A stretch of 64,000 bases of DNA from an uncultured Candidatus Saccharibacteria bacterium (GTDB lineage Bacteria; Patescibacteriota; CALEFQ01; G965231055), in assembly GCA_965231055.1 (NCBI GenBank), contig OZ246411.1, forward strand, positions 345,875 to 409,874. Direction: 5' to 3'. This document shows, in pieces, positions 1 through 64,000 of the stretch. The notes below the pieces were generated by a model, which was not told the origin of the DNA, did not search any database, and was given only the letters and a program-made list of their open reading frames with translations. Made by a program: the position numbers and the translations under genes. Positions within the stretch are counted from its first letter, which is position 1. Each line of letters starts with the position of its first letter.

Positions 1-93
1 AAAAAGTATGGGATTTCTCAGAGATCCAAGTGGGTCGCCTACGACGTCTATAAGGATCCTGATTCTGAAACCAAGTTCGCTGAAGCTTTTTGA
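1..93 (+). CDS. 3' end of an upstream hypothetical protein (partial, ...KYGISQRSKWVAYDVYKDPDSETKFAEAF*)
   Basis: Frame 1 is open from position 1 to TGA at 91-93. A hairpin (gcggatcc/ggacccgc) plus T-run at about 115-146 follows and looks like its terminator. Confidence 0.35.
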   Translation, partial: KKYGISQRSKWVAYDVYKDPDSETKFAEAF

Positions 94-114
94 CGCCCTC
101 ATCTCTATTCACGT

Positions 115-146
115 GCGGATCCTTCCCAAAGGACCCGCTTTTTTAT
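115..146 (+). terminator. putative intrinsic terminator
   Basis: Imperfect hairpin gcggatcc...ggacccgc followed by ttttttattt. Confidence 0.4.
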
Positions 147-476
147 TTAATGACTATGCTTCGCAGAGTTACTTTTCATAACTGAAAAGTAACCAAAAGG
201 TTTGTGGGGTGTTCAAAAGTCGCTAGTTGCAAAGATATAACACTCCATGATGCTTAAGATGACGCTCCGACAGTTGAACACCCCAAACCCCATTGATACA
301 TGAAATAGTCAGCTTGATTACGAGCGCGGCGTGATGATAGTTTGCTGAATGCCGAATACCGAATGCTGAAAGCTGAAAACTGAGCACTTCGCCTGTTAAT
401 ACTTCATTTGACTAGCGCAAGTTTGTTATGTAGTATAAGCGCACGCTTTTTGAAAAATTAATAAACATATAAGACA

Positions 477-1097
477 ATGGAACAGCAAAACGCTCAAGCA
501 GAGAATTCCCAAAAACCAGAAGATAAGAATCAATCTTCAAATGTAGAGGCCAATATCTCAGCTGAAGCCGACGAAAAGAAAAAGGGTTTCAGAAACGGTA
601 TTATTGCCGCAGTAGTGATAGTTGTATTGGTAGCGGCCGGAATCTATTTTGCCACCAAGAATGACGATGAGGCAAAAACTGAAGATGAACAAGCAACCGA
701 ACAATCAGCTTCTGAAGTGAAACAAGAAATTGCAAAGGAAGAAATAGAAGAGCTCAAGAAGAATCCAACCGAAGTCAAAGTTGAGGGTGCACACAAAGAC
801 GGTAAGTACACCGAAGTTGCCAACAAAGGCGATGGGGTGACTCAACTTGGAAGAAGAGCACTAGCAAACTATGAAAAGTTGAATTCAGACAAGCTTCCAG
901 AAAAATTCAGCAATGAACACAGAATTTATGTAGAGGACTATCTTATGAAACATACTTCTAGCAAATGGCTAGGGGTAGGTGATCAGTTTGATTTTTCTGA
1001 CGAACTTGTGGAAGAAGCTATCGAAAAAGCTTCTGCACTTACAGATTCACAACTACAAAATCTTACTCAATACAGCGTATCGGTTTTTGGAAAATAA
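477..1097 (+). CDS. hypothetical membrane-anchored protein (single N-terminal TM, charged N-terminal tail)
   Basis: 206-aa ORF. Hydrophobic segment IIAAVVIVVLVAAGIYFA after a K/E-rich N-terminus. A terminator hairpin follows at about 1115-1146. Confidence 0.6.
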   Translation: MEQQNAQAENSQKPEDKNQSSNVEANISAEADEKKKGFRNGIIAAVVIVVLVAAGIYFATKNDDEAKTEDEQATEQSASEVKQEIAKEEIEELKKNPTEVKVEGAHKDGKYTEVANKGDGVTQLGRRALANYEKLNSDKLPEKFSNEHRIYVEDYLMKHTSSKWLGVGDQFDFSDELVEEAIEKASALTDSQLQNLTQYSVSVFGK

Positions 1098-1114
1098 ATC
1101 TCATTAAGCCTTAA

Positions 1115-1146
1115 AAACCTCGGAAAAACTCCGAGGTTTTTTGTTT
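1115..1146 (+). terminator. intrinsic terminator
   Basis: acctcgg-aaaaact-ccgaggt hairpin followed by ttttttgttt. Confidence 0.7.
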
Positions 1147-1194
1147 ATTAATATGATTTTATGTGATATAATAGTTAAATATTAAATACAAAAA

Positions 1195-1581
1195 ATGACA
1201 AACACAAAAAACAATATGCAAGATCCCAAAAAACCTGTATTAACGCAGGACGAGATTCAGGAAGTTCCACAAGAAATGGTGCTTTTTGCCGAATCTCTCA
1301 TTGAAAAAGCGGGACTAAGCAATCTTCCCGAAGACTTTTTTGATATATATAGGAAAAAGCTTGCCTATGAGGCTATGCGTAGAGTGGGAATAATGGTGAT
1401 GCTTAAGACAGACAAAGAAAAAATTCAGTCTCTTTTTGAAAAACAAGAAGAGCTTGAGTCAAATCCCGCCGAAGCTTACAAGATAATCAAGTCTCAAATC
1501 CCAGAAGTAAGTGAAATCACGAAAGAGGCCCTGAAGGATTTTGAGAGTGAGTTTTTAATAGCTACCAAAAAGAATGGTTAA
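1195..1581 (+). CDS. hypothetical small acidic cytoplasmic protein
   Basis: 128-aa ORF. Its stop overlaps the start of the next ORF (ATGGTTAA, 8-nt overlap), consistent with translational coupling. Confidence 0.55.
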   Translation: MTNTKNNMQDPKKPVLTQDEIQEVPQEMVLFAESLIEKAGLSNLPEDFFDIYRKKLAYEAMRRVGIMVMLKTDKEKIQSLFEKQEELESNPAEAYKIIKSQIPEVSEITKEALKDFESEFLIATKKNG

Positions 1582-4500
1582 TACAGAACTAGCACAACCA
1601 AATAATAATACAAACGAGCAGAGAGATACTGCGAAAGTTGATATTAGGAGCATGGATGCTAGAAAAACAAGAATCGATGCGATCGCTTCTCTGACACAAT
1701 CAAGAATTCATAAAAAAAGAGATGAGGCTATTGAAGCAGGTTATGAGCTAGAAACGGCTCTGAAGCGTGGTGATCAGAGTGAAATAAACCGCTTGAAAGG
1801 CAAAAACGAAACCATAGTTCGTGAGATGCAAGGATTACATGAGTTGGGGGATTTTTTAATACAAAAAGAATATATTTCCGGGAAAGGTGTTAGACATGAG
1901 TTAGGGTGGATTTTAGAAAGGAGAGCAGTTGACTCATCCAGTATTGACGATCATATTAATTTGTTTTTCGCGAGATCTGTTACTGCTGGCGGAATAGATA
2001 GGACAAGAGCTCAAGCGCAAAGTAAATGGTATAAAATAAAGCATCCTATAGATACAGTGAAGGAGTTTTTTAGTTTGAGTCAGGAAGAGCTTGATAGGAG
2101 ATATGATGTGACAGAAGCTGCTTTGTATTCGTTGCTAATAGAGAAGATGGGAGTTGTTACCGGTAGCACTGACGAAGAAAAACGACAAAATTTTGATGTT
2201 TTCGTGAGGGAAATGATTGGAAAAGTTGAACCTGCAGTAAACCAAATAGCTGTAAAAAAGAAGCTTCTTTTTTCAGGTGAGTCTATAGCTAAAACCATTT
2301 TATTTTCAGCTATGATTGGATCTGCATTTACTCCTGCTGCCGTTTTTGCTGTACCATCTTTTTCATTGTTGTCTTATGGATACGGTAAATATTCGAAATG
2401 GAGACGAAATAAGGAGGGTAGTACTATAAATAATGAAGAATTTGCAAAAAAGAAATCGAAGATATTGAAAAACAAAAAATCCTCAGAGATACTAACTAGA
2501 ACATTTTTTCAAAAGATCGGAGATAAGTACGAGCAAGAGTGTCTGCGTAAATTTGGCATGAATCAGGAAAGTACTTTGGATTTGGATTTATTAAAAGATT
2601 ATTCGGAAGTATTAACGATTAATAATCCAGAGCAAAGAGAAAACCTTATACAATCTCTTGTTGGTGGTGAGATTATGGCTAAAAAGAGTGAAGAGCTTTT
2701 GATAAAAGAAATTGAATCAAATTCGGGTGTGGATCAAAAAATCGAGGAGTTTGATAGAAGTATCGGTAGTACTGAAAATAGTTTTTGGCTAGATAAAATC
2801 CCATTTGTAGCTAGGTGGGCAACTTATATGGCGATTGCCAGTAAAGATCTAGGAATTGAAAAGGTAGTTTCCGATAGCTACTTGGCTAATGGAGCTCCAT
2901 TGTTCAGAGCTATTGTTGGAGGTATCGCTGGATATAAACTTTCTGATAGGTTGAATATTGCACTAAGATCAGGGGGCATTCGTAGTAAGATAAGAGGAAT
3001 GGATAGAAATCTTAGAAAAATTTTGAATAATTTGGAGGGTATAGATGAGGAGAGGCGAATTGATGAAGTTTTACAAAATGCTGACGATAGAGCCAAGGTG
3101 AAAGCTTTTCTTTTGTCTGAGATAGCTGGAGCTTCTCGCAAAGATTATTTAAAACCTCAAGAGCACGATCAACTTGAAAAAAATAAAAAAGCATTGGAGG
3201 TTATAAATCTAGCTGAAATACGACATCACGAGCAGCTTAAAGCGGGGCTTGATAAAGTTATAGGATCAAGCGAGGATTATAGTAGGGCGCTTGAGGGTTT
3301 ATATAAATCAATCAGCTCAAGGGATGAGGCTGGGGTGAAGTTATCTCAAAAAGCAAGAAAGCGCAATATTGAAGACTTGATTGTAGCTGAAACTGAAAAG
3401 TTTCATTCCAGGAAACTTATTTTCAGAGTAGGTGGTACTGTAGTTGGTGCTCTCGCGCCTTTTATTATACGACACTTTCTGGGTTCTTTTTCTGGTGAAT
3501 CGTCTGATGCAAAGCATCGCGCATCAGCTTCGGGTGATGATGCTCCAAAATCCGACGAAGCTTCTAGTCTCACTAAAGATAAAATATCTAAGGCAGGTTC
3601 TAGTGTCGAGGGCGCTGGTGAAAAAGAAGCTCCTAGCGTTGACAAGGCAGAGCATGCAGTTAAAAAAGGCGTGGTACCTTCGAAGGAAGTTGCGGTAGAA
3701 GATGCAGTAACTGGACCAAGAGAATTAAAATGGGCAGATGTAGACAAAAACGCTGTGGTCAAACAGAACGAAGGTGTTTGGCATGCTGTAAAAAGACAAA
3801 TCGAGGGAGATAATGACATTAGAAAGGCGCTGGGACTTACTGAAAGTGCCACAAAGGATGAAATAAATAGAGCAACTGCAAAATTATTGGTTGATAATGA
3901 CTACATAAAACCTGATCATACCGAGGTTAGAGTTCTAAAAGCAGATGCAGTGGCTTATGATGCCAAAGTTGTGAATGATAAAGTGGTTATATCAGAATTG
4001 CATAGTGTGGCAGGGAAAGCAGTTGAAGGAAGCAAAGGTATCGATAAGGCATTTGAATACAGTTATAAACAACCCATTAAACCTGTGGAGCTTTCTTCTT
4101 TGCGATCGGGAGTGAGCGAAGAGCTTTTTGATCGCGAATCTCTGAGAATTTACGGTGGACATGGGGAGGTTGCACTTGGCAGTGGCGACACCGGTGATTC
4201 TTTATTGCTTTTTGATGACAGAGACTCTGTTGTAAGGAGTTTTGACATTGCTGATGGTGTGGCTCCGGAAAAAACTATGGATATTATGCAAGATGTTAAA
4301 ATGCTAGAAGATTATGACGGAATAAAAAGCTTTACTAGTGCTCTAGAGGACTCTGGCTACGGAAGCTACGGATTTGAATCGCGTTTAGATAGCATGACCG
4401 CCCAACAAGAAAAAGTTTTTGAAGAGGCTTTTGGTGTCAAAGGATTCGATAAAATGTCCCTTAGGTTCAACGTAGATAAAGAGGCTCTAATGGATTTTAC

Positions 4501-5296
4501 TAGAAATCATAACACGAAAACTATTGATATTTTTGCAATGATTTCTGGGGATCAGCCAATTCCAAAGGGATGTGAGAACCTAATCAAGGCTGCAAGAGGT
4601 GTTATAGCGGAGCGCATTGATTCCTATGGTGCGGGATATACTGACCTTGTAAATACAATGGTTGTGGGTGAGATAAACGATAATGGATTGATACAATTCC
4701 TCAATGAAAATTATACAGACCAGAGGCTAATGGATGCAAAAGAGTTCAGGCTTTTGGAAGATTCATCTGTTTTGGATTCGTCGATTGATAGTGGCTCGAG
4801 TTCCCCTGATTTAGTTGGTGGAGAAGAAGAGGCTATTACGAGATCGTCAGTAGAGCTTCCTGCTAATTCAAAAGCTATAGCCAAAACACTTTTTGAATTG
4901 GACGATCGAAAAATAAATCAAATGTTGAGTGAGAGAGGTAGTCTGTCCGAGTCTCTTGATGACATGGATGGTGATTTGAAAAAGTCACTTAATGACACGA
5001 TTGATCAGTTTAAATCACGAGCAAGTGTGGTAGAGAAACTCGCTACAAAAGGAGAAACAAATATTCCTGGGCTAGATGATTTTAGAATTATATCAAATGC
5101 ATCATCTAAACCAGCTGGTGAAGTTTACAATAGTTTATTTAAACTAATGGGACAAGAAAAAGAGCTTGATAAGTTTTTAGAAGCACACGACGAGAATGCA
5201 TTTACTAGAGATCTAGGTGATATTGGTTCTGTTGCTACGCAGAGTGAAGAAGACATTGAGGCCGAAAGAAGAAAAAAAATTCTTGAATGGTTATAA
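1574..5296 (+). CDS. giant hypothetical protein (1,240 aa), coiled-coil N-terminus and predicted TM hairpins, unknown function
   Basis: Long uninterrupted ORF. Hydrophobic stretches (e.g. ILFSAMIGSAFTPAAVFAVPSFSLL; GGTVVGALAPFIIRHFLG). No P-loop or other catalytic motif recognised. Weak hairpin plus T-run at about 5342-5370. Confidence 0.7.
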   Translation: MVNTELAQPNNNTNEQRDTAKVDIRSMDARKTRIDAIASLTQSRIHKKRDEAIEAGYELETALKRGDQSEINRLKGKNETIVREMQGLHELGDFLIQKEYISGKGVRHELGWILERRAVDSSSIDDHINLFFARSVTAGGIDRTRAQAQSKWYKIKHPIDTVKEFFSLSQEELDRRYDVTEAALYSLLIEKMGVVTGSTDEEKRQNFDVFVREMIGKVEPAVNQIAVKKKLLFSGESIAKTILFSAMIGSAFTPAAVFAVPSFSLLSYGYGKYSKWRRNKEGSTINNEEFAKKKSKILKNKKSSEILTRTFFQKIGDKYEQECLRKFGMNQESTLDLDLLKDYSEVLTINNPEQRENLIQSLVGGEIMAKKSEELLIKEIESNSGVDQKIEEFDRSIGSTENSFWLDKIPFVARWATYMAIASKDLGIEKVVSDSYLANGAPLFRAIVGGIAGYKLSDRLNIALRSGGIRSKIRGMDRNLRKILNNLEGIDEERRIDEVLQNADDRAKVKAFLLSEIAGASRKDYLKPQEHDQLEKNKKALEVINLAEIRHHEQLKAGLDKVIGSSEDYSRALEGLYKSISSRDEAGVKLSQKARKRNIEDLIVAETEKFHSRKLIFRVGGTVVGALAPFIIRHFLGSFSGESSDAKHRASASGDDAPKSDEASSLTKDKISKAGSSVEGAGEKEAPSVDKAEHAVKKGVVPSKEVAVEDAVTGPRELKWADVDKNAVVKQNEGVWHAVKRQIEGDNDIRKALGLTESATKDEINRATAKLLVDNDYIKPDHTEVRVLKADAVAYDAKVVNDKVVISELHSVAGKAVEGSKGIDKAFEYSYKQPIKPVELSSLRSGVSEELFDRESLRIYGGHGEVALGSGDTGDSLLLFDDRDSVVRSFDIADGVAPEKTMDIMQDVKMLEDYDGIKSFTSALEDSGYGSYGFESRLDSMTAQQEKVFEEAFGVKGFDKMSLRFNVDKEALMDFTRNHNTKTIDIFAMISGDQPIPKGCENLIKAARGVIAERIDSYGAGYTDLVNTMVVGEINDNGLIQFLNENYTDQRLMDAKEFRLLEDSSVLDSSIDSGSSSPDLVGGEEEAITRSSVELPANSKAIAKTLFELDDRKINQMLSERGSLSESLDDMDGDLKKSLNDTIDQFKSRASVVEKLATKGETNIPGLDDFRIISNASSKPAGEVYNSLFKLMGQEKELDKFLEAHDENAFTRDLGDIGSVATQSEEDIEAERRKKILEWL

Positions 5297-5387
5297 AAAG
5301 TATTAACTGCTATGCATAAAAAATTTATATTTTACATGAAAGCTCCATCGCAAGGTGGAGTTTTATTTAATTTTAGGTAAAAGAAAA

Positions 5388-5428
5388 GGACCCCTGAAAG
5401 AGCAGTGTATGTGGGGTCCTAAAAAAAA
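5388..5428 (-). terminator. intrinsic terminator of the 5451..6503 gene
   Basis: 8-bp stem aggacccc/ggggtcct followed on the minus strand by a T-run. Confidence 0.5.
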
Positions 5429-5450
5429 TATATGAAATTGTGTGTGGGGG

Positions 5451-6503
5451 TTATATTCCGGAGATTAATGCTCTCCGTTCTTCGGCACGCTTTTCGCGTG
5501 CATCCATTTCTGCAAAAATCTCTGATCGAGGTTTGTCGATTGCCTCGATCCCAAGTCTCATTATTTGTTCATGAGAAATTTCTTGCATTTTTTCTCCGGT
5601 AAACAGTCTGTATATGACTGCTCGCAGGAGTTTTGGATTGAATCCCAGTTGCTGGAACTGCTGTGAGTTTCGTCCTTTTGGGTTTTCGCCGATGTCTGAG
5701 TAGCCCTTCTTTAGTGCTTTAGCGAATGTCATGTTCGGATGGGTTCCTTGGAAATGCTGATCCTGACATATCGTGTAGTACGCAATCTGCTCTTTCGAAA
5801 GAACTACGTCTTCTACACCCTTGGCGTATTGTTGATTCTCGCTTTGCAAGTCGTCATTTCTTTTTTCACTTTTTTCCAGTGCATTCCGGCATTGTCCAAT
5901 AAGTGATCTGAGATTCTCATTATCTTCTTCGAGCGCAGTTTTTAATGCATCTGGTTTAGGAGTCGCTTTCGCTTTGGGTTTTTCATTGCTGGAGTCAGCG
6001 GGGCGAACAATAGCCGTGCCGGTACTCGGGGTGTTTCCACACCCGACGATCCTGTTGAGGGCTCTGATCTGCAGGTCCAGAACAATAATTTTTGAATCTT
6101 CTGTTTCTGCACCTCGGTCTTGCTTGAGCTTGACGATACTTGCCTTGAGAATGTCCTTGCGAGTTTCTTTGTCTCCGGCGTCGGGTTTCTTTATTATTTT
6201 TTCTGTGATTGATTTCGGGATATTTACCGAGATCCCCGCGTAGCCTTTGAGCTCATTAATAAATGCAACGAGTATGATTGCCCCGGCGTCTGAATCAGGT
6301 TTTTCCGATTTTAAGGACTCAATCTTGTCGATGACAGCGTCTTTCCGAGCCTTCAGATCGAAATGATCCGGGTCGGGGATTGGAGTGATCGCCGGCTTGG
6401 TCTCTTCAGGCTTTGTGGCCGGTGCTGGGGCAGTTTGACAGAAAACAGTGGATACGCACACGCACAGAGCAAAGAGTGACGCGAAAAGGTAAAAGTGTTT
6501 CAT
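5451..6503 (-). CDS. secreted hypothetical protein (N-terminal signal peptide)
   Basis: 350-aa ORF. AAGGAGG lies 5 nt upstream of the ATG. Signal-peptide-like MKHFYLFASLFALCVCVSTVFCQTAP. Minus-sense hairpin (aggacccc...ggggtcct) plus T-run downstream at 5388-5428. Confidence 0.65.
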   Translation of the reverse strand: MKHFYLFASLFALCVCVSTVFCQTAPAPATKPEETKPAITPIPDPDHFDLKARKDAVIDKIESLKSEKPDSDAGAIILVAFINELKGYAGISVNIPKSITEKIIKKPDAGDKETRKDILKASIVKLKQDRGAETEDSKIIVLDLQIRALNRIVGCGNTPSTGTAIVRPADSSNEKPKAKATPKPDALKTALEEDNENLRSLIGQCRNALEKSEKRNDDLQSENQQYAKGVEDVVLSKEQIAYYTICQDQHFQGTHPNMTFAKALKKGYSDIGENPKGRNSQQFQQLGFNPKLLRAVIYRLFTGEKMQEISHEQIMRLGIEAIDKPRSEIFAEMDAREKRAEERRALISGI

Positions 6504-6785
6504 TCAAACCTCCTTGTCCCGAAACGGGACGTGATGTTGTTTACAGTAAGTGGACACAAGCGAGCTATTAGATATAGCCTGCTTGTTTTGCCAATCTTTC
6601 GATCGGCTTAACACGCCATGAATTGCTGAAAATAATCCCAACAGCTCATAACTAACGGCTAATAGCTCATTTTGTGTCCACTTTTCACACACAAATTGTG
6701 AAAGATCGGCTTTAAGCCGAATTTCAGCTTAACGCTGGACACTACCATTTTACTCTTTTATTGTCAAGCAAGATGAATATTCAAC

Positions 6786-6814
6786 TTGACAAAGTGTCAT
6801 ATGTGATGTAGTGT
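6786..6814 (+). promoter_or_regulatory. candidate sigma70-like promoter (TTGACA-17 nt-TAGTGT) embedded in an 8-bp inverted repeat (ttgtcaag...cttgacaa)
   Basis: Read directly. It lies upstream of the 6955 gene in a 450-bp divergent intergenic region. Confidence 0.3.
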
Positions 6815-6954
6815 AGGGCGTTAAAATCTATTCATTTCAGTGCTCGTAAAACTCTTTAAAAGACGTAAAAAAGGGTTTTGCGAGTGTTGAAACTGAACGT
6901 TCATGTATAAAATTTATCTGCGTTATTCTAGAAATAACGCAAAGGAGGCTGAAA

Positions 6955-7962
6955 ATGCTGGAATTGAAATCATTATGGGAATCGACTGGTATAAAGGTTC
7001 GCGCTGGCTTGATACTGCTTGTTTTAATTGTTGTGGTTATGGGATATATGTTTGTTGCAAGTCTCATTCGCGAGAATAATTCAACCGAAACTGAGACGGC
7101 AACTGATGAAGCACAGCAATCTGTTCCCGTTTTGCCAATTGAAACTCCTCAGCCCACGAAACCCGTATATGTGGCAGTGGTTTCTGACAAGATTGTCGAT
7201 GCGATTTGGGAACCACTCAATGATTCGCTAATAAGCGATATTATGGATGGAAAACTTCGGGGTATGGTATATGTTTCTTCGGTAGCAGAAATCGTCCTTG
7301 CCGAGATAAAACAGCAGAATAATGTTCCAGTGAGTGTGTCGATTCAAAATCATGACGGTCTTCCGATCGGGAAATTTGCATGGAGCTTGCTCAATGATTA
7401 CGAATTTCTAACAGCTTTGAATTCCGAATTAATCAATCGATTCCAGAAAAGTCACGGAAAGGTATCGGGCGAAAAAATTGTTGAGCTGGCCAAGTTTTTC
7501 CTGCTGGCGTCACGAAATAGGGAAGAAGTGGCGTATGAAGATCTATGGGAACAATCAGAAAATCCCATGGTGGATTTCATACTTCGAAAATGGGGAAAAT
7601 TTCATGGTGGAATAGACTATGAAGGCTTCACTGTGAATGAAGACATTTATTCATTCGCATTCGTTTGGATTGCAGTGGGGGGAGGAACGATACCTACAGA
7701 GTGGGTGAATAAGTGTTATATAAACAATATTGCCTTCAGAAGAATTATTAGAAGCTCTTCTGAAGACATCCCAACGCCAAATCCATCGGAGTATGGAATT
7801 GCATTGAACACTCCATTGCCAACTCAAACACCTCAGTTGAAAGATGACGCTACTTCCACACCGGTTCCGGAAACTCCTGATGTTGGATGTGGTAGCCAAA
7901 AATCAGAAGATACTGCTCCTACCCCAGCCAAAACCAAAGCCAAGGTTCCGAGTTTTCTCTAG
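6955..7962 (+). CDS. hypothetical membrane-anchored protein (N-terminal TM, extracytoplasmic domain, P/T-rich C-terminus)
   Basis: 335-aa ORF. AAAGGAGG 7 nt upstream. TM segment GLILLVLIVVVMGYMFVASLI. Confidence 0.6.
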   Translation: MLELKSLWESTGIKVRAGLILLVLIVVVMGYMFVASLIRENNSTETETATDEAQQSVPVLPIETPQPTKPVYVAVVSDKIVDAIWEPLNDSLISDIMDGKLRGMVYVSSVAEIVLAEIKQQNNVPVSVSIQNHDGLPIGKFAWSLLNDYEFLTALNSELINRFQKSHGKVSGEKIVELAKFFLLASRNREEVAYEDLWEQSENPMVDFILRKWGKFHGGIDYEGFTVNEDIYSFAFVWIAVGGGTIPTEWVNKCYINNIAFRRIIRSSSEDIPTPNPSEYGIALNTPLPTQTPQLKDDATSTPVPETPDVGCGSQKSEDTAPTPAKTKAKVPSFL

Positions 7963-8178
7963 CGTTCATTAACCTGCTCATTTCGCGGAATTTCCTTAAA
8001 AAAGAAATTCCGCCCTTCGTTTTGAACTTATTTATGAGTTCAGGAGGAAGAGAAAATCAGAAAGTGCCCTTCCTTTTTGGCTACAAAATACGTTGTGATT
8101 GAAAAGGGAAGACATGTATTGATCATTCAAAATTTAACAATTTTCTAAACCCACTTAAGATGTGGGAAGGAGGTACTC

Positions 8179-9225
8179 GTGTTTATAAACGATCTAAGTA
8201 CGCAGAACGGTTCGAAATTTCTAATTACTCTCTTGTGGGTAATCCTAATCTTCATTTGCATATTGTTCTTGATGGCATATGCATTCACCTGGGGTCTTAC
8301 CGATCTCCTTCATCCATGGTTTTGGGTCAAGGTGATTGCCGGAATTTTGTTCATCGTGCTTTTTTTCTCGGTAGTAAAGTTCGTGAGGGTTCCTGCCGTC
8401 ACCGTAATTCCCGCAGAATGGTTTTGGGGTACTCCCATTATTTTGCAATCGGGGTTAAAGGTCTTCATCAAATTTGCTATGAATATTCGAGAGTTTGAGT
8501 GGACCACAAAAACCTCCGCTAAAACAGAGACCAAGAAGCTCAAGAGCCTTGATCTTCGACCGACTGAGATGAACACTTCTGAAGAGGCCATTCACAGCGA
8601 CAGCGGACGCAGTAAAACTGCGTGTACGGTGATTTTCGAAGTATTCAATCCTCGTCAGGCCATTTTCGGAGCCAATGATGCTCCCAATATGTTGGACGAC
8701 AAGATTCGTTCTTCATTGAGAGATATCGCATCGCGTGAAACCTTCAACGCCTTCTCTGCAAGAAACAAGGGAGAAGTAGCGGATGACGTTCTGAATCTGC
8801 TCAATAATAAAATTTCTCTTCTGGGATTGAGAATTCTTAGTTTGGATATAACTTCGGTAGAGCCGATCGGGGACACTAAGAAATTCATGGAGACCACTCT
8901 GCGCGCAAAAACCGAGGCTGACGCAAGAATCTTGGTAGCCAAGGCGAGACAAAGGGAAACCGAAATTGACAACCGATCTGTCTATCTCATTGCAAGGCAT
9001 GAGAATGTCTCTATGGAAGAAGCTGAGGTCACCTTTCAGCAACGCATGGACAAGAGGTCTCAGCAGAAAGCAGCTGAGAATGGCGGTTTAGTGATCGCAA
9101 GTCCTGGGGCGAATGTGAGTGTTTCACCTGATCGTCAAAAGCGAAACGATTCTCCCAAGGGGAAAAATATAGAATGGGAGAATTTTGATGACGAAGACGA
9201 CGATGAAGAAGAAGGCAACCCTTAA
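8179..9225 (+). CDS. SPFH/band-7 (prohibitin/HflK-like) domain membrane protein
   Basis: GTG start preceded by GGAAGGAGG. Two N-terminal TM segments, then a ...ILSLDITSVEP...RAKTEADARILVAKARQRETEID... segment typical of the SPFH domain and its coiled-coil tail. Acidic C-terminus. Confidence 0.55.
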   Translation: MFINDLSTQNGSKFLITLLWVILIFICILFLMAYAFTWGLTDLLHPWFWVKVIAGILFIVLFFSVVKFVRVPAVTVIPAEWFWGTPIILQSGLKVFIKFAMNIREFEWTTKTSAKTETKKLKSLDLRPTEMNTSEEAIHSDSGRSKTACTVIFEVFNPRQAIFGANDAPNMLDDKIRSSLRDIASRETFNAFSARNKGEVADDVLNLLNNKISLLGLRILSLDITSVEPIGDTKKFMETTLRAKTEADARILVAKARQRETEIDNRSVYLIARHENVSMEEAEVTFQQRMDKRSQQKAAENGGLVIASPGANVSVSPDRQKRNDSPKGKNIEWENFDDEDDDEEEGNP

Positions 9226-9375
9226 ATAGTTTGAAAGGGCGGAAAATTGTTAAATAGTTCATTTGCGGAATCTCATTCTTGTTACTCTGACAGATTCCGC
9301 CCTTTATCAAATGTTTCATGGTGAAACTTTTGAAAGAGGTGTTCATTAAAATTAAAAAAAGAGAGGGGAAAGAAG

Positions 9376-9897
9376 ATGAAAACATTTATATTTTTGTTTA
9401 TTTTCTGTGGTTCAGTGGTTTTTGCTCAGGCTCCTTTCATTGTTGAGGATTGGTTGAGCGAAGGCAATAGCCCTAACTATCTCGATGGCGAATCGGGTAC
9501 TATTCTCCATCGCATGGCTAAGACGGGAGTTTTTCTTGACGAAGGAGAGTGTTCAGAAATAATCGAAATCCTGATCGCCCATGGAGTTTTTCTTGATAAA
9601 GTTGACCACAACGGCAGGACCGCATTGATGGTTGCTATCAAGGAAAAAAATCTGGTTCTCGCCAAAGTCATTATTAATGCCGGAGCAAAGGTGTGCTTGA
9701 GCGATAGTGAGGGTGATTCTACTCTTCACTTCGCTTCCAGGATTGGAGACATTGATTTGATAGAGATGATTTTGGAGCGAGGAGCTAGCCCGAGCCAGAG
9801 AAACGAATATGGAGAAAGCCCATACGAGATTGTTTTTTTCTCAGGTAATGAAAAAGCCTTCAAAATAATGGACTTCTATATTCGCCGTCTTTTCTAG
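9376..9897 (+). CDS. secreted ankyrin-repeat protein
   Basis: Signal peptide MKTFIFLFIFCGSVVFAQA. Ankyrin consensus stretches (GRTALMVAIKEKNLVLAKVIINAGAKV; GDSTLHFASRIGDIDLIEMILERGASP). Confidence 0.7.
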   Translation: MKTFIFLFIFCGSVVFAQAPFIVEDWLSEGNSPNYLDGESGTILHRMAKTGVFLDEGECSEIIEILIAHGVFLDKVDHNGRTALMVAIKEKNLVLAKVIINAGAKVCLSDSEGDSTLHFASRIGDIDLIEMILERGASPSQRNEYGESPYEIVFFSGNEKAFKIMDFYIRRLF

Positions 9898-9922
9898 CTC
9901 TCATCGTTCTTTTGTATTTTAA

Positions 9923-9948
9923 ATCCTACCTTCGGGCAGGATTTTTTA
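9923..9948 (+). terminator. intrinsic terminator
   Basis: atcctacc-ttcg-ggcaggat hairpin followed by tttttt. Confidence 0.6.
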
Positions 9949-10016
9949 TTACATTGATTATCTGATATAAATATGCTATAATATAAAAGTTAGTTTATTC
10001 ATTAAAACAAAAAAAA

Positions 10017-10196
10017 ATGAGCTCAAAAGTAATGCTTATGATCGTGAGCGTTCTCGTGCTTCTAATGGGTGTCTTGGCTCTATTGCCTTCATTGGAAATG
10101 GCTACAGAACCTATGTGGCACGCAGTAGTAAAGATTATCGTAGGTATCGCCGGTTTGGCAGTTGCTATGATGGATAAGAAAAAAATGGTTGCTTAG
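10017..10196 (+). CDS. possible small hydrophobic protein (59 aa, two predicted TM helices), not in the ORF track
   Basis: ATG...TAG ORF read directly (MSSKVMLMIVSVLVLLMGVLALLPSLEMATEPMWHAVVKIIVGIAGLAVAMMDKKKMVA). A cacccattgaagggtg plus T7 terminator follows at 10245-10267. No clear SD. Confidence 0.3.
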   Translation: MSSKVMLMIVSVLVLLMGVLALLPSLEMATEPMWHAVVKIIVGIAGLAVAMMDKKKMVA

Positions 10197-10244
10197 TCTT
10201 TCAAACAAATTCGCCCTCGCGAGCGATTTTGTTATATAAAAAAT

Positions 10245-10267
10245 CACCCATTGAAGGGTGTTTTTTT
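10245..10267 (+). terminator. intrinsic terminator
   Basis: cacccattgaagggtg hairpin followed by ttttttt. Confidence 0.6.
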
Positions 10268-10268
10268 G

Positions 10269-10290
10269 TTTGGGGTGGCTGATGGGATTT
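10269..10290. repeat. 22-bp direct repeat of the tRNA-His 3' end (ttggggtggctgatgggatttg), second copy at 10384-10405 inside the tRNA
   Basis: Identical 22-mer seen twice, about 93 bp apart. Candidate att-site remnant or tRNA pseudogene fragment. Confidence 0.6.
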
Positions 10291-10384
10291 GCCCCGCAAG
10301 CGTGCGGGGTTGTCGCTTCGCTCCAAAACTTGGATACAGCTTTATTCTTTATATTACACTTTGTGCTTCGAGATTCGTTATTAT

Positions 10385-10462
10385 TGGGGTGGCTGATGGG
10401 ATTTGAACCCACGACCTGCGGGACCACAACCCGCCGCTCTAACCAGCTGAGCTACAGCCACC
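10385..10462 (-). tRNA. tRNA-His (anticodon GTG), with encoded G-1 and CCA
   Basis: Manual folding: acceptor GTGGCTG/CAGCCAC, T-loop TTCAAAT, anticodon loop TTGTGGT, and an extra 5' G pairing with the discriminator C. Confidence 0.8.
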
Positions 10463-10622
10463 TCGCCGTCACTTCGCTTAGCTCGTTTTGGTGAGCAAGC
10501 TAGTGCTATGCTAAATATTTATTTCGTAAACTTTGCGGTATTGATTTTTTTCATATTCTGAAATTTAGCACCTAAAACCTAATTCATCTAGTTCCACTAA
10601 TTATTCTAAAATTTCTAGTAAG

Positions 10623-10699
10623 TGGCGTCCCCGGCAAGGATCGAACTTGCAACCTACAGCTTAGAAGGCTGTCGCTCTATCCAATTGAGCTACGGGGAC
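10623..10699 (-). tRNA. tRNA-Arg (anticodon TCT)
   Basis: Manual cloverleaf: GTCCCCG...CGGGGAC acceptor, anticodon loop CTTCTAA, T-loop TTCGATC, encoded CCA. Confidence 0.8.
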
Positions 10700-10894
10700 A
10701 CGCGTGGTTTCGATGTTGGGTATTAGTTTTCAGGTGTTAGAAGATCTAGAAGTATTAGATGTATTAGATCTTGGTGCAAATATTTCAATTTGAAGCAACT
10801 TGCATGATCTAAAACTTCTAATACCTCTAATAACTAAAACCTGAAACTTCTAGTCCTTCTAGTCACTGAAACCTCTAACCTAAAACCTAGTTAT

Positions 10895-10971
10895 TGGTGC
10901 ACCCGGAAGGAATCGAACCTTCAACCTCTAGTTCCGAAGACTAGCGCTCTATCCAGTTGAGCTACGGGTGC
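10895..10971 (-). tRNA. tRNA-Arg (anticodon TCG)
   Basis: Manual cloverleaf: GCACCCG...CGGGTGC acceptor, anticodon loop CTTCGGA, CCA encoded. Confidence 0.75.
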
Positions 10972-11131
10972 GCGTACGAGGTGCTAGGTTCTAGGGATTA
11001 GGTTCTGGGTGTTAGTGGAACTAGAGGATAAAGTAGTATTAGAGTGATTAGATGTATTAGAATATTTAGGTTTAAATAATCTTCTAAGCCAACTAATACT
11101 TCTAAAACCTATTCCCTATAACCTAGCCGAG

Positions 11132-11209
11132 TGGTGGACCCGAGCGGGGTCGAACCGCTGACCTCGGCAATGCGAATGCCGCGCTCTAGCCAAGCTGAGC
11201 TACGGGCCC
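11132..11209 (-). tRNA. tRNA-Ala (anticodon CGC)
   Basis: Manual cloverleaf: GGGCCCG acceptor with a G3:U70 pair (Ala identity), anticodon loop TTCGCAT, CCA encoded. Confidence 0.8.
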
Positions 11210-11283
11210 TTACGAGGTGACGCTAGCTACTAAAATCTGAAACTTCTAATTCTTCTAAAACCTATCACCTAAAACCTCAACTG

Positions 11284-11359
11284 TGGTGGGCGCAGAGGGA
11301 TTCGGACCCCCGACCTTATCCTTAAGAGGGATCTGCTCTACCAACTGAGCTATGCGCCC
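11284..11359 (-). tRNA. tRNA-Lys (anticodon CTT)
   Basis: Manual cloverleaf: GGGCGCA...TGCGCCC acceptor, anticodon loop CTCTTAA, T-loop TCCGAAT, CCA encoded. Confidence 0.8.
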
Positions 11360-11437
11360 TTTTTTACTCGCAAAATATACCAATATTCATGGCTTTAGTC
11401 AATATTTAGGCTTTTACTTTACATATAAGGTATCCTC

Positions 11438-12412
11438 TTATTTTCTTCTTTTTGCGTGAAAGGCTTTGTGTACTTCACGAAGCTGTTTGTCTGTCACGTG
11501 AGTGTATATTTGAGTAGTGGTGATAGAGGAGTGACCGAGCATTGATTGGACTGATCTGATGTCTGCTCCATTTGAAAGTAGGTCTGTGGCAAAGCTATGG
11601 CGGAGAGAATGTGTACTTATATCTTTTGATATACCTGCGAATTTGGCGTATTTTTTTATTGTTCTTTGCACGGTTCTGGGGGTGAGCCGTGGTTCTTTTG
11701 AATTATCTATATCTTCTTTTGCTGTTTTTGGATCAAAAGGAATGAACAAAGCTTTGAAATTATCTTTTCGCTTTGCCAAATAATTTTTGATAGCAGTCTT
11801 CGCAGAGTTAGAAAGAAATACGATTCTGGGTTTATCTCCTTTGCCTCTTATTGTAAATTCATCTTTGTTTAGATTTACACTTTCCTTATTTAGATTTGTA
11901 AGTTCGCTTACGCGAAGTCCCGTAGAAAAAAGCAGTTCCAAGATCGCCTTGTCTCGGAGCCTAGTTTTTTCGTGATCAATTTTGAGCTGATTTGGTTGCT
12001 TGCTGGTATTTGAAAAAGAAATAGACATGGGAGCATTTAGCAATCTTTCTATTTCATCTTGGTCAAGAAACTCTATGATCCTTCTTTCTGTTTTAGGTAG
12101 TTCTATTTTTTCAGGAGCCAGTGTTTTTATATCCTTTTTCGCTAAATATTTAAGAAACACTCGGAGCGCAATCATATGATAGTTTTGGGTAATTTTTTTG
12201 AGTGGTTTGCCTGAGGCATCTGTGTGACGATTTAACATAAGCCTAAAACTTCTTACTTTTTCTTGGGTGATCTCTTTGGGGGAGGAGATCTTCATCCAAT
12301 CAAAAAATCGCTTCAAATAATGATCATAATTTTGAATAGTTTTTTGTGAATGATTTTTTTCTATTTCACAGTACTCTAGAAAGTCCGTGACTAGCGTGTT
12401 GGCTGTGGCCAT
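11438..12412 (-). CDS. tyrosine site-specific recombinase (XerC/XerD-like integrase)
   Basis: C-terminal catalytic motifs HSLRHSFATDLL...LGHSSITTTQIYTHV (R-H-R-Y family). N-terminal SAM-like core-binding region. Directly adjacent to the tRNA array. Confidence 0.8.
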   Translation of the reverse strand: MATANTLVTDFLEYCEIEKNHSQKTIQNYDHYLKRFFDWMKISSPKEITQEKVRSFRLMLNRHTDASGKPLKKITQNYHMIALRVFLKYLAKKDIKTLAPEKIELPKTERRIIEFLDQDEIERLLNAPMSISFSNTSKQPNQLKIDHEKTRLRDKAILELLFSTGLRVSELTNLNKESVNLNKDEFTIRGKGDKPRIVFLSNSAKTAIKNYLAKRKDNFKALFIPFDPKTAKEDIDNSKEPRLTPRTVQRTIKKYAKFAGISKDISTHSLRHSFATDLLSNGADIRSVQSMLGHSSITTTQIYTHVTDKQLREVHKAFHAKRRK

Positions 12413-12570
12413 AGTGTTCAGTTATCAGTGTTCAGTATTCATTAGGGCAATTGAATGCTGATTACTGAAAACTGATCTCTGAATACTCGTATTGTACGAC
12501 ACTCGGTGCTTTTCTGCAAAATAAAAAGCCTCACTATTTTCGGAGTGAGGCGCTTGGGGTACGGATTTGA

Positions 12571-12876
12571 TTAAAGTTTGCAGGTCGAATGATCGGCCCC
12601 GATCTTGCGCAGGAGTCCGATGAGCATTTTTCCTCCTTTTGTTTTAATGCTCGGTTTTGCTTCTCTGTCTTTTTTTGTCATCTTCTTCTCATATTTTTCG
12701 AGGGCTTCGATGACCTCTTCCGTCTTTTTCAGTCTGATGCCGTGATTAAGCGTATCAATCACGTCTATTGCCCAAGCATCGCCGAGTTTCTGAAAAAGAT
12801 CATTTGCTCTTACGAAAAGATCTCCGAGCCTTGTTTCAAACTTTTGTCGAAAAAAATCAATTTGATGGCTGTTCAC
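12571..12876 (-). CDS. hypothetical protein (101 aa)
   Basis: GTG start with AGGAGG 7 nt upstream. Preferred over the overlapping plus-strand ORF 12589..12909, which is F/C-rich and unnatural. Confidence 0.5.
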   Translation of the reverse strand: MNSHQIDFFRQKFETRLGDLFVRANDLFQKLGDAWAIDVIDTLNHGIRLKKTEEVIEALEKYEKKMTKKDREAKPSIKTKGGKMLIGLLRKIGADHSTCKL

Positions 12877-13104
12877 TTTCGTTCCCTCCTTTGTAGTTTA
12901 CGGGACTAATGTCGTTACTCTCACACATAAAACCATTTACGTCAAGTAAGGAATTGGGTCTTTTTTATCTGGACAAAAAATACTATTATCTATATAATAA
13001 AGTTCGATTTATTCACTAACTACCGCGACGCGGAAATACCATTCTGGGTTTCTGCAGTCGATCCCTAAAAAGGGTGTACCTAAAAAAGGTATTGGCATAA
13101 AAAA

Positions 13105-13401
13105 ATGTTAACAACAGACGAAAAATCAAAAGTAATCAAAAAATTCAAGACACACGACAAAGACACTGGATCAGTAGAGGTTCAGGTTGGTGTGCTCTCA
13201 GAACAAATCAGTAGGTTGCAGAAACACCTTATTGATCACAAAAAAGATGTTCACTCCAGAAGAGGTCTTCTCAAAATGGTTAATCAGAGAAGAAAGCTTC
13301 TTTCTTACATCAAAACAGTTGATGAGAGTAGGCATGAGAATCTAGCTAAGAAAGTTGGTCTAAAAAAGACAAAAGCTCCTGTGAAATCAGAGGCTAAATA
13401 A
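13105..13401 (+). CDS. rpsO: 30S ribosomal protein S15
   Basis: 98 aa with the S15 signature ...HLIDHKKDVHSRRGLLKMVNQRRKLLSYIK.... Confidence 0.9.
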   Translation: MLTTDEKSKVIKKFKTHDKDTGSVEVQVGVLSEQISRLQKHLIDHKKDVHSRRGLLKMVNQRRKLLSYIKTVDESRHENLAKKVGLKKTKAPVKSEAK

Positions 13402-13410
13402 TTTATAATA

Positions 13411-13905
13411 ATGGTAAAAAATAAAGAGCAGAGAGTTGGTGTTTTCGCTGATACAGCTAATCTTTATCATGCAGCGCGCCATCTAGGCGGGCGAGTTAAT
13501 TTTAAAGAACTATTAAGACAGGCTGTTGCTGGAAGAAAGCTGATTCGAGCTATTGCATACGTGGTAACTTCTCAGGGAACTGAAGAACAGAAATTTTTCA
13601 ATGCTCTTGAGCAATCTGGTTTTGAAGTAAAATCAAAAGAACTTCAAATTTTCGCTGGAGGAAAGAAAAAAGGGGATTGGGATGTGGGAATTGCTATGGA
13701 TATGATTAGAGCTTCTGAGTCTTTGGATGTGATTATTTTGATGAGCGGTGATGGGGACTATGAACCAGTGGTAGAATATTTGCAAAATCACGGATTATTG
13801 GTTGAAGTTATGGCTTTCGCTGAAAGTGCTTCCGCAAGAATTATAGAAAGATCGGATGATTTTACTGACCTATCAAGCAATAAAAAGAAGTTTCTCATAA
13901 AGTAA
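13411..13905 (+). CDS. NYN-domain (LabA/YacP-like) putative RNase
   Basis: VGVFADTANLYHAA...DVGIAMDMI...LMSGDGDYEPVVEYL...EVMAF matches the NYN/LabA acidic-residue pattern (D...D...GDGD). Confidence 0.6.
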   Translation: MVKNKEQRVGVFADTANLYHAARHLGGRVNFKELLRQAVAGRKLIRAIAYVVTSQGTEEQKFFNALEQSGFEVKSKELQIFAGGKKKGDWDVGIAMDMIRASESLDVIILMSGDGDYEPVVEYLQNHGLLVEVMAFAESASARIIERSDDFTDLSSNKKKFLIK

Positions 13906-14107
13906 CTATTCAGTACTCAGTTTTCAGTATAAATATTTGATTATTGAAAACTGAATGCTGGTAGCTTAAAATTATTAATTAATAATGCTGTTCTTTGCAC
14001 AAGAGACTATAATCATGGCAATGGATAATCCGTTGTCTTGTAGTCTTAGGCGCATGGAACAGCAAATTTCTGCATGATTTTTCAGGCAGAAAAGAAAGAA
14101 CAAAGAA

Positions 14108-16318
14108 ATGAACAAAGAAATTAGTTTCGAAAAAGAGTTTGGTGGAAAAAAACTAACTCTTTCAACGGGTAAATTTGCCAAACAAGCTGACGGAGCAGTT
14201 ATGGCAAGATACGGAGATACTGTGGTGCTAGCCACGGTTGTTTTAGCTAAGGAGGGAAGAGATGGAGTTGATTATCTTCCACTTACAGTTGATTACGAAG
14301 AGAGAATGTACGCGTCAGGAAAAATCAAAGGATCAAGATTTGTAAAAAGAGAAGGTAGACCTTCTGAAGAAGCTATCCTAACCTCAAGACTTATTGATAG
14401 GCCGCTAAGACCCTTGCTTGATGAAAATATTAGACAAGATCTTCAGGTTATAGTTACTACACTTTCTTATGATGGAGAAAATGATCCAGATGTAGTGGGA
14501 ATAATCGCTGCTTCATCTGCGCTATCTATTTCAAAAGTTCCATTCAGAGGTCCTGTTGGCGGAGTTAGAGTTGGACGACTTGATGGAAAATTTGTCGTGA
14601 ATCCTACAGCTGAGCAGATCACCAAAAGTGATTTGGATCTAGTGGTTGCTGGTACTAAAGAAAATGTAGTTATGATAGAGGCGGGAGCCAAGCTTGTTGC
14701 TGATGAGGATATGCTAGAAGCTATTAAATTTGGACACGCAAATATCAAAGACGCCATAGAACTTCAAGAGCAACTTGTTAAAGAGTGCGCCAAAGAAAAA
14801 GTGACCTTTGAACCAATTGCAAACGAAGAAGTTAAGAAAATAGTTGAAGAAGTAGTTTCGGCTAGAATCTCAGAAGTCTTGGCTATCAAAGAAAAGACTC
14901 CTCGATATGCTCTCAAGGATGAGCTACTAAAACTTTGCCAAGAAAAAACCAAAGAAAAATTCCCAGAAGAAAGTTTTGGTGCAATCGTTGCTAAATATTT
15001 CGAAGAAATCTTGGCAACTGAAGTTAGAAAAAATATTCTTGAAAAAGGAGTGAGAATAGACGGAAGAAAACTTGATGAAGTAAGACCTATTACTGTTGAA
15101 GTAGGAATTCTTCCTCGTACTCACGGTACAGGACTATTTCGAAGAGGAGAGACTCAAGTTATGACAGTTACCACCCTTGGTGCTCCGAGTGATGAGCAGA
15201 CAATTGATGGTATGGAAGAAGAATACAAGAAGAGATACATGCATCATTACAATTTTCCTCCTTTCTCTGTAGGAGAAGCTGGAAGAGTAAAAGGTCCATC
15301 TCGAAGAGATATAGGACATGGTGCTTTGGCTGAAAGAGCTCTCGAACCAGTGCTTCCTTCAAAAGATGAATTTCCTTATACACTAAGATTGGTTTCTGAG
15401 GTTTTGGAAGCCAACGGATCAACTTCCATGGCATCAACTTGTGGATCTTCTTTGTCATTGATGGATGCTGGTGTACCTATCAAATCCCAGATAGCAGGTA
15501 TTGCTATGGGACTCGTGATGGGAGAAAACGGAAAATATGAAATATTGACAGATATCCAGGGAGAAGAGGATCACTTGGGTGATATGGACTTCAAGGTGAC
15601 TGGAAACGCCGGAGCAGTTACAGCTATGCAGATGGATATAAAAGTTGATGGTATTACTTTTGATGTTATGAAAGAAGCACTTGAAAGAGCCAAAGAAGGA
15701 AGAACTTTTATCTTGGGCAAAATGAATGATGTCATCAAGGAACCAAAAACAAGTCTATCTCCATTTGCTCCAAAGATTATCACCATAAAGATCAATCCAG
15801 AAAAAATTGCTGAAGTTATAGGATCTGGTGGAAAAATTATAAACAAAATTATTGAAACCACAGGAGTTGATTCTATTGATATAGAAGAAGATGGAACAGT
15901 ATTTATTTCAGGTGGCGGAAATTCAAAAGCTGATGAAGCTGTGAAGACTATCAGAAACATTGCGAGAGATCCTGAAATAGGAGAAATGCTTCATGGTAAA
16001 GTAACTAGAATTATGGATTTCGGAGCATTGGTTGAAATGTGGCCCGGAAGAGAAGGAATGGTTCATATTTCTGAGTTAGCTCCATATAGAGTAAACAGAG
16101 TAGAAGATATTATCAAAGAAGGTGATGAAGTTGATGTGATCGTAAAAGATTATGATTCAGAGACTGGAAAAACTTCGCTTTCAAAGACACTCGCAGATAC
16201 GAAGCTAGGAAAGAAAGTTGAGAAACCAAAAGATTATGTAGAAAATTCAAGCAGGGGATTTGGAAGTAGACCAAGAACTAATCAAAATGGCAGAAGACCT
16301 TTCTTCAAAAAGAGATAA
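14108..16318 (+). CDS. pnp: polyribonucleotide nucleotidyltransferase (PNPase)
   Basis: Two RNase PH-like domains (GDMDFKV motif), KH (EVIGSGGKIINKIIE) and S1 (GKVTRIMDFGALVE) regions. Sits after rpsO. Confidence 0.95.
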   Translation: MNKEISFEKEFGGKKLTLSTGKFAKQADGAVMARYGDTVVLATVVLAKEGRDGVDYLPLTVDYEERMYASGKIKGSRFVKREGRPSEEAILTSRLIDRPLRPLLDENIRQDLQVIVTTLSYDGENDPDVVGIIAASSALSISKVPFRGPVGGVRVGRLDGKFVVNPTAEQITKSDLDLVVAGTKENVVMIEAGAKLVADEDMLEAIKFGHANIKDAIELQEQLVKECAKEKVTFEPIANEEVKKIVEEVVSARISEVLAIKEKTPRYALKDELLKLCQEKTKEKFPEESFGAIVAKYFEEILATEVRKNILEKGVRIDGRKLDEVRPITVEVGILPRTHGTGLFRRGETQVMTVTTLGAPSDEQTIDGMEEEYKKRYMHHYNFPPFSVGEAGRVKGPSRRDIGHGALAERALEPVLPSKDEFPYTLRLVSEVLEANGSTSMASTCGSSLSLMDAGVPIKSQIAGIAMGLVMGENGKYEILTDIQGEEDHLGDMDFKVTGNAGAVTAMQMDIKVDGITFDVMKEALERAKEGRTFILGKMNDVIKEPKTSLSPFAPKIITIKINPEKIAEVIGSGGKIINKIIETTGVDSIDIEEDGTVFISGGGNSKADEAVKTIRNIARDPEIGEMLHGKVTRIMDFGALVEMWPGREGMVHISELAPYRVNRVEDIIKEGDEVDVIVKDYDSETGKTSLSKTLADTKLGKKVEKPKDYVENSSRGFGSRPRTNQNGRRPFFKKR

Positions 16319-17984
16319 TAAAAATAATAGTCACTTCAGCATATCTAAATTTTTCAAATTTTTTCTGAAGCTGTTTTCTTTTGAAAGTAGTAAGGAAAAA
16401 AAATTGTCAAAAAAAGATAAGCTAAAAAAGACATTAACAGGCGCGTTATCCGCGCTTGTTATTGTTTTAGTTGTGGCTGGATTTTTTATCTTGGGCTACT
16501 TTACCTTTATTAAAGGCGGTAGGCCATCTGCCAAACTTGTTCCGAGTGATGTTTTTATGTATGCAACCTTGAATACAGACAAATCAGACGAGCAGGGCAA
16601 GGCAGTGCGTGAACTTCTTTTTCCAGAGGATGATTCGAGATCAAATGTAATAAAGGGTTTGATGCTCAATTTGATGGGATTTTATGCTACAGATATTGAT
16701 TTGAGTCTCAAATATGATATTGAGCCATGGATAGGAAAGGAAATAGCTATTTTTCAAAAAACTCCAAGCCAAGATTCTAGTCCTGTGTTTATGGTTGATG
16801 TCGGCAGTATAACCAAGTTTTTGAAGGTGTTTTCGCGACTAAAGCAACAAACTGCTGATTCCATGGGGCAATTGGAAGAAATAAAGTACAAGAGAGTCAA
16901 TATAATCACGATAAGCGATATTAGAAATGCTAGCTTTTCTTATTTCAAGGGATTTCTTTTGGCAAGTCAGGCATTTGATTCTTTAAAATATTCTGTTGAT
17001 TCGGCGAGGAGTAGTGTTTCTAGCTTGGCCAAAGATGAGCAGTTTAGATTGGCACTTACCAAGATAGATCAGGATTCCATGTTTTATGGAATAATGGATA
17101 TAAGATCTTTTGTAGACAGAGCTATTTCAACTGGATTAATAAAAAGCAGTAGACTAGAACAACTCGTTTCAAAAATAAAAAGAGAGATAATGGCTTTTAG
17201 TATAAAAAATTATACCGATGGAGCATTCGCAAAGCTTTTTGTGGGATCAGAATTCATAGATACGGATCTTTATCATCCCGAACTTATAAATTTTATTCAT
17301 AAAGATGTTTCTGGGTTTATCGGTGGCAAAGATATAGAAAAAACTATTCAGGGAGTACTGGAGACTGAAACAGAAACAGGAATAGCAAAAGAAGTTTTAT
17401 CAAATTATTTCAAGATAGATAATATTGCGACACTTAAAGGTTTCAATGAAGAATTTGTTTTGGGATTTGATAAAGAGAATGGAAAAAGTGATATTGTGTT
17501 TGTGACAAAAAATAATTCAGAAATATCAAAAGAGGATTTGGAAAAAGACTTAAACAATTTGTCAAAAGTTTTGTGGGGAAATCCTCTATCAGATAAATTT
17601 GTTGCCTCGGGCAATATTGAGGGCAATGATGTCGGTTGTTTAAAATACAGAGCCAGTGAAGTATGCTACCTGAGAACCAATGATGTTCTGATTTTTGCGT
17701 CCTCCAGGCACGTGATTGAAAAGTCTTATGAGGCAAATAAGAATCATTTAAGCGCAATTACTTCCAGTGAAGACTATATCAAGATTTTTCAAAAACTAAA
17801 CATGGAGAGTGTTCATTTTGTCTTTTATTTTTCCAAGCAGGCGATAGGTGCTGAGGTGAATGGTGCAATGAAGAATCTAAGTGATGCGTTTATTGCTTTT
17901 ATAAATAATTACACCAAAGCTCTGGGCGGTGTTGTTACTGAAGACTACGGAACGCTGTTTGATATTTTTATTCTTAAAAAATAA
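16260..17984 (+). CDS. hypothetical membrane-anchored protein
   Basis: 574-aa ORF (TTG at 16260; the true start may be the internal ATG at about 16287). Overlaps the pnp 3' end. TM segment ALSALVIVLVVAGFFILGYFTF. Confidence 0.55.
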   Translation: MEVDQELIKMAEDLSSKRDNKNNSHFSISKFFKFFLKLFSFESSKEKKLSKKDKLKKTLTGALSALVIVLVVAGFFILGYFTFIKGGRPSAKLVPSDVFMYATLNTDKSDEQGKAVRELLFPEDDSRSNVIKGLMLNLMGFYATDIDLSLKYDIEPWIGKEIAIFQKTPSQDSSPVFMVDVGSITKFLKVFSRLKQQTADSMGQLEEIKYKRVNIITISDIRNASFSYFKGFLLASQAFDSLKYSVDSARSSVSSLAKDEQFRLALTKIDQDSMFYGIMDIRSFVDRAISTGLIKSSRLEQLVSKIKREIMAFSIKNYTDGAFAKLFVGSEFIDTDLYHPELINFIHKDVSGFIGGKDIEKTIQGVLETETETGIAKEVLSNYFKIDNIATLKGFNEEFVLGFDKENGKSDIVFVTKNNSEISKEDLEKDLNNLSKVLWGNPLSDKFVASGNIEGNDVGCLKYRASEVCYLRTNDVLIFASSRHVIEKSYEANKNHLSAITSSEDYIKIFQKLNMESVHFVFYFSKQAIGAEVNGAMKNLSDAFIAFINNYTKALGGVVTEDYGTLFDIFILKK

Positions 17985-17993
17985 TTATTACTC

Positions 17994-20675
17994 TTGAAAA
18001 CGCTGATATCTCTAGACATAGAAACAACTGACCTCTCTCCAGAAAAAGGAGAGATTATTGAATTTGGAGCTGTAAAGTACGAGGACGGCAAGATAGTTGA
18101 TAGCTACAAAAAGCTTTTTAAACCCAGAGATGGCAAAATACCGTTTATCATTACTACGATAACGGGTATAAAAGAGGAAGACTTGGTAGGCAAAGAAATC
18201 TTTGACTTATCTAAAGACGAAATAGCCAATTTTATAGGAGACTATGATATTGTGGGGCACAATATAGGATTTGATATAGAATTTTTGAAAGAAAACGGGA
18301 TTGCTCTTGAAAAAAACAAGCTAATAGATACTTTTAGACTCTCATCAATGCTTCTTCCGGGATTCAATTCCTATAGTCTAGAGGCGCTTACTCGTAAGCT
18401 TGAAATTTCTCATATTGAAAAACATAGGGCACTAGATGATGCCAAAGCTAGTTTGGAGCTTCTTTTATTGCTTCAATCCAAGATCAAAGAGCTTTCCAAG
18501 GAAACGCTAGCTCAAATACGAGACATAGTCTCTAGAAGTGAATGGGATATGGGGTGGTTATTTGATAAAAGCGCCGTTAAAGAATACAAAAGCGCCGTTT
18601 TATCTAGCAGTAAAACGAAAAAGCATATCAAGATTAGATCGAGCATTGAAAAAATAAGCGAGTTCAATAGTGCCAATATAGAAAAACTTTTTGAAAGTAA
18701 GAAGCTAAAGAAAGAGTTTCCCAATTTTGAATACAGAGCAGACCAAGTCAAATTCGCCAAGATTGTTTCTGACGCACTAAGTAAAAACAAAAAGGCCCTG
18801 ATAGAAGCAGGTACTGGTATAGGGAAATCTATGGCATATCTTTTGCCAGCAGCCTATTTCGCCAAAGCAAGAGATGAGCAGGTGATAATCTCAACCGGCA
18901 CAAAGACTCTCCAGGATCAGCTTGTGAATAAAGATATTCCAAGTTTGGAGAAATTTCTTCCTTTTGAATTCAGGTGGAGCTCCCTTAAGGGTAGAAATAA
19001 CTATCTATGCTACAGAAAACTAGAAGAGGTTCTAAATAGAAAGAGCATAGATCCTATTGTTGCTTCTTTTTTGGTTAAAATCGTGATTTGGCTCAGTAGA
19101 AGCAGTACGGGAGATTTGTCTGAAATGAATCTTAATTTTGAAGAAAGAAGACTTATTTATTTGGTAAATACTTCTGGCATAGGAAGCTGTTTTGGCAACC
19201 TTTGTCCCTCCAAAAAAGATTGCTTCATCCAAAAAGCTAGAATCAAGGCGCAAAATTCCCATATCGTAGTCGTAAATCATTCGCTCTTGCTTTCAAATCC
19301 CAAAATAGACAACTCAGATGTACTTTTGGGGGAGCATGTGATTGTAGATGAGGCTCACAAGCTCGAAGACTCTGCGACCAGTGCTTATAGTGAAGAGCTA
19401 AGATTATCTTTGTTTACTTGGCTTGCGAAAAATATCAAATCAGGTGCGTCTTCAAAAAAATCAAGGATTAGGGTTACTGATGAAAAAATTTCAGAGCTAG
19501 CTAGTGGCCTATCAGCAAAAGTAGATATGGCATTTGGTCTCGCTGGGATGTTTACATCAAAATTCAACAACAATGATTCAGAAAATTTCCCTAGAGTTAT
19601 CTTTGAGGAAAGAGTTCTCGATGCTATAGATTTTGATAGAATGAAAAAAGCTTTTGATGAACTAGAAATTTTGTTGATGGATTTGGCTAGTGAGTTCACC
19701 AAATTTTCTGAAACCAAGGCAAACCAAAAAAGAAAAATGTATCTAAGGGGTTTGGCTGATGAGTGTTTGTATTTCGCAACAAAAATTAAATATGTTTTTG
19801 GGAGTATGGGGCAGGGTAGTGTTGTATGGTCTAGTGTGTTTGAAAATGAAGAGGTGGTTATAGTTTCATCTCCTGTTAAAATTGGCGACATACTTTTGGA
19901 AAGACTATACAAAACCAAGCGATCTATAATACTCACATCAGCTACACTTGATACTTTTTCCGAAAAACCATTTGAATATTTCGCAAATAGTCTTGCGCTT
20001 AATGGGTTTGAGTTTCACAAAATTCCTTCTGGATACGATTTCAAAAATAGATCGCTCGTAATTTTACCTGATGAAATATCTCATCCAAGCAACAGAGAGT
20101 ATTCATCCGAGGTTGTGAAGATAGTAAATGACATTGCAAAGAAAATAAATGGCAGAACACTTGTTTTGTTCACCTCTCATGCAGCAGTCAGAACAGTGTA
20201 CAAAAAATTGTTTCAGCCGCTCAAGGAATCTGGAATAGAGCTTTTAGCCCAAGGAGTAACAGGCGGTAGGGCAAAAATATTAGATCGTTTCAAAGAATCA
20301 AAGTCAGCGGTGTTACTTGGTACTGATAGTTTCTGGGAAGGCATAGATGTTTCGGGTGATCAGCTTCAAGCGGTAGTTATAACAAAGCTTCCGTTCGTAG
20401 TTCCCACTGAACCGATACATTATTACAGACAAAAGCAGTATACTTCCGGTTTTAAAAAATATGCGTTGCCTCTCGCGATACTAAAATTCAGACAAGGTTT
20501 CGGTAGACTCATAAGGAGCAGAAAAGATAAGGGCGTAGTTGTAGTTTTGGACAGCAGGATTAAATCGGAAAACTACGGGGCGATGTTTATAAAGAGTCTT
20601 CCCGAGATTGGAATAGTTGAATGTGAGAAGTCAGAGATAGGGCATACCGCCAAAAACTGGATAGATCAATTTTAG
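17994..20675 (+). CDS. dinG: DinG-family ATP-dependent helicase with N-terminal DnaQ-like 3'-5' exonuclease domain
   Basis: N-terminus ISLDIETTDL...FGAV...HNIGFDIEFL...HRALDDA (DEDDh exonuclease). Then GTGIGKS Walker A, VIVDEAHKLED (DEAH box) and C-terminal helicase motifs. Confidence 0.85.
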   Translation: MKTLISLDIETTDLSPEKGEIIEFGAVKYEDGKIVDSYKKLFKPRDGKIPFIITTITGIKEEDLVGKEIFDLSKDEIANFIGDYDIVGHNIGFDIEFLKENGIALEKNKLIDTFRLSSMLLPGFNSYSLEALTRKLEISHIEKHRALDDAKASLELLLLLQSKIKELSKETLAQIRDIVSRSEWDMGWLFDKSAVKEYKSAVLSSSKTKKHIKIRSSIEKISEFNSANIEKLFESKKLKKEFPNFEYRADQVKFAKIVSDALSKNKKALIEAGTGIGKSMAYLLPAAYFAKARDEQVIISTGTKTLQDQLVNKDIPSLEKFLPFEFRWSSLKGRNNYLCYRKLEEVLNRKSIDPIVASFLVKIVIWLSRSSTGDLSEMNLNFEERRLIYLVNTSGIGSCFGNLCPSKKDCFIQKARIKAQNSHIVVVNHSLLLSNPKIDNSDVLLGEHVIVDEAHKLEDSATSAYSEELRLSLFTWLAKNIKSGASSKKSRIRVTDEKISELASGLSAKVDMAFGLAGMFTSKFNNNDSENFPRVIFEERVLDAIDFDRMKKAFDELEILLMDLASEFTKFSETKANQKRKMYLRGLADECLYFATKIKYVFGSMGQGSVVWSSVFENEEVVIVSSPVKIGDILLERLYKTKRSIILTSATLDTFSEKPFEYFANSLALNGFEFHKIPSGYDFKNRSLVILPDEISHPSNREYSSEVVKIVNDIAKKINGRTLVLFTSHAAVRTVYKKLFQPLKESGIELLAQGVTGGRAKILDRFKESKSAVLLGTDSFWEGIDVSGDQLQAVVITKLPFVVPTEPIHYYRQKQYTSGFKKYALPLAILKFRQGFGRLIRSRKDKGVVVVLDSRIKSENYGAMFIKSLPEIGIVECEKSEIGHTAKNWIDQF

Positions 20676-20694
20676 TCTAAATAATTTGCACGAT

Positions 20695-20726
20695 AAAACC
20701 CCGTTTTTGGCGGGGTTTTATCTTTG
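20695..20726 (+). terminator. intrinsic terminator after dinG
   Basis: aaaccccg-ttttt-ggcggggttt hairpin followed by ttatcttt. Confidence 0.7.
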
Positions 20727-21639
20727 GCTTTGGTTTTTTTCCGGCTTCTTAGTTTTGAGAAGCACGGTATTACATTGTAGACCATATCAAACTCTTTGTG
20801 AATGTGGATAACTGATGTTATGGAGTATAATCATCTCGAACGTAGCCAGTGATGTCGTTTGATATTGCTCACAAACAAGGCAAAAAAGAAAAATATAAAA
20901 TATTTGAGTGTAAGATCCTTGATTTTATTCAAAATTTATGCTATACTCGTATAAGTTCATTGAGAACCAGTCGAAAACCACCGTAATACCTAGCTTTTAG
21001 GCATTATTAGGTTTTTTGCTGTTCAAAATCGCTGCAATCAGCGAATCCAAAACAAAAAACAAAAATTGTTCATTGATCAAATACAAAAACAAAATTGTCG
21101 GGAGTCACCAAAATTAGTGACAACCGAAGAGAACGGCAAAAACAGTTGGTTGTAAGATCTGCTTACAATTAGCAAACGATTCATGTCAACTCGGTGGAAA
21201 TGCTGGTGTTGCACAAGCTCACCCTTATGCGATTATCAGTTTCTGGGCTGGCATAAAAAGGGTGTCGGCAGGCACAAAAAATTATTTTTAGGTGCCCGTT
21301 CGGCACCCTATCATCATAATATAGGGTGCATTGATTATTTGGACAGTCTAACTAGGCGTCCGTTTTTTATTTATACTGTTTTTTCGAAACGAATCCACCT
21401 TATTGATTGAAAAAAAATATAAAATGTTCTGATAGGTTACTTGATTTATATTGTGCGTAGTTCAATTACTAAATACTTCTTTGATTAAATGGATTTGGCA
21501 ATGAGTCTGGGCGTTTATAATTTGCTCTGCTAATTTTTTATATGCCGAATACACTTTGTGTTCAAAGGATATAATTTATGTTTTACTTTAAAAAATGCCA
21601 AATTTGTGATATAATGGTAATACAAATAAAATAAATCCA

Positions 21640-21999
21640 ATGGAAGAAACAAAACTACAAAAATTTCAAAAGCAGCTAGAAGACGAAAGAAGAAAAATAG
21701 AAGACGACTTGTCTCATATCGCCAAGAAGGACGGTTCCGTTAAGGACGACTATGATGCCGTATACGAAGATTTTGGAGATGACGAAGAAGACAATGCGCA
21801 AGAATATGTAAATATGGAAGCAAGAGTTTCCGAAGAACAAATTTTGGAAACCAAAGCTCTTGAAATAAAAAAGGCATTGGAGCGAATCAAAAACGGTACT
21901 TATGGTAAGTGTGTGAAGTGCGGTGTTGAAATAGAAGAAGAGAGATTGGAAGCTATACCCGAAACTCAAACATGCATCAAATGCAGTTCACAAAAATAA
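21640..21999 (+). CDS. DksA/TraR-family C4 zinc-finger protein
   Basis: Coiled-coil N-terminus and C-terminal CVKCG...(17)...CIKC four-cysteine finger. Confidence 0.7.
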   Translation: MEETKLQKFQKQLEDERRKIEDDLSHIAKKDGSVKDDYDAVYEDFGDDEEDNAQEYVNMEARVSEEQILETKALEIKKALERIKNGTYGKCVKCGVEIEEERLEAIPETQTCIKCSSQK

Positions 22000-22454
22000 A
22001 ATTATTTATTCTATCTGCTGTTGCTGTATTGATTGTTGATCAGGGACTAAAATATTTTCTGATAAACGATCTGAAAAATGCAGGCGATAATTATGATTTT
22101 TTAGGAATAATAGATTTTTACCTAGTTTTTAATAAAGGCGTAGCTTTTGGGATGGGTTCCTCAATGCACGTCTTTTTTATTATAATCGTTTTGTTTTTAG
22201 CTTTAGCTATTTTTTCATTTATCTATTTCAAGTATTTGCTTGCGGGATCAGTTTTAACTCACATTGCTTCTGGTTTTGTTTTTGGTGGCGCCATCGGAAA
22301 CTTGATAGATCGAATATTTAGGGGAGTAGTTATTGATTATATTAATTTATATAGCATACCTTCCTTCAATGTCGCTGATCTTGCTATTATTTTGGGCGTT
22401 TGCGTAGTTATAGTAGAATACATAAGAAAAGAGAATTTAGTGGATAAAAAATAA
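21972..22454 (+). CDS. lspA: lipoprotein signal peptidase (signal peptidase II)
   Basis: Four TM segments with the conserved FNKGVAFG and FNVADLAI motifs. Confidence 0.85.
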   Translation: MHQMQFTKIKLFILSAVAVLIVDQGLKYFLINDLKNAGDNYDFLGIIDFYLVFNKGVAFGMGSSMHVFFIIIVLFLALAIFSFIYFKYLLAGSVLTHIASGFVFGGAIGNLIDRIFRGVVIDYINLYSIPSFNVADLAIILGVCVVIVEYIRKENLVDKK

Positions 22455-22460
22455 ACAAAT

Positions 22461-23084
22461 ATGTTTGATTTTTTAAGTATATTTTCAGATTTTATTATAA
22501 ATTTTATTGATGCAGGAGGGTATCTGGGTCTTTTTTTGTTGATGGTTTCTCAAGGGTGCGGGATACCCATTCCCTCAGAGATTGTAATTCCTTTTTCTGG
22601 ATTTCTTGTAGCTACAGGTGAGTTTAGTTTTTGGATGGTGGTTTTGATTGGTACACTAGGTAATTTTGTAGGATCTATTGTGGCCTACTGGCTAGGGTAC
22701 AAAGGGGGTAGAACCTTGCTCACCAAATACGGAAAATACATCTTTATTTCCAGGAAGGATATGCATATAGGGGATAGATGGTTTAAAAAGAGAGGTGAAT
22801 TATCGGTTTTCGTGGGTAGATTTCTCCCGATTGTGAGGACCTATGTTTCTTTTCCCGCTGGAATAGCAAAGATGCATTTTGGAAAATTTTGTTTGTATAC
22901 CTTACTTGGCTTTACGCCTTGGTGCATTCTTTTTGTGTGGTTGGGAATGAAGATGCAGGGGAGTTGGGAAAATATTTTGCAAAAACTTGAGCCATTCAAT
23001 TTATTAATACTTGGGTTGATAGTTTTATGGATTGGTTGGTATATTTGGGGCCATATTAAAAAGAATAAAAAACACAAAAAATGA
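22461..23084 (+). CDS. DedA/SNARE-associated (VTT-domain) membrane protein
   Basis: Typical DedA core ...GIPIPSEIVIPFSGFL...LGNFVGSIVAYWLGYKGGR...GRFLPIVRTYVSFPAG.... Confidence 0.8.
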   Translation: MFDFLSIFSDFIINFIDAGGYLGLFLLMVSQGCGIPIPSEIVIPFSGFLVATGEFSFWMVVLIGTLGNFVGSIVAYWLGYKGGRTLLTKYGKYIFISRKDMHIGDRWFKKRGELSVFVGRFLPIVRTYVSFPAGIAKMHFGKFCLYTLLGFTPWCILFVWLGMKMQGSWENILQKLEPFNLLILGLIVLWIGWYIWGHIKKNKKHKK

Positions 23085-23596
23085 ATAAAGAAATAAACGA
23101 AATTCTAGAGTATCTTGGTGGTATTTCTGAATATGCTATTTTTGCTGGGTTTGCTGGATTTATTTATACAGGCATCAAGGCATCATTAGATATTGATGTC
23201 TTGTTTCCCGATAGGAATCTATTGATAAAAGTTGAAACGGATTTCTTGGAAAAAGGATGGAAAAAGATGAAGAGCTCAAAATCATCTGGTTTTTTCTCCG
23301 TGAGCATGAAAAAAAGCAGTACGACCTTCGATTTAGTTTACACTGAAAATGTGAAAAAAATCATTATGCCGGGTGTTGAAAAAATTAAGCATCAAAAATA
23401 TATACTAAATGTTGTTGGGTGCGAATGGCTTTTTCTCTCAAAGCTTAATGGAATTTCATTTCCTCAACGAACGTCCGCCAAGGTTGCAAGAGACAGAAGG
23501 GTTATTCAGTTGCTTAGAAAAAGGATTAATGTTGGTAAGCTAAAAAAATTAGTTATGAACTATGGAGATGATCTTTGGAAAAACGGATATATATGA
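23081..23596 (+). CDS. hypothetical protein, possibly minimal nucleotidyltransferase fold
   Basis: GFAGFIYTG...SLDIDVLF resembles the G[SG]...D.D motif of the Pol-beta-type NTase superfamily. Weak call. Confidence 0.3.
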   Translation: MNKEINEILEYLGGISEYAIFAGFAGFIYTGIKASLDIDVLFPDRNLLIKVETDFLEKGWKKMKSSKSSGFFSVSMKKSSTTFDLVYTENVKKIIMPGVEKIKHQKYILNVVGCEWLFLSKLNGISFPQRTSAKVARDRRVIQLLRKRINVGKLKKLVMNYGDDLWKNGYI

Positions 23597-24350
23597 TATT
23601 ATTGGTGAATCAAATATTATTAAAATGAAAAAACAAATAAAAAGAAGAGCAAAAATAGACGGATCCAATATTCCTGCCCAAGATGAGTTTATCATCACCG
23701 AGTATGAGCGCATAAAGGATATGCTTATTTATACGAGTGAAATGGGGCACAGTAGGGTTCAGTTTTTTATATCAATTATTTCTGCGGTCGGTGCTACTTT
23801 GTTGGTATTGTTTCAGGTACAGGGTTTTAGCGGCAGATTTATTTTTGTTCTATTTGTATTCATTGTTGGACTGATTGTTTTTGGAAGTATGCTTTTTGTG
23901 AGACTGACTCGTAGGGTTATCTCAAAGGTTCAGTATTTTAGAGCGTTGGCAAAAATAAGAAGATATTTTGTGGATAGAAATACCGAGCTTGAAAAATATT
24001 TCTATTATTCATGCAATGACGACGAGCCTTCTTTTGGAAGTGATAATAATCCCACTTTTTCAAGTCTCAGACTTACCATTTCCATGATCAATAGTATGTT
24101 GTGGGCAGGACTTAGTGTATGTTTGGTTTATTTTATTTTCAATGGCAACATTGATTGGTGGCATTTTGTTAACCTAGCTATCTTTGTTTTTGCTATTAGC
24201 TTTGCTTCTCAGGAATTGTACAGTAGATATGAATTCGTAAAAGCTAGTAAGGATTATGAAGATAGGATCCATTTTCCAGATTCTCCAAATAAGGTAAAAA
24301 CAGGTAGGGTAGTAAAGATCGCAGTAAAAAAGATTACCAAGAAAAAGTAG
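23562..24350 (+). CDS. hypothetical polytopic membrane protein
   Basis: 262-aa ORF with several hydrophobic helices. The start is probably the internal ATG at about 23623 (MKKQIKRR) given the 35-nt overlap. Terminator at 24411-24437. Confidence 0.55.
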   Translation: MEMIFGKTDIYDIIGESNIIKMKKQIKRRAKIDGSNIPAQDEFIITEYERIKDMLIYTSEMGHSRVQFFISIISAVGATLLVLFQVQGFSGRFIFVLFVFIVGLIVFGSMLFVRLTRRVISKVQYFRALAKIRRYFVDRNTELEKYFYYSCNDDEPSFGSDNNPTFSSLRLTISMINSMLWAGLSVCLVYFIFNGNIDWWHFVNLAIFVFAISFASQELYSRYEFVKASKDYEDRIHFPDSPNKVKTGRVVKIAVKKITKKK

Positions 24351-24410
24351 TTGACCCAGAAAAAAATTGATGATAAATTAGGTTCGTACATCCTCCACAA
24401 ATAATTTTTC

Positions 24411-24437
24411 AAAAGCCGGGTATCCGGCTTTTTTTGT
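24411..24437 (+). terminator. intrinsic terminator
   Basis: aagccgg-gtat-ccggctt hairpin followed by ttttttt. Confidence 0.7.
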
Positions 24438-24461
24438 TGTATTTATTTCTAACTTTTAAAT

Positions 24462-26000
24462 ATGTTTCCATCAAAAGTGATCTCTGCTTCGGTTGTGGGA
24501 CTTGAAGCAAAGCTAATAGAAGTTGAAGTCTATGTGGACAGAGCCCCTACCAATTTTTTCATTGTGGGACTAGCTGATACTGCCATCAAAGAGGCCAAGG
24601 ACAGGGTTAGAGCAGCAGTCAAAACAAGTGGCTTTGATTATCCACTTACTAGAATTACTGCGAGTCTGGCTCCGGCAGATTTACGAAAGGAGGGAACTGC
24701 TTTTGATCTGCCTTTGGCTATAGGCATTCTCTCGGCTGAATCAGAAGTTCCTCTAAATCTTGCGAATAAGCTTTTTGTGGGTGAGCTTTCTCTGGAAGGA
24801 AACTTGAGAAGGGTAAATGGCGTACTTCCAATAACCATTGCAGCAAAGGAGGCAGGAATAGAAGAAATTTTTGTACCCTATGAAAATTTAAATGAAGCCA
24901 TGATTGTGAAGGGTTTGAATATTTACGGAGCCAAGAGTTTGAAAGAAATCGTAATGCATCTAAATAAAAAGATAGAAATAACAAATAAGCCGATTAGTAC
25001 TGTTACCAAAAATAGGTGCAACTACGAATCTTCACTCGATTTGAAATTCGTCAAAGGACAAGAACAAGCAAAGAGGGCTCTGGAAATTGCCGCCGCAGGT
25101 TCTCACAATGTGATTTTTTCTGGTCCTCCCGGATCCGGAAAAACAATGCTAGCTAGATCGTTCGTTACAATCTTGCCTGAAATGCATATCTCAGAAGCAC
25201 TAGAGGTAACCAAGATACATAGTATTGCAGGTACCCTATCTGACCACGCTGCACTTATCGATGAGCGACCATTTAGATCGCCTCATCATACTGCCTCGGG
25301 GGCAGCATTGGTGGGTGGTGGAACTTGGCCTCGTCCAGGAGAGATAAGCTTGGCGCATAGAGGAGTTTTATTTTTGGATGAATTTCCTGAATTTTCAAGA
25401 GCCGTGCTAGAAAACCTCAGGCAACCTTTGGAAGATGGAGTGATTACAATAGCAAGGGCTCAGGGAACTCTCACGTTTCCTGCGAAATTTATTTTGATCG
25501 CTTCTATGAATCCTTGCCCTTGTGGATTTTTTGGCGATAGCACTCATCAATGTACTTGCACGCCTTTTCAGATAAATAATTACTCCAAAAAATTATCAGG
25601 GCCATTGCTTGATCGTATAGATATGCATATAAATGTAAAAAAAGTTAATCTGGAAGAGTTGCAATCAAAAAAATACGCAGAAACAGAATCAGAGTGTTCG
25701 CGTAATGTATTTCTGAGAGTAGAAAAAGCGCGCAATATTCAACTGAAAAGATTTGAGAACACTAAAATTATCACAAACAGTGAAATGAAATCTTCGGAAA
25801 TACTAAAGTATTGTGAGCTAGGAGATGAGCTTGGTAAAAAAATGGTTAACGCAGCTGACAAGCTGGGTCTCTCCGCTAGAGCATATTTTAGAATCATAAA
25901 ACTTGCTCGTACCATAGCAGATTTGGAAGCAGTGGAAAATATAAAAGAAGAGCATATTATGGAAGCTTTACAGTATCGCCCAGTTTCCATAAAAGAGTAA
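24462..26000 (+). CDS. comM: YifB/ComM-family Mg-chelatase-like AAA+ ATPase
   Basis: Lon-like N-terminal domain. Walker A SGPPGSGKTMLA. Zinc-ribbon insert MNPCPCGFFGD characteristic of ComM/YifB. Confidence 0.85.
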   Translation: MFPSKVISASVVGLEAKLIEVEVYVDRAPTNFFIVGLADTAIKEAKDRVRAAVKTSGFDYPLTRITASLAPADLRKEGTAFDLPLAIGILSAESEVPLNLANKLFVGELSLEGNLRRVNGVLPITIAAKEAGIEEIFVPYENLNEAMIVKGLNIYGAKSLKEIVMHLNKKIEITNKPISTVTKNRCNYESSLDLKFVKGQEQAKRALEIAAAGSHNVIFSGPPGSGKTMLARSFVTILPEMHISEALEVTKIHSIAGTLSDHAALIDERPFRSPHHTASGAALVGGGTWPRPGEISLAHRGVLFLDEFPEFSRAVLENLRQPLEDGVITIARAQGTLTFPAKFILIASMNPCPCGFFGDSTHQCTCTPFQINNYSKKLSGPLLDRIDMHINVKKVNLEELQSKKYAETESECSRNVFLRVEKARNIQLKRFENTKIITNSEMKSSEILKYCELGDELGKKMVNAADKLGLSARAYFRIIKLARTIADLEAVENIKEEHIMEALQYRPVSIKE

Positions 26001-26068
26001 CAAAATACCCCGCTCGTACTCGTGGCACCACAATGTGGCGATTGAGATCGAGGCGGGGTATTAAGTTT

Positions 26069-27214
26069 TTAATATGCAGGGCAGGTTTTTGATCCGCCTT
26101 GTTTAAGTTCAAAGTGAAGATGAGGTCCAGTGGTCCATCCAGTCATTCCAACATATCCGATAATCTGACCTTTGCTTACTGATTGGCCTCCGGAAACTGC
26201 GAAGCTACTCATGTGGGCATAGAGTGTAGAGGTGCCACCACCATGACTGATTTCAACTTTCATTCCGTATCCATTGCCCCAGTTTGCAGCAGTAACTACT
26301 CCGCTTTCAGCTGCTCTAATAGCACTTCCCACGGGAGCACCTACGTCTATTGCGACGTGTCCATATCTACATCCTTGGCTTACTCTTCCTGCAAGTGCAG
26401 TACTTGCTCTTATTGAACCTCCACTGTATGAGGCGGGGGCTGAGTAATTTGTTGTAGGTGTATATATCTGAGTTCTTGCAAAAGATGTTGCTGTAGGAGT
26501 TGTGACTTCTGGTTTGGGTTCGGGTTTAGAAAGTTTAACTCCAGGAATTATGATAAGCATTCCTTCTTTTATATCATCAGCTCCGTCTAGCTTATTTACC
26601 TTGATAGTTGTTTGTTTTTTTGAACCAGAATTGTATTTGGCAAGTATACTATCAAGAGTCTCACCACTTTCAACTGTGTGAATTTTTCCATCTACTGCGG
26701 GGATCGAAATAGATTGTCCTGGTCTTAGGTTGTCTCCCTCAAATTTACTATCTTGATATAGTGTCCAATAGGAAAGTCCAAATTTGGAAGCAATACTAAA
26801 TAGAGTCTCGCCTGATTTCACTATATAAATTTCAATAGGATCTCTTTGACTATATGAAGATGTTGCAGGTTTTCCTGCGGAATAATCTTCGGGATCGGGA
26901 GATTTCTGAGCAAGCACTGCTGTACCAGAAGTACTGACTTGTTCCTCATCATCTTTCAATTTTATCGTTGAAGCAGCAGATGCCAAGAGCACGGGAGAGT
27001 TTAGTTTAGTTGAATTTGATAGCATCGAGTTTGGCTGCATTTTCTCAAAGTTGGCTTTTACTACCTGAGTCTGTTCTTTGGAATTAAGGTACTCAGTTAG
27101 CACGGTACTGTTTTGCGCGCTCGCATCTACACCTTTTGCATTAACATTTATCCATACAATAAAAATGCCCACGATAACAAGCGCGGCATGTATGATATAT
27201 CTAGAGTCAAGCAA
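26069..27214 (-). CDS. LysM-domain M23 family metallopeptidase (peptidoglycan hydrolase)
   Basis: N-terminal TM anchor. Two LysM-like segments (YIVKSGETLFSIASKFG; HTVESGETLDSILAKY). C-terminal M23 motifs GHVAIDVGAP...HGGG...GMTGWTTGPHLHFE. Confidence 0.85.
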   Translation of the reverse strand: MLDSRYIIHAALVIVGIFIVWINVNAKGVDASAQNSTVLTEYLNSKEQTQVVKANFEKMQPNSMLSNSTKLNSPVLLASAASTIKLKDDEEQVSTSGTAVLAQKSPDPEDYSAGKPATSSYSQRDPIEIYIVKSGETLFSIASKFGLSYWTLYQDSKFEGDNLRPGQSISIPAVDGKIHTVESGETLDSILAKYNSGSKKQTTIKVNKLDGADDIKEGMLIIIPGVKLSKPEPKPEVTTPTATSFARTQIYTPTTNYSAPASYSGGSIRASTALAGRVSQGCRYGHVAIDVGAPVGSAIRAAESGVVTAANWGNGYGMKVEISHGGGTSTLYAHMSSFAVSGGQSVSKGQIIGYVGMTGWTTGPHLHFELKQGGSKTCPAY

Positions 27215-27713
27215 CCCCTTTATACTAAAACCTGATAGGGAAGGGATTTTTGAGGTCCTTTTTAAAGTTTCAGAAATAATACAAACTAAATTGCGTTTAG
27301 TCGCAGTTTTATCAGTTATTCTCGTATCGTTACAATCCAGATTTTTGAATAGGCGTTTAATATGTTTAAACCCCTCAAAGCCTTTTTTATCGGAAAAACG
27401 CTATAATTAGCGATATCCCATAATTGGGCCTATAATTAGCTCTCTGCTTTGTATTTCGGCTTAAATAAGCCAAAAAGCAATGTAAAAAGCCAAATATTTC
27501 ATGGCGTTTACATGCAAGGTTACCAGATGGGGCAGGGATGTCAAGCTAGTTAGTTTTAGTGGCTTAGTATACTGCAAAAGGGCAACTAGCTTTACTTTTA
27601 TTAACAAACATTGTGAAATATTGGAAATTACCCAAAATAGTTCAAAAATGTTAATATGGCAAGGTTATTATTTCAAAAAGTTCACTTTTTTGAGTTATTA
27701 AGCAAATAAAAAG

Positions 27714-29723
27714 TTGTTAATAGAGAATCTAAATAAGGAACAGGGAAAAGCCGTGATCCAAAAAGAGGGTCCTATTTTGATTTTAGCAGGTGCTGGTTCT
27801 GGAAAGACAAAAACTCTTACGCATAGGGTTGCTTATTTGATTTCACAGCACAAAGTACCAGCGAAAAATATTTTGGCAGTTACTTTTACAAATAAAGCTG
27901 CTGGAGAAATGAAAGAGCGTATTGCCAGTCTTCTGGAAAACCAAAACACATCAATGCCTACAATAGGAACTTTCCATTCAGTTTGTGCGAGATTTTTAAG
28001 ACACGAAATAGGCGCGCTGGGAATCAGTTCTAGCTTTTCTATATATGACGAATACGATCAGCTAAAAATGATAAAAAATATTATCTCTGACACGGACATG
28101 GATCAGAAAAAAATCAACCCGAGATCCGCACTTTCTCTTATTGAAAACGCTAAGAACGATTTAGTTGATTACAATCACTTCAAAGATTTTTACGAAAGCT
28201 ATATTTCGGATGAAGTCGGAGATATATATGCGCGCTATCAAAAGAATCTGAAGAAAAATAATGCTTTGGATTTCGGCGATCTGATTTTCTATTCCGTAGA
28301 GCTTCTAAAAAAATATCCTCAAATTTTGAAACGCTATCAAGAACTATTTTCATATATTATGGTCGATGAGTATCAAGACACAAACAAGGCCCAGTATGTT
28401 TTTATAAATATGCTTGCTGAAAATCATCGCAATCTTTGTGTGGTGGGAGATGATTGGCAGAGTATTTATTCTTGGAGAGGTGCCGATATAAAAAACATAC
28501 TTTCATTTGAAAAAGACTATCCAGATGCTCTTACGGTAAAACTTGAGCAAAATTATAGATCCACTTCCAATATATTAAACGGAGCTCACGGTGTAATGGA
28601 AAAAGCAAGAGAAAAGAAAGACAAAAAATTGTGGACAGAAAAAGGTGGTGGCGAAAAAATAAAAGTTTATGAAGCTCGAGACGAGAAAGATGAGGCAAGA
28701 TTTGTTGCCAAATCAATTATTTCTTCTATTGATAACGGCAGTAAGAATTCTGATTTTGCAGTTTTGTATCGTACCAACGCGCAGTCCAGAGCACTTGAAG
28801 AGGCTCTCATGGCCTATGGCATACCTTATCAAATTGTAGGGGGTGTGAAGTTCTATGAGCGCAAAGAAGTAAAAGATGTTTTGGCTTATCTTTCTTTGAT
28901 AGTAAATCCAAACAATACCGTAGCAATGCAAAGAATTATAAATGAACCACCACGCGGTATAGGTGAAAAAACCCTCGAGAAAATTTTTAAATTTGCAGAG
29001 GAAAAAAATATAGATCTCATCACCGCCGTAGCTGAACTCAAAAACACAAATGCTCGCACCAAGTCTCTTTATGATTTTTTTGTTATGATTAGCGAGATTA
29101 GAAACAGTGCCGTAAAATTATCTCCTGTTCAAATTATTGAGCTCGTTGAATCAAAAACCAAATATGCAGACTACGTCAAAGATGGTAGCGAAGAGGGGGA
29201 GTCTAGGTGGGAAAATATCCAAGAACTAAAAACTTTGGCTGATAAATTTTCAGACAAAGTTGGACTTGATGGTGTTTCAAATATGCTTCAGGAAATAGCT
29301 TTGGTTACTGATCTCGATCACGTGGATGATAAAAAAAATTCAGTGCTGCTTATGACTATGCATTCCGCAAAGGGTTTGGAATTCAAAGAAGTATTTATAG
29401 TTGGCATGGAGGAAGGATTGTTTCCTCATTCGAGAAGTATCGCAGATCCAAAAGAAGCAGATGAAGAAAGAAGGCTTTGCTATGTAGGTATGACGAGGGC
29501 AAGGGAAAAACTGACGATTGTTCACGCCAAGACCAGAATGCTTTATGGAGGAATTCAAATGAATCCACCTTCGCAGTTTATTTCAGATATAGATTTTTCT
29601 TTCAAAGAATATGTAAACAAAAATACCGATTTTGACGGTATTGAATATGTCGACGACGATTCTCATGGCGGTGAGAGTGGAGGATCGGGAATACTTGACA
29701 GAATTATGAATAAAAATTGGTAA
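27714..29723 (+). CDS. pcrA: UvrD/PcrA-type ATP-dependent DNA helicase
   Basis: LNKEQGKAV...ILAGAGSGKTKTLTHR (motif I), VDEYQDTN (motif II), and motifs VLYRTNAQSR, TMHSAKGLEF, YVGMTRAR. Confidence 0.9.
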   Translation: MLIENLNKEQGKAVIQKEGPILILAGAGSGKTKTLTHRVAYLISQHKVPAKNILAVTFTNKAAGEMKERIASLLENQNTSMPTIGTFHSVCARFLRHEIGALGISSSFSIYDEYDQLKMIKNIISDTDMDQKKINPRSALSLIENAKNDLVDYNHFKDFYESYISDEVGDIYARYQKNLKKNNALDFGDLIFYSVELLKKYPQILKRYQELFSYIMVDEYQDTNKAQYVFINMLAENHRNLCVVGDDWQSIYSWRGADIKNILSFEKDYPDALTVKLEQNYRSTSNILNGAHGVMEKAREKKDKKLWTEKGGGEKIKVYEARDEKDEARFVAKSIISSIDNGSKNSDFAVLYRTNAQSRALEEALMAYGIPYQIVGGVKFYERKEVKDVLAYLSLIVNPNNTVAMQRIINEPPRGIGEKTLEKIFKFAEEKNIDLITAVAELKNTNARTKSLYDFFVMISEIRNSAVKLSPVQIIELVESKTKYADYVKDGSEEGESRWENIQELKTLADKFSDKVGLDGVSNMLQEIALVTDLDHVDDKKNSVLLMTMHSAKGLEFKEVFIVGMEEGLFPHSRSIADPKEADEERRLCYVGMTRAREKLTIVHAKTRMLYGGIQMNPPSQFISDIDFSFKEYVNKNTDFDGIEYVDDDSHGGESGGSGILDRIMNKNW

Positions 29724-29725
29724 TA

Positions 29726-31327
29726 CTAAATATAGACTATCAAGAAAACAATTAGTATGTAGCAAAGTGTAACTACGAACATAAGTCTTTCTTGGAGTTT
29801 ATTGGCAGCAAGAATTAGGAAAGTAAAAATACCAAATCCTGTTGCTACCAAAAATAACATTGGTTCTCGAAGTGCTATGGGAACTACGAAATAGGCGAGG
29901 GTAAACATTGTGGCAGTCACGAGTTTGCCTTTTTTTTCTCCAAATAGAGTTGGAATAGTAGTGATTCCATTTTGTTTATCAGCTTCTCTGTCTTTTACAT
30001 CTTTGATTGATGCGATAAGAAAAATAATCACAAACACGGCGATCAAAATTTCTCTAGGAAAAGCTTGAATATGAGGACTTGATGACATAAACATGGCTCC
30101 CATCATAACCACCAAAACAAAAAGAAAAGCAATGAGTGTGTTTGAAAGAAAAATGAACCTTCTGAGTCTTATAGGTGGAGTTGAATAAATATACACAATG
30201 GCGTTTAGCACTGACATAAAAAGAAAGAATCTATAATCAACAAGTAGTGCGAGTACTGAGCTCATCAAAAAAGATATAAAGGCAATAGACCAAAATTCAG
30301 GAATACTCATGATGCCAGAGGGGAGTGGCCTCCAGTTATTTGCTTTTGATTGCTTGTCCACATCTATATCGTATATATCGTTTAGGCATAATCCAAAAAT
30401 CCAATTCCACAAAATAGCTAGTCCAAGCACTGCGAAAGAAAGCCATTCGTATATTCCCAGGTAGGGTTTGTTCTGTGTTAGGATGTATGCAACTGCAAAT
30501 CCACCTAGGTAGGGTGCTAGCTGTGAGAGTACTCTGGTGAGACGAAGATTTTTGAAAAAAGCCCATGCTTTTTTCTTGTCAGCTGTTAATTGCAGTAAGA
30601 AAAGCGCAATGGTGATAAAAACAGCGAGCCATAAAGAAAATTTTATATCAAATATATTGTAGCGTGGTATTAAAAAGTTTCCCACGAGCGGTCTTCCTAC
30701 TGCAAAATGAGCTATGACGCTCTGTGGGGTATTTTCTTTTCCCTGTATAAACAAGATGATGTTTGCTATTATCGATGGCAATGCAAAACAACAAAACATA
30801 GTAGTATAGCCAAGTAGTCCACCCAATATAGCTTTCCAATATTTCTTTGTTCTGATAAAAATATACACGCCAAGAGCTATGCAAACCAAAGCTGTTTGAA
30901 TTCGCATGCCGTAAGTGATCCCTGTTGTGGGGTTTCCTCCGAAAAAAGTGATAAAATCATGGATGACTCCGGTGGGACTTTGAAAAATGTATGCTCTAAA
31001 ATAATCCTTGCCTGCGGAAAATGTTAAATCAATTATATTTACCAGAGGAAGTGTAAATATAGCGATAAGTGAGACACCGGCAACTTTTTTGAGTGGTTGC
31101 CTTGTAAGTTTAATAACAATAATCATTAGAATCAGTGCGGTAAACAGGTATATAAACATAGAGTGAATAAAAATCTCTATATAGTTCATTGTAAATATAG
31201 AGTTACCCGAGAGAGCGTCCATAATCATTTTTATCAAAATCACAGAAACGAATACAAAAATCCAGTCCTTGAGTTTGAATTCTAGGTTTTCTAGTTTGGT
31301 AAATAGTTTCTCTATATGTTTAATCAT
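29726..31327 (-). CDS. polytopic membrane protein with C-terminal UbiA-family prenyltransferase domain
   Basis: 533-aa ORF with more than 12 predicted TM helices. C-terminal half carries the UbiA Asp-rich motif NDIYDIDVD. N-terminal roughly 300 aa of unknown function. Confidence 0.6.
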   Translation of the reverse strand: MIKHIEKLFTKLENLEFKLKDWIFVFVSVILIKMIMDALSGNSIFTMNYIEIFIHSMFIYLFTALILMIIVIKLTRQPLKKVAGVSLIAIFTLPLVNIIDLTFSAGKDYFRAYIFQSPTGVIHDFITFFGGNPTTGITYGMRIQTALVCIALGVYIFIRTKKYWKAILGGLLGYTTMFCCFALPSIIANIILFIQGKENTPQSVIAHFAVGRPLVGNFLIPRYNIFDIKFSLWLAVFITIALFLLQLTADKKKAWAFFKNLRLTRVLSQLAPYLGGFAVAYILTQNKPYLGIYEWLSFAVLGLAILWNWIFGLCLNDIYDIDVDKQSKANNWRPLPSGIMSIPEFWSIAFISFLMSSVLALLVDYRFFLFMSVLNAIVYIYSTPPIRLRRFIFLSNTLIAFLFVLVVMMGAMFMSSSPHIQAFPREILIAVFVIIFLIASIKDVKDREADKQNGITTIPTLFGEKKGKLVTATMFTLAYFVVPIALREPMLFLVATGFGIFTFLILAANKLQERLMFVVTLCYILIVFLIVYI

Positions 31328-31376
31328 GGTATAAGTAAATCGTATCTATTTTATCTATAATGTCTAATTTAGTCCA

Positions 31377-32192
31377 ATGTATAAATATTCAAAGGATTTT
31401 GTAAAATCAATGCTTGGTGAATTGCGAATTGAGCCACAAAAAGCGTTTGGTCAAAATTTTCTGATAAACGAGGATGTAGCACGAAAAATGGTTGAATATA
31501 TAGGTGCCAAGGATGGCGACAATATTGTTGAAATAGGGGGAGGACTTGGTGCGCTCAGTTTTAAACTCGTAGAAACTGAAAAAAACATCCAAATTCTAGA
31601 TACGGAGCGTGGATTTGTCCAAAACCTAGGAAAAAGGCTGAAAAAGTTTCCAAACGCCAAGGTTACCGAGTGCGATGCTCTGAGTTTTTGTTCGGAAAAT
31701 GAGTTTAAGCTCATAGGAAGTCTGCCGTATTCTATAACTTCGCGAGTTTTCAGGCATTTTCTTTATGAATGTGATATTTTACCAAAAACCATGGTTTTTC
31801 TGATTCAAGACGAAGTAGCTACTAGAATAGTTCAAAAAAAGGGGAAAATGAGCTTACTTTCGCTGTCTGTACAGCTAAAAGCAAGCGTTGAGCTTCTGGA
31901 TGTGGTGCCTCCAGAGAGCTTTTTCCCCGAACCAGAGATTGTTTCTAGGATAATAAGGATTACCCCAAATCAAAAAGATCCAAAAAAGTGTGAAGAATTG
32001 CTTAAATTAGCCAAAATAGGGTTTTCACATAAGCGTAAAACTCTCCAAAACAACCTAAAAAGCAGTAATTTTAGTGCTGAAAGTGTAGCAATGGCATTGT
32101 CTAAGCTTGGTTTTAAGCCAAAAGTAAGGGCTCAGGAGCTCGGAATAGAAGATTGGGAGGCTTTTCATAAAGAGCTTATCGAATCCAAATAA
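31377..32192 (+). CDS. rsmA: 16S rRNA (adenine1518/1519-N6)-dimethyltransferase
   Basis: FGQNFLINEDVARKMVEYIG...VEIGGGLGALS (SAM-binding) and KsgA-like C-terminus. Confidence 0.85.
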   Translation: MYKYSKDFVKSMLGELRIEPQKAFGQNFLINEDVARKMVEYIGAKDGDNIVEIGGGLGALSFKLVETEKNIQILDTERGFVQNLGKRLKKFPNAKVTECDALSFCSENEFKLIGSLPYSITSRVFRHFLYECDILPKTMVFLIQDEVATRIVQKKGKMSLLSLSVQLKASVELLDVVPPESFFPEPEIVSRIIRITPNQKDPKKCEELLKLAKIGFSHKRKTLQNNLKSSNFSAESVAMALSKLGFKPKVRAQELGIEDWEAFHKELIESK

Positions 32193-32345
32193 CTGTTTGA
32201 CGCGGGTTAAGATATGTTGCATAAAAACGGGGATAAACTAGTTGCCCAAATATAGACTTTATTATATAATTAGCAAGTAAATTTGCTCCTCGATTGGCTA
32301 ATTTTTAGCCGAAACACAAAAATCAACTTCAAAACAAAATTTTAA

Positions 32346-33446
32346 ATGGATAGAGAAAAAATACAACTTATAGTTATAGGAATTGTTATAGTGACAGTTA
32401 CATCTTTTGTGACTGTTTTTTCTTTGAAATCTGGTTTATTCGAAGAAGGAGATTTGTTCTCTTCGAGTAGAACTAAGTCTGTTCAGGAAAAATTTCTGGG
32501 AGTAAAAACTGTAACAGCTATTTCTGATTCTACGTTGGACACTGATGGCGATGGTTTGAACAATGCTGATGAGCTTGAAACTTATTCTACAGATCCTTGG
32601 AGTATGGACACTGACGGAGATCGTATTTCTGATGGCGAAGAAGTTTCAACTTATAAAACAAATCCACTTGAAAAAGATACTGATGGAGATGGATATTATG
32701 ATGGCGTAGAAATTTCTAGTGGACACGATCCTCTGGACTCAGACGCTGGAGCTTTGATAGAAAACGAAGAAGGACAAGTAGAATCAAATGTGCTTACTGA
32801 CATGATTGAGGCCGCCGAAAACGGTGAAGAAATAGATTTGAGTAAGTTTGGTGATGCAGAGATTACTGAAGATTCTATTAGAGATCTTGGAATTACATTA
32901 GGTGCCGACCCCGATGATATTGAATCATTTGAGCTACCTGAAATAGCGGATAGTGAAATAAAAATAGGCGAGGATTCTAGCACTGAGTCCGTGGTAAAAT
33001 ATTTCAATAATTTGCAGGGTGAATTATACAAAAATTGCACTTTTTGTTCTCTGGATGGAGGCAGTGAGATGATGAATGCACTTCAGGCGGGAGATCTTTC
33101 TACAATGGCTTCGTATGCAGACGATTTTGATAAAATATCGACAAATCTTTTGGATCTTGAGGTTGCTCCAGTTGAGGATGTGATAGAGCTTCACAAGCAA
33201 GGGATTGGTTTTGGTACTGTGGCATCCCAAATCGTTGGAGATATTGGAAATTTTGGTCTCTCGTATGATGGAGCGCTAAATTCTCTTATAGAATTGCGTG
33301 GATTGATCGGTTCGTTTCAACAAATTCTTACCAGCGTAGATTCTTTGTCTACTATGTATAGTCTTGGCATTCCATCCACTGGTATATCTATAAGTAGCGA
33401 TGCTAGTTCTTATGGATTGGATCTAAATAACCTCACCGAAGAATAA
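32346..33446 (+). CDS. membrane-anchored protein with thrombospondin-type-3-like Ca-binding Asp-rich repeats
   Basis: N-terminal TM, then repeated DTDGDGLNNADE / DTDGDRISDGEE / DTDGDGYYDGVE units. Confidence 0.55.
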   Translation: MDREKIQLIVIGIVIVTVTSFVTVFSLKSGLFEEGDLFSSSRTKSVQEKFLGVKTVTAISDSTLDTDGDGLNNADELETYSTDPWSMDTDGDRISDGEEVSTYKTNPLEKDTDGDGYYDGVEISSGHDPLDSDAGALIENEEGQVESNVLTDMIEAAENGEEIDLSKFGDAEITEDSIRDLGITLGADPDDIESFELPEIADSEIKIGEDSSTESVVKYFNNLQGELYKNCTFCSLDGGSEMMNALQAGDLSTMASYADDFDKISTNLLDLEVAPVEDVIELHKQGIGFGTVASQIVGDIGNFGLSYDGALNSLIELRGLIGSFQQILTSVDSLSTMYSLGIPSTGISISSDASSYGLDLNNLTEE

Positions 33447-34339
33447 TGAAATCTTTTATCAAGAAAACAGTACTAATACTCATACTCTGTTCACTGGCTT
33501 TTGTTTATGGGGGAGTTATTGCTATCAATCCCACCGAGAAAGCTCAGGCTAACTGGTTAGCTAACTGGGAGCAGTTTGCTGATAGTTTTCTCGACATTTT
33601 GCTAGATACCATAATGGAGCTTATTGCAAAGATGGTGATTGTTAAAACCTTGGATGTAATACAGCAGAAAATCCAAGAGGAAATTTTTGCAGAGGGTGGT
33701 GTGATTGATAATATGGATGAGTATTTGCACGGAGATGTTGGCAAGGCTGCCGCAGATCTTATGAAGTGGTATGCTAATAATTGTTTCAATATAGATGTCG
33801 AGTTTTTTAATTTTGTTGGAAAAAATGCCTCGTATGATTTAGCCGAGTGTCCTCCTGTTTTGAAGGAAGGTTCGTATGCAAAGGGTGGATTTACAATTGA
33901 AGTTGGAGATGACAATACTATAGATACAGAGCTGAGTTTGGCAGAATATCTTAAGGAGTCAGCTGGTAGTGACATGCAGACATATCTCGAATTGCAATCC
34001 GCAGCTGACGAAGCTGAATCACGCAATGAAGCAAATAAGCTTGCCAACATGAGCTCTGATGGTTCAGTTGCGGTGACTGATGCGCTAGGCACTACGGAGC
34101 GTGCAAAAGGGGCATTACAAGATAAAGAAAAAATGATTTCTTGGGCCAAAGATTCTGTACTAACCAATTCTCAAAACTTAATAGCTTCAGTCCTGGCTCC
34201 TCTTTTGGAAAAAGCAATTGATAATTTTATCGCTGGGTCAACTGGTGTAAAGCCTAAATTTCATAACGGTCAGTATGGGATTGATTTTATCAATAAGTTT
34301 GAAGATGACTATAAAAAGGACGGCCCAGTCCAGTATTAA
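33446..34339 (+). CDS. secreted hypothetical protein (signal peptide)
   Basis: 297-aa ORF. N-terminus MKSFIKKTVLILILCSLAFVYGGVIA. Confidence 0.55.
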   Translation: MKSFIKKTVLILILCSLAFVYGGVIAINPTEKAQANWLANWEQFADSFLDILLDTIMELIAKMVIVKTLDVIQQKIQEEIFAEGGVIDNMDEYLHGDVGKAAADLMKWYANNCFNIDVEFFNFVGKNASYDLAECPPVLKEGSYAKGGFTIEVGDDNTIDTELSLAEYLKESAGSDMQTYLELQSAADEAESRNEANKLANMSSDGSVAVTDALGTTERAKGALQDKEKMISWAKDSVLTNSQNLIASVLAPLLEKAIDNFIAGSTGVKPKFHNGQYGIDFINKFEDDYKKDGPVQY

Positions 34340-34365
34340 TATTTTTATTGGTTAAAATACTTTGA

Positions 34366-34782
34366 ATGGCAAATATGCAAGACTATGCTGAGATGTTAAA
34401 GGCTGATAGGGAAGATGATCAAGAGGAAGGTAGTGATTCCGAAGATCAAGCCCAGGAACTAGCATCTGAAATGGCTAAAAGAAAAGCAAGTGAGGTTGCG
34501 GCTAATGCTGCTAACAAGATGAGGGTTGCGGCCATCGCTACGAAGAGGATGCTGGTAGCCTTTTTTACTAGTGTGATTTTGCCAGCCTTGCCTGTTTTAA
34601 TAGGTGGCGTGGTGGTGATCGCGTTAATTGCATTTGTTTTACTAGTACTAAGCTATCTAGATTTCAAAGCCGGAACTCCCATATATGATAGCGCAATAGC
34701 AGAAGAGATGAAATCGCGCGGCGAAAAAGTACAGTCTCAACTGATGACTGAAATGACAGGTACTCAATTTCCTCAAAAATAA
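34366..34782 (+). CDS. small membrane protein, first gene of the T4SS-like locus
   Basis: 138 aa. Acidic N-terminus, then a long hydrophobic stretch MLVAFFTSVILPALPVLIGGVVVIALIAFVLLVL. Confidence 0.5.
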   Translation: MANMQDYAEMLKADREDDQEEGSDSEDQAQELASEMAKRKASEVAANAANKMRVAAIATKRMLVAFFTSVILPALPVLIGGVVVIALIAFVLLVLSYLDFKAGTPIYDSAIAEEMKSRGEKVQSQLMTEMTGTQFPQK

Positions 34783-34789
34783 TAAAATA

Positions 34790-36928
34790 GTGAAAAAGAT
34801 TATTAAAACAAAAAATAGAAAATTATTTCTCTTGAGCATGGTTATATGCGCTTGTCTTTTTTTGGTTTTACTGCCGATGGGATTTGCTGGAGCTGGTTTT
34901 GAAATCATGTCATATGTAAATCAGATAATAGGTGCTGTTCTAACTTTCCTGATTAGAACAGTTTTGATGTGTATAGTATGGATCGCAGGTATTTTTGATG
35001 CTTTTGTGCAGGGTGTTTGGGCTAGAGATAGTGGTATGGTTGATTTGGGGTGGGGACTTGTGAAGGATTTGATGAACATGGGATTTATCTTGGTGATGCT
35101 TACTATCGCGTTTGCAACCATTTTCAAAATTCAGGCGTACTCTGTTAAAGCGCTTTTACCGAAGCTTTTAATAGCAATACTTCTTATAAATTTTTCCAAA
35201 CATATATGTTATGTAGTTGTGGATTTCGCTGAAGTTCTGATGTTCTCTATGAGTAACTCTGAAAATATTACATCTCTTGGTAGGGCGAAATCATTTAGTG
35301 CCTGGAAGGATTTAGAAGGATATAATGATGGTTCAACTGATGCAACGCAGATGTGGGCTAAATTTGATAGCAGATATAAGCAACCAAAGGGACAACATGG
35401 AATAGGTATGGCTTTGGTTTATGCTCTCGGGTTACCTCAGTTAGATATAAGCTTGGCTGCATCTCGTTTGGATACAAATCAAGCTGATGGTTCTAAATTT
35501 CATACCGGTGATTTTATCGTTCAGCTTGCGATGATCTTTTTATTTTCTTTGTATATAGCTTTTGTGATTTTGGGGTTGTTAGTGCTTTTTGTGGGTAGAA
35601 AAATTGGTATATGGATGTACACGATTTTTTCTCCTTATGCTTTTTGGACATTTACGGTACCATTTTTACGGAGCCATCTAAGTAAGTGGTGGTCGAAATT
35701 TGGTGGAATAGTTTTTATGGGGCCAGTCGCTATGTTTTATATATATCTTGCTAGCAACTTCATGGTTAAATCTCTTGCGACTAATTTAGAACCAATAGCT
35801 ATTAATGGCAATAATGTTGAACGATATTTCGAAGCTTTTCCTATAGGCCAGCTCAATGGTGACGCTATGTTTATTACTATAGTTGTTCTTGTGTTGCTCA
35901 CGATGGCAATTGGAACAGGTAAAAAAATGGGTATCGCCACGGCAGGTTTTGTGGAGAGTATGGGTAAAAAAATACAAGGCGGTATTACCAAGAGGCTCAA
36001 AAAGGGAGCCTCCAGAATTGGTTCTGCGGCTTGGTCTGGCACCAAAGGTGCAGTTTCTGCTACGGCAATGGGTACCAGGAGAGTCTTGCAAGGAACTCAG
36101 GATAAAGTTTTGTCTCAGTGGAAGGGCGCTCAGGAACGACGTAGTGAACGAAAGAAGGAAGTTGCTGAAAGTCAAAAGAATCTCGAGGGTTTATCCTCCG
36201 ATACTATTTCTGGTAGTCTAAATCAGTTTAAATCTACTCTTCTTGGAAGAATGACTAGGAAACAAAGGAATGATATTGGCGGAAGATTGAACGAGCTTTC
36301 GAAGAGGGGCGAGCTCGATAAGGCTATAGTTACAGATAGTAAGGGGGGGAGAAGTATAGCCGGATTCAATATTGATACCAAAGAAGGCGCAGATAAGTTG
36401 ATGAAATTTGCTGATTTTATTGGTGCGGACAGCAAAGCTATGATGAATGCTATGCCTGAGCTCTCAGCTGCAGGTATTAGTAAGTCTGATGCAAACGCGT
36501 CTAAAAGAGTTTTAGCAATTAAGGAAAAGATTAAAAAGGGAGAGGGTAAAAAGATTTCAAAGTCATCTCTTTCTGATTTTGCAGTTGCTGGAGCTCTTAG
36601 TTTGAATCAGATTAGAAACATAAATAAGGAAGGATCGGTTGATCAACAAGAGGCTCTTGTCGGTGGGATGGGTAAGGCTTTGGATATGGTATACGCTGGT
36701 CATATTACGGGGCAGGATGGGTTGTCTGTAATCAGAAATGCGAAAAATCTCGCCCTTGATAGTATGAAGGCAAGAGGAGAGCATACTAGGGGAATTGAAA
36801 AGGATTTTGATAAGTATAAAGTGAAATTTGAAAATGGTAATTTTGTCTTGATTCCACCCGCTCCTAATGTTGGACCCACTCAGCAACCTGCTCCACAGCG
36901 TCCCCCAAGAAATCAAAGACGACCTTAG
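34790..36928 (+). CDS. VirB6/TrbL-like polytopic membrane protein with hydrophilic C-terminal domain
   Basis: 712 aa. At least 7 hydrophobic helices in the first roughly 380 aa, then a charged or coiled C-terminal domain ending in a Pro-rich tail. Position immediately upstream of VirB3/VirB4 homologues. Confidence 0.45.
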   Translation: MKKIIKTKNRKLFLLSMVICACLFLVLLPMGFAGAGFEIMSYVNQIIGAVLTFLIRTVLMCIVWIAGIFDAFVQGVWARDSGMVDLGWGLVKDLMNMGFILVMLTIAFATIFKIQAYSVKALLPKLLIAILLINFSKHICYVVVDFAEVLMFSMSNSENITSLGRAKSFSAWKDLEGYNDGSTDATQMWAKFDSRYKQPKGQHGIGMALVYALGLPQLDISLAASRLDTNQADGSKFHTGDFIVQLAMIFLFSLYIAFVILGLLVLFVGRKIGIWMYTIFSPYAFWTFTVPFLRSHLSKWWSKFGGIVFMGPVAMFYIYLASNFMVKSLATNLEPIAINGNNVERYFEAFPIGQLNGDAMFITIVVLVLLTMAIGTGKKMGIATAGFVESMGKKIQGGITKRLKKGASRIGSAAWSGTKGAVSATAMGTRRVLQGTQDKVLSQWKGAQERRSERKKEVAESQKNLEGLSSDTISGSLNQFKSTLLGRMTRKQRNDIGGRLNELSKRGELDKAIVTDSKGGRSIAGFNIDTKEGADKLMKFADFIGADSKAMMNAMPELSAAGISKSDANASKRVLAIKEKIKKGEGKKISKSSLSDFAVAGALSLNQIRNINKEGSVDQQEALVGGMGKALDMVYAGHITGQDGLSVIRNAKNLALDSMKARGEHTRGIEKDFDKYKVKFENGNFVLIPPAPNVGPTQQPAPQRPPRNQRRP

Positions 36929-36942
36929 CTAGTAAATTTAAA

Positions 36943-38481
36943 ATGGATATAAACACACAAACAGGAATGCCGAAAGGTATAATGATAGCAAAAGGACATG
37001 CGGCTACTTTGCGTGTTTCTGCTTTGCTTAAGTCACATGGAGCAACCGATGAACAACTCAGAGGAGCATTCGGTGTTTGGGATAAACTTCTTGATAAAAA
37101 AATAAAATTTCAAGATTTTGCCAAAGAGCTTCAAATAGCTCTAAACTGCAGAGCTGATATGGCGGAGGTTGTTGCCGGAGAGCTCTCTGCCTCAGAGCTA
37201 AAATATCTGGATCCTTATTTTGGAGGAGTGGATGTTTTTGAGACTGCTAAGCAATGGATGAAACACGGGCGCAATTTTCTATTTTCTGACGCTGGTCCTA
37301 TAAACAAAAACACAGCTTCTCCTATTTCAGAAAATGTAGAAAATGAAGACCTGAGGGGGGTTAATATAAATTCTGAACCTAAGCCAGATAGCACTGATCA
37401 AGAAGATGAAAAAGTAGTAGGGCGAAATGTAAATACTCACAAGCGCAAAATTCTTGATAAAGAAAAACTTTATGAGATAACAAAAAAGATTTTGTTTAGT
37501 CAGGGAGTAGAGGGTTTGACAGAAGACAAGCTTCTGAGAATTCAAAACATAATGTTGAGTCAGGTAAAGGATGTGCGAGATACAAATGAAGCTACTCAGA
37601 TGTATGGTCTCGGTTTCGAAAATGGTGGAGTGGGTTTTGATCCTGAGAAAGCGTATTCACTAGCTTCTGCTATTAGTCGTTTAGTAGAGATAGGAAAGTT
37701 AACCCCAGATAAGTTTTATAAAGAAGAGGTTTATGAAAAATCTCAGAATGAACTTCGTGATCCTTGGGAGGAATACGATGTTAGGTCTGCTGGTAAAAAA
37801 GAGATAGTTAGCGAGAGTTACAAAAAGAAACTTTCCTTAGCATCTATTTTGCCTAAATTTGGTGCCAAATCACAAAGAGAAGATTTGAGCCATCAAAAAT
37901 ATGATGAACAAGATAATGCAATACCTTCATCTTTAAATCAGAAAAGCAATAAACTTTTTAGTAGAGAAGAATATGTACCAAAAGAACCTGAAAAGAAAAG
38001 GATTTCAGATTTTTCTTCTGCAAACTCGGGAGTGCTAAATCTAAAAAAACCAGAGCCATTTTTGAAAGAAACAGAGGCGCCAAAAAACCTCTACAGAGTT
38101 TCGGAAAAAATGACAGATGGCATATCAAGTGAAATAAAGAACAAAGGACCTAAAAATTTAGTCGAAATAAAAACCACGGAGGATCTTAAAAAACTTACAC
38201 CATCTTATTTGCGTATGATGGGGAGTAAGGAAGATATGCTTAAAAATCTTTCTGACGGTATCAGCGAGCTCGAAAAAAATGGATATAGCAAGGCAGATAT
38301 GTTTACCAAATGGCAAGAGAGTGAACTCTATACAACTTATTTGGACATGGGACGACAGAGTATATTTTCCGGAAATGATATAGCCAAAATAGCAACTACA
38401 TATAAAGATAATGGAAAGCCATACCTCGAGAGTTCAGAATTCGAAGTAGTTGCTGATGTTAGTAAAATGCTTCAAAACTAA
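36943..38481 (+). CDS. hypothetical soluble protein (T4SS-like locus component)
   Basis: 512-aa ORF with no TM and no recognised motif. Tightly packed between the VirB6-like and VirB3-like genes. Confidence 0.5.
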   Translation: MDINTQTGMPKGIMIAKGHAATLRVSALLKSHGATDEQLRGAFGVWDKLLDKKIKFQDFAKELQIALNCRADMAEVVAGELSASELKYLDPYFGGVDVFETAKQWMKHGRNFLFSDAGPINKNTASPISENVENEDLRGVNINSEPKPDSTDQEDEKVVGRNVNTHKRKILDKEKLYEITKKILFSQGVEGLTEDKLLRIQNIMLSQVKDVRDTNEATQMYGLGFENGGVGFDPEKAYSLASAISRLVEIGKLTPDKFYKEEVYEKSQNELRDPWEEYDVRSAGKKEIVSESYKKKLSLASILPKFGAKSQREDLSHQKYDEQDNAIPSSLNQKSNKLFSREEYVPKEPEKKRISDFSSANSGVLNLKKPEPFLKETEAPKNLYRVSEKMTDGISSEIKNKGPKNLVEIKTTEDLKKLTPSYLRMMGSKEDMLKNLSDGISELEKNGYSKADMFTKWQESELYTTYLDMGRQSIFSGNDIAKIATTYKDNGKPYLESSEFEVVADVSKMLQN

Positions 38482-39048
38482 ATGCAATTTTCATTACCAC
38501 AATTCATTGATGTAAAGGAAAAAATATTTGGGCCACTAACTCTTACCCAATTTATTTATATTGCAGCTGGTGGTGGTATGTCGTTTTTGTTGTTCCAAGT
38601 CTTGGAAATCGGCCTTTTTATAGTTGTGGCTTTTCCTATCATGGTTGTTTGTGTGATGTTGGCATTTTACAAATACAATGGAATGCCTTTTAGCAGCTTG
38701 GTTTTATCCATGGTTAGATATCTTTTGTTTAGACCGAGAGTGAGAGTTTGGAAAAGAATGGTTGAAACCAATATAAGAAGAGCTGAGGAAGCAAAAAAGA
38801 TTTCTGAGGGCGATACTCAGCACAAAGAATTATTGGATAAAAGTAGTCTTCAAAAATTGACATATGTGCTTGATACAGAGGGTGGAGCTCTTTTACACGA
38901 TAAGGGTGATGACACCAATAGAGTATCAAATGCGGAGTTATTGGATTCTCAGGCCGAATTATCTCAGGCCAGGATGGACAAAGTGATTCCACAGGTGCAG
39001 GGAGATAAAAAGAAGAGGGCAGAAGAACTACTCTCTGGTCTATATTAA
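38482..39048 (+). CDS. PrgI/VirB3-like small membrane protein
   Basis: 188 aa. N-terminal ...LTLTQFIYIAAGGGMSFLLF...FIVVAFPIMVVCVMLAF two-helix pattern typical of PrgI/VirB3-family proteins. Immediately precedes the VirB4 genes. Confidence 0.45.
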   Translation: MQFSLPQFIDVKEKIFGPLTLTQFIYIAAGGGMSFLLFQVLEIGLFIVVAFPIMVVCVMLAFYKYNGMPFSSLVLSMVRYLLFRPRVRVWKRMVETNIRRAEEAKKISEGDTQHKELLDKSSLQKLTYVLDTEGGALLHDKGDDTNRVSNAELLDSQAELSQARMDKVIPQVQGDKKKRAEELLSGLY

Positions 39049-39072
39049 AGAAATAATTTTAATAATTCTGAA

Positions 39073-39774
39073 ATGGAAAAACAAAAAGCGACAACTAGTT
39101 TGCACAATCCGTTACTTGCGAGGAATAAACCATCTGCTAGCACTCAGCATTTCTTGGATTTTTATGAGATAAGAGACGGAGTGGTGGTTATGAAGGATGG
39201 TTCTCTCAGGGCGGTTCTAATGATTTCGAGTATAAATTTTTCATTGAAATCTCAGGAGGAGCAAGATGCTATAATATATGCTTATCAAGAATTTTTGAAT
39301 TCAATGGATTTTCCATTGCAGATACTGATTCAGTCTAGGAAACTGGATATCGATAACTATCTTGAAAAACTTTCAAATCAAGAGATGAAGCAACAAAATG
39401 AACTTTTGCGCATACAAACGGCTGAATACATGGAATATGTGAGAGAGCTTGTGGAAATGGCACAGATTATGAGTAAAAACTTTTATATCGTGATTCCTTA
39501 TAGTGGTGCAGGAGATCAAAAAACCAAAAAAGGTATCAAAGAATTTCTAAATCCCGCCGTTGTTGTGACTCAAAGCGAAAAAGCATTTCAGAAAGCTAGA
39601 ACTAGGTTGCTCCAAAGACTCAGTCATGTAGAGAGTGGTCTCCAGTCCCTCGGATTAAGAGTTATGCCTCTCGAAACTCAGGAGCTTATCGAGCTTTTAT
39701 ACAATACCTACAACCCCTCCAATTATGAATCAGAGAAGTTAGTTGAAGTAGATAAATTAGAATTACAAAAATAA
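39073..39774 (+). CDS. VirB4/TrbE-family ATPase, N-terminal domain as a separate ORF
   Basis: YEIRDGVVVMKDGSLRAVLMISSINFSLKSQEEQDAIIYAYQEFLNSMDFPLQILIQSRKLD...ELLYNTYNP follows the CagE/TrbE/VirB4 N-domain pattern. Stop lies 4 nt before the next ORF, in a different frame. Confidence 0.55.
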   Translation: MEKQKATTSLHNPLLARNKPSASTQHFLDFYEIRDGVVVMKDGSLRAVLMISSINFSLKSQEEQDAIIYAYQEFLNSMDFPLQILIQSRKLDIDNYLEKLSNQEMKQQNELLRIQTAEYMEYVRELVEMAQIMSKNFYIVIPYSGAGDQKTKKGIKEFLNPAVVVTQSEKAFQKARTRLLQRLSHVESGLQSLGLRVMPLETQELIELLYNTYNPSNYESEKLVEVDKLELQK

Positions 39775-39778
39775 AATT

Positions 39779-41605
39779 ATGGCGATATTCAAAAAACAAA
39801 CGAGCAATTCAATAATGGACACAGCTGCGCAAGAAGCTATTCTTGAGGCACAAAGAATCTATAGAGAGGGAGTAGCAACAGTCAAAGACATCATAGCTCC
39901 TGCGTCTATGCAGGTTACACCAAATTTCGTGAGACTTGGTGATAAGTATGTGCGAACTATTTTCGTATATGCGTATCCTAGATTTCTTCAAACAAGCTGG
40001 TTTTCTCCTATAGTAAATCTAAATGTTACTGTTGATATTTCTATGTTTATTTATCCGGTAGATACTGAAATGCTTTTAAAGGACTTGAAAAAGAAAACTA
40101 CTCAAATTCAGACTCAGATAATGCTTGCTGAAGAAAAAGGCATGGTAAGAGACCCGGTCCTCGATACTGCTTTTAGAGATGTTGAAGAACTGCGAGATAA
40201 ACTTCAGCAAGGTACTGAAAAGTTTTTCAAGTTTGGTTTGTACATAAATATTTATGGAAACGATAAAAAAGAAATGGATTCTGTGACAGAGCAGGTTGAA
40301 TCTTTACTTGGAACGAAACTTGTTTATTCCAAGCATTCAACTTTTCAAATGGAACAGGGATTCAATTCATGCATGCCTCTTGCAAATGACGAAATGGATA
40401 TTACAAACAACATGAATACTTCTCCTCTGTCTACTACTTTTCCATTTGTTTCAAATGAGCTTACCTCAAACGACGGAATTTTGTACGGTATTAATAGACA
40501 TAACAATAGTTTGGTTTTGTTTGATAGATTCAGTTTGGAAAATGCCAATAGCGTTATTTTTGCAAAATCTGGAGCTGGAAAAAGCTATGCGACAAAACTC
40601 GAAATCTTGAGAAGCTTGATGTTGGATACTGAGGTTATAGTTATAGATCCTGAAAATGAATATAAATATCTAAGCGATGCTGTGGGTGGAACTTATCTAA
40701 ATATTTCGTTGAATGCAGATAATAGAATTAATCCCTTTGATCTTCCAAGACCAATCGGCGAGGAGACTACAGCTGATCTTTTGAGATCTGCCACAGTTTC
40801 ACTTTTGGGTCTCATGAGTTTGATGCTAGGAAAACTTGATCCCACCGAAGATTCTATCATGGACAGAGCTATTTCCGAGGCCTACGCCAAAAAAGACATA
40901 ACTGCAAACACGGATCTTTCCAAGGGAATAGAGCCTCCCACAATGCAGGATCTAAAAGAAATACTGGGAAGTATGGATGGGGGAGAGAGTTTGGCACAGA
41001 GATTGGAAAAATATACGGCTGGTACTTTTGCCGGAGTTTTCAATCAGCCAACCAACATCGAAATGGACAAACAGTTCGTGGTTTTTAGTATTAGAGACCT
41101 GGAAGACGAACTCCGACCAATAGCAATGTACGTTATTTTGGGTCATATTTGGAATATAGTAAGATCGAAGCTCAAGAAAAGAATGGTTGTAGTCGATGAG
41201 GCTTGGTGGATGATGCAACACGAAGACTCTGCGAAATTTTTGTTTGGATTGGCGAAAAGGGCTAGAAAATATTATTTGGGTGTAACTACGATAAGCCAAG
41301 ATGTTGCAGACTTTTTAAATTCAGAATACGGAAAAGCTATCGTGACAAACTCATCAATGCAGTTGCTTCTCAAGCAATCTCCCGCAGCGGTGGACTTGCT
41401 CGCTGATGTTTTTCACCTGACAGATGGAGAAAAGTTTCTACTTCTTGAAAGTGGTGTTGGCGAAGGAATATTTTTTGCGGGGCTTAAGCATGTCGCTATA
41501 AAAATAGTAGCTTCATATACGGAAGATCAAATTATAACTAGCGACCCGAGACAATTACTTGAAATTGAGCAAGCTAAAAAAGAGTTTGATGAAAAATCAG
41601 AGTAA
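39779..41605 (+). CDS. VirB4/TrbE/PrgJ-family type IV secretion ATPase (P-loop domain)
   Basis: Walker A FAKSGAGKSYATK, VIVIDPENEY, Walker B MVVVDEAWWMM, and ...TTISQDVADF... C-terminal motifs. Confidence 0.8.
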   Translation: MAIFKKQTSNSIMDTAAQEAILEAQRIYREGVATVKDIIAPASMQVTPNFVRLGDKYVRTIFVYAYPRFLQTSWFSPIVNLNVTVDISMFIYPVDTEMLLKDLKKKTTQIQTQIMLAEEKGMVRDPVLDTAFRDVEELRDKLQQGTEKFFKFGLYINIYGNDKKEMDSVTEQVESLLGTKLVYSKHSTFQMEQGFNSCMPLANDEMDITNNMNTSPLSTTFPFVSNELTSNDGILYGINRHNNSLVLFDRFSLENANSVIFAKSGAGKSYATKLEILRSLMLDTEVIVIDPENEYKYLSDAVGGTYLNISLNADNRINPFDLPRPIGEETTADLLRSATVSLLGLMSLMLGKLDPTEDSIMDRAISEAYAKKDITANTDLSKGIEPPTMQDLKEILGSMDGGESLAQRLEKYTAGTFAGVFNQPTNIEMDKQFVVFSIRDLEDELRPIAMYVILGHIWNIVRSKLKKRMVVVDEAWWMMQHEDSAKFLFGLAKRARKYYLGVTTISQDVADFLNSEYGKAIVTNSSMQLLLKQSPAAVDLLADVFHLTDGEKFLLLESGVGEGIFFAGLKHVAIKIVASYTEDQIITSDPRQLLEIEQAKKEFDEKSE

Positions 41606-44600
41606 ATTTGAAAATAAATCTATAAAAAAAGCAAGGCCAGTGTCATATTTCTGGACCAAGGTTATTTTTTTATTCACAATTATTGCTGGTTTTTCTTTGT
41701 GGCTTAGTTTTTTTATTAGTTCGGAAAATACCGCAAAGGCCTCCGTTATGTTTTCTTGGAGCCACGATGATGTAGATATAGGTGGTGATACTGAGACGGA
41801 GTATTGGAATCTTTGGGAGCTCCCAGGATATCCATCTGGTATGGCAGTTTCAGCAGGAAAAATGACTTTTCAGATCAAGGGTTTGGGTTCAAATGGAGCT
41901 TCGCAGGATGGAAAGAGGAATATAATAGGAATGATAGATAGGTCAGGGGGAGAGAATATGGCAGATAGAAATTACTGGGTGCAGGTCAGGAAAAGAAAAT
42001 ATGATCCAGAAACAGGTACGAATGCAAGATTGGAAGTTAAGGGTAGATTAAATTGTGAATGGTTCGATAATACTGCTTTTCATTCGGGTGATCCTTCTTT
42101 GGATTATGATCCTGATGTTTGGTACGATGCGTGGTTTGAGTGGAACCAGCACAGTGTTGTTTTTGGATTGTGGCATCCTGATGGATATGAAATTGTATCT
42201 GAGGCTCAAATGCCGATTCCTTTCATGGCAAGTAATCAAGCCATTTGGTTCGGAGCAGCTCCCGTGAGTGCTGCTTTTCCCGCTCAGCATGCCGAGTATA
42301 GAGATATTCAGCTAGATGCCTATGAGCTTGTTGAGGCTTCAGTTTTGGTTGGTGAGAAATGCGATCTTAGCGAAGAAGAATTGTATGAGGATGAAGGATT
42401 TGAAGATGAAGATGCTGACTTGGGGGGATCAGATAGTCAACCCAATGATCCTTATGGAAAATATATCTGCGTAGGGGGTGGAGCCGAGAATGATGTAAAA
42501 CCAAAATTTCCAGAAGATTCTTATTCTTACAATTGTTCTGACCTAATAGACGTGAATCCTCTAAAATGGGTTTTGGGCATTGATTGGGAAGAATTTAGGT
42601 ATAAATTTTCTCCAGTGTGGGGGATAACAGCGAAGGATATTCTTAGTTTTTTTGAGTGTTATTCGGAAAAACAAGGTGCTACCCCACCTTCTGTTACCAT
42701 ATCCACTAGTCCTCAAAATATTCAATATGGAGATGAAGTAAATGTAAAGATAGCTGCCAATAACTGGAAAACTAAAGCTGATAAACTTTATAAAGCCTTT
42801 TTTATAGATAATCTTTTCTATAATTCTGTATTGGCTGGAGGTACTCTACCCGAGCACTCAACGAATTATCCTGACGGTTTTGCATCGCTTCATGGTGATA
42901 AAGGGCCAGCTTGTACGCCTGTCACTAGAAGACCAGAGATTGATACTGACAATGATGGAATGGATGATGATTGGGAGAGACTCTACTTTGACGATCTCTC
43001 GGCTGGAACATGGGAAGATCCCGATGATGATGGATATATTGCTGATCGTTTTAAGAGTACCGAAAATGATTATTATATAACCCCAGTGGTTCCAATTGAT
43101 GTTCCAAATAAAACAGGTACTGGTAGAACTTTGGTTTTGCTTGGTAGCGATGATACAAAAGAAGCATTGTATGACGGAATGCCTGAAACTGATGATAGAT
43201 TTCCAAATATTTTAGAATATATCTTTGGTACCAATCCCATAGACGGTGATAGTGACGGAGATGGAGTCGGAGATGAAGAGGATATGTTTGGTACTGGAAT
43301 AAATTCTGATAATTTTTATTTTCAAACATTTAAAGAGCCAGAGGAAGGAAAGGATTCCAAATATGAAGTTAGGGCTATCGTGGTTGGTGTAAATGAAAGA
43401 AAAAAGATAAGTGTTGTTTCTGCAAAGAGTGTCTTGGAGATGCAGCGATCAAATTTGGAAGTTCTTGGAGTTACCATAAATCCTTCTTCATCGTCAGTTG
43501 CCAAAGGTGAAGAAGTCAATATAAAGGCGGTTGCCAGGGGCGCAGGAAATATAAAAGGTGCCTCCGTGAATTATGAATGGGGAATTGTAGATGTTGATGG
43601 AAATTATACTCCTGTTTGCGATCAAGTTGGATCAAATAATAGTGACACTATCTGCGGAGTCGGAAAAGATAATTGGAGTTTTAAAATACCAGATGAAGCA
43701 GCGGCTGGGGTAGAATACACCATATATTCTGTAGCTACAGACACTGTGACTGGTAGAAGAGCAGAAGCTAGGACCAAAATCACCGTTGGTGAGAGTCTAA
43801 AACCAACTATCGCAGGTTGTTTTGATGATGGTTCAGCTAGGGGATGCCATTCTGAATTGCCGCAATTTTCAGCTTGTGCTGCTGGAGAAAATCCCGATTA
43901 TGTTATTCAGGGAGAATTTGCCTTGATAAGGGCTGGCAATGCAGAGGAGGTGACTTTGGACCAAAATTCTGTTTGTACGTGGAAGCTTGACGGAGAGGTT
44001 CAGAAAGAAGATAGCGGAGCATGTAAGCAGTGTTTTTCCAATACCAGTGGTGGTGTGAAAGAAGATTCTTCTTGTAGCATTAGCGGATTGGTGTGTGATA
44101 GAACTGCTTATCTTCTGGAAGCAAATGCAGTCACCGGACATGTTTATGATTTAGAATTAAGTGTTTCTGATAAGAAAACGGGAGAAGAAAAAGCAAAGAC
44201 AAATGCGAAGATAGAGGTGAAGGGGGTAGAATCAGAAATTTGTATTGATGGTGAGTGTACCCCTGATCACGATACTCAGAGATTTAATGTAAGCAATTCA
44301 GGTTCTCATTCGGCAAGCGCTACTTTGAGAAACATTCCTAAAAATTCTACATACAAATATATGTGGACTTTGGATGGTGTAAATGCAAAAAGTGGCTCCT
44401 GCGATGTAGCTGATTGTTCACCCGAAGATTTGAGTATTAATACTGAGCTATTTGGTTTGGGCTCGCACGATGTTTCCTTCAAAGTCACTGTTTCAACGGA
44501 ATATGGTGAGAATGATGAGATTAGAAGATTTTTTAATGAATCTGGTGTAAAATTGAATATAGTAGCAGAAGGTTCCACTACAGCTTTTTGGCAAAAACTA

Positions 44601-44732
44601 AATATTATGGGTACTATTGCGGATGTTTTTCCCGATAAGTACCGAATAATATTTACTATTTTTTCTGTAACTGCTGGTTTTTCTGTATTGGGTTTTGCCG
44701 GAGTAGTAGTTTTTAAGAAAATATTTGGTTAA
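41559..44732 (+). CDS. giant surface protein (1,057 aa) with N-terminal signal-anchor, Asp-rich Ca-binding repeats and C-terminal TM anchor; paralog of the next gene
   Basis: Hydrophobic N-segment VIFLFTIIAGFSLWLSFFI. DTDNDGMDDDWE and DGDSDGDGVGDEED repeats. C-terminal IIFTIFSVTAGFSVLGFAGVVVF. The start may be the ATG at about 41589, as the listed start overlaps VirB4. Confidence 0.7.
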   Translation: MKLSKLKKSLMKNQSKFENKSIKKARPVSYFWTKVIFLFTIIAGFSLWLSFFISSENTAKASVMFSWSHDDVDIGGDTETEYWNLWELPGYPSGMAVSAGKMTFQIKGLGSNGASQDGKRNIIGMIDRSGGENMADRNYWVQVRKRKYDPETGTNARLEVKGRLNCEWFDNTAFHSGDPSLDYDPDVWYDAWFEWNQHSVVFGLWHPDGYEIVSEAQMPIPFMASNQAIWFGAAPVSAAFPAQHAEYRDIQLDAYELVEASVLVGEKCDLSEEELYEDEGFEDEDADLGGSDSQPNDPYGKYICVGGGAENDVKPKFPEDSYSYNCSDLIDVNPLKWVLGIDWEEFRYKFSPVWGITAKDILSFFECYSEKQGATPPSVTISTSPQNIQYGDEVNVKIAANNWKTKADKLYKAFFIDNLFYNSVLAGGTLPEHSTNYPDGFASLHGDKGPACTPVTRRPEIDTDNDGMDDDWERLYFDDLSAGTWEDPDDDGYIADRFKSTENDYYITPVVPIDVPNKTGTGRTLVLLGSDDTKEALYDGMPETDDRFPNILEYIFGTNPIDGDSDGDGVGDEEDMFGTGINSDNFYFQTFKEPEEGKDSKYEVRAIVVGVNERKKISVVSAKSVLEMQRSNLEVLGVTINPSSSSVAKGEEVNIKAVARGAGNIKGASVNYEWGIVDVDGNYTPVCDQVGSNNSDTICGVGKDNWSFKIPDEAAAGVEYTIYSVATDTVTGRRAEARTKITVGESLKPTIAGCFDDGSARGCHSELPQFSACAAGENPDYVIQGEFALIRAGNAEEVTLDQNSVCTWKLDGEVQKEDSGACKQCFSNTSGGVKEDSSCSISGLVCDRTAYLLEANAVTGHVYDLELSVSDKKTGEEKAKTNAKIEVKGVESEICIDGECTPDHDTQRFNVSNSGSHSASATLRNIPKNSTYKYMWTLDGVNAKSGSCDVADCSPEDLSINTELFGLGSHDVSFKVTVSTEYGENDEIRRFFNESGVKLNIVAEGSTTAFWQKLNIMGTIADVFPDKYRIIFTIFSVTAGFSVLGFAGVVVFKKIFG

Positions 44733-44735
44733 AAA

Positions 44736-47700
44736 ATGAATACTAATTTTAGAAAAATTAAAATTCTATGTACCGGCTGTGTTATCTTGGTTGGTCTTTT
44801 TATTTTGCTTTTTTCAAATAATGTAAATGCTCTTCCTAAAAATCCTGACAGTGGGGCTTGCACCGAAGACGGAGCTCCTATAAATTTCGACGTCGCAGTT
44901 AGAAAATCAAATAATAGCGGAACGCCGGGGAGTATTAGGGCAAATATAGGCGCTCTCGGGGGAGACCCTGTAGATTTTGGAAACAGTTCTGTGGGTTCTA
45001 GCGACTATACTTTAAAATTTTCTTGGAGCGATGATGGTACTGCCAAAGGTTATATAAATGGAATTGAAGTAGGTTCTGGAAATTTTACTGCGGATTATTC
45101 AGGAACAGTGAAGGATTTATTCTTTGTTTATCTCGGAGAGGGTGTGGCTGGTATATCTAGGTCAAGCGACACTAGAATATTTTATAAAAATATAAAAGTA
45201 TCAGTTGATGGTGAAGAATTTGTTGATACTGCTTTTAATACAACAGATCTCTCCCAGAGCGGAGCGAGTGTGCAAGGAGGAATATTTGTTGGCGATTATT
45301 GGCACATGAGTTCATCGAATACTGGGAGAATCAAGTTTAGTTTTCCAATGGGGCAGTCACGAAGAGTTAGTAGTGGAGAGGTTACTTTGGTTTTTAAATT
45401 TGCAGATGATTTTGACGAATATCAAGCTACAAAAACTTCGTTTGAGCCGGAAATATTTAATTTTGGCACTTTGCCTTGGGTTTCTGAGTCAGAATGTGCT
45501 GATATGCCTGAAAATGACAATGAGCCAACCGAAGATCCTTCGGAGGAGCCAGAGAATAATCCCGAAGATCCATATGATACTGAAACTTGCTTTGGAGTAA
45601 GCGAGGATGAGCCACCTCAAATAGTTGGTATTCCTGGTATTCCTTTTGGATGGGATTCTAGCAAAATGAAGCTAGTTTGGTTTTGGGATTTTGAAACAGT
45701 AAAAAATTGGCTTGAGGGTTACGAAGAGCGCATGCAAGGCAAGCCAAGCGTAGAAATTGCTATTAGTCCAACAGATCCTGCCGATGGCGATAGTGTTACT
45801 GTTTCACTGCAAGCTGAAAACTTTAGGACTAAGGCTGGTGGTACAGGATCTTCTTCCAACAAAACATATTCTGCTGTATTTATTTCAAGTGAAAATGATT
45901 CAAATCACAGAGATCAGTTTGGAGATAGATATTCTGGTCCCGTACTTTATAATACCGTTTCTGCTGGGGGAGTGGTGCCTCAGATGGTGATTGAGGGTAC
46001 TCCAAATTTAGGAGATTTGTGCAGGGATTTCACCAGAATTCCAGAAATAGATTCTGATGGTGATTCCATGGATGATGATTGGGAATATTTGCATTTTGCT
46101 GGTACAAATAAATGCGGTCCTTTAAATGATACATATTGTGGTGATTCAAAAGATCAAGTTATTCAAATGGTATCGCCAGATGCTGATCCCGATGAAGACG
46201 GAGCAGAAGCTACTAGATTTAAAAATGATGATGAAAAATATGCTACTCCCATATCTTTCATGAGGAAAGGTATAGCTGGCGGTGGAGTAAAACCAGAAAC
46301 GTATATTGTGGGAAATGCAAATAAAGATGGTTTAAAGGATGGCAGCGGAGATATAAACGACCTTACGACACCAGCTTTTATGAACTGGCAAGAATATGTA
46401 GCTGGAACTAACCCCATCAATTCAGATACGGATGGAGATGGTGTTACAGATGAGAAAGAAATATACGGAGAGGGTTTTAGTACTATTGAATGGATGGCTA
46501 AGGGTGAACCCCATGACGAAGCCAAAGTTAATGCAATAGTAATAGGCATAAGTCAGCGAAAAGATCTTGCCATAGTTTCAAAAGAATCAAAAATTTATAT
46601 GGGAGATGGTTCCTCTCAGGGCAAGCTCAGTGTTGTTTTGAATTCCTCCCTGAATCCAATAGTAATAGGTCAGCCCGTAGACATAACGGCTACGGCTCAA
46701 GGCTCGGTAAGTGGAGATTCAAGCTCCGTGAGTTTTGAGTGGGGCTTGGTATTTGGCACCGAAACATTTTCCATATGCGATACAATGGCTGATGGCGATA
46801 ATCCTAGGTGCGGACTAGGAAAGGATACTTGGATGTTTAATACTAATGACTTCAAAGATCAATTGGACGAATATTTTAGTGCAGGAAATGATTACCTAGA
46901 GGTTTATGTAGAAGCAACCGACACCATTTCTGGTAAAAAAGCAGAAGCTAGGTTGAAACTATATATAGGAACCGAATCATTGCTTAGAGTCTCGGGCTGT
47001 TACAAGGATACTTTGGGATTGGAAGCCGTTGAATGTAGTTGTTATGTGAGCAATACGATTGATCCCACGGAAACTTCTTGCGGACTTCAGGGTGAGAATT
47101 TGATGATCGGAACCAAGGGGGAAACTTTTTCAGATGATGAACTTAAGGATATGCTTTTTGAATGGTCTATTGATGGTGATAAAATTTCAGAGTCTTCGGG
47201 TTCCGGATATCAGGACTACAGGCTGGCCGATGGAACAGATAAGGTTATGAAAAGAGATAGCATGATTATTCCAATAATGAAAAACGGTGGAGATTCTTAT
47301 GAGGTTGAATTGCTTGTTTCTAGAATAGATACTGGCGAAAGAGTTGATGGTGGTAAAATTTATGTTGGGGTTGGTAATCCCAGTATCGATCTTTCAGTTA
47401 ATGGAGCCAGCATTGATCACGGAGAAGAAGTCTTTAATATAGGAGATACTGGAACTTACACTATTGACGGACAGATTTACAATATTCCTTTGAATTCGGA
47501 ATACGAATATAAATTCATGATTGATAATATTGTTATTGGTTCTGGTGCTAGCGTTTATGACTCAGTAGGTAAAACAGAAAGTATTGATATAAATTCTTCT
47601 TACTACTCCTCGGGAAGGCATAATATAAAAATGACGGTTTCAGGTGCAACCTCGAGTGAGGCTACTAGTGAAACTGAGGTTGCGAAGAGGGGAGCTGTTC

Positions 47701-47903
47701 GTAGATTTTTCGGAGAAGGATATGGTATAATAAATATAACTGACAGCGAGACTGGTCAAGCTTTTATGGATAAAGCTAGGTTTATGGCATCGGGTTTTTC
47801 AAATATAATGGCGAGTGCGGTCAGGGTTACTGGCGTGGCAGGTCTTGCTTTTGTAGGCTTCTATGGAATTTTAAGATTATTTGATAAAAGAAAAATTTTC
47901 TAA
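44736..47903 (+). CDS. giant surface protein (1,055 aa), tandem paralog of 41559..44732
   Basis: Same architecture. DSDGDSMDDDWEYLHF and NSDTDGDGVTDEKE repeats. Shared ...KAEARLK/TK... block and RRFF...TM C-terminus. Confidence 0.7.
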   Translation: MNTNFRKIKILCTGCVILVGLFILLFSNNVNALPKNPDSGACTEDGAPINFDVAVRKSNNSGTPGSIRANIGALGGDPVDFGNSSVGSSDYTLKFSWSDDGTAKGYINGIEVGSGNFTADYSGTVKDLFFVYLGEGVAGISRSSDTRIFYKNIKVSVDGEEFVDTAFNTTDLSQSGASVQGGIFVGDYWHMSSSNTGRIKFSFPMGQSRRVSSGEVTLVFKFADDFDEYQATKTSFEPEIFNFGTLPWVSESECADMPENDNEPTEDPSEEPENNPEDPYDTETCFGVSEDEPPQIVGIPGIPFGWDSSKMKLVWFWDFETVKNWLEGYEERMQGKPSVEIAISPTDPADGDSVTVSLQAENFRTKAGGTGSSSNKTYSAVFISSENDSNHRDQFGDRYSGPVLYNTVSAGGVVPQMVIEGTPNLGDLCRDFTRIPEIDSDGDSMDDDWEYLHFAGTNKCGPLNDTYCGDSKDQVIQMVSPDADPDEDGAEATRFKNDDEKYATPISFMRKGIAGGGVKPETYIVGNANKDGLKDGSGDINDLTTPAFMNWQEYVAGTNPINSDTDGDGVTDEKEIYGEGFSTIEWMAKGEPHDEAKVNAIVIGISQRKDLAIVSKESKIYMGDGSSQGKLSVVLNSSLNPIVIGQPVDITATAQGSVSGDSSSVSFEWGLVFGTETFSICDTMADGDNPRCGLGKDTWMFNTNDFKDQLDEYFSAGNDYLEVYVEATDTISGKKAEARLKLYIGTESLLRVSGCYKDTLGLEAVECSCYVSNTIDPTETSCGLQGENLMIGTKGETFSDDELKDMLFEWSIDGDKISESSGSGYQDYRLADGTDKVMKRDSMIIPIMKNGGDSYEVELLVSRIDTGERVDGGKIYVGVGNPSIDLSVNGASIDHGEEVFNIGDTGTYTIDGQIYNIPLNSEYEYKFMIDNIVIGSGASVYDSVGKTESIDINSSYYSSGRHNIKMTVSGATSSEATSETEVAKRGAVRRFFGEGYGIINITDSETGQAFMDKARFMASGFSNIMASAVRVTGVAGLAFVGFYGILRLFDKRKIF

Positions 47904-47904
47904 A

Positions 47905-48330
47905 ATGAATACTAAAAACAATTTGAAAATTTCCTTACTATTACTGATTTTGATTGCTTCATTTTGTATTGCCAATGCTGTTTTTGCTACAGAAGCCGAT
48001 ACTGACAAAGTAAAAATGGGAGTTCCTGGTGGACCAGAGACTTATAGTGAAGAAAATGGATTGCAGAAATATGTAAGCGGAATTTTTACTTGGGCTATCG
48101 GTGTTGCTGGTGTGTGCGCTTTGATTATGGTTATTTTTGGTGGATATCAGTATATGGCCTCTGCTTCAAATCCTGAGCTCAAGAAAGTAGCAATAAATAC
48201 GATAACTCAGGCGCTCATAGGTCTCGCCATAGCTATTTGTACATTTGTTTTGCTTAAAACAATAGATCCCAGTATTTTGGGTTTGCAGCTAGAAATTCCT
48301 GAAGTAGGAGTTTCTGGCGATAGCCATTAA
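47905..48330 (+). CDS. VirB2/TrbC-like pilin candidate (signal peptide plus two hydrophobic helices)
   Basis: MNTKNNLKISLLLLILIASFCIANAVFA signal peptide. Then FTWAIGVAGVCALIMVIFGG-YQYMASASNPELKK-AINTITQALIGLAIAICTFVLL, the classic T4SS pilin topology. The listed ORF start 47881 overlaps the previous gene, so the ATG at 47905 is preferred. Confidence 0.45.
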   Translation: MNTKNNLKISLLLLILIASFCIANAVFATEADTDKVKMGVPGGPETYSEENGLQKYVSGIFTWAIGVAGVCALIMVIFGGYQYMASASNPELKKVAINTITQALIGLAIAICTFVLLKTIDPSILGLQLEIPEVGVSGDSH

Positions 48331-48334
48331 AAAA

Positions 48335-49705
48335 ATGAAAACAAAAAAAATACTCATTATTGTTGCTGTGATATTGGTCGTAGCTATTGCTGTGGTGTAT
48401 TTTGTATTTATTAGAAAAGATAGTAGTTCTGAAACAGCGAATAATTCAGGTGCCAATTCCAATCAGAATCTCTCATCAAATGAAAACAGCAGTAATGATG
48501 CCTCATTTTCTGAATTCCCATATTTAAGTCTTCCCGAGATTTCGAGAATAGTAAAAAGCGAGACTATCTCACCAGCGCTTTCTGATAGTGGGGAGGAAAT
48601 AATATATTTTGATACAAACAAAGGTGATTTTTACTCTGTCGGAATAGATGGAAATGGAAATAAAGCGGTTTCAGAAAAAAGTTTTACTAGCGTGAAAAAT
48701 GTTAATTTTTCATCAAAAGCAGATAAAGTAGCTATAACGTTTTCAGGTGAAAACGATGAGGACAAAGTGTATATTTATGACTTTTTTATTAAATCTCTTA
48801 ATAAGCTAAGTCCAAATATAAGTGGTGTAGCTTTTGCTCCAGATAGCGAGTCCATTGTTTATCAATACGCCGATAATCAAGCAAAAATATACAATATAAG
48901 CAAAGCTCTTTCCGATGGATCTTCTTTTCAGAAATTGAAAGATTTTTATTCCCCAGGGGCAAGTATAAGATGGGAAGAAAGCTTCGATAAAATTTTTATC
49001 ACGGATTTGCCTTCTAGTAATGCTCTGTCGAATCTTTATTCACTGACAACCAGTGGAGAACTCAACAAAATTATTGATTCTGTTTATGGTCTTCAGGTGG
49101 TATTTTCGCCAAATGGAGATGGTTTACTATATTCATCTCTTAGCGCAGATAAAAAAACACTTTCTTTATTCTATGCTGATGCGAAGGGTAGGATCAAATA
49201 CAATTTGCGTTTGGCTACTTTTGCCTCCAAATCAGCAATAAGCCCAGATGGTAAATATGCTTATGTGGCAGTTCCTGTTAACATCAAGAAGGGTTCAAAA
49301 ATAGAAATTTCTAAATACTCTGAGGGTAGTACTACTCTCACCAAAGATCAGATATGGAGAGTTGATCTTGGTACGGGAGAAAAAGTTATGATCTTAAATC
49401 CTGAAGAGTATAATTTTATTGTTGATGTGAGAAATCCTTTTCTATCTCACGATGGAAAAATGATGTTTTTCTGGGATAAAGGGGACAAGGGAATTTATGC
49501 AGTCAATCTTTCTAAGCTCGAATCAAAAGAGGGATTAGAAAAAACTAGCGCAAAAGATCCATCAGAGGATTCTGATTCGGATAATTCTGGAGAAGAAGAT
49601 GGTGATACTCAAAACAATACTACCGATGACGATGCTTCCAATGAGAGTAATGAAGAAGAACAGAAGACACCAGAGCAGAGACTTTTTGAAAAACTTGGTT
49701 TTTAA
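48335..49705 (+). CDS. membrane-anchored protein with TolB/PD40-like beta-propeller repeats and acidic C-terminal tail
   Basis: N-terminal TM ILIIVAVILVVAIAVVYFVFI. Recurring ...SPDG/SPNGD...Y motifs (FSPNGDGLLYSS, ISPDGKYAYVAV, LSHDGKMMFFWD). D/E/S-rich C-terminus. Confidence 0.45.
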   Translation: MKTKKILIIVAVILVVAIAVVYFVFIRKDSSSETANNSGANSNQNLSSNENSSNDASFSEFPYLSLPEISRIVKSETISPALSDSGEEIIYFDTNKGDFYSVGIDGNGNKAVSEKSFTSVKNVNFSSKADKVAITFSGENDEDKVYIYDFFIKSLNKLSPNISGVAFAPDSESIVYQYADNQAKIYNISKALSDGSSFQKLKDFYSPGASIRWEESFDKIFITDLPSSNALSNLYSLTTSGELNKIIDSVYGLQVVFSPNGDGLLYSSLSADKKTLSLFYADAKGRIKYNLRLATFASKSAISPDGKYAYVAVPVNIKKGSKIEISKYSEGSTTLTKDQIWRVDLGTGEKVMILNPEEYNFIVDVRNPFLSHDGKMMFFWDKGDKGIYAVNLSKLESKEGLEKTSAKDPSEDSDSDNSGEEDGDTQNNTTDDDASNESNEEEQKTPEQRLFEKLGF

Positions 49706-49784
49706 CATAAAAAAACTAAAAAATCCCTCCATTGTGGGGGATTTTATTTTGGGGTAATATTGATTAGTAAATTAAAACAATACA

Positions 49785-51152
49785 ATGGCAAAAATAAATA
49801 GTGTTTATAAATGTGAACAATGTGGTTTTGAGACCTCTAGGTGGGAGGGGAAGTGCGCCGAATGTGGTGAGTGGAATACACTCAAAAAATTTGAAACGGG
49901 AGTGGCTTTTGGAAGAGGGCGTGCTAATTCTGGCTTTTCAAACAAAGGCGCATCTTTTCAGACAATAAAAGATATCCAGTTTAAATCAATAAAAACCGAC
50001 AATTTTCAAAGACATATCTCTGGCATGGAAGAATTTGATAGGGTGCTTGGCGGGGGATTGGTGCCTGGAAGCGTCGTGCTTATTGCTGGTAGCCCCGGAA
50101 TAGGTAAATCGACTCTTATATTGCAGGCGATAGATAAACTAAATCTTCGCACTCTCTATGTTTCTGGTGAAGAGTCGGCAGAACAGATCAAAGGGCGTTC
50201 AGATAGACTAGGTCTCGGGCTTCAGAATATTAGTTTTGCGCCCTCGTGTAGCGTGGAGAGTTTGATAGGATATATGAGTTTGAAGAAAGTTGATTTGGTG
50301 GTTGTAGATTCTATTCAGACAATATGGGCAGATGAAAGCGAATCCCAGAGCGGAAGCCTGAGTCAGATCAAACTATCTGCGGCACGACTCATGGAGGCGG
50401 CTAAGTCATTTGGAGTTGCTGTGGTACTTGTGGGGCATGTCACCAAAGATGGAAACGTGGCGGGACCAAAAACTCTGGAGCACATTGTAGATGTAGTGAT
50501 TTATTTGGAGGGAGATAAATATCATGAATTCAGAATACTCAGAGCTTCCAAAAACAGATTTGGTTCCACCAATGAAATAGGAGTTTTTGATATGACCGAA
50601 AAAGGATTTGAAGAAGTCAAAAATCCGTCAAAAAGCTTTTTGGAGGAAAGAGCTTTTAATGCTTATGGTTCTGTGGTGACAGCTACTATTGAGGGCACTA
50701 GGCCAATTCTTTTGGAAGTGCAGGGGCTCACTTCACTTTCCCCATTTGGTTATCCCAAAAGAACTGCCGTGGGGCTGGATATAAATAGAGTGTCCATGCT
50801 TTCTGCCGTGCTTTCACGAAGTGCTGGGGTCAATCTTTCAAATCAGGATGTGTATGTAAATGTAGTAGGTGGATTTAGGGTGGCTGAACCTGCGACTGAT
50901 CTCGCGGTGTGTATTAGTATCGCATCTTCATTTTTCAAAAAACCCATCAATTCATCTGTTGTGGCTTTTGGTGAAGTAGGGCTCTCCGGAGAAGTGAGAA
51001 GAGTGGCAAGAGCCGTAGAAAGAGTCAAAGAAGCCAAAAAACTAGGGTTTAAACAGATTATTTGTAGAGACAAGATAGATGTAGCTGGAATAAAAACGAT
51101 GCAAGTGGAATCGCTAAAGGATGCACTTAAAAAACTCGGTATAAAAAGATAG
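49785..51152 (+). CDS. radA: DNA repair protein RadA/Sms
   Basis: N-terminal C4 zinc finger YKCEQCGFETSRWEGKCAECGEW. RecA-like Walker A GSPGIGKSTL. KNRFG motif. Lon-protease-like C-terminus. Confidence 0.9.
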   Translation: MAKINSVYKCEQCGFETSRWEGKCAECGEWNTLKKFETGVAFGRGRANSGFSNKGASFQTIKDIQFKSIKTDNFQRHISGMEEFDRVLGGGLVPGSVVLIAGSPGIGKSTLILQAIDKLNLRTLYVSGEESAEQIKGRSDRLGLGLQNISFAPSCSVESLIGYMSLKKVDLVVVDSIQTIWADESESQSGSLSQIKLSAARLMEAAKSFGVAVVLVGHVTKDGNVAGPKTLEHIVDVVIYLEGDKYHEFRILRASKNRFGSTNEIGVFDMTEKGFEEVKNPSKSFLEERAFNAYGSVVTATIEGTRPILLEVQGLTSLSPFGYPKRTAVGLDINRVSMLSAVLSRSAGVNLSNQDVYVNVVGGFRVAEPATDLAVCISIASSFFKKPINSSVVAFGEVGLSGEVRRVARAVERVKEAKKLGFKQIICRDKIDVAGIKTMQVESLKDALKKLGIKR

Positions 51153-51155
51153 TTT

Positions 51156-51731
51156 ATGCGTTTAGCTTCGAATGTTTTTCAAAAACCCACTTTGAAAGTA
51201 GCCGAAAAACTTCTCGGCTGTATTTTAGTGAGAAAAGTGGGCGGTAAGTTATTGAAAGGAATAATAATAGAGACGGAGGCGTATATAGGGAAAAATGATC
51301 CTGCGTGCCATGCGTCTCGAGGCAAAACCAAGCGTAATCAAGTTATGTTTGAAAAAGGAGGAGTGGCCTACGTGTATTTTACTTACGGGATGTATCACTG
51401 TCTAAATATAGTTACTGAACAAAAAGATTTCCCCTCTGCGGTTTTGATTAGGGCAATTCGTCCTATTTTAAATATCGATGAAATGAAAAAGAACAGGAAA
51501 AAATTTGGAGGTAGGGAAGTGAGAGATAACGAAATTGCCAATGGCCCTGGAAAATTATGCGTGGCTATGAATATAGATCTAGGTTTGAATGAAGAAGATG
51601 TAGTGAAAAGTGAAAAGCTATGGATAGAGAAAAATCCAAACATAAAAAACAAAGCTCTCAAAATAAAAAAGACCCCTCGTATAGGGATCAGCAAGGGGAA
51701 AAGCAGATTGTGGCGATTTATTTTGGAATAA
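51156..51731 (+). CDS. mpg: DNA-3-methyladenine glycosylase (Mpg/AAG family)
   Basis: KLLGCILVRK...GIIIETEAYIGKNDPACHASRGKT...GVAYVYFTYGMYHCLNIV matches the MPG-family core. Confidence 0.8.
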   Translation: MRLASNVFQKPTLKVAEKLLGCILVRKVGGKLLKGIIIETEAYIGKNDPACHASRGKTKRNQVMFEKGGVAYVYFTYGMYHCLNIVTEQKDFPSAVLIRAIRPILNIDEMKKNRKKFGGREVRDNEIANGPGKLCVAMNIDLGLNEEDVVKSEKLWIEKNPNIKNKALKIKKTPRIGISKGKSRLWRFILE

Positions 51732-51824
51732 AAAAAGCACCACCTTTAGACAAAATAGTTTGGACAATGAGAAGTGTCCATCCTTTTTGTTTTATGGTGG
51801 TGCGATGCGAGGATGAAAATGATC

Positions 51825-52148
51825 CTATTTTCCAAAGACACCTTTTTTGAAGGCGTCAAATTTTTCCTTTTCTGCCGGATTTGATGGGGAAAGTGACTGG
51901 ATATTCATGTAAACTTGATGCAGTTGGGACATCGCCGATACTTCGCAGAGTACCAGTGTAATTTCTCTGTTTCCATCAGATACCGTTTCGATGAGTCCAT
52001 CGGCGCCCTTTTTTATCGTGAACACTCTTCCGAGAAGTAAACCATAAGTCAATGGCTCCCCCTTTGTAGTTGTAACGAATCTGCTGGGGGATGATCGCAC
52101 CGCACTGTCACTCAACTTCGCAAGCACAACATCTGAAATCTCTTTCAT
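51825..52148 (-). CDS. hypothetical small protein (107 aa)
   Basis: AAGGAG 8 nt upstream of the ATG. Noticeably higher GC than the surroundings. No recognised motif. Confidence 0.5.
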   Translation of the reverse strand: MKEISDVVLAKLSDSAVRSSPSRFVTTTKGEPLTYGLLLGRVFTIKKGADGLIETVSDGNREITLVLCEVSAMSQLHQVYMNIQSLSPSNPAEKEKFDAFKKGVFGK

Positions 52149-52320
52149 CTCTCGTCTCCTTGTTATGAAAATGAACGAAAAATCGTCGTTTTGACGATTA
52201 ACTGCCCATATTCTACAAGAAAGGTTGCATTTGTCAAGCGTTTTGTGGATAAGAAAAAACTCGGCGTGAGTCTTTTGGAGACATATTCGCCGAGTTCGGA
52301 TTTGCTCTTCTTGGGTGATG

Positions 52321-52650
52321 CTAGATTGTTAGGAGGAAAAAATCCTCTGTTTTCTGGTTTATTTCATCTGTCGGAATGAGGAGTGAGACGGGGACACGGA
52401 AACTGGTTCTTTTTTCACCCCGTATCTGTACCTCACCGGTTTTGGTGCCATCTTCGCTTCGCAGGGTTCCCGGTACTGGTACCAAGTCGAGTCCCATGAG
52501 TGTAAAAATTTGGGTTCTTCCATCGGGCTGTTCCAGTTTGAATCTTCGGATTTCGAGATTCATTCCCTCTTTGGTTCTTTCGACTGCTCTCTGGTCAATA
52601 TTCAGGATTATAGTTTCTTTTCTTGTTCGTAGCATAACGGATTGAAGCAT
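52321..52650 (-). CDS. hypothetical small protein (109 aa)
   Basis: GGAGG 6 nt upstream of the ATG. Own hairpin plus T5 terminator (aatcgtc...gacgatt at about 52180-52205, minus sense). Higher local GC. Confidence 0.5.
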   Translation of the reverse strand: MLQSVMLRTRKETIILNIDQRAVERTKEGMNLEIRRFKLEQPDGRTQIFTLMGLDLVPVPGTLRSEDGTKTGEVQIRGEKRTSFRVPVSLLIPTDEINQKTEDFFLLTI

Positions 52651-52730
52651 AGATTACCTCCAAAAAAAGGTTAAAGAACAAAAAACGTCCGTTTGGACAG
52701 TGATATTTATATCGTATTTCTATGTTTTAG

Positions 52731-54737
52731 TCAATATCCCTGTTCTTCTATGAGCTTGGTGGCTTCGTTGCGGACTTTTTTGATAAAATCTAGATCCAAA
52801 AGGGATGCGAACCTTAGATCTATAAAACCATGTTGTTCTACGCCAAAAATCTCTCCAGGACCCCTAAGGGATAAGTCTAAATTGGCTAATTTGAACCCAT
52901 CATTAGTTGATACAAAAGATTTGAGTCGCTTTTTTGTGTTATCCGAATCGCTATCCGTAAACAGCAGGCAGTAGGACTGTTTATCTGATCTTCCCACTCT
53001 TCCTCTGAATTGATGTAGCTGAGCTAGTCCAAATCTTTCAGCGCCCTCTATCATCATCACTGTTGCTCGTGGGATATCTACACCTACCTCTACGACCGCA
53101 GTTGTGACTAAAATATCTATTGAAGGCTCGGAATCTAATCTAAATAAATTTATGATTCTGTCCTTTTCTTGTTTTTCCATTTTCCCATGGAGTAGTCCTA
53201 TTTGAAGTTCTGGAAATACTAGCTCTTTTAGTTTTTTATATTCTTCTGTTGCTGATTTCACTCCGAGTTTATCTGATTCTTCTATTATAGGACACACCAC
53301 AAATACTTTTCCGCCCTTTGAAATTTCTTTTTTGATAAAGTTATATGCATCTCTTCTTTTTGTTGATTGAACAAAATAAGTTTTCACTGGCTTTCTGTCT
53401 TTGGGGAGCTCATCTAGTATAGAAATATCTAGATCTCCATAAAGCGCTAGGGTGAGGGTGCGGGGGATAGGAGTTGCGGTCATAGATAAAACATGGGGGA
53501 TAGTTTCTGGGGTTTTATCTCTTAGTACTTTTCTTTGCTCCACTCCAAATCTGTGCTGTTCATCTATTATAACTAGCGCCAAGTCACTAAACTCCAGTGA
53601 TTTTTGTATGAGAGCGTGAGTACCTATAATGATTTTTATGTCTCCATTTTGTATGGCCTTTTTTATATCTTTGAAGTTTGAATTAGTCGATTTTATTTCA
53701 TCGGAAGTGATAAGTGCTATATTTATTTTTTGTTGATCAAGGAGTTTTGATAAAGTATCGAAGTGTTGCTTGGCAAGAATTTCTGTGGGTGCCATTAGTG
53801 CTGATTGAAAACCTGATTTGGCACACATGAGCATTGCTGATATAGCGACTATGGTTTTCCCCGAGCCCACATCTCCATTTAGTAATCTGTTCATTGGAGT
53901 TTTTTGTGAGATATCTTTTAGTATTTCATTTGTAGCTTTTTTTTGAGCATCAGTAAGTTCAAATGGAAGAGAGTCAAGCAAGCTTTTTAGTAAGGATTTT
54001 TCTGATTTGATTGGGTGGGATTTGAATTTAGATAGATTGAGTTTTCGTTTGAGCTGTTCTATTTGAAGAGGGAGTAATTCTTCAAATGCGAGTCTTTCTC
54101 TGGCTTTTATGAAATTGTTTTTTGATGTAGGAAAATGTATTTCTCGTATAGCACTATCGAGATTGAGAAGTTTATTTCTTTTGAGCGTATCTTCACCAAG
54201 GGTCTCTTTAACCGCACCGCACTGGTCAATGACGGTTTTGATATAAAAACGAAGCATTCTGGGCGTGATGCCTTCGGTTGCTGGATATATTGGTACTATC
54301 CTTCCGATATGAGTCTGATCTTTTTTTATGGGTTCAAAGGTGGGGGACTGGAGTTGCAATCCCATGCGTCCTAGCTTTACTTTTCCGTTGAACAAATAAA
54401 TATTTCCTATCTTAAGAGTTTTGCTCAAATAAGGTTGATTGAACCAGATTACAGGGATACTTCCGGTTTTGTCTCCTATTAACGCTTCGGTGATGGCCAT
54501 GCGTCTTCTTCTGAAGCTTTTTCTGGTCTCTATTGATTGTACCGTCGCTTCAAATGTGCACTCTTCGCCTTCTTTGGATGTTGCTATCGGCTTTATCTCG
54601 GACAAGTTTTTGTAAGTTCTTGGAAAATAAAACAAAAGATCTTGGAATGTTTTTATCCCAAGTTTACTAAGTTTCGTCTCTGTTTTATCTCCAACCCCTG
54701 GAAGGAGGGACACCTTTTTTGAAAGCATTTGATTCAT
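52731..54737 (-). CDS. recG: ATP-dependent DNA helicase RecG
   Basis: Wedge/OB N-terminal domain. Helicase motifs LLNGDVGSGKT, VIIDEQHRFGV, SMTATPIPRT, QLHQFRGRVGR. Confidence 0.9.
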   Translation of the reverse strand: MNQMLSKKVSLLPGVGDKTETKLSKLGIKTFQDLLFYFPRTYKNLSEIKPIATSKEGEECTFEATVQSIETRKSFRRRRMAITEALIGDKTGSIPVIWFNQPYLSKTLKIGNIYLFNGKVKLGRMGLQLQSPTFEPIKKDQTHIGRIVPIYPATEGITPRMLRFYIKTVIDQCGAVKETLGEDTLKRNKLLNLDSAIREIHFPTSKNNFIKARERLAFEELLPLQIEQLKRKLNLSKFKSHPIKSEKSLLKSLLDSLPFELTDAQKKATNEILKDISQKTPMNRLLNGDVGSGKTIVAISAMLMCAKSGFQSALMAPTEILAKQHFDTLSKLLDQQKINIALITSDEIKSTNSNFKDIKKAIQNGDIKIIIGTHALIQKSLEFSDLALVIIDEQHRFGVEQRKVLRDKTPETIPHVLSMTATPIPRTLTLALYGDLDISILDELPKDRKPVKTYFVQSTKRRDAYNFIKKEISKGGKVFVVCPIIEESDKLGVKSATEEYKKLKELVFPELQIGLLHGKMEKQEKDRIINLFRLDSEPSIDILVTTAVVEVGVDIPRATVMMIEGAERFGLAQLHQFRGRVGRSDKQSYCLLFTDSDSDNTKKRLKSFVSTNDGFKLANLDLSLRGPGEIFGVEQHGFIDLRFASLLDLDFIKKVRNEATKLIEEQGY

Positions 54738-54805
54738 ATATGTTTATTATATCATTAAAAAATAAAAATACCCTCCTTTGCTGGAGGGTATTGAAATTTG
54801 GTTTT

Positions 54806-55477
54806 TTAGAATCCTATTCTTCTAGATAATGCTTCTGCTAGTCCATCGGCCAATTTTTCGCTTTCTGGGATTTCTTTGATGAGCATGCGACGTAGTTCTA
54901 CTGGATCCTGATCTGTGAGTTGAATGGTTATTTTTTGGGCGATTAATCTATGTACTTGAATGTGAATTGCTGTGTTGTGTGGTGGATCGTAGTCTATCCA
55001 GAATGCATCTATGTCGTCGTAAGAATAAAAATTGTTGCCATGTATTAATCCATCCAAGGTGACTGCAAAATAAGTTTCTTCTGGCTTTCTTTGCGCATAC
55101 ATATATATGACTATGAAAAGTATTACAAATGTTATTACTGTGATAAAACTTTTAGTCCAAATCCCAAAAGTTACAAGTCCGGCAAAAACAAGCGCCGTAA
55201 TTAGGTACCACATCTTTGTTTTTTCAAAATACACAAACTCAGGAGACGTCCATTCCATCAAGATCCTGTTTTGTTGCTCTTCTGTTTCATCTGTTGCATC
55301 CTCGCCAAAATCATTTGAGCTAGTTTCTGGCATGCTTCTCTTTTCTTCTATTTCATCTTCTATTTCTTGGATTCTGGATTTGTATCTGAATTTAAAGCCG
55401 TCTTTATCGTCATTACGATCTCTGCGCAAATTACCTTTATGTTCTACGTGTTTGCGATTTATTCCGTCTATAGCCAT
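54806..55477 (-). CDS. hypothetical membrane protein (two TM helices, C-terminal soluble domain)
   Basis: 223-aa ORF. Hydrophobic stretch WYLITALVFAGLVTFGIWTKSFITVITFVILFIVIYMY. Confidence 0.55.
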   Translation of the reverse strand: MAIDGINRKHVEHKGNLRRDRNDDKDGFKFRYKSRIQEIEDEIEEKRSMPETSSNDFGEDATDETEEQQNRILMEWTSPEFVYFEKTKMWYLITALVFAGLVTFGIWTKSFITVITFVILFIVIYMYAQRKPEETYFAVTLDGLIHGNNFYSYDDIDAFWIDYDPPHNTAIHIQVHRLIAQKITIQLTDQDPVELRRMLIKEIPESEKLADGLAEALSRRIGF

Positions 55478-55557
55478 TTTTTTGTTTTGAAGAATTTAAC
55501 AAGGTTATTATACCAGAAAGCATTGATTAGCAAAAGACAATAAAAAACCGCTATTTA

Positions 55558-55731
55558 GCGGTTTGGTTTTTTTCGGATTTTCTTGTTCTTATTAGATAAA
55601 AAATGCTTGCTACACATAATATCAAGCCGATCAATTGACAGCCGGGACTATCGTCACTCTCACCGAAAATAAATAAAAATACTCCGAGGAGTATTCCGAT
55701 TATGCAAAAAATCAATTTAATTTTTGGCATT
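55558..55731 (-). CDS. possible small membrane protein (57 aa), not in the ORF track
   Basis: Minus-strand ATG...TAG read directly (MPKIKLIFCIIGILLGVFLFIFGESDDSPGCQLIGLILCVASIFYLIRTRKSEKNQTAK). The stop lies in an accgctaaatagcggt hairpin followed by a T-run. No clear SD. Confidence 0.3.
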
Positions 55732-55918
55732 TAATTTTGTTATAATTCTAGCTTACGTTTTTAGTTTCCACCTCGCTTCGCTTAGTAAGCTATGCTTTGT
55801 ATGCATAGCGTGTAACACAGTAACGTAGTGAAGACGTGTCGGAAAGATTGTTTACCATTAGGCGCAGGTCGGAATTTGTGTGTGCAAATAAGTTAGAATC
55901 TTTTTGGAAACATAATCA

Positions 55919-56012
55919 TGGCGGAGAGGCAGGGATTCGAACCCTGGAACCCGGCATACACCGAGTTAACGGTTTAGCAAACCGCTGCCTTCAGCCGCTC
56001 GGCCACCTCTCC
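55919..56012 (-). tRNA. tRNA-Ser (anticodon GCT), long variable arm
   Basis: Manual fold: GGAGAGG...CCTCTCC acceptor, anticodon loop TTGCTAA, long extra arm, T-loop TTCGAAT, CCA encoded. Confidence 0.75.
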
Positions 56013-56140
56013 ATGTTATAATTATTCAGCTTGCTTGCGCAAGCAAGTTTTCAATAATCAGCGTTCAGTCTATTCCTAAAACCTAACACCTAATCCTTCC
56101 AATCCCTCTAGTTCCACTAATTCATCTAAAACCTAGTCAG

Positions 56141-56217
56141 TGGCGTCCCAGGCAGGGGTCGAACCTGCGACCTCAAGCTCCGCAAGCTTGCGCTCTATCC
56201 AGCTGAGCTACTGGGAC
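56141..56217 (-). tRNA. tRNA-Arg (anticodon GCG by manual reading)
   Basis: Manual fold: GTCCCAG...CTGGGAC acceptor, anticodon stem CAAGC/GCTTG, loop TTGCGGA, T-loop TTCGACC, CCA encoded. Confidence 0.7.
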
Positions 56218-56231
56218 ATGCTCTAGCCAAT

Positions 56232-56924
56232 CTATCTACCTCTTGCAATAACTACTCCCCAAATTTGTTTAGGTTGGTGTTTTGAGAGAATTGTCGCGCA
56301 TTCTTTCATTGTCGATCCTGTGGTGCAAATATCATCAACGATAAGGATAGTTTTTCCCTTGATCGGAGAATAATTTTTGATTTTGAATGCGTTTTTTAGA
56401 TTATCAATCCTATCTTCTCTTTTTAGCGACATTTGAGAATGAGTCTTTTTGGACTTTGTGAGTATATCAGACCTAAACTCTATTTTCAAGTCAAGTGCGA
56501 GTTCTTTGGCGAGTAGCTCTGATTGGTTATATCCTCTCGAATTTAGTTTTGATTTGTGGGTAGGTACAGGAATAATGATGGAATTTTTATCAGCCACCTC
56601 TATGATTTTTTTTCTTGGTAAGAGCTTCGCGAGGGGCTTTTTCAGCTCTCTTACAAATTCATATTTAAAAAGATGCACAGCATTCAATAAAAGCTTATCG
56701 TCAAAATCATAGTCTAGTAAAATCCCCGCGAGCTCATTGTTACGCTTGCATTTTTCACAGTATTCTCCGATTCCTGTCTTCATTCTGCATTCTGGACAAA
56801 AACTGTGTTCATATTTTTTGATTTGATTGGCGCATTCATCGCAAAGATAATTTCCTTCTTTTCCGCATTTTATGCAAGTAACTGGAAATATCAAATCCAA
56901 AATACTTTTGAAAACTTGTTTCAT
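56232..56924 (-). CDS. comF: ComF/GntX-family phosphoribosyltransferase-domain competence protein
   Basis: N-terminal Cys-rich zinc finger CIKCGKEGNYLCDECA...CPECR...CEKC. C-terminal PRTase motif ILIVDDICTTGST. Confidence 0.8.
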   Translation of the reverse strand: MKQVFKSILDLIFPVTCIKCGKEGNYLCDECANQIKKYEHSFCPECRMKTGIGEYCEKCKRNNELAGILLDYDFDDKLLLNAVHLFKYEFVRELKKPLAKLLPRKKIIEVADKNSIIIPVPTHKSKLNSRGYNQSELLAKELALDLKIEFRSDILTKSKKTHSQMSLKREDRIDNLKNAFKIKNYSPIKGKTILIVDDICTTGSTMKECATILSKHQPKQIWGVVIARGR

Positions 56925-56991
56925 ATTCCCTCCTATTAGTGATATTATTAATGTATTAATGACTACTAAATATTGAAAACTATTATTTATT

Positions 56992-57495
56992 ATGTCTGAA
57001 GAAGCTTACCCAATTATCCTATCGTATTGTACGAGACTTATCAATATCAAGCCCCGTACTGTTTTTGAAATAAACAAGAAAACAGATGAGTACCTTAAAA
57101 GACGAAAAATAGAAGTTTTGGGTCTCGATGCTGTAAAAAAGAAAGTGATCAAGGAGCTGATAGAGCTAAAGCTTCTTGATGATAGAAAATATGCTCTGAG
57201 TTTTGTGGAGCTAGCGCTCGCAAACAATCCATCGGGCCCCGTGATGCTCAAAAAAAGACTTAGAAATAGGGGAGTAGCTGAAAAATATATCGAGGAGGCT
57301 CTAGCTAAATTTGTAAATGATGAAGTGCTACTTGGAGTTGCTAGGAAACTTGCAGAAAAGAAAATGCGAATGGTGGGAATTAAACCGAGCAATCTTTCTC
57401 AAAAAGAAAAAGCTAAAATCGGGAGATATCTCGCGAGCAAGGGAATTCCTGTAAATATGATCTGGGAAATTTTGGGTGAAATAGAAGAAAATTGA
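56992..57495 (+). CDS. recX: RecX-like regulatory protein
   Basis: Three repeated helical units with the RecX-like pattern (...LLDDRKYALSFVE..., ...GPVMLKKRLRNRGVAEKYIEEAL..., ...KAKIGRYLASKGIPVNMIWEIL). Confidence 0.65.
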   Translation: MSEEAYPIILSYCTRLINIKPRTVFEINKKTDEYLKRRKIEVLGLDAVKKKVIKELIELKLLDDRKYALSFVELALANNPSGPVMLKKRLRNRGVAEKYIEEALAKFVNDEVLLGVARKLAEKKMRMVGIKPSNLSQKEKAKIGRYLASKGIPVNMIWEILGEIEEN

Positions 57496-57581
57496 CATTT
57501 ACAGCTAAAGGATTAGTATTGCTTTAGATTTATAACGTAAAGTGCGTTAAAACAAAGCTCTTTTGGAGGGTAGATGAAATT

Positions 57582-57968
57582 ATGGAAGATAAAGTTTTTG
57601 AGGTTGTGATGAAAGGTGCAGTTTTCGCCGTTGGTAAGTTAAAAAAAGGGGTTTTTATTCCGAGTGGTCGTATTGCCATCTTGGACTTACTAAACTTTGT
57701 GTCGGGAGATTTGGAAATCTTATCCAGAAAGAATTTCCCTGATTCAATTTTCCAATTTGTCCCCGAAAACGATTCATCTCCGATCAATCTTTGTGCTAAG
57801 AAAATTGAAGGGAATTACTTGAAAGTTTTTCCAGCAGGCGATGAATCTCGTGCAGTAATCATATCCAAACGAATATTTAGAAAACTTTTCATTATCAAGC
57901 CCAATCCCGCCGATATCGAAGTGATGATCACTGGAGCTGAAACCGATCACGATCTTTCTGAGACTTAA
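57582..57968 (+). CDS. hypothetical protein (128 aa)
   Basis: GGAGG 12 nt upstream. A strong terminator follows at about 57990-58021. Confidence 0.45.
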   Translation: MEDKVFEVVMKGAVFAVGKLKKGVFIPSGRIAILDLLNFVSGDLEILSRKNFPDSIFQFVPENDSSPINLCAKKIEGNYLKVFPAGDESRAVIISKRIFRKLFIIKPNPADIEVMITGAETDHDLSET

Positions 57969-57989
57969 TTAATACATCTATGTAAACAA

Positions 57990-58021
57990 AACCCGCCTCA
58001 CAGGAGGCGGGTTGTTTTTTT
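57990..58021 (+). terminator. intrinsic terminator (hairpin aacccgcctc-acag-gaggcgggtt plus T8)
   Basis: Perfect 10-bp stem followed by tttttttt. Sits between convergent genes. Confidence 0.75.
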
Positions 58022-58029
58022 ATTATACT

Positions 58030-59736
58030 TTAACCAGCTCCGCCAGAACCTCCACCGCCTCCACCTCCGCCAAAGCCTCCACCACCAAATCCGGAGCCTC
58101 CAGATCCTCCCGATGGCTGAGAGCTCATCGCAGAAGAAAGATTGGTAGATAGTGAAGAGAGATTTTGAGTGAGGTTTGTGGTAAACGCTGATGTGGCGCC
58201 AGAAGTTCCCCAGTTAAATGTACTGTAATAGTAGGGTGCGACATACCAGTATGGAGTGTGTTGCTCGTCGTAAATATTGGCAAATCTTTTTGACCATTCT
58301 TTTTCTACTCCTAGCACCATGGCGTATGCCAAGAATTTTTCAAAGTTTTCTGGTTTATTGTCTTGTACTCTAAATCTTTCCGCGGTGTGTAGATAATCCT
58401 TGAATCCTATTATGTGTTCTTTTGCGGCTACGCCCTCTATGGTTTTTTGAGGCATCGCTTTGGCAAATGAAGCACAGAGCGCTCCACTTATTATAATTCC
58501 TATGCCTAGCCAGCCAGAAGAAATATTTGCAGAACCCCATATAAGTAGAGTTACTCCAAGAAATATTAGAGCAGTTCCTATCCCAGCGAAAGTTTTAACC
58601 ACTTTTTCTGGATCACTTGCAAAAACCTTTTTGCTCATCATTTCTCTCATAACGGATTTTGTGATAAGTGGAATGCTCGTATAAAATTTATTTTTGAGCT
58701 GAGAAAGACTCACTGAGTTTTTTCCTGAAAATAAAGAAGTCATAAGAAGCTGTTCGTGCTCAGGAAGGTCTATGGGCTCTTTGAGCTTTATAAGTTTTGT
58801 CTCTTTGATTTTTGCAAACAAAACTTTGCTCTCACTTTCTTCAATTCGCAAGTATCTTCTTATTGCTAAATCAATTATATTTGCAGAAATATCTTTGGGA
58901 TCGGTGCTTTCGTTTAATACTCCAGCGACCAAAAGAGGGGAGAATCCTTTTGGAGGCCCATACCTAGCGTAAGCTTCTCCTTTGCCTTTCGGATCTCTGC
59001 CTTTTTTTATCCATCGTCTTAATAGTAAAAACAAAACTACAAATGGCAGAGCTATTCCTGCAAAAGTTCCTATTTTCTTAGCCCAAAAAACCCAGGTATA
59101 GGTTCTATCTATGATTCCCTTTGGCCATCCAGCTACTATTGTAAAGTTTTCTGATGGGATCAAATTTTTCGCAGTGTAATAAAAAGTTTTGTCATCTTTG
59201 ATTTCTTTCGTGGCATTTGGCGCAGTTGATCCTCTTGTGAAAACTTCTGATTTCATTTCATCTTTGTTTGCCGAGTCTGGAAGTCTCACTGTTACGGTCG
59301 CATTTTTTATGTCCACATCTCTTTCTGCTGGTACGGCATTCCAATAAAGCTCGTCCCAATCAAAATATCCAAGTCCCCCGTGAACGGTGTATTTTACTAT
59401 GAATGTTCGTTTTTCATCGCTAGCATTGTAGTACCACTTTACCATCTGTTTTCCGTCTTCCTTGTAGTTTTCAAATTCTATCGGATTATTGTTTTCATCC
59501 GTTACTTCTATATCTTTTACATAATCAAGCTTATTGAGCTCAATTCCTCTATATGCAAAAGTATAATCTCCAGTAAAATCAAATGTCTGCTTTTCGCTTA
59601 CCGTAAAACTCGCATCCTTGTTTATCTGAATATCCACGTCATAATTTGCGTAGTTGTATGATTTCGCTTGGACGAAGGTTGGCGTAGTGATGCCTGTCGC
59701 CAAAACGAGTAACGCTACTAAGATAATTTTTTTCAT
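58030..59736 (-). CDS. DUF2207-like exported membrane protein with glycine-rich C-terminal tail
   Basis: Signal peptide MKKIILVALLVLATGITTPTFVQA. Large extracytoplasmic domain and mid-protein TM helices. C-terminal GGSGGSGFGGGGFGGGGGGGGSGGAG. Located immediately downstream of lemA. Confidence 0.45.
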   Translation of the reverse strand: MKKIILVALLVLATGITTPTFVQAKSYNYANYDVDIQINKDASFTVSEKQTFDFTGDYTFAYRGIELNKLDYVKDIEVTDENNNPIEFENYKEDGKQMVKWYYNASDEKRTFIVKYTVHGGLGYFDWDELYWNAVPAERDVDIKNATVTVRLPDSANKDEMKSEVFTRGSTAPNATKEIKDDKTFYYTAKNLIPSENFTIVAGWPKGIIDRTYTWVFWAKKIGTFAGIALPFVVLFLLLRRWIKKGRDPKGKGEAYARYGPPKGFSPLLVAGVLNESTDPKDISANIIDLAIRRYLRIEESESKVLFAKIKETKLIKLKEPIDLPEHEQLLMTSLFSGKNSVSLSQLKNKFYTSIPLITKSVMREMMSKKVFASDPEKVVKTFAGIGTALIFLGVTLLIWGSANISSGWLGIGIIISGALCASFAKAMPQKTIEGVAAKEHIIGFKDYLHTAERFRVQDNKPENFEKFLAYAMVLGVEKEWSKRFANIYDEQHTPYWYVAPYYYSTFNWGTSGATSAFTTNLTQNLSSLSTNLSSAMSSQPSGGSGGSGFGGGGFGGGGGGGGSGGAG

Positions 59737-59740
59737 AGAT

Positions 59741-60022
59741 TTATTTTGAATTTTGATTTAATTTTTTCTTTTGGCGCACTATCCACAAAACTGATTCTAT
59801 GGCACCAACTGAGCCAATTACTATTAGTATATCTGGAAGATATCTTTTGTGCCAAGCCTGTTTTTCTTGATCTCGTAGATCTATGGTTTGTCCGTCTTGA
59901 ATCTGATCCCAATCCAATCCTTTGAGTTTGTCATCTAGCGTTTGGTTTGCATTTTCTTCCGCAAGGCAAAAAGCGGGGGAGAGTAGTAGTGATAAGACAA
60001 GGATAGCTAATAGTTTTTTCAT
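59741..60022 (-). CDS. small secreted or membrane protein (93 aa)
   Basis: Signal peptide MKKLLAILVLSLLLSPAFCLA and C-terminal hydrophobic helix. Confidence 0.5.
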   Translation of the reverse strand: MKKLLAILVLSLLLSPAFCLAEENANQTLDDKLKGLDWDQIQDGQTIDLRDQEKQAWHKRYLPDILIVIGSVGAIESVLWIVRQKKKLNQNSK

Positions 60023-60068
60023 TTTTATATTTTATACGATAGGTTTTATTCTATCATTTTTAAGCAAA

Positions 60069-60100
60069 ATAAAAAACCACCCCTTTCGGAGTGGTTTTTG
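60069..60100 (-). terminator. intrinsic terminator for the lemA-to-59741 operon (minus sense)
   Basis: aaaaaccac...gtggttttt hairpin followed on the minus strand by TTTTTTATTTT. Confidence 0.55.
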
Positions 60101-60103
60101 GTA

Positions 60104-60703
60104 TTAGTTATTGAAGTCAACTTTTGGAACTTCCTTTTCTGCTTGATCAGCGATTTCAAAAAATTCTCTCTTGATGAATTTGAACATGGAAGCGATTATG
60201 TTCATAGGGAATACTGCAATTTTGGTGTTGTAATCCCTGACATTTCCGTTGTAAAATCTTCTGCTTGCTTGTACATGCTCTTCTACTTCTGCGAGTTTTT
60301 GCTGTAGATCTAGAAAATTTTGATTGGCTTTGAGGTCAGGATAATTTTCAGCTATAGCGAACAATGATTTAAGTGTTCCTGAAAGTGCATTTTCTGCTTC
60401 TGCTGATGCTTTTGGATCTTTTGCATTGATTGCATTGGCTCTTGCCTCCGTTACCTTTTGAAAAACACCGCTTTCATGTTTCGCGTATCCTTTTACTGTT
60501 TCAATAAGGTTTGGTATAAGATCGTGTCTTCTTTTTAGTTGCACGTCTATATCTGACCAAGCTTCATCAACTCTAACTCTAAGTCTTATGAGCGCATTGT
60601 ATCCACCAATGAGCCAAAAAGCGACAGCAGCCACGACCGCGATTAGTATAATTGTTCCGATCATTTGGTTTTGATTAATTAGATTGAATAAGTCTTTATA
60701 CAA
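60104..60703 (-). CDS. lemA: LemA-family protein
   Basis: N-terminal TM, then ...GGYNALIRLRVRVDEAWSDIDVQLKRRHDLIPNLIETVKGYAKHE..., which matches the LemA consensus. Confidence 0.85.
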   Translation of the reverse strand: MYKDLFNLINQNQMIGTIILIAVVAAVAFWLIGGYNALIRLRVRVDEAWSDIDVQLKRRHDLIPNLIETVKGYAKHESGVFQKVTEARANAINAKDPKASAEAENALSGTLKSLFAIAENYPDLKANQNFLDLQQKLAEVEEHVQASRRFYNGNVRDYNTKIAVFPMNIIASMFKFIKREFFEIADQAEKEVPKVDFNN

Positions 60704-60705
60704 TA

Positions 60706-61239
60706 CTACTTTTTACCAAAAATATCAATTCCTCGCTCCTCCTGTGATAGTTGATTTACAATCTCTTCATTAGCTTCCCAAGATTCATTTTTGTTGTGGC
60801 AGTGTAGATGTAGCATTTCATGGATCAGTATGTTGATTATTTCGGAGTCGGTTTTACCAGAAATATTCACGACTACGGTGTTGGGTTTTTCATATGACCC
60901 ATCTGTGCCGTAGTTTGTTAGAAAGATTGTTGGGTTGATTACTTCTTTGTTTTTTCTGTGCTTTAGTATTTTTTCAAGTTTTTCTGTTATACGAAGATAC
61001 GATTCTTCAATCACCCTTTTTGCTAGTAGAAAATTCTTTTCTTTGTACTCCTTTTTAATAATTGCTTTTATTGTTTCGTATTTAAGTGAGCCATTCGTAA
61101 GTTTTATGCTTCCCGGTAATCGCGGGTTAATATTTTTTGCCACATACCATGCGTTCTTTTTTAGTGTGTTCTGAACCCTCTTTATTTCAAAATTTATGCC
61201 AAATTGTATAACAGGGGGCTTCGTTGTTTTTGCTTGCAT
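60706..61239 (-). CDS. putative zinc metallopeptidase (YgjP/DUF45-like, HExxH)
   Basis: IHEMLHLHCHNKNESW resembles the HE[LM]xHLxxxNHSxxFW motif of the DUF45/WLM family. Confidence 0.45.
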   Translation of the reverse strand: MQAKTTKPPVIQFGINFEIKRVQNTLKKNAWYVAKNINPRLPGSIKLTNGSLKYETIKAIIKKEYKEKNFLLAKRVIEESYLRITEKLEKILKHRKNKEVINPTIFLTNYGTDGSYEKPNTVVVNISGKTDSEIINILIHEMLHLHCHNKNESWEANEEIVNQLSQEERGIDIFGKK

Positions 61240-61310
61240 TTCGTGTTACTTAATTTTTATAATATGATATCATTTTTTTAATAAATATCAATTTAGCATA
61301 TTATATCAAC

Positions 61311-61808
61311 ATGAACACAAGAAAGATACAATCAGTAATTAGTAAAATAGCTCAAAGTGATCAGTTCATGAGAAATAGTAAAAAATGGAATCCAGAAATC
61401 GATGCGAAGAATGCCGAAGTATTAAAAAGAATTATTAAAGAAATTGGTTGGCCTGATTCCAAGCTGGTGAGTAAGAGGGCTTCCCATTTTGCTTGGCTGA
61501 TTGCTCAACACGCTGATCACGATGTGGTTTTTCAGGAAAAATGTTTGAAATTGATGAAAGAAAAATTAAAAAAAGAATTGGTTGATCCTAGGGATGTAGC
61601 ATTTCTAATAGATAGAATAAAGGTTAATAAAAGTAGAAAACAAATGTACGGAACGCAGTTTTTTGTTAATAAAAACGGAGAATTTGTGCCGAGACCTATT
61701 TACAATAAAAAGGATCTGAATAAAAGAAGGAGGGATGTGGGATTGGGGAGTTTTGCTTCATATAAGGGCGAAATGCGCCTTAAAAATAGGGAACTTGACA
61801 AAAAATAG
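61311..61808 (+). CDS. hypothetical protein (165 aa)
   Basis: ORF with basic C-terminus. No motif recognised. Confidence 0.45.
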   Translation: MNTRKIQSVISKIAQSDQFMRNSKKWNPEIDAKNAEVLKRIIKEIGWPDSKLVSKRASHFAWLIAQHADHDVVFQEKCLKLMKEKLKKELVDPRDVAFLIDRIKVNKSRKQMYGTQFFVNKNGEFVPRPIYNKKDLNKRRRDVGLGSFASYKGEMRLKNRELDKK

Positions 61809-61982
61809 AAGATGTTATAAGATGAGTTTGCCTAAGTACTAAGGGTGAGTACGCCATAACGGCGTGAGTACCGGCGATAAAACTAGTTTTTGAAAAGCCT
61901 GTAATTTTGGCTTAGGACAAAGAAGCGAACCTTTAGTGCTTATTAAGGCTCGCTTCTTTTGTTATAAACTAATTTTATAGCC

Positions 61983-63845
61983 ATGAACAAAGCAACAAAA
62001 CAGCTTTCAAGGTTACTGGCGATTATAGTAATTATAACTTTCGTAGTCACTTCTGCGATCCCCGCGGAAGCTATTTCTGTGTCTCCTGATTCGGTGAGCG
62101 CTAGAGTAGGTTCTTCTGTCAGTGAAAAAACAAAAAGCACCCCCACTAAATTTTTTGATAAGGTTAAAGAAACCACAAAAAAAGTTTTTAATACTTCCAA
62201 AAAAACTCAATCATCAGAAATTAAAACAAACAGTATTGGTGAGAGTGCTGAGAGTATTGCAAATAGATTGCTAGAAAACTCCAGGCTTGATTTGAAAATG
62301 GAGGCAAAAATTAGGATGGCTCTAGAGCAAGGCAATTTGAATATTGAAATGCTCAAGCAAGCTGAGAAAAGTTTAAACGACAATGTTGGCGCTCCAAATT
62401 TTGCCAATGTTCAGCGAGAACTCGCAAGTAAAACAAAAATAGGCGATCAATCATTTTCGGGTGCTAGCGGATATGATGCTATGTTTGGTGGTAAGCGATC
62501 ATATTATGAAGGATTTGAAGACTGGCGAATTTCAGATATAGAAGTTTATGATAGCAATTTTATAGTGGTGACTGGTTCTTATAAGCACGGGGAAGAATCT
62601 CGAGTTGCTATTTTTGATGGTGAAAAATGGGATCATTACACGCTCCCATTGCCATATGTTGGAGCTAATATGACAATTACTTCAAAGACTTTTAGTAGAG
62701 ATGATATTTATGTGGGTGGTTACGCTGGACTCATTTATCATTACGATGGAACAAATTGGGAAATACAAAATTATTTTGAAGATAGGGGGTATAATGTTAG
62801 AAGGTTTATGGAGGCTTCTGATGGAAATCTCTATGCTATAGCTGATACTGCTGGTCTTTGGAAGCAAAATGCAGACAAAGAAACATGGTCGCTTGTAGAT
62901 TTTTCTGCATCACTTCCAGTTAGCTCTTTTGCTTGGGATGCTCAAGAATATAATGGAAAAATATACTTTATAAACGACAATAACGTTGGTACTATAGCGC
63001 TTGCATCGTATGATTTAGTTTCACACGAAGTTTTGGTTTTAGTAGGTAGTATCGATCCGCAACAGGATAGAGGTATACACGGTATATTTGTCGATTCTCC
63101 CTCTTCCATATATCTGACCAGCTCAGTTTTCAATAATGGTCAGGAAAATGGCACTGCCATGGTTTTTAAATACAATGGCGTAGGGATATCAAGGATCGTT
63201 GGACAACATCCTGAGTCAGATTCACTCCCCATACTTCAGGATATAAAAAAAGATCCGATTAGCGGAGATATTTGGGTAGCTGGCGAATATGGAACACTTG
63301 GGACATTGGATCCTGACACTGATACTCTCACCATAGAGCCGATTGATTTTAATGCAGACGGCACTAGAGATCGTGATGACTGGTATTTGATTCCTGCGTT
63401 TTCGACTAGGATAAGTGAGATATATATTACCGCCATGTTTCTTTTCGAGGAATATTCTTCAGTGATAAAATTTGGAACAGCTGATGTGCCTCAAATTTCA
63501 TTTGAAAATCTAAAGTCGGTTTATCATAGTGGCGATCAAGTGAACATTAGCCTAAAAATAGACAACTCAGAGGGAAATTATGAAGAGCTGGACGTTTATA
63601 TTGCTCTTGAGATTCCTGGAGATCCAAATCTTTATTACTTTTGGCCAAGCTGGAGTGATAGTATAGGAAAAAAGAATACTAGTCTTGATAGCGGTGTTAT
63701 TGCGAGTGAATCGGTGCTAAATCTTACTTTGCCTGACAATCTTCCATCTGCTGGACCTTTTAATCTTTACGCAGTGCTTACTGCCCCCGGAAATTTCAGT
63801 TTGTTTAGTAATGTGGCCACGGGGCAGCTTAGACTGGAACCCTAA
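61983..63845 (+). CDS. secreted hypothetical protein (620 aa, signal peptide), possibly beta-propeller-rich
   Basis: N-terminal LLAIIVIITFVVTSAIPAEA signal. Terminator hairpin aagacagcccatgtgggctgtctt plus T-run at 63859-63890. Confidence 0.6.
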   Translation: MNKATKQLSRLLAIIVIITFVVTSAIPAEAISVSPDSVSARVGSSVSEKTKSTPTKFFDKVKETTKKVFNTSKKTQSSEIKTNSIGESAESIANRLLENSRLDLKMEAKIRMALEQGNLNIEMLKQAEKSLNDNVGAPNFANVQRELASKTKIGDQSFSGASGYDAMFGGKRSYYEGFEDWRISDIEVYDSNFIVVTGSYKHGEESRVAIFDGEKWDHYTLPLPYVGANMTITSKTFSRDDIYVGGYAGLIYHYDGTNWEIQNYFEDRGYNVRRFMEASDGNLYAIADTAGLWKQNADKETWSLVDFSASLPVSSFAWDAQEYNGKIYFINDNNVGTIALASYDLVSHEVLVLVGSIDPQQDRGIHGIFVDSPSSIYLTSSVFNNGQENGTAMVFKYNGVGISRIVGQHPESDSLPILQDIKKDPISGDIWVAGEYGTLGTLDPDTDTLTIEPIDFNADGTRDRDDWYLIPAFSTRISEIYITAMFLFEEYSSVIKFGTADVPQISFENLKSVYHSGDQVNISLKIDNSEGNYEELDVYIALEIPGDPNLYYFWPSWSDSIGKKNTSLDSGVIASESVLNLTLPDNLPSAGPFNLYAVLTAPGNFSLFSNVATGQLRLEP

Positions 63846-63858
63846 AACAACACATAAA

Positions 63859-63890
63859 AAGACAGCCCATGTGGGCTGTCTTTTGTTTGG
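63859..63890 (+). terminator. intrinsic terminator
   Basis: Perfect 10-bp stem gacagcccat/gtgggctgtc followed by ttttgttt. Confidence 0.75.
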
Positions 63891-63938
63891 AAGTTGTTGT
63901 ATAATAAAAAAGTAAATATCTTAAATAATCAAACAAAA

Positions 63939-64000
63939 ATGTCAAACAAAAAAGTAATTTTAGCATCAGTTGTAGCAGTTGCATTTGTCTCGATAATTAT
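63939..64000 (+). CDS. 5' end of a gene encoding a signal-peptide protein (partial)
   Basis: ATG followed by MSNKKVILASVVAVAFVSII. Runs off the window. Confidence 0.3.
   Translation, partial: MSNKKVILASVVAVAFVSII

Follow-up and report, generated by a model that had tools for sequence, protein, structure and literature searches.

A compositionally atypical gene block near a tRNA cluster of a Paceibacteria-type genome, a possible remnant of acquired DNA with an exchangeable ankyrin cassette

The four genes B1-B4, located at positions 5451-9897 of the 64-kb stretch of DNA analyzed here (the window), are its strongest compositional outlier and are set off from their surroundings by sharp edges. 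The anomaly genuinely affects B1, B3 and B4 but is weak in B2, which is compositionally native. Judged from sequence, horizontal origin would best account for this composition, and we give roughly even chances to the view that the block is a fixed, immobile remnant of acquired DNA in a plasticity zone, with a later swap of the cassette carrying B4. The preliminary description had likewise proposed a horizontally acquired island; its case holds as far as the composition, the variable tRNA-adjacent zone and the exchange of B4 are concerned, but fails on the integrase, the att sites and the recency of the event.

As claimed earlier, the GC content of the block exceeds that of its neighbors: B1, B2, B3 and B4 have values of 46.1, 42.5, 44.9 and 42.1%, respectively, against 38.5% for pnp, 37.5% for the DinG-like gene and 38.2% for the window overall, which, as compositional background, represents 64 kb of an 844-kb contig. 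In a 300-nt profile, GC jumps from 0.35 to 0.44 at ~5450 and drops from 0.41-0.45 to 0.33 at ~9900. The GC3 values of the four genes are 0.464, 0.375, 0.490 and 0.437 in the same order, versus a mean of 0.336 (sd 0.054) for the genes of the window. The most deviant of 61 4-kb segments are 5001-9000 and 6001-10000, with z-scores of 3.1 and 3.5 for tetranucleotide L1 distance and a TETRA z-score correlation of 0.149 versus a mean of 0.49 (z -3.35); the block hence departs from the background of the window in GC, GC3 and tetranucleotide usage, the statistics by which the preliminary description had proposed to judge it. Third-position C (C3) amounts to 0.130 +/- 0.026 in native genes of the plus strand, compared to 0.241 in B3, 0.247 in B4 and 0.149 in B2, and to 0.197 +/- 0.023 in native genes of the minus strand, compared to 0.268 in B1. 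The excess in B1, B3 and B4 is 3-4.5 sd over strand-matched genes. Similarly, the Karlin codon bias of B1 (0.467) and B3 (0.452) stands above that of all other genes of at least 300 codons, which do not exceed 0.31, with B2 being ordinary (0.305).

The gene content was described correctly at the outset: B1 and B4 carry signal peptides, B2 is membrane-anchored, B3 is of the SPFH type and B4 contains ankyrin repeats. B1 and B2 are in addition ORFans. B1 (5451-6503, minus strand) encodes a 350-aa protein with a signal-like N-terminal segment, whose hydrophobic stretch spans residues 3-27, and B2 (6955-7962, plus strand) a 335-aa protein with native-like codon usage and an N-terminal anchor at residues 9-41. 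Neither matches a known family, and AlphaFold single-sequence models of the two were unusable (pLDDT ~41 and 40.5, respectively). The divergent control region between them (6504-6954) contains a TTGACA-type promoter-like site and a palindrome at 6769-6788. B3 (8179-9225, plus strand) encodes a 348-aa, highly divergent member of the SPFH/Band_7 family, with two hydrophobic N-terminal segments predicted to span the membrane, followed by a coiled-coil-like region and an acidic tail. It matches the Band_7 profile over positions 36-174 of 176 (4.5e-12; 46.8 bits against a Pfam gathering cut-off of 23.6). SPFH genes, such as those of stomatin, HflK and flotillin, code for membrane-scaffold proteins and are often paired with NfeD. 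B3 shares with them the Band_7 domain above the Pfam threshold, N-terminal anchoring and the coiled-coil-like region, but differs in its two TM segments, its acidic tail and best matches of merely 21-27% identity; no NfeD-family partner lies beside it, with neither B2 nor B4 matching NfeD. A canonical SPFH gene, to which B3 is 17% identical, is found between tRNA-Arg and tRNA-His in two related contigs (L034 and L047). The B4 cassette (9344-9964, plus strand) consists of a coding sequence at 9376-9897 and its own terminator. The 173-aa product has a signal-like N-terminus and about three ankyrin repeats, matching Ank_2 with 4e-25 and 88.6 bits (cut-off 27.3). Terminator-like hairpins of the form GCGGAAT..ATTCCGC follow both B2 (7985-8013, plus strand) and B3 (9265-9300, plus strand); this motif is confined to the block and absent elsewhere in the window.

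Database searches do not point to a donor of the block. Near homologs of B1 and B3 are absent from 5.8 billion clusters and 1.84 billion representatives: B1 returns no homolog other than itself, and the best matches of B3 among the 1.84 billion representatives are those of 21-27% identity mentioned above. For B2 a single relative provides the sole homolog. Best hits, which the preliminary description had suggested as a guide to origin, are thus uninformative as to source, and B1-B3 stand out as lineage-restricted, presumed envelope proteins, ORFans with at most one relative in a search space of billions of proteins. Searches of B1-B4 against Pfam, PHROG, NCBIfam and PADLOC likewise gave no hits to mobility genes. 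Of 80 Patescibacteria loci compared around xer, not one contains B1-B4, but absence from GTDB relatives says little because the closest of these at the genome level are distant (Xer identity of 63% or less).

A closer comparison is offered by sample ERR4067841, in which short contigs from one or more relatives cover B1-B3 (L085) and the site of B4 (L087). On L085, B1-B2-B3 occur in the same order with the intergenic regions kept too; the N-terminus of the B1 homolog shows 51% amino acid identity, the control region is ~82% identical, the core of B2 (residues 74-295) and the hairpin behind it are well kept, and the long N-terminus of B3 is backed by its counterpart. B2 has a dS of 0.79 and a dN/dS of 0.36, versus a dS of 1.0 and a dN/dS of 0.04 for xer. 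Since B1-B2-B3 are shared with the relative at a dS similar to that of xer, they did not arrive by a recent insertion specific to this strain. On L087, in contrast, 184 nt with an unrelated 34-aa TM ORF take the place of 9344-9964, in flanks that are 94% (the stretch holding the hairpin 3' of B3) and 87% identical to those in the window. On these short contigs, the ankyrin gene accordingly appears as a presence/absence cassette and as the only block gene that differs between the relatives. The variability in relatives that had been expected of an island would thus apply to B4 but not to B1-B3. The dS values against these contigs are uneven (0.29 for g477, 0.36 for the small ORF downstream of B4, 0.79 for B2 and 1.0 for xer), and the contigs may derive from more than one relative.

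The main competing explanation, which we regard as possible but clearly behind that of an acquired remnant, is that these are native, lineage-specific and fast-evolving surface genes, whose GC and C-ending codons stem from selection, be it on expression, mRNA structure or amino-acid content, or from a local mutational regime. It is favored by the presence of the cluster in the relative at a dS near that of xer, by the native composition of B2, by the confinement of homologs to the relative(s), as would fit fast-evolving lineage-specific genes, by the fast protein evolution indicated by a dN/dS of 0.36, and by the failure to find mobility genes and att sites in or around the block. In addition, the block is GC-rich in both: GC is 0.40-0.42 and GC3 0.42-0.52 on L085, whereas the xer, ppa and 228-aa genes of the relative have GC3 values of 0.28-0.35. 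A GC3 excess present in two lineages that are a dS of ~0.8 apart could be maintained by selection rather than be a foreign relic. Against a native cluster, the tetranucleotide signature, which is normalized for lower orders, is the lowest in the window and goes beyond GC alone, and the compositional edges are sharp. Moreover, a simple high-expression signature does not apply because rpsO and pnp are among the strand-matched genes that B1, B3 and B4 exceed in C3 by 3-4.5 sd. The upstream ORFans g477, g1195 and g1574 are as lineage-specific as the block genes, but ordinary in composition.

The preliminary description had further placed the end of the block at tRNA-His and read the nearby Xer-like gene as the integrase of the island. 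B4 ends at 9897 and the 3' end of tRNA-His lies at 10385, leaving a gap of 488 nt. This gap holds a 59-aa, two-TM ORF (10017-10196, plus strand) with a native-like GC3 of 0.305 and 92% identity to the relative, followed by a bidirectional terminator hairpin (10245-10260) and an echo of tRNA-His (10270-10347, minus strand). The echo, which does not form a functional tRNA, comprises an exact 22-nt copy of the 3' end (10270-10291) and, upstream of it, a weak colinear similarity to the remaining tRNA. tRNA-His(GTG) itself (10385-10461, minus strand), whose G-1 and CCA are encoded, closes a Lys-Ala-Arg-Arg-His array (10385-11359). Homology to L087 stops at ~10243, and a synteny breakpoint with the relative (10244-10270), which includes the terminator hairpin, falls just outside tRNA-His. 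Seen from the block, the 22-nt copy lies toward the tRNA, 92 nt from tRNA-His; a third copy was found neither near 5300-5450 nor elsewhere, leaving the block unbounded by att repeats. As the sole 3'-end copy sits between block and tRNA, the block would be outside any insertion made via that repeat. The Xer gene (11438-12412, minus strand) is a housekeeping XerC/D-type recombinase and not part of an island: 58 of the 80 Patescibacteria loci keep the order xer-rpsO-NYN-pnp, with identities of 51-63%, the ortholog in the relative is 93% identical at the amino acid level, and its matches to the XerD (8e-75) and XerC (9e-72) models remain under the equivalog cut-offs, with a XerA-type model above cut-off. 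Its proximity hence offers no basis for reading it as an island integrase.

It is accordingly very improbable that the block is a recent island at tRNA-His mobilized by the adjacent Xer-like enzyme, as first envisaged. The atypical composition, the closeness to tRNA-His together with the 22-nt copy, and the absence of B4 from L087 would all be in line with it, but it is contradicted on integrase and on recency by the conserved synteny of the housekeeping Xer, the location of the 22-nt copy just 92 nt from the tRNA with no distal counterpart, the occurrence of B1-B3 in the relative at a dS of ~0.8, and the native-like, conserved ORF that separates block and tRNA. An assembly or binning chimera joining foreign DNA into the contig can be practically dismissed: a MAG-type genome and sharp compositional edges might suggest it, but the independent Logan assembly L001 (four samples) runs across both junctions and is 100% identical to window 278-10757 (10,480 nt), so that they are no artefact of one assembly pipeline, and the relative also joins the B3 flank to the small ORF on L087 and B1-B2-B3 on L085.

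Returning to an acquired remnant, the block would occupy a plasticity zone of this Paceibacteria-type (Patescibacteria/CPR) genome, on the downstream side of the xer-tRNA(Lys-Ala-Arg-Arg-His) cluster. B1-B2-B3 would have entered before the split from the relative(s) in ERR4067841, to be kept since as fast-evolving envelope genes, with mobility functions presumably lost from the block and 9344-9964 probably exchanged later, at a fixed site flanked by B3 and the small membrane ORF. Transcription is likely to begin at the conserved divergent control region 6504-6954, with each block gene probably terminated by its own hairpin. From domains and topology, B1 and B4 are predicted to be exported by Sec and B2 and B3 to be held in the membrane, where B3 may form an SPFH-type scaffold; the ankyrin surface of B4 could bind a protein outside the cell, plausibly toward the host of the presumed episymbiont. 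B4 resembles the secreted ankyrin effectors of Legionella and Coxiella and the ankyrins of sponge symbionts in being a short Ank protein with an export signal from a presumed symbiont, but its predicted signal is of the Sec type and not a type IV secretion signal. Its scores of 28-44 bits against the Legionella AnkY/H/X/G models, whose cut-offs are 500-1400, reflect repeat similarity only. A secreted ankyrin gene in a swappable slot is a candidate host-interaction gene, in a group where the host interface is little known.

tRNA-His does serve as an integration site within the clade, as L034:2981-10676, an element of 7.7 kb that encodes both a tyrosine integrase and a large serine recombinase, ends at tRNA-His and at a copy of its 3' end. 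The block shares with such tRNA-linked islands the atypical composition, the tRNA-adjacent variable zone and surface or accessory cargo. However, it has neither an integrase nor bounding direct repeats, unlike L034 with its integrase, recombinase and repeat 7.7 kb off; a conserved native ORF intervenes between the block and the tRNA, most of the block is common to the relative, and remnants of the L034 element genes were not found in it. Genomic islands are reported to be common in Patescibacteria (PMC12455944): Gios et al. (mSystems 2025) described islands, prophages and transferred genes in the hundreds across 125 groundwater genomes and noted that ancient transfers escape detection via amelioration. 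Our case concerns the same phylum and likewise relies on composition, but here the signal outlasts a dS of ~0.8 between two carriers and no donor was found. Ultra-small CPR genomes can thus harbor compositional islands that are old, immobile and common to relatives.

In related Paceibacteria we also observed structured elements of 75-190 nt, located 1-55 nt downstream of tRNA genes, that reuse the T-stem of the upstream tRNA and, in full-length copies, its acceptor strands as well. A model of the 5' module (R1: hairpin 1, CGTC, T-arm complement and GAAAG, downstream of a tRNA) gave no hit at E<=1 in the window and just 10-bit noise with filters off, and the echo resembles this family solely in lying at +95 nt, a distance typical of the family, and in copying the 3' end. 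That copying of tRNA top halves by an undescribed process made the junction of block and tRNA, with the echo as a decayed copy and the adjoining slot (B3/cassette/small ORF) as a place where secreted effectors are swapped, is a doubtful proposition. The tRNA-trailing element is apparently undescribed and, as a structured tRNA mimic of Paceibacteria, would be of more general interest if confirmed to be new.

Four genes, here termed B1 to B4, form a block at 5451-9897. B1 (5451-6503, minus strand) encodes a protein with a signal-like N-terminus and B2 (6955-7962) one with an N-terminal anchor, neither of them assigned to a family. B3 (8179-9225) combines two TM segments with a Band_7/SPFH domain (4.5e-12), and B4 (9376-9897) a signal-like N-terminus with ankyrin repeats (4e-25), a gene content that fits the preliminary description of the four ORFs. 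Judged only by domains and topology, B1 and B4 would be Sec-exported, B2 membrane-anchored and B3 a divergent SPFH scaffold, and the predicted host-interface role of the block would fit the presumed episymbiotic lifestyle of the group. On the NCBI record B3 is a 317-aa protein (start at 8272); the 348-aa form, with a GTG start at 8179, gains a first TM segment, and this longer start is supported over the shorter one by a homolog on L085, a contig of a relative in sample ERR4067841, whose alignment with the 348-aa form begins at residue 5. No NfeD partner for B3 is present in the block.

GC3 is 0.464 in B1, 0.375 in B2, 0.490 in B3 and 0.437 in B4, against a gene mean of 0.336 +/- 0.054, and the fine GC profile has abrupt steps at ~5450 and ~9900. 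In a scan of 61 overlapping 4-kb windows the largest deviation falls on the block, with raw tetranucleotide distance z of 3.1-3.5 and a TETRA z-score correlation of 0.149 there versus a mean of 0.49. Because of the strong strand skew of this genome, third-position C was compared within strands: on the plus strand it reaches 0.241 in B3 and 0.247 in B4 versus 0.130 +/- 0.026 in native genes, and on the minus strand 0.268 in B1 versus 0.197 +/- 0.023. The value for B2, 0.149, is ordinary, and Karlin codon bias agrees with this pattern. Atypical composition, previously claimed for all four genes, is accordingly retained for B1, B3 and B4, and B2 is compositionally native. Strand inversion as the cause of the low GC skew was rejected, since it leaves the higher total GC3 unexplained. 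A hairpin motif is, in addition, specific to the block. Third-position GC resembling that of the block occurs at just one further place in the window, 51825-52650 (minus strand), where two small ORFs of 107 and 109 aa, without a family, have a GC3 of 0.44.

The 2,094-bp contig L085 carries, in the same order as the window, a B1-like N-terminus (51% amino acid identity, in divergent orientation), a B2 homolog and a B3-like N-terminus (45%), with a DNA identity to the window of 78-79% and of 82-88% in the intergenic regions. Three further contigs from the sample encode counterparts of the Xer protein (L086, 93% amino acid identity), of a 59-aa two-TM ORF at 10017-10196 (L087, 92%) and of the upstream ORFan g477 (L088, 95%). 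Nei-Gojobori estimates between the window and these contigs give a dS of 1.0 and a dN/dS of 0.04 for xer, 0.79 and 0.36 for B2, 0.36 and 0.16 for the small ORF, and 0.29 and 0.08 for g477. A dS that ranges from 0.29 to 1.0 across L085-L088 points either to several relatives in the sample, which the four contigs may represent, or to recombination between lineages. The L085 comparison and the dS values together place the age of B1-B3 at or before the split from the L085 carrier, and a recent insertion is contradicted by the presence of these three genes, in the same order, in that relative. Their evolution at the protein level is fast. The relative's copy of the block is itself GC-rich, with a GC3 of 0.42-0.52 versus 0.28-0.35 in its xer, ppa and 228-aa protein genes.

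For B4 the comparison gives another picture. L087 aligns to 9232-9343 (94%) and 9965-10243 (87%); between these flanks the window has a 621-nt cassette containing B4 (9344-9964), and the same slot in L087 holds 184 unrelated nt encoding a 34-aa TM peptide with its own terminator. The ankyrin gene is a cassette-level difference between close relatives, which may reflect either a gain in the window or a loss in the relative. The 5' leaders of B4 (9342-9365) and of the small ORF (9998-10021) share a direct repeat of 24 nt, AT-rich and 83% identical, the left edge of the cassette coinciding with the start of its first copy; this repeat may be due to chance. Homology to L087 stops after 10243, beyond which at least 610 nt of L087 are AT-rich (GC 0.305) and free of tRNAs, and the window has a terminator, a partial echo of tRNA-His, and tRNA-His itself (10385-10461, minus strand). 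There is a synteny breakpoint immediately outside tRNA-His, and in more distant relatives nothing is conserved downstream of this tRNA. The tRNA belongs to a Lys-Ala-Arg-Arg-His array (10385-11359), whose spacers (10462-11283) contain short-repeat families in both orientations, e.g. CTAAAACCT, TTCTAAT/TTCTAGT and TATTAGAT. At the other end of the array, L086 has two additional genes between xer and tRNA-Lys (1251-2896), for a 228-aa membrane protein and an inorganic pyrophosphatase (ppa), and the promoter and 5' start of its tRNA-Lys are partly duplicated around a ~190-nt stretch. The right-hand breakpoint and the extra genes between xer and tRNA-Lys mark the whole neighbourhood as a plasticity zone.

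The block had been described as abutting tRNA-His; the two are separated by 488 nt containing the 59-aa ORF, a terminator hairpin and a copy of the tRNA 3' end, and the junctions were confirmed by an independent assembly. In this copy the last 22 nt of tRNA-His are repeated exactly at 10270-10291 (expected 0), 92 nt downstream of the gene, within the echo at 10270-10347 (minus strand). The stretch upstream of the copy has weak colinear similarity to the whole tRNA (p ~0.02), neither ARAGORN nor Rfam calls a tRNA there, and the echo looks like a pseudo-tRNA or an att scar. As the block is on the far side of the copy from the tRNA, an insertion via the copy would span only 92 nt and leave the block outside. 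A third copy of the 3' end was sought in the window with a 22-mer, a 15-mer and a blastn-short search using the entire tRNA-His; none turned up, and a distal att site was rejected. A 21-mer of the 3' end retrieved from IMG/VR only complete tRNA-His genes, on three contigs, and no attP candidate. In the closest GTDB relative a similar 35-nt copy lies ~70 nt after its own tRNA-His (L002:5991-6029).

A related MAG (L034) has a genuine integrated element of 7.7 kb, with tRNA-His as one boundary and a copy of the tRNA 3' end as the other. The intact tRNA-His lies at 2908-2980 of this locus and the 3'-end copy that ends the element at 10652-10676, with a degenerate extra tRNA-His at 2515-2583; the cargo comprises HNH, HTH and TM2 proteins, a tyrosine integrase, an AAA_14 ATPase and a large serine recombinase. 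Thus tRNA-His is an integration site in this clade, and to that extent its suggested role as an insertion point stands. However, the features that define the tRNA-His element are missing from the block, which has no mobility genes, and no remnants of the genes of the L034 element were detectable. In two relatives a canonical SPFH gene lies between tRNA-Arg(TCT) and tRNA-His (L034:1544-2287, L047:12254-12940); B3 was rejected as its ortholog (17% identity, E 0.046), and the occurrence of SPFH genes near tRNA-His both in these loci and in the window is probably a coincidence.

The Xer gene on the far side of the array (11438-12412, minus strand) is a housekeeping recombinase without a role as island integrase, the function earlier proposed for it. 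Its product matches XerD, XerC and XerA-type models; the gene adjoins rpsO, an NYN-domain gene and pnp in 58 of the 80 related loci, as in the window, with tRNA-Arg(TCT) and tRNA-His coming after it in several of those loci; and its L086 ortholog is 93% identical at a dN/dS of 0.04. Upstream of xer, 12571-12660 (minus strand) is 84% identical in the relative and takes in the 3' end of an ORF at 12571-12876 (its last 18 codons, preceded by GGAGG); a small conserved peptide may be encoded here, or the stretch may be the end of a genuine 101-aa gene. An RNA encoded in the conserved intergenic regions of the block (82-90%) was rejected because this region is equally conserved. The only Rfam families in the window are tRNAs, and between 5200 and 10400 no credible match appears at E<=1.

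Homolog searches recovered only B1 itself for B1, and a single homolog, P0024 on L085 (62% identity), for B2. B3 matched only itself in a word index, and an exhaustive phmmer search of 1.84 billion representatives gave 14 other matches at E<=1e-3, all of them 21-27% identical. Phage and plasmid databases have no match for the B3 protein or the whole-block DNA, IMG/VR has none for B1, B2, B3 or B4, and PHROG and PADLOC returned repeat-level or noise matches only; a phage or plasmid origin, which none of these sources supports, was rejected. Defence systems have no match among the block genes, JGI metagenomes yielded nothing by B2 alignment or with a conserved intergenic 26-mer, and PDB sequence searches were empty. 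Structure prediction without alignments gave a pLDDT of 41 for B2 and 40.5 for B1.

The composition, the sharp edges, the block-specific hairpin motif, the absence from all other genomes and the plasticity zone beside an integration-prone tRNA favour a horizontal origin. This much of the island proposed in the preliminary description is kept; its integrase is not, and neither donor nor machinery was found. We would give about an even chance to a fossil acquisition, which would be old for B1-B3, more recent at most for B4, and would have left no machinery behind. The main rival, a native, fast-evolving cluster of surface proteins with a composition maintained by selection, is conceivable and to us somewhat doubtful; in its favour are the persistence of the GC3 excess in two lineages at dS ~0.8 and the native codon usage of B2. 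A simple amelioration estimate of our own suggests that an initial GC3 excess would shrink by ~60% over dS ~0.8, so that this persistence is compatible with a clearly higher-GC donor, without proving one. A recent island, given that the L085 carrier shares B1-B3, is very improbable.

Copies of tRNA 3' ends recur more widely. We surveyed 139 tRNA genes from the window and related loci, seeking the last 20 nt with at most 2 mismatches up to 12 kb downstream; in nine a copy lies 87-162 nt downstream, no copy was found farther out within the distance searched for each tRNA, and none of the nine is an annotated tRNA. Strong folding (z -3.8 to -6.4) into a common shape is seen in four of these trailers: besides an acceptor-like stem and a conserved 9-bp hairpin they have a GAAAG junction, one or two inner hairpins, and a 9-bp stem in which a T-loop/T-stem complement is paired with the echo. 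Scanning 1.2 Mb of related loci with a covariance model built on the 5' module gave 15 copies at E<=3.4e-05, of which 12 lie 1-55 nt past a same-strand tRNA. The conserved hairpin has compensatory changes at 8 of its 9 pairs, and the T-arm-matching stem follows the upstream tRNA in sequence; in 10 of the 15 copies at least 8 of its 9 pairs are Watson-Crick. Members of this family are 75-190 nt long, lie directly downstream of tRNA genes in Paceibacteria and reuse the T-stem strand of the upstream tRNA, full-length copies also its acceptor strand. They occur at L061:16638-16790, L042:6596-6750, L065:15498-15648, L065:13905-14010, L013:11038-11160 and L020:11169-11295, and in loci L038, L077, L039, L058, L037, L072, L021 and L052. 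The element matches no Rfam 15 family, a literature search on tRNA-like elements that follow tRNAs in CPR brought up nothing relevant, and a hammerhead ribozyme was rejected on inspection, because the conserved motifs are arranged around the junction in the wrong order for one. The 5' module is missing from the window, whose echo can be counted at most as a decayed relative of these elements.

The window has a GC content of 38.2% and comes from a Paceibacteria-type genome of the Patescibacteria (CPR); the source records are an NCBI contig of 843,892 bp and Logan assemblies. The best matches of Xer among 185,579 GTDB species representatives are Patescibacteria MAGs (51-63% identity), and all window proteins looked up among ~15 billion proteins are singletons or near-singletons at 90% identity. 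Ordinary genes elsewhere in the window are rpsO, the NYN-domain gene, pnp, a DinG-like helicase gene, dksA, lspA, ksgA, uvrD, recG, radA and comM. The rest of the window also holds a VirB4/TraG-like ATPase among giant proteins without an assigned family: at 34790-47903 this ATPase (39779-41605) lies between four large family-less proteins of 512-1057 aa, possibly a type IV secretion- or pilus-like cluster.

Follow-up and report, generated by a model that had tools for sequence, protein, structure and literature searches.

The cluster of genes on the + strand at 34366–49705 of the window (the whole stretch of 64,000 nucleotides analysed) encodes, with a probability of about 80%, a chromosomally inherited, relaxase-less type IV secretion system (T4SS) of the Patescibacteria clade serving host contact and translocation, not conjugation. 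The Patescibacteria-clade T4SS descends from conjugation machinery of the monoderm MPF-FATA type. HMMs, synteny and a published survey (Quinonero-Coronel et al. 2025, PMC12102498) bear out the original prediction, namely a T4SS-like apparatus of PrgI/PrgJ type as in Gram-positive bacteria, devoid of relaxase and coupling protein (T4CP) and not an ordinary integrative conjugative element (ICE). The T4SS core is already known; only the accessory surface-protein module is new, in a lineage-specific version. Accordingly, the composition, originally deemed unusual, proves mostly standard for the clade, the term being justified for this module.

Gene organization and the translocon

The ORFs predicted as a packed, co-directional group are present at 34366–49705, but an ORF check yields ten non-nested genes instead of the eleven announced, tightly packed with spacings from −47 to +24 nt; at 38% GC, reading frames exceeding 1000 codons do not arise by chance. 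The operon probably starts two genes earlier, at 32346, its extent being then 32346–49705 with 13 genes, and pattern matches place promoter-like and terminator-like sites on either side of this interval. The former is a sigma-70-like match, TTGCCC-17-TATAAT (32242..32270, + strand), in the 153-nt gap after ksgA, a possible operon start; as a consensus match only, it has the joint best score (10/12) within 31000–50990, a region in which the scan returned 65 sites against 56.8 expected. The latter, a pattern match only and the first listed, is the hairpin CCTCCATTGTGGGGG followed by a T-run (49726..49740, + strand); lying inside the 79-nt gap before radA, it is the probable operon end.

The operon probably begins with a gene (32346..33446, + strand) for a 366-aa acidic surface protein that has a single hydrophobic segment, anchoring it in the membrane at its N-terminus, and Ca-binding TSP3 repeats of the bacterial type (PF18884 TSP3_bac, E 1.6e-13). 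The stop of this gene overlaps the start of the gene for a 297-aa uncharacterised protein (33446..34339, + strand, ending 26 nt before the 34366 gene) that has an N-terminal signal or anchor segment and no match in Pfam or PDB. Both have counterparts at the matching position in one related locus (L085), namely a homologue of the TSP3 protein between ksgA and virB6 and a weak N-terminal homologue of the 297-aa protein (E 3.5e-8). The following gene (34366..34782) specifies, by ORF and hydrophobicity, a small membrane protein of 138 aa with a polar N-terminal half and two hydrophobic helices; a search for sequence homologues found none, and by analogy only it may be equivalent to proteins of the same architecture (128–145 aa) located after virB4 in the related loci L084–L089.

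The 712-aa polytopic membrane protein (34790..36928), predicted to be VirB6/TrbL-like, has ~7 TM helices in residues 1–400 and then a basic hydrophilic C-terminal domain of ~310 aa; it has no direct Pfam match, and its identity as an extended VirB6 is supported indirectly, by its homologues and structure. The next product (36943..38481; 512 aa) is a soluble protein, in which TM segments were looked for and none found, consisting of a helical N-terminal domain, a low-complexity linker and a conserved C-terminal domain of ~120 aa. Iterated HMM searches and gene linkage define it as a member of a conserved uncharacterised T4SS-linked family, with relatives in 58 of 80 loci, at most 300 nt upstream of prgI in 51, and without Pfam or PDB match even for a 30-sequence profile.

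The PrgI/VirB3-like membrane protein (38482..39048; 188 aa; PF12666, 51.8 bits, cut-off 27) is encoded directly upstream of trsD in 72 of the 80 related loci. The TrsD-like protein (39073..39774; 233 aa) corresponds by homology to the VirB4 N-terminal domain yet has its own gene, as indicated by the matches to NF041427 TrsD (5.9e-7), the N-terminal region of VirB4_plasma (2.5e-11) and the N-terminal part of TraC_F_IV; TrsD is the most abundant T4SS component in Patescibacteria (PMC12102498). The VirB4-family ATPase (39779..41605; 608 aa) is of the monoderm MPF-FATA, CD1110/CTn2-like type (NF045971, the CD1110 family, 381 bits, cut-off 325), also matches P-loop_TraG, AAA_10 and CagE_TrbE_VirB, and displays Walker A (GAGKS) and Walker B (DEAW) motifs in its translation. 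Its probable clade was assigned by HMM and by identity to relatives, the identity being 61–67% to the 80 Patescibacteria loci and 74–94% to the closest relatives. Thus, the VirB3 and VirB4 assignments, like that of the VirB2 pilin described below, exceed curated HMM cut-offs. What had been described as a VirB4 split into two ORFs is a conserved TrsD + VirB4 gene pair with no frameshift: the two genes are separate in 79 of 79 loci, with zero fusions. The frame offsets (27/27/25) are random over these loci and, on sequence grounds, the separation is ancestral.

The surface-protein module

Between virB4 and radA lies a module of ~8 kb comprising two Ig/TSP3 paralogues (surface proteins A and B), the pilin gene and the gene for a membrane-anchored WD40 propeller. 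Surface protein A (41559..44732, + strand; 1057 aa from a TTG start, the database model beginning at ATG 41589 with 1047 aa) is built, in this order, of a signal/anchor, a β-sandwich head (~56–265), a Cys-rich and TSP3-type Ca-binding region, tandem Ig-like domains and a C-terminal TM anchor, and contains two DxDxDG motifs. Its AF2 model (pLDDT 75) was matched by Foldseek to Ig/MG-domain arrays, phage Hoc and cadherins, and the family profile matches the Hoc Ig domains with E 2.3e-14. A full HMMER scan of 1.84 billion representatives gave 92 relatives, situated directly downstream of virB4 in five of the six examined; a more distant family member (P0083, in L090) does not adjoin a T4SS. Surface protein B (44736..47903, + strand; 1055 aa) has hydrophobic segments at both its N- and C-terminal ends and is paralogous to A over its stalk (residues ~276–1055), which is joined to an unrelated N-terminal head (31–270) for which no relative was found within the family set. 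The predicted paralogy of the two ~1056-aa proteins is borne out by 29% identity over 827 aa (E 2e-67).

The pilin (47881..48330, + strand; 149 aa) is VirB2-like, with a signal peptide and two hydrophobic helices, and scores above the cut-offs of both PF18895 T4SS_pilin (30.4 bits, cut-off 26.6) and NF045849, the Mbov_0395 pilin family (44.8 bits, cut-off 40); the pilin HMM found no second copy in the window. The last gene (48335..49705, + strand) encodes a 456-aa β-propeller of WD40/TolB-like type, which carries a TM anchor at its N-terminus and has a low-complexity, acidic tail. The anticipated TM-anchored propeller is therefore WD40-like, as judged from the match to the WD40 protein PDB 2ymu_A (E 7.8e-22), the TIGR02800 TolB propeller match (3.3e-9) being under its cut-off; homologues occur 3′ of the pilin gene in five other loci (L084, L085, L088, L089 and L032).

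In L084–L089 the surface-protein relatives form tandem arrays of 2–3 that start immediately 3′ of virB4 and are followed by pilin, propeller and radA. With its 2–3 giant Ig/TSP3 paralogues, the ~8-kb module adjoins virB4 in this and at least five other metagenomic genomes and is absent from 80 more distant relatives; most relatives differ in having only a membrane-anchored ORF of ~207 aa between virB4 and radA (59 loci). Architecture and linkage, the only basis for this reading, suggest that the twin proteins are adhesin-like; no adhesins were detected in the survey's Patescibacteria dataset (PMC12102498).

Chromosomal setting and alternative readings

The locus is flanked by ksgA upstream and by radA, recG and comF downstream, and all 80 closest virB4 loci belong to Patescibacteria-type MAGs with a common chromosomal synteny. 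To judge from the sequence, this setting is typical of class ABY1 (Falkowbacteria and relatives), whose T4SS likewise adjoins comF, recG, radA and ksgA, is chromosomal, has no relaxase or T4CP near virB4 and combines separate TrsD and MPF-FATA-type VirB4 with PrgI/VirB3, VirB6 and a VirB2-like pilin (PMC12102498). Unlike the ABY1 arrangement, two further secreted proteins (the TSP3-repeat and the 297-aa protein) precede virB6 here.

The alternative that survives best, although unlikely, is that the T4SS takes up DNA from the environment or the host, in the manner of ComB in Helicobacter or Ced in archaea, and passes it to the neighbouring ComF, ComM, RadA, RecG, RecX and DinG/PcrA functions. 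Pfam confirms that comM, dinG-like, pcrA, radA, recG, recX and comF are in the window, as predicted; radA comes after the T4SS genes in 50 and recG in 48 of the 80 nearest loci, and this co-localisation was also noted in ABY1, where functional coordination was suggested (PMC12102498). Uptake systems, ComB and the Ced of Sulfolobales included, are also typically devoid of relaxase and T4CP. However, the similarity to CedB is weak (41.8 bits, E 5.6e-11) and far under the cut-off of 700, CedA-like proteins were not recognised here, and the VirB7/9/10 outer-membrane core of ComB is absent. Furthermore, the terminator-like hairpin and the 79-nt gap separate the locus from radA, adjacency kept in tiny streamlined genomes can be historical, and a separate type IV pilus cluster ~14 kb downstream of the locus (within 10 kb beyond the 3′ end of the window) could serve competence. 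In the one relative amenable to genetics, competence depends on type IV pili and ComEC, and uptake is disfavoured in Saccharibacteria because comEC can be dispensed with there, whereas the T4SS is essential (PMC10633639, PMC12857230). Of the DNA-uptake or cell-contact apparatus originally proposed, contact is retained by analogy with Saccharibacteria, whereas uptake, suggested by synteny only, is disfavoured; nor does the designation “competence-pilus-like” hold, since the pilin resembles VirB2 and pilus genes of the competence type are grouped in the separate cluster.

Far less probable is an ordinary ICE with relaxase, coupling protein and integrase encoded beyond the examined stretch. A tyrosine recombinase does occur beside a tRNA cluster (10.4–12.4 kb of the window), and T4CP homologues are common in Patescibacteria, mostly at a distance from virB4 (PMC12102498); one missing from the window may thus still be present elsewhere in the ~0.84-Mb genome. 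Yet the recombinase is 20 kb off, with the housekeeping genes for PNPase, lspA, comM and pcrA in between, the housekeeping flanks (ksgA; radA, recG) are conserved across dozens of genomes, GC content is uniform in the window (0.36–0.41) and the survey detected relaxases in no more than 103 of the 3,035 Patescibacteria genomes (PMC12102498). As predicted, domain searches of the window ORFs of at least 150 aa detected no relaxase, VirD4-type T4CP or VirB11, and none was found in the 10 kb 3′ of the window, where a relaxase and T4CP would have pointed to an ICE.

Least probable of all is a decaying, non-functional conjugation remnant, a reading that explains by pseudogenisation why the VirB4 N-terminal homology falls on an ORF of its own in another frame, is compatible with the lack of a recognised VirB8 or VirB1 homologue at the locus, and is contradicted by the conservation data, since no gene of the tightly packed set is disrupted, the split is universal with random frame offset, the homologous Saccharibacteria system is essential (PMC10633639), and VirB4 is the best-conserved protein of the region (77% identity to L085 as against 31–54% for its neighbours, with radA at 50% and ksgA at 31%), which indicates strong constraint on the ATPase.

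Proposed role and related systems

The genes of a cytoplasmic-membrane translocon are present (PrgI/VirB3, TrsD, VirB4 ATPase and extended VirB6), together with one VirB2-like pilin. In the T4SS of host contact and translocation proposed here, VirB4, aided by TrsD and tethered by PrgI, would power the assembly, through the single membrane and the wall, of a VirB6-based channel and a VirB2 pilus or conduit. The presumably co-transcribed envelope-anchored proteins, i.e., the twin ~1050-aa proteins with lectin-like head and Ig-domain stalk, the TSP3-repeat protein and the WD40 propeller, would hold the apparatus against the host cell, the twins supplying the adhesins on which Gram-positive T4SSs normally depend. 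Proteins or other molecules, but not conjugative DNA, may thereby be moved between epibiont and host, a role proposed by analogy because the homologous Saccharibacteria system is essential for epibiotic growth. Indeed, in Southlakia epibionticum the T4SS (SEML1_0006-0019) and its pilins are essential (Wang et al. 2023, PMC10633639), and a review reaches the same interpretation (PMC12857230). Essentiality and host dependence are thus extrapolated to ABY1 from Saccharimonadia, a different class; essentiality was demonstrated only in Southlakia.

The two systems share Gram-positive-like subunits, a VirB2-like pilin, the lack of a recognisable relaxase or coupling protein and a presumed role at the epibiont–host interface. 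Southlakia has an array of six divergent pilins, and its virB4 is followed by essential genes for peptidase and lysozyme, whereas the present locus has one pilin, no hydrolase and, in addition, the twin surface proteins and propeller. With the Gram-positive conjugative T4SSs (prgF-L of pCF10, CD1110 of CTn2, trsC/D/E of pGO1) the locus shares PrgI (VirB3), a CD1110-type VirB4, TrsD and a PrgH/VirB6-like channel protein. Both also possess large surface proteins anchored in the wall or membrane, which in the Gram-positive systems, and perhaps here, serve cell contact, although those of the locus are unrelated in sequence to the adhesin PrgB of pCF10. Unlike these systems, the locus is chromosomal and not mobile, has no recognised relaxase, T4CP (PcfC), VirB8-like PrgL or VirB1-like PrgK, and possesses a VirB2 pilin, which they lack. 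The Saccharimonadia locus contains pilin arrays and cell-wall hydrolases, both missing here; the nearest wall hydrolase is an M23/LysM peptidase encoded 7 kb upstream on the opposite strand.

Architecture of the locus and its T4SS core

The region from 34366 to 49705 holds ten non-nested ORFs on the plus strand (138, 712, 512, 188, 233, 608, 1057, 1055, 149 and 456 codons), and not the eleven genes counted in the original prediction; their spacing goes from a 47-nt overlap to a 24-nt gap, and the GC profile is flat (0.36–0.41), the same as in the remainder of the window. Upstream of these ORFs and on the same strand lie two further genes, one for a TSP3-repeat protein of 366 aa (32346–33446; PF18884, E 1.6e-13 in Pfam) and one for a signal-anchored protein of 297 aa (33446–34339), the former overlapping the latter by 1 nt and the latter being separated from the 138-aa ORF by a 26-nt gap. 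Since both genes are coupled to the locus in this way and are also present, in the same place, in L085, the genomic locus representing the closest full-length relative, the T4SS unit is taken here as 13 genes, from 32346 to 49705. By pattern match only, a top-scoring promoter-like site falls at 32242–32270, within the 153-nt gap after ksgA, and the first-listed terminator-like hairpin at 49726–49740, within the 79-nt gap before radA.

Curated models identify the central components. The PrgI/VirB3 protein (38482–39048) matches PF12666 (51.8 bits, cut-off 27), and the prgI position beside virB4 is occupied in 72 of 80 related loci, these being the loci collected by a VirB4 scan with one genome per species (61–67% identity). 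The VirB4 ATPase (39779–41605), whose translation contains the Walker motifs A (GAGKS) and B (DEAW), is recognized best by NF045971, the model for CD1110/CTn2-like proteins of Gram-positives (381 bits, cut-off 325), ahead of the Mycoplasma ICE type (254 bits), F-type TraC (192 bits) and generic VirB4_CagE (118 bits), a ranking that places it closest to the monoderm (FATA) type. The VirB2-like T4SS pilin (47881–48330) exceeds the curated cut-offs of both PF18895 (30.4 vs 26.6) and NF045849 (44.8 vs 40), and the 456-aa protein has a single N-terminal TM helix and a WD40-like fold (PDB 2ymu_A, E 7.8e-22). The PrgI/VirB3-like protein, the VirB4-family ATPase with its two motifs, the pilin candidate and the TM-anchored propeller of the original prediction are therefore all borne out.

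The same prediction described VirB4 as split into two ORFs. Two ORFs there are, the first (39073–39774) ending with TAA at 39772–39774 and the second beginning with ATG at 39779, 4 nt on and in a different frame; the first, however, matches the TrsD family (NF041427, E 5.9e-7, under the curated cut-off of 200 bits) along with the N-terminal part of VirB4 models. Because trsD and virB4 are separate genes in 79 of the 79 related loci holding both parts, with no fusion among them and with random frame offsets (0, 1 and 2 in 27, 25 and 27 loci, respectively), they represent an ancestral pair and not one broken gene. The same counts rule out a frameshift, a pseudogene or a programmed frameshift at the junction; an alternative genetic code is likewise ruled out, the long ORFs being intact under table 11 and TGA being a stop in the relatives. 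Among patescibacterial T4SS components TrsD has been reported to be the most abundant, and its gene usually adjoins virB4 (Quinonero-Coronel et al. 2025, PMC12102498).

The 712-aa protein itself gave no match in Pfam and NCBIfam scans. It has about seven TM helices within its first 400 residues followed by a basic hydrophilic tail, and a database search returned 64 proteins (the query's own entry included), several of which were already annotated as TrbL (PF04610) or PF19590; scanned singly, 20 of 47 homologues matched Pfam TrbL. An AlphaFold model built on the homologue alignment reached a pLDDT of 72 overall and >90 in the membrane core, and its top Foldseek match, TrwI/VirB6 of R388, was not significant (prob 0.87, E 0.55). 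On the strength of its homologues and of structure, the predicted VirB6/TrbL-like polytopic protein is accepted as an “extended VirB6”.

The 512-aa protein (36943–38481), correctly predicted to be soluble, contains no TM segment. A word-indexed search returned the query alone, and its relatives came from an iterated HMM run over the fetched loci: the family is present in 58 of the 80 loci; in 51 a member lies ahead of prgI at a distance of ≤300 nt (e.g., 7292–8782 of locus L005), and in 18 a second copy was detected, usually a shorter paralogue just upstream. A 30-sequence profile of the family matched nothing in Pfam or among PDB sequences. The protein is a conserved cytoplasmic partner and its family, standing beside prgI in most relatives, is a concrete candidate for substrate handling. 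As to the remaining small component, homologues of the 138-aa protein were not found; its architecture is similar to that of the small two-TM ORFs located 3′ of virB4 in the loci L084–L089.

VirB8-like and VirB1-like genes gave no Pfam or NCBIfam match in the locus; both components are variable in the clade and not needed for membership (PMC12102498). A LysM + M23 peptidase encoded on the minus strand at 26069–27214, 7 kb away on the upstream side, could serve the locus as a wall hydrolase, M23 and LysM domains having been noted in VirB1-like proteins of Patescibacteria (PMC12102498). In one related locus (L032, 15958–17307) a single ORF, called from the first possible start codon, carries both a T4SS_pilin (E 1.7e-9) and an SLT lytic transglycosylase domain (E 2.2e-18) and would be a putative VirB2–VirB1 fusion.

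Synteny and probable clade membership

Most of the 80 loci are labelled as Patescibacteria-type MAGs (Falkowbacteria, Uhrbacteria, Doudnabacteria, Parcubacteria group), many others bearing different or uninformative labels, such as “uncultured Gammaproteobacteria”. These best genomic VirB4 matches, compared by sequence identity, are consistent with membership of the Patescibacteria VirB4 clade. The shared layout runs from virB6, where present, through a 512-aa-like gene, prgI, trsD, virB4 and an ORF of about 207 aa to radA and, farther on, recG and a 223-aa gene, both on the minus strand. In the window the locus is flanked upstream by pcrA, ubiA and ksgA and, farther away, by comM and a dinG-like helicase gene, and downstream by radA, a methylpurine glycosylase gene, recG, comF and recX; Pfam searches of these flanks recovered all the recombination and uptake genes named in the original prediction (comM, comF, radA, recX, recG, dinG and pcrA). 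The locus is thus chromosomal and has the ABY1-type neighbourhood (comF, recG, radA; ksgA), and synteny extends to 48–50 of the 80 loci.

According to a recent survey (PMC12102498), a single clade within MPF-FATA contains most patescibacterial VirB4s; TrsD, PrgI, VirB6 and VirB2-like pilins are encoded close to VirB4, relaxases are nearly absent, and the locus in class ABY1 occurs with comF, recG and radA, ksgA being among the frequent neighbours. The gene set and flanks of the window are the same as in this description. The locus is most likely a Patescibacteria-clade T4SS derived from MPF-FATA; the T4SS-like identification was right, and the core of the system, the missing relaxase and the recombination-gene neighbourhood had all been covered in the literature (2023, 2025), so that to the known core the window contributes nothing.

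Conservation is very uneven along the locus. Identity to L085 amounts to 77% for VirB4, 54% for TrsD, 50% for RadA, 35% for the TSP3 protein, 33% for the pilin, 31% for PrgI and KsgA, 30% for VirB6, 27% for the propeller and 23–28% for the giant surface proteins discussed below. These values indicate that the ATPase is under unusually strong constraint, and the exposed proteins of the locus diverge fast. The medians over the 80 loci (64% for VirB4, 47% for RecG, 44% for RadA) also put VirB4 far above the neighbouring housekeeping genes. As a whole, the T4SS gene set is vertically inherited and under purifying selection.

The protein of about 207 aa is the sole gene product encoded between virB4 and radA in 59 relatives (L005 11854–12489, L023 11846–12469 and 57 other loci); it consists of an N-terminal TM helix, a low-complexity linker and a C-terminal domain of about 130 aa. 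A VirB8-like component has been described chiefly from ABY1, and this protein may correspond to it. The window contains no homologue of the protein, the only similarity, to the propeller protein, being of low-complexity/TM type.

The surface-protein module between virB4 and radA

In the window the virB4–radA junction is filled by 8.1 kb encoding two giant proteins, A (41559–44732) and B (44736–47903), the pilin and the propeller. The two giant proteins are paralogues, as predicted (29% identity over 827 residues, E 2e-67), and each carries a hydrophobic segment at its N terminus and a TM helix at its C terminus, features retained by 42 and 32, respectively, of the best 46 family members. In the AlphaFold model of protein A (pLDDT 75, built on a 40-sequence alignment) a β-sandwich head (residues ~55–250) is followed by a Cys-rich region, an Ig-like string (~575–990) and a terminal helix; the Cys-rich region harbours two TSP3-type motifs for calcium binding (DxDxDG). 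The profile of the family picks up the Ig domains of Hoc from phage T4 (E 2.3e-14), a few members match Pfam TSP3_bac or PKD, and Foldseek retrieved for protein A nothing but generic arrays of Ig/MG domains (complement C3/C5, Hoc, cadherins, contactins and an archaeal S-layer protein). Such an architecture is that of a fibrous adhesin anchored in the membrane, from which we infer a binding function.

No homologue of the giant proteins is present among the 80 loci of the VirB4 scan, and a word-indexed search returned only the query, a result that is uninformative (a prefilter artefact) because the paralogue was missed too. When 1.84 billion representatives were scanned in full with HMMER, 92 relatives emerged at E ≤ 1e-3, 46 of them at E ≤ 1e-10, and the region shared is chiefly residues ~340–760; the twin proteins are therefore not orphans. 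A metagenome scan with the generic TSP3 motifs of the surface-protein alignment gave a single, irrelevant locus. The genomic context of six relatives was examined: five of the six (L084–L089) lie directly 3′ of trsD–virB4 and a small two-TM ORF, in tandem arrays of two or three giant paralogues, after which come one or two pilin genes, a propeller of about 410 aa and, where the contig extends, radA and sometimes the same glycosylase gene and recG. The sixth, more distant relative (L090) is without T4SS linkage. In L085 the order ksgA – TSP3 protein – 283 aa – VirB6-like – ... – PrgI – TrsD – VirB4 continues with three giant proteins, pilin, propeller and RadA, which reproduces the whole order of the window.

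The survey of Patescibacteria stated that “no adhesins ... were detected” (PMC12102498); the present instance is a lineage-specific T4SS variant with a recurrent adhesin-like module that the survey did not recognize. What the window points to is a recurrent T4SS-linked surface set in an uncultivated class, and this set is a concrete candidate for host recognition. The N-terminal head of protein A is common to six relatives, the five with checked context all being T4SS-linked, and for the head of protein B (44736–45550, residues ~31–270) no relative was detected, its own family included. An N-terminal head profile run against PDB sequences gave only spurious matches to designed repeat proteins.

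Proposed functions: host recognition, DNA uptake or conjugation

The genes of the locus are those for the inner-membrane complex of a monoderm T4SS and for a VirB2-type pilin, with no conjugation genes within reach. In such an apparatus VirB4, TrsD, PrgI and VirB6 would build a channel and a conduit resembling a pilus, the presumably co-transcribed envelope proteins would dock it to a host cell, and the substrate would be a protein or some other molecule coming from the host or directed at it, as has been suggested for Saccharibacteria. We tentatively suggest, with a probability of roughly 0.3, that the Ig/TSP3 twins with their swappable heads, along with the anchored WD40 propeller and the TSP3 protein, are adhesins dedicated to host recognition by the T4SS of an ABY1-like lineage, and that diversification of the heads sets the host cell. 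Were this so, the variety of heads (A shared, B unique) would decide the cell chosen for docking and feeding, and these proteins would be functional counterparts of PrgB, for which the 2025 survey searched Patescibacteria in vain.

Tn-seq in Southlakia epibionticum has shown that a homologous cluster, in which no relaxase or coupling protein is recognizable, is essential, along with its pilins, when the bacterium grows as an epibiont (Wang et al. 2023, PMC10633639); among T4SSs, that of Patescibacteria was the first proven essential to the growth of its owner. In the same organism comEC is dispensable for viability (2025 review, PMC12857230), so that the essential role of its T4SS is other than DNA uptake. 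These genetic data bear on the reading of the present locus as a DNA-uptake machine, which rests on its conserved radA/recG/comF neighbourhood; given the Saccharibacteria genetics, the existence of a separate T4P cluster and the probable terminator ahead of radA, we consider that reading improbable. That T4P cluster (16001–21863 of L081, which covers the 3′ side of the window) begins about 4 kb and ends about 10 kb beyond the window, encodes pilM, pilO, pilB (MshEN+T2SSE), a response regulator, pilT and pilC, and is preceded by two proteins of 151 and 1133 aa; its position brings the T4SS and T4P loci within ~14 kb of each other. The predicted “competence-pilus-like” nature is accordingly not upheld: unlike a T4P/Com pilus, the locus has no PilB/PilT ATPases, PilC platform or prepilin-type pilins, the T4P genes lying outside it, and its pilin matches T4SS (VirB2) models and not prepilins. 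It also differs from ComB, the VirB7/9/10 core not being found in it, and from Ced, CedA/A1/A2 not being found and CedB and CedD scoring 41.8 and 18.5 bits against cut-offs of 700 and 600.

An ordinary ICE is ruled out as far as the data reach, i.e., in the 64-kb window and 10 kb downstream, because conjugation domains are missing, the recombinase is distant and the flanks are conserved. Indeed, no relaxase, VirD4/TcpA-type or VirB11 domain was found in window ORFs of at least 150 aa, which agrees with the original prediction; T4SS-DNA_transf, TrwB and FtsK-like models had no match in these ORFs and the 10 kb downstream, and neither a MOB relaxase nor a T4CP occurs among the genes called in the 10 kb immediately beyond the 3′ end. 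The housekeeping flanks are conserved across genomes, GC is flat and the sole recombinase gene is 20 kb away, on the far side of several housekeeping genes; taken together, the absent relaxase and T4CP and the conserved flanks support the earlier view that this is not an ordinary conjugative element. A T4CP may be encoded elsewhere in the genome, beyond the stretch covered; in Patescibacteria genomes T4CP homologues are mostly found elsewhere (PMC12102498).

The recombinase just mentioned is of the tyrosine type (11438–12412, minus strand; Phage_integrase, E 1.3e-43), adjoins five tRNA genes in a row (10388–11359) and could be XerC/D-like or an integration-site remnant. Among the other genes of the window, two large plus-strand proteins of 1240 aa (1574–5296) and 620 aa (61983–63845) have no Pfam match, an ankyrin-repeat protein is encoded at 9376–9897, and the product of the “dinG” gene (17994–20675, plus strand) is a fusion of an N-terminal DEDDh exonuclease (RNase_T, E 6.2e-27) with a DinG-type helicase (Helicase_C_2, E 4.8e-44).

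Follow-up and report, generated by a model that had tools for sequence, protein, structure and literature searches.

Paralogous Ig-Like Stalk Proteins Encoded between VirB4 and a VirB2-Like Pilin as Candidate Attachment Proteins of a Patescibacteria-Type T4SS

The T4SSs of the Patescibacteria resemble monoderm MPF-FATA systems, possess VirB2-like pilins and mostly lack relaxases, and few VirB8/VirB9 homologues are detectable (PMC12102498). In the only phylum-wide survey of these systems, "no adhesins, such as PrgB, were detected" (PMC12102498). The cultivated saccharibacterium Ca. Southlakia epibionticum requires its T4SS and several adhesins in order to grow as an epibiont, and the presumed function of this T4SS is protein export or a similar process (PMC10633639). 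The Patescibacteria-clade T4SS locus was described by Quinonero-Coronel et al. in 2025, and in the class ABY1 radA and recG are found inside the locus (PMC12102498).

A T4SS locus was examined in a window of 64 kb, the whole stretch of DNA that was analyzed. The genes of the unit that bear on this analysis were as follows.

32346..33446, + strand, small TM-anchored protein with true TSP3 repeats (Pfam TSP3_bac, 1.6e-13); first gene of the unit
34790..36928, + strand, polytopic membrane protein of 712 aa, no Pfam match; homologues at the same position in loci L127 and L132
38482..39048, + strand, PrgI/VirB3-like protein (Pfam PF12666, 1.2e-13)
39073..39774, + strand, TrsD/TraC-N-like protein resembling the N-terminal part of VirB4 (Pfam TraC_F_IV, 3e-5, 23.6 bits, below the cut-off of 28.1)
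39779..41605, + strand, VirB4 ATPase (Pfam P-loop_TraG, AAA_10, CagE_TrbE_VirB), 63-94% identity with the VirB4 proteins of other loci
41589..44732, + strand, gene A, family member of 1,047 aa counted from the likely ATG; family profile 498 bits, end to end
44736..47903, + strand, gene B, family member of 1,055 aa; family profile 518 bits, end to end
47881..48330, + strand, VirB2-like T4SS pilin (Pfam PF18895, 4e-7; NCBIfam Mbov_0395 pilin-like, 7e-12)
48335..49705, + strand, TolB/PD40-like beta-propeller protein, N-terminal TM present; the unit ends with this gene, which is also kept after the pilin gene in other loci

VirB4, TrsD, a PrgI/VirB3-like protein and a VirB2-like pilin, by which Patescibacteria T4SSs are recognized, were all present, and no relaxase was detected among the ORFs scanned. 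The polytopic membrane protein is a probable VirB6 analogue. In L132 and L137 an equivalent of the TSP3 protein occupied the corresponding position, and a PF26593 TraC-like protein was found at the TrsD position in other loci. The best promoter-like site (32242-32270) and the best terminator-like site (49726-49740) bracketed positions 32242-49740. As this context agrees with published ABY1 loci (radA, recG), the source lineage probably belongs to the class ABY1.

The mechanical ORF of gene A starts at TTG 41559 and encodes 1,057 aa; ATG 41589 is most likely the true start, since the gene was called there in independent assemblies. The sequence-only reading had described two adjacent genes for "giant" proteins of 1,057 and 1,055 aa. 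Both ORFs were present at the coordinates given and the length of B was correct, but that of A was reduced by the later start, and proteins of ~1,050 aa are large rather than giant. The ATG of gene A overlaps the VirB4 stop codon by 17 nt, a gap of 3 nt separates the A stop from the B start, and the likely start of the pilin gene (ATG 47905) lies 1 nt past the B stop. These abutting or overlapping codons indicated co-transcription with VirB4 and the pilin gene and, probably, coupled translation.

The location of the pair between VirB4 and the pilin gene, as first reported from the sequence, recurred elsewhere. In all eight other loci with enough DNA (L126, L127, L129, L131, L132, L133, L136 and L137), PrgI/TrsD/VirB4 was immediately followed by 2 to 5 family genes, with a VirB2-like pilin gene downstream of them, and each large gene from VirB4 to the pilin gene was a family member. 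The members looked up were the top-ranked ones and three deliberately divergent ones, so that others may lie away from a T4SS. The loci represented one syntenic chromosomal locus flanked by ksgA, radA, a glycosylase and recG. The common housekeeping flanks imply that the sampled genomes are related and hence that there were fewer independent origins than loci counted. Synteny may therefore be largely due to vertical inheritance, and the proteins could be generic envelope or surface-layer components (wall spacers or proteins for nutrient capture) whose linkage to the T4SS is a legacy of one clade. Foldseek matches to S-layer and matrix proteins, among them the Nitrosopumilus S-layer and RbmA, point the same way. 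We regard this explanation as improbable: gene order was kept while VirB4 identity dropped to 63% and that of the family proteins to ~25%, copy number varied only within one slot, the start and stop codons overlap or abut those of VirB4 and the pilin gene, and no second family copy was present elsewhere in the 64-kb window.

An exhaustive HMMER search detected 247 matches at E<=1e-3 and 66 at <=1e-10, with the full architecture in ~70 cluster representatives and a member size of ~700-1,300 aa. The common hallmark was AGG...CC.P.TR.P..DxDxDGMDDxWE..YF, followed by DPDxDG and TNxEEYIxGTDPxxxDTDGDG. Proteins A and B covered positions 5-842 of the family profile and carried AGG...C..TR.P..DxDxDGMDDxWE, DPDxDG and TNxEEYxxGTxPxxxDxDxDG, with Ser for Gly in motif 1 of B. 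Architecture-sharing members had no sequence match in Pfam, NCBIfam or PDB, and searches of A and B against PDB sequences gave nothing at E<=1 except one chance-level match. This is an unnamed family, defined here and not described in the 2025 survey (PMC12102498). Its footprint is ~6-16 kb per small genome (6.3 kb of ~844 kb in this case), an expenditure which argues for an important function.

Proteins A and B are true paralogs with one common architecture. BLASTP aligned them over ~780 residues (A318-1056 and B276-1055) with 29% identity and 48% positives at E=2e-67, whereas no relationship between the first ~300 aa of the two proteins was detected by BLASTP or hhalign. The core by itself aligned at E=3e-47, and the membrane-proximal stalk, which is devoid of any Asp-rich motif, at E=4e-17. 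The similarity hence reaches beyond low-complexity D-rich repeats; confinement to such repeats was the outcome that would have refuted the pairing proposed from the sequence. Both proteins had the same order of domains: the signal peptide was followed by a head of ~250 aa specific to each paralog, an acidic linker and the conserved core, and then by further Ig-like domains, a C-terminal helix, a TM and a basic tail. The predicted parts were located as follows.

41589..41741, + strand, A signal peptide-like segment (MKNQ...NTAKA) from hydropathy, with an AxA motif kept in homologous heads
41742..42488, + strand, A-type head domain, ~aa 52-300, beta-rich; homologous heads in other genomes, low-confidence model
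42651..43838, + strand, A conserved family core, aa 355-750, with an Ig-like domain, Ca-loop region and two beta-sandwiches (AlphaFold2; family alignments)
42942..42977, + strand, A putative Ca-site motif 1, DTDNDGMDDDWE, preceded by the family hallmark AGG...C..TR.P
43017..43034, + strand, A putative Ca-site motif 2, DPDDDG, from sequence
43248..43283, + strand, A putative Ca-site motif 3, DSDGDGVGDEED, TSP3-like, from sequence and hhalign
43839..44585, + strand, A membrane-proximal Ig-like stalk, aa 751-999, a chain of beta-sandwiches with pLDDT 60-85 and a Hoc profile match
44586..44729, + strand, A C-terminal amphipathic helix, TM and basic tail (…VVVFKKIFG), from sequence and structure model
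44736..44831, + strand, B signal peptide (…FSNNVNA), from hydropathy
44832..45545, + strand, B head domain, aa 33-270, no detectable relative
45708..47015, + strand, B conserved family core, aa 325-760 (BLASTP; family alignments)
46050..46085, + strand, B putative Ca-site motif 1, DSDGDSMDDDWE, with Ser in place of Gly, from sequence
46185..46202, + strand, B putative Ca-site motif 2, DPDEDG, from sequence
46425..46460, + strand, B putative Ca-site motif 3, DTDGDGVTDEKE, from sequence
47016..47765, + strand, B Ig-like stalk, aa 761-1010, with a Hoc profile match and similarity to the A stalk
47766..47900, + strand, B C-terminal helix, TM and basic tail (…LRLFDKRKIF), from sequence

The N-terminal hydrophobic segments, taken for signal anchors in the sequence-only reading, end in AxA-type motifs (AKA and VNA), and AxA motifs and signal-like starts were present in every array member. 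As these motifs are conserved in homologues, the segments are more likely to be cleaved signal peptides. At the other end, the RRFF motif reported for the pair was located at aa 979 of A and aa 989 of B, each protein with its TM segment; RRFF was confined to these two proteins, and the family-conserved element is an amphipathic helix with a TM and a basic tail. The KAEAR block was likewise present, as RRAEARTK and KKAEARLK. A strongly hydrophobic C-terminal TM segment was absent from four of the five L131 members, which counts against the interpretation of the family as membrane-anchored adhesins. Motif searches detected neither LP.TG nor GG.G.D (GGxGxD) in A or B, and the C-terminal 60 aa of the array members contained no LPXTG-like motif. 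Membership among PrgB/aggregation-substance proteins was rejected on the grounds that A and B had no LPXTG signal and no Pfam or NCBIfam adhesin or stalk domain. Membership among RTX or T1SS giant adhesins was also rejected, given the lack of GG.G.D and the presence of an N-terminal signal peptide and a C-terminal TM.

The export signals and the Ig-like stalk fit a surface protein. Location of the genes inside a T4SS locus, for a type of system thought to perform protein export or similar (PMC10633639), could also mean that the products are substrates, effectors or toxins delivered into the host cell. This was judged to be the least probable of the explanations, with hardly any weight, because a Sec-type signal peptide and a C-terminal anchor imply Sec export and retention on the producer, and because an Ig-like rod made up entirely of beta structure lacks any enzymatic or toxin domain.

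Modeling of the core by AlphaFold2 with a 50-sequence alignment (pLDDT 85, pTM 0.71) gave a beta-sandwich, a loop region and two further beta-sandwiches, and the C-terminal half was modeled as a chain of beta-sandwiches. Structure prediction, which had been proposed as a check for Ig-like or beta-helix folds, yielded a beta-sandwich core and an Ig-like stalk. The family profile matched the Ig-like domains of phage Hoc (E=1.5e-14 and 4e-8) over A 779-997 and B 790-1007. A profile built from A and B alone gave no Hoc match or any other, so that the Ig-like assignment derives from the models and the alignment of the whole family. Foldseek detected only Ig/FN3/MG-type multidomain surface proteins, with a probability of 1.0 to Ig/FN3/MG-domain chains; Hoc was the top match in PDB and among the top viral matches, and PDB 5irb was also matched. 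Top Foldseek matches also included alpha2-macroglobulin/complement C3-type thioester proteins. A thioester protein of this type was rejected, as there was no C[GL]EQ motif and the TM-scores were 0.08-0.25, indicating similarity per domain only and no overall MG-ring architecture.

All of the DxDxDG-type Asp-rich motifs reported from the sequence (DTDNDGMDDDWE, DSDGDSMDDDWE, DSDGDGVGDEED, DTDGDGVTDEKE, DPDDDG and DPDEDG) were confirmed, giving three instances of the DxDxDGxxDxxE loop motif per protein. Their Asp and Gly residues were among the few invariant columns of a 30-sequence alignment. For motif 1 (A numbering), W462 was invariant and D452, G457 and D460 were at least 90% conserved; D479, D481 and G482 of motif 2 and D554, D558, G559 and D562 of motif 3 were invariant. 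The Ca2+-coordinating residues of thrombospondin are the ones that are invariant in this family. When motif 3 was compared by hhalign with a genuine TSP3 repeat from the product of the gene at 32346, E was 2.8e-4 over 20 columns and the probability 41%. The Pfam cut-off for TSP3_bac (PF18884) is 25 bits; excised segments reached 12.6 and 14.1 bits, and the full-length proteins gave nothing at E<=0.1. For the PKD domain (PF00801/PF16407), PKD_2 scored 22.6 bits against 39.2 and PKD 17.2 against 23.5. Since these scores lie under the cut-offs, Ca2+ binding is a motif-level assignment; the three near-invariant sites most likely bind Ca2+ and stiffen the rod.

The head of A had homologues in other genomes, on a single paralog of each array concerned (101, 97, 68, 63, 61 and 57 bits), and a profile of this head had no match in Pfam or PDB. 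The head of B had no match to A, to any family member or to Pfam, and hhalign against the A-type head profile gave a probability of 1.3%. Neither head matched a known lectin or adhesin fold or family, which counts against an adhesin function. The stalks of A and B, on the other hand, were each other's closest relatives. Mutually closest stalks with unrelated heads point to head replacement, or to homogenization within the array on top of old divergence, rather than to point-wise diversifying selection. Diversifying selection had been the earlier suggestion. Close variants of A and B were not found, and as the nearest homologues were 24-33% identical, synonymous sites are presumably saturated.

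The conservation of one head type across genomes, the strict placement within the operon from VirB4 to the pilin gene and the compact, confidently predicted core with invariant residues could also be expected of structural subunits. The paralogs would then form a possibly hetero-oligomeric, envelope-spanning collar or stalk which guides the VirB2-like pilus or channel across the wall and surface layer of a monoderm cell and stands in for the missing VirB7/9/10 core complex, and the heads would touch T4SS parts and not the host. The pairing of a monoderm-type T4SS with pilins and few detectable VirB8/VirB9 homologues in Patescibacteria (PMC12102498) is in keeping with such a role. The five-gene arrays of L132 and L133 kept their positional orthologues one to one, a retention which fits nonredundant structural subunits as well as distinct adhesins. 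Against this, a copy number of 2 to 5 with differing or unique heads is unusual for stoichiometric core subunits, and evolution was far faster than that of VirB4 (counterparts of A and B were 24-30% identical, compared to 63-94% for VirB4 and 45-51% for RadA). Furthermore, no oligomerization domain was recognized beside the single C-terminal TM and long Ig-like rod, and no Pfam or NCBIfam similarity to any T4SS core component was detected. A structural role is therefore a serious but rather unlikely explanation.

Predicted surface exposure, variability and multiple paralogs in a T4SS operon would also suit a function in surface exclusion or self-recognition, by which siblings are marked or unproductive sibling T4SS contacts are blocked, as for PrgA/TraT-type proteins. 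Gram-positive T4SS operons encode exclusion proteins beside adhesins. We consider this function very improbable, as the proteins had no similarity to known exclusion proteins in Pfam or NCBIfam, most Patescibacteria T4SSs are without relaxases and probably do not conjugate, so that exclusion has no obvious role, and five large paralogs are costly in a genome of ~0.84 Mb.

The explanation that we favor, with a probability that we put at about even, is that A and B are accessory surface components of a chromosomal Patescibacteria-type T4SS which act as attachment proteins (adhesins). Given the arrays of 2 to 5 genes between VirB4 and the pilin gene in every locus examined, the family provides the best candidates for the undetected attachment proteins of these systems. 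The proteins would be exported by Sec, lose their signal peptides and become tethered in the cytoplasmic membrane by the C-terminal TM helix with its short basic cytoplasmic tail. Five to six Ig-like beta-sandwiches are predicted to make up a rod-shaped ectodomain, in which one conserved module, with its three DxDxDG sites, would confer Ca2+-dependent stiffness. Such a rod could extend across the wall and the surface layer, with the paralog-specific head at its N-terminal end. The heads may recognize structures of a host or partner cell and hold it close to the VirB2-like pilus and channel expressed together with them. The proteins would then have a function like that of surface adhesins in Gram-positive conjugation. 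A set of paralogs with different heads would give a genome several ligand specificities.

A further and more tentative proposal, possible but below even probability, is that the host range of this class of epibiotic Patescibacteria is set by the array. It would represent a lineage-specific T4SS module of 2 to 5 Ca2+-stiffened, anchored stalks whose swappable heads choose the host cell and whose stalks perhaps form a heteromeric collar in place of the diderm outer core complex. If this is true, a previously unrecognized T4SS module selects the cell engaged by a pilus-bearing monoderm T4SS. In the one representative that is genetically tractable, epibiotic growth was demonstrated to depend on the T4SS (PMC10633639), and the family offers concrete candidates for the contact. 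With a recognizable signature, a confidently predicted core, a strict slot from VirB4 to the pilin gene and heads differing by paralog and genome, it renders testable the long-standing question of attachment and host specificity in ultra-small episymbionts.

Among known systems, PrgB/aggregation substance and PrgC (pCF10) and TraO (pIP501) are similarly encoded in monoderm-type T4SS operons, exported by Sec and tethered at the C terminus, and have an Ig-like stalk with a distal binding region and a proposed role in bringing the partner cell to the channel. The family differs from PrgB-type adhesins in having no sequence or Pfam relationship to them, a TM helix and basic tail instead of an LPXTG sortase signal, a triple DxDxDG module and arrays of 2 to 5 divergent paralogs. 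It is also paired with a VirB2-like pilin, whereas the Gram-positive systems are without one (PMC12102498). Bacterial TSP3-repeat proteins (PF18884) and thrombospondin type-3 repeats share the DxDxDGxxDxxE-type Asp-rich loops, but the family has three isolated sites rather than a repeat array, with Pfam scores below the cut-off, inside a module of its own (AGG...CC.P.TR.P...WE..YF) packed between beta-sandwiches.

A beta-sandwich rod with a distal ligand-binding region and presumed Ca2+-dependent stiffening is likewise seen in MpIBP (the Marinomonas ice-binding adhesin, PDB 5irb) and the SiiE/BapA-type giant adhesins. These adhesins are secreted by T1SSs and contain RTX motifs and repeats that are nearly identical and number in the tens to hundreds, in contrast to the five to six dissimilar domains, Sec signals, TM anchor and lack of GGxGxD of the family. 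As would be the case in the family, the Ig-like domains of phage Hoc serve weak surface adherence, and they are matched by the family profile, but the relationship is limited to the membrane-proximal stalk domains and the context is wholly different. Finally, tandem arrays of VirB2-like pilins in Patescibacteria also consist of divergent exposed paralogs, with an average pilin identity of 25% (PMC12102498) that is similar to that within the family. Those pilins are ~100-200 aa in length, whereas in the locus described here there is one pilin gene and the multiplied element is ~700-1,300 aa.

Two co-directional reading frames lay side by side in the mechanical ORF list of the window, at 41559-44732 (1,057 aa, TTG start) and 44736-47903 (1,055 aa). 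Gene calls of two independent assemblies place the start of the first gene, A, at the ATG at 41589, giving a protein of 1,047 aa (cluster representative P0001, carried on a contig of 843,892 bp); the second gene is termed B. BLASTP aligned A318-1056 with B276-1055 (A numbered by the 1,057-aa ORF) at 29% identity and 48% positives (E = 2e-67), and the first ~300 residues were left without alignment. The membrane-proximal Ig-like domains (the stalk), which have no Asp-rich motif, matched on their own with E = 4e-17 and the central module (the core, A aa 355-750) with E = 3e-47, so the Asp-rich segments do not account for the similarity. Similarity at the DNA level was confined to short islands of 55 nt at 78% and 40 nt at 80%. 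These islands hinted at kinship between the heads, the N-terminal ~250 aa of each protein, which was ruled out by an hhalign probability of 1.3%. A and B are paralogs, as the sequence-only reading had proposed for this tandem pair, with a similarity that reaches beyond D-rich repeats, and every motif quoted in that reading was found in the two proteins.

A and B belong to a tightly packed series of 13 genes, all pointing the same way, which includes the following features.

32346-33446 (+), small protein with a TM anchor and true TSP3_bac repeats (Pfam); first gene of the locus, with two small proteins next
34790-36928 (+), polytopic membrane protein of 712 aa, probable VirB6 analogue; no Pfam match
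36943-38481 (+), 512-aa protein upstream of PrgI; no Pfam match
38482-39048 (+), PrgI/VirB3-like protein
39073-39774 (+), TrsD/TraC-N-like protein, 233 aa
39779-41605 (+), VirB4 ATPase, 608 aa
41589-44732 (+), A, 1,047 aa
44736-47903 (+), B, 1,055 aa
47881/47905-48330 (+), VirB2-like pilin
48335-49705 (+), TolB/PD40-like beta-propeller protein; N-terminal TM segment, acidic tail of low complexity

The ATG of A lies 17 nt inside VirB4, and 3 nt separate the stop of A from the start of B and 1 nt the stop of B from the pilin ATG. The best promoter-like and terminator-like sites of the region enclose 32242-49740, which is weak evidence from consensus scans only; co-expression of A and B with the T4SS is predicted. 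Housekeeping genes flank the locus: ksgA precedes it, and radA, a purine DNA glycosylase-like gene and recG follow it. The G+C content of the window is ~38%, and no rRNA was found within its 64 kb. Among the ORFs scanned, no relaxase was seen with the TrsD, PrgI, VirB4 and VirB2-like pilin genes of the locus, a combination described for the T4SS clade of Patescibacteria by Quinonero-Coronel et al. 2025 (PMC12102498), and T4SS loci of class ABY1 commonly take in recG and radA (PMC12102498). From the gene set and the recG/radA context, which match that survey, we infer that the window genome is probably a class ABY1 Patescibacterium.

VirB4 is split in the window (39073-41605) into the 233-aa TrsD/TraC-N-like ORF and the 608-aa ATPase ORF. 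This split recurred in every related locus, with a PF26593 TraC-like protein ahead of VirB4, in agreement with the TrsD finding of PMC12102498. A protein with LysM and peptidase M23 domains, which have been noted for VirB1-like wall hydrolases of Patescibacteria (PMC12102498), is encoded ~5 kb upstream of the locus (26069-27214, minus strand). Five tRNA genes (His, Arg-TCT, Arg-TCG, Ala-CGC and Lys-CTT) are clustered within ~1 kb at 10385-11359 on the minus strand.

A and B matched no Pfam or NCBIfam family, and neither had a sequence relative in the PDB. Word-indexed homology searches with A alone, a 25-sequence stalk alignment or a 12-sequence full alignment found nothing but A and generic TSP3-repeat proteins; B was missed each time. 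An exhaustive HMMER search of an A/B profile against 1.84 billion cluster representatives yielded 247 matches at E<=1e-3, 66 at E<=1e-10 and 10 at E<=1e-30. Among the 150 matches listed, ~70 were proteins of 640 to 1,330 aa that matched well past a single TSP3-like stretch, most of them signal-like at the N-terminus and with a TM at the C-terminal end; the remainder were generic multi-repeat TSP3 proteins matching only profile positions ~280-310. The hallmark of the family is an Ig-like domain (PS.xI..SP..GE.V...A..NFRT...Y..WC) followed by NSVVAGG, CC.P.TR.P..DxDxDGMDDxWE..YF, DPDxDGY.A.RF, a third Asp motif (TNxEEYIxGTDPxxxDTDGDGxxDE.D..GVGQ) and two further beta-sandwiches. Mean column identity in a 30-sequence alignment was 19%, and the columns that were invariant or at least 90% conserved were mostly the Asp and Gly of the three DxDxDG motifs, together with R447, W462, E543 and P550. 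All family clusters looked up were unnamed or 'hypothetical' at source (e.g., EKD49116.1) and had one or two members each. A and B are thus members of a conserved, unnamed family, for which no description was found in literature on CPR/Patescibacteria with T4SS, VirB4, pilin, adhesin or TSP3/thrombospondin.

A scan of genome contigs with generic TSP3 patterns gave three confirmed loci among the matches listed, none of the three being family members. A degenerate DNA pattern for TR.P..DxDxDG[MLI].D.WE was specific within the window, and in metagenome contigs one short contig (L014) with a family member was present among the matches listed. One of the three loci of the genome-contig scan (L004, 6946-10681, in a Candidatus Uhrbacteria MAG) encodes a YkuD L,D-transpeptidase with TSP3 repeats, outside the family; upstream of it, and separated from it by a single alpha/beta hydrolase gene, is a VirD4/TrwB-like coupling-protein homologue. 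The large ORF at 1574-5296 of the window (1,240 aa) had no Pfam family and no match to the family HMM.

A structure model of full-length A had an overall pLDDT of 52 and showed a beta-rich head between an N-terminal helix and a disordered acidic linker, then successive beta-sandwiches over ~aa 570-995 (pLDDT 60 to 85) and, at the C-terminus, a long helix. The core, modeled with 50 family sequences, reached a pLDDT of 85 and a pTM of 0.71; beta-sandwich 1 is separated from beta-sandwiches 2 and 3 by ~160 residues of loops and short helices, which bear the three Asp motifs, mostly at pLDDT >90. The core is thus confidently predicted as a module of several beta-sandwiches, in which three Asp-loop motifs are nearly invariant. 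Asp motif 3 aligned with a true TSP3 repeat of the 32346-33446 protein (hhalign E = 2.8e-4 over 20 columns), and A and B are putative Ca2+-binding proteins.

Foldseek searches of the PDB and a viral library matched only Ig/FN3/macroglobulin-type domain chains, among them complement C3/C5, Hoc, RbmA, Dscam, MpIBP and GhpA; query-normalised TM-scores were <=0.26, so this likeness is per domain and not of the whole module. The family profile detected the Ig-like domains of phage Hoc (E = 1.5e-14 and 4e-8) in the region of A 779-997 and B 790-1007, and a profile from A and B alone did not reach Hoc. Pfam scores for TSP3_bac and PKD were below the curated thresholds, and neither membership was accepted. 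The absence of a CGEQ, RTX or LPXTG motif led to rejection of a thioester/alpha2-macroglobulin, an RTX adhesin or an LPXTG-protein identity, respectively.

In both proteins a single hydrophobic segment is present at each terminus. The N-terminal one had been read as a signal-anchor, but AxA-type motifs close this segment in A, B and homologues. Together with the C-terminal TM arrangement, these ends suggest that the Sec signal peptides are cleaved and that the topology is of type I, the head lying away from the membrane; A and B would be exported by Sec and anchored C-terminally, head outward. A proposed C-terminal module of RRFF plus TM stood in part: an amphipathic helix, TM and basic tail were kept in most array members, and RRFF was private to A and B. 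That A and B are effectors is the least probable of the alternatives and was given very little weight. In an array of the related locus L131 (865-15327), a strongly hydrophobic C-terminus was absent from four of the five members, unlike in nearly all others; these four could be released instead of anchored forms or could reflect an alignment or gene-call artefact.

Eleven family members were looked up in other genomes, which gave eight independent loci with usable context (L126, L127, L129, L131, L132, L133, L136 and L137) and three that were duplicate or short. Large genes directly downstream of VirB4 matched the family HMM in all eight (9/9 with the window), a count that represents fewer independent origins since shared flanks show the sampled genomes to be related. 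The arrays contained two genes (L126 and L137), three (L127, L129 and L136) or five (L131, L132 and L133). Beyond the array, where the contig extends, were a T4SS pilin, a ~400-aa propeller-like protein, radA, glycosylase and recG. The position between VirB4 and the pilin gene, noted from the sequence of the window, is a fixed slot of the family in the Patescibacteria-type T4SS locus. That the proteins are envelope components merely syntenic with the T4SS genes, and functionally unrelated to them, was considered improbable.

The upstream half of the locus was also kept in L132 and L137, from ksgA or the TSP3 protein, via the VirB6-like protein, to PrgI. The TSP3_bac-repeat protein (window 32346-33446) occupied the same position in L132 (377-1399) and L137 (1-275), so it would be a second putative Ca-binding surface protein of the T4SS unit. 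L127 and L132 carry homologues of the 712-aa polytopic protein and the 512-aa protein in the corresponding positions. Most related loci had one or two small genes (128 to 283 aa, no Pfam match) between VirB4 and the array (L127 6623-7009, L129 3616-4422, L131 155-775, L132 9452-9964, L133 701-1246 and L137 8620-9983); the window and L136 are without them, as gene A overlaps the VirB4 stop. The propeller gene after the pilin gene was kept in L126, L127, L129, L133 and L137 (with Tricorn/PD40 matches in L137); we know of no T4SS role for a TolB/PD40-like propeller protein.

Comparison of the window with the other loci detected identities of 63 to 94% for VirB4, 24 to 30% for A and B versus their counterparts, 34 to 39% for the pilin, 24 to 33% for the propeller protein and 31 to 37% for PrgI. 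By these identities, the exposed components evolve much faster than the VirB4 ATPase. VirB4 was itself unusually conserved (94% with L126, over the 131 aa available; 77% with L127 and L129; 63% with L132), and RadA (45 to 51%) and RecG (45 to 58%) of the same genome pairs were only 45 to 58% identical. The five array genes of L132 and L133 paired position by position at 37 to 46% identity, so this array predates the divergence of the two genomes. No close variants of A or B were available for dN/dS, as Logan contigs were identical to the window, L127 was identical to L128, and orthologues were <=46% identical.

The head of A was homologous to that of a single paralog per array in other genomes, scoring 101 bits with L127 gene 1, 97 with P0033, 68 with P0015, 63 with L129 gene 3, 61 with L126 gene 1 and 57 with P0018. 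The head of B matched no protein compared. The stalks of A and B were mutual best matches (73 and 69 bits versus <=35 for any other protein). This mosaic points to head replacement after local duplication or to stalk homogenisation within the array, and suggests head swapping or gene conversion inside the array. A role of such proteins in exclusion or self-recognition was judged quite improbable.

A phylum-wide T4SS survey detected no adhesins and left genes without profile matches unannotated (PMC12102498). An Ig-like, Ca2+-binding surface protein linked to a monoderm T4SS is already known in kind; the family itself, the triple-site core module, the array organisation and the pairing with a VirB2-like pilin are new. 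The main rival reading, in which A and B have a structural role, as subunits of a collar that spans the envelope and serves the pilus or channel, is rather unlikely, and carries more weight than the other alternatives. We give about an even chance to A and B being the attachment or partner-recognition proteins of the T4SS, as the sequence-only reading had suggested. As such proteins, each would have a membrane-tethered stalk, stiffened by Ca2+, that displays a paralog-specific head, and the heads would serve attachment or partner recognition for the T4SS. On this proposal, A and B would be analogous in function to the PrgB-type adhesins of Gram-positive systems, but not homologous to them.
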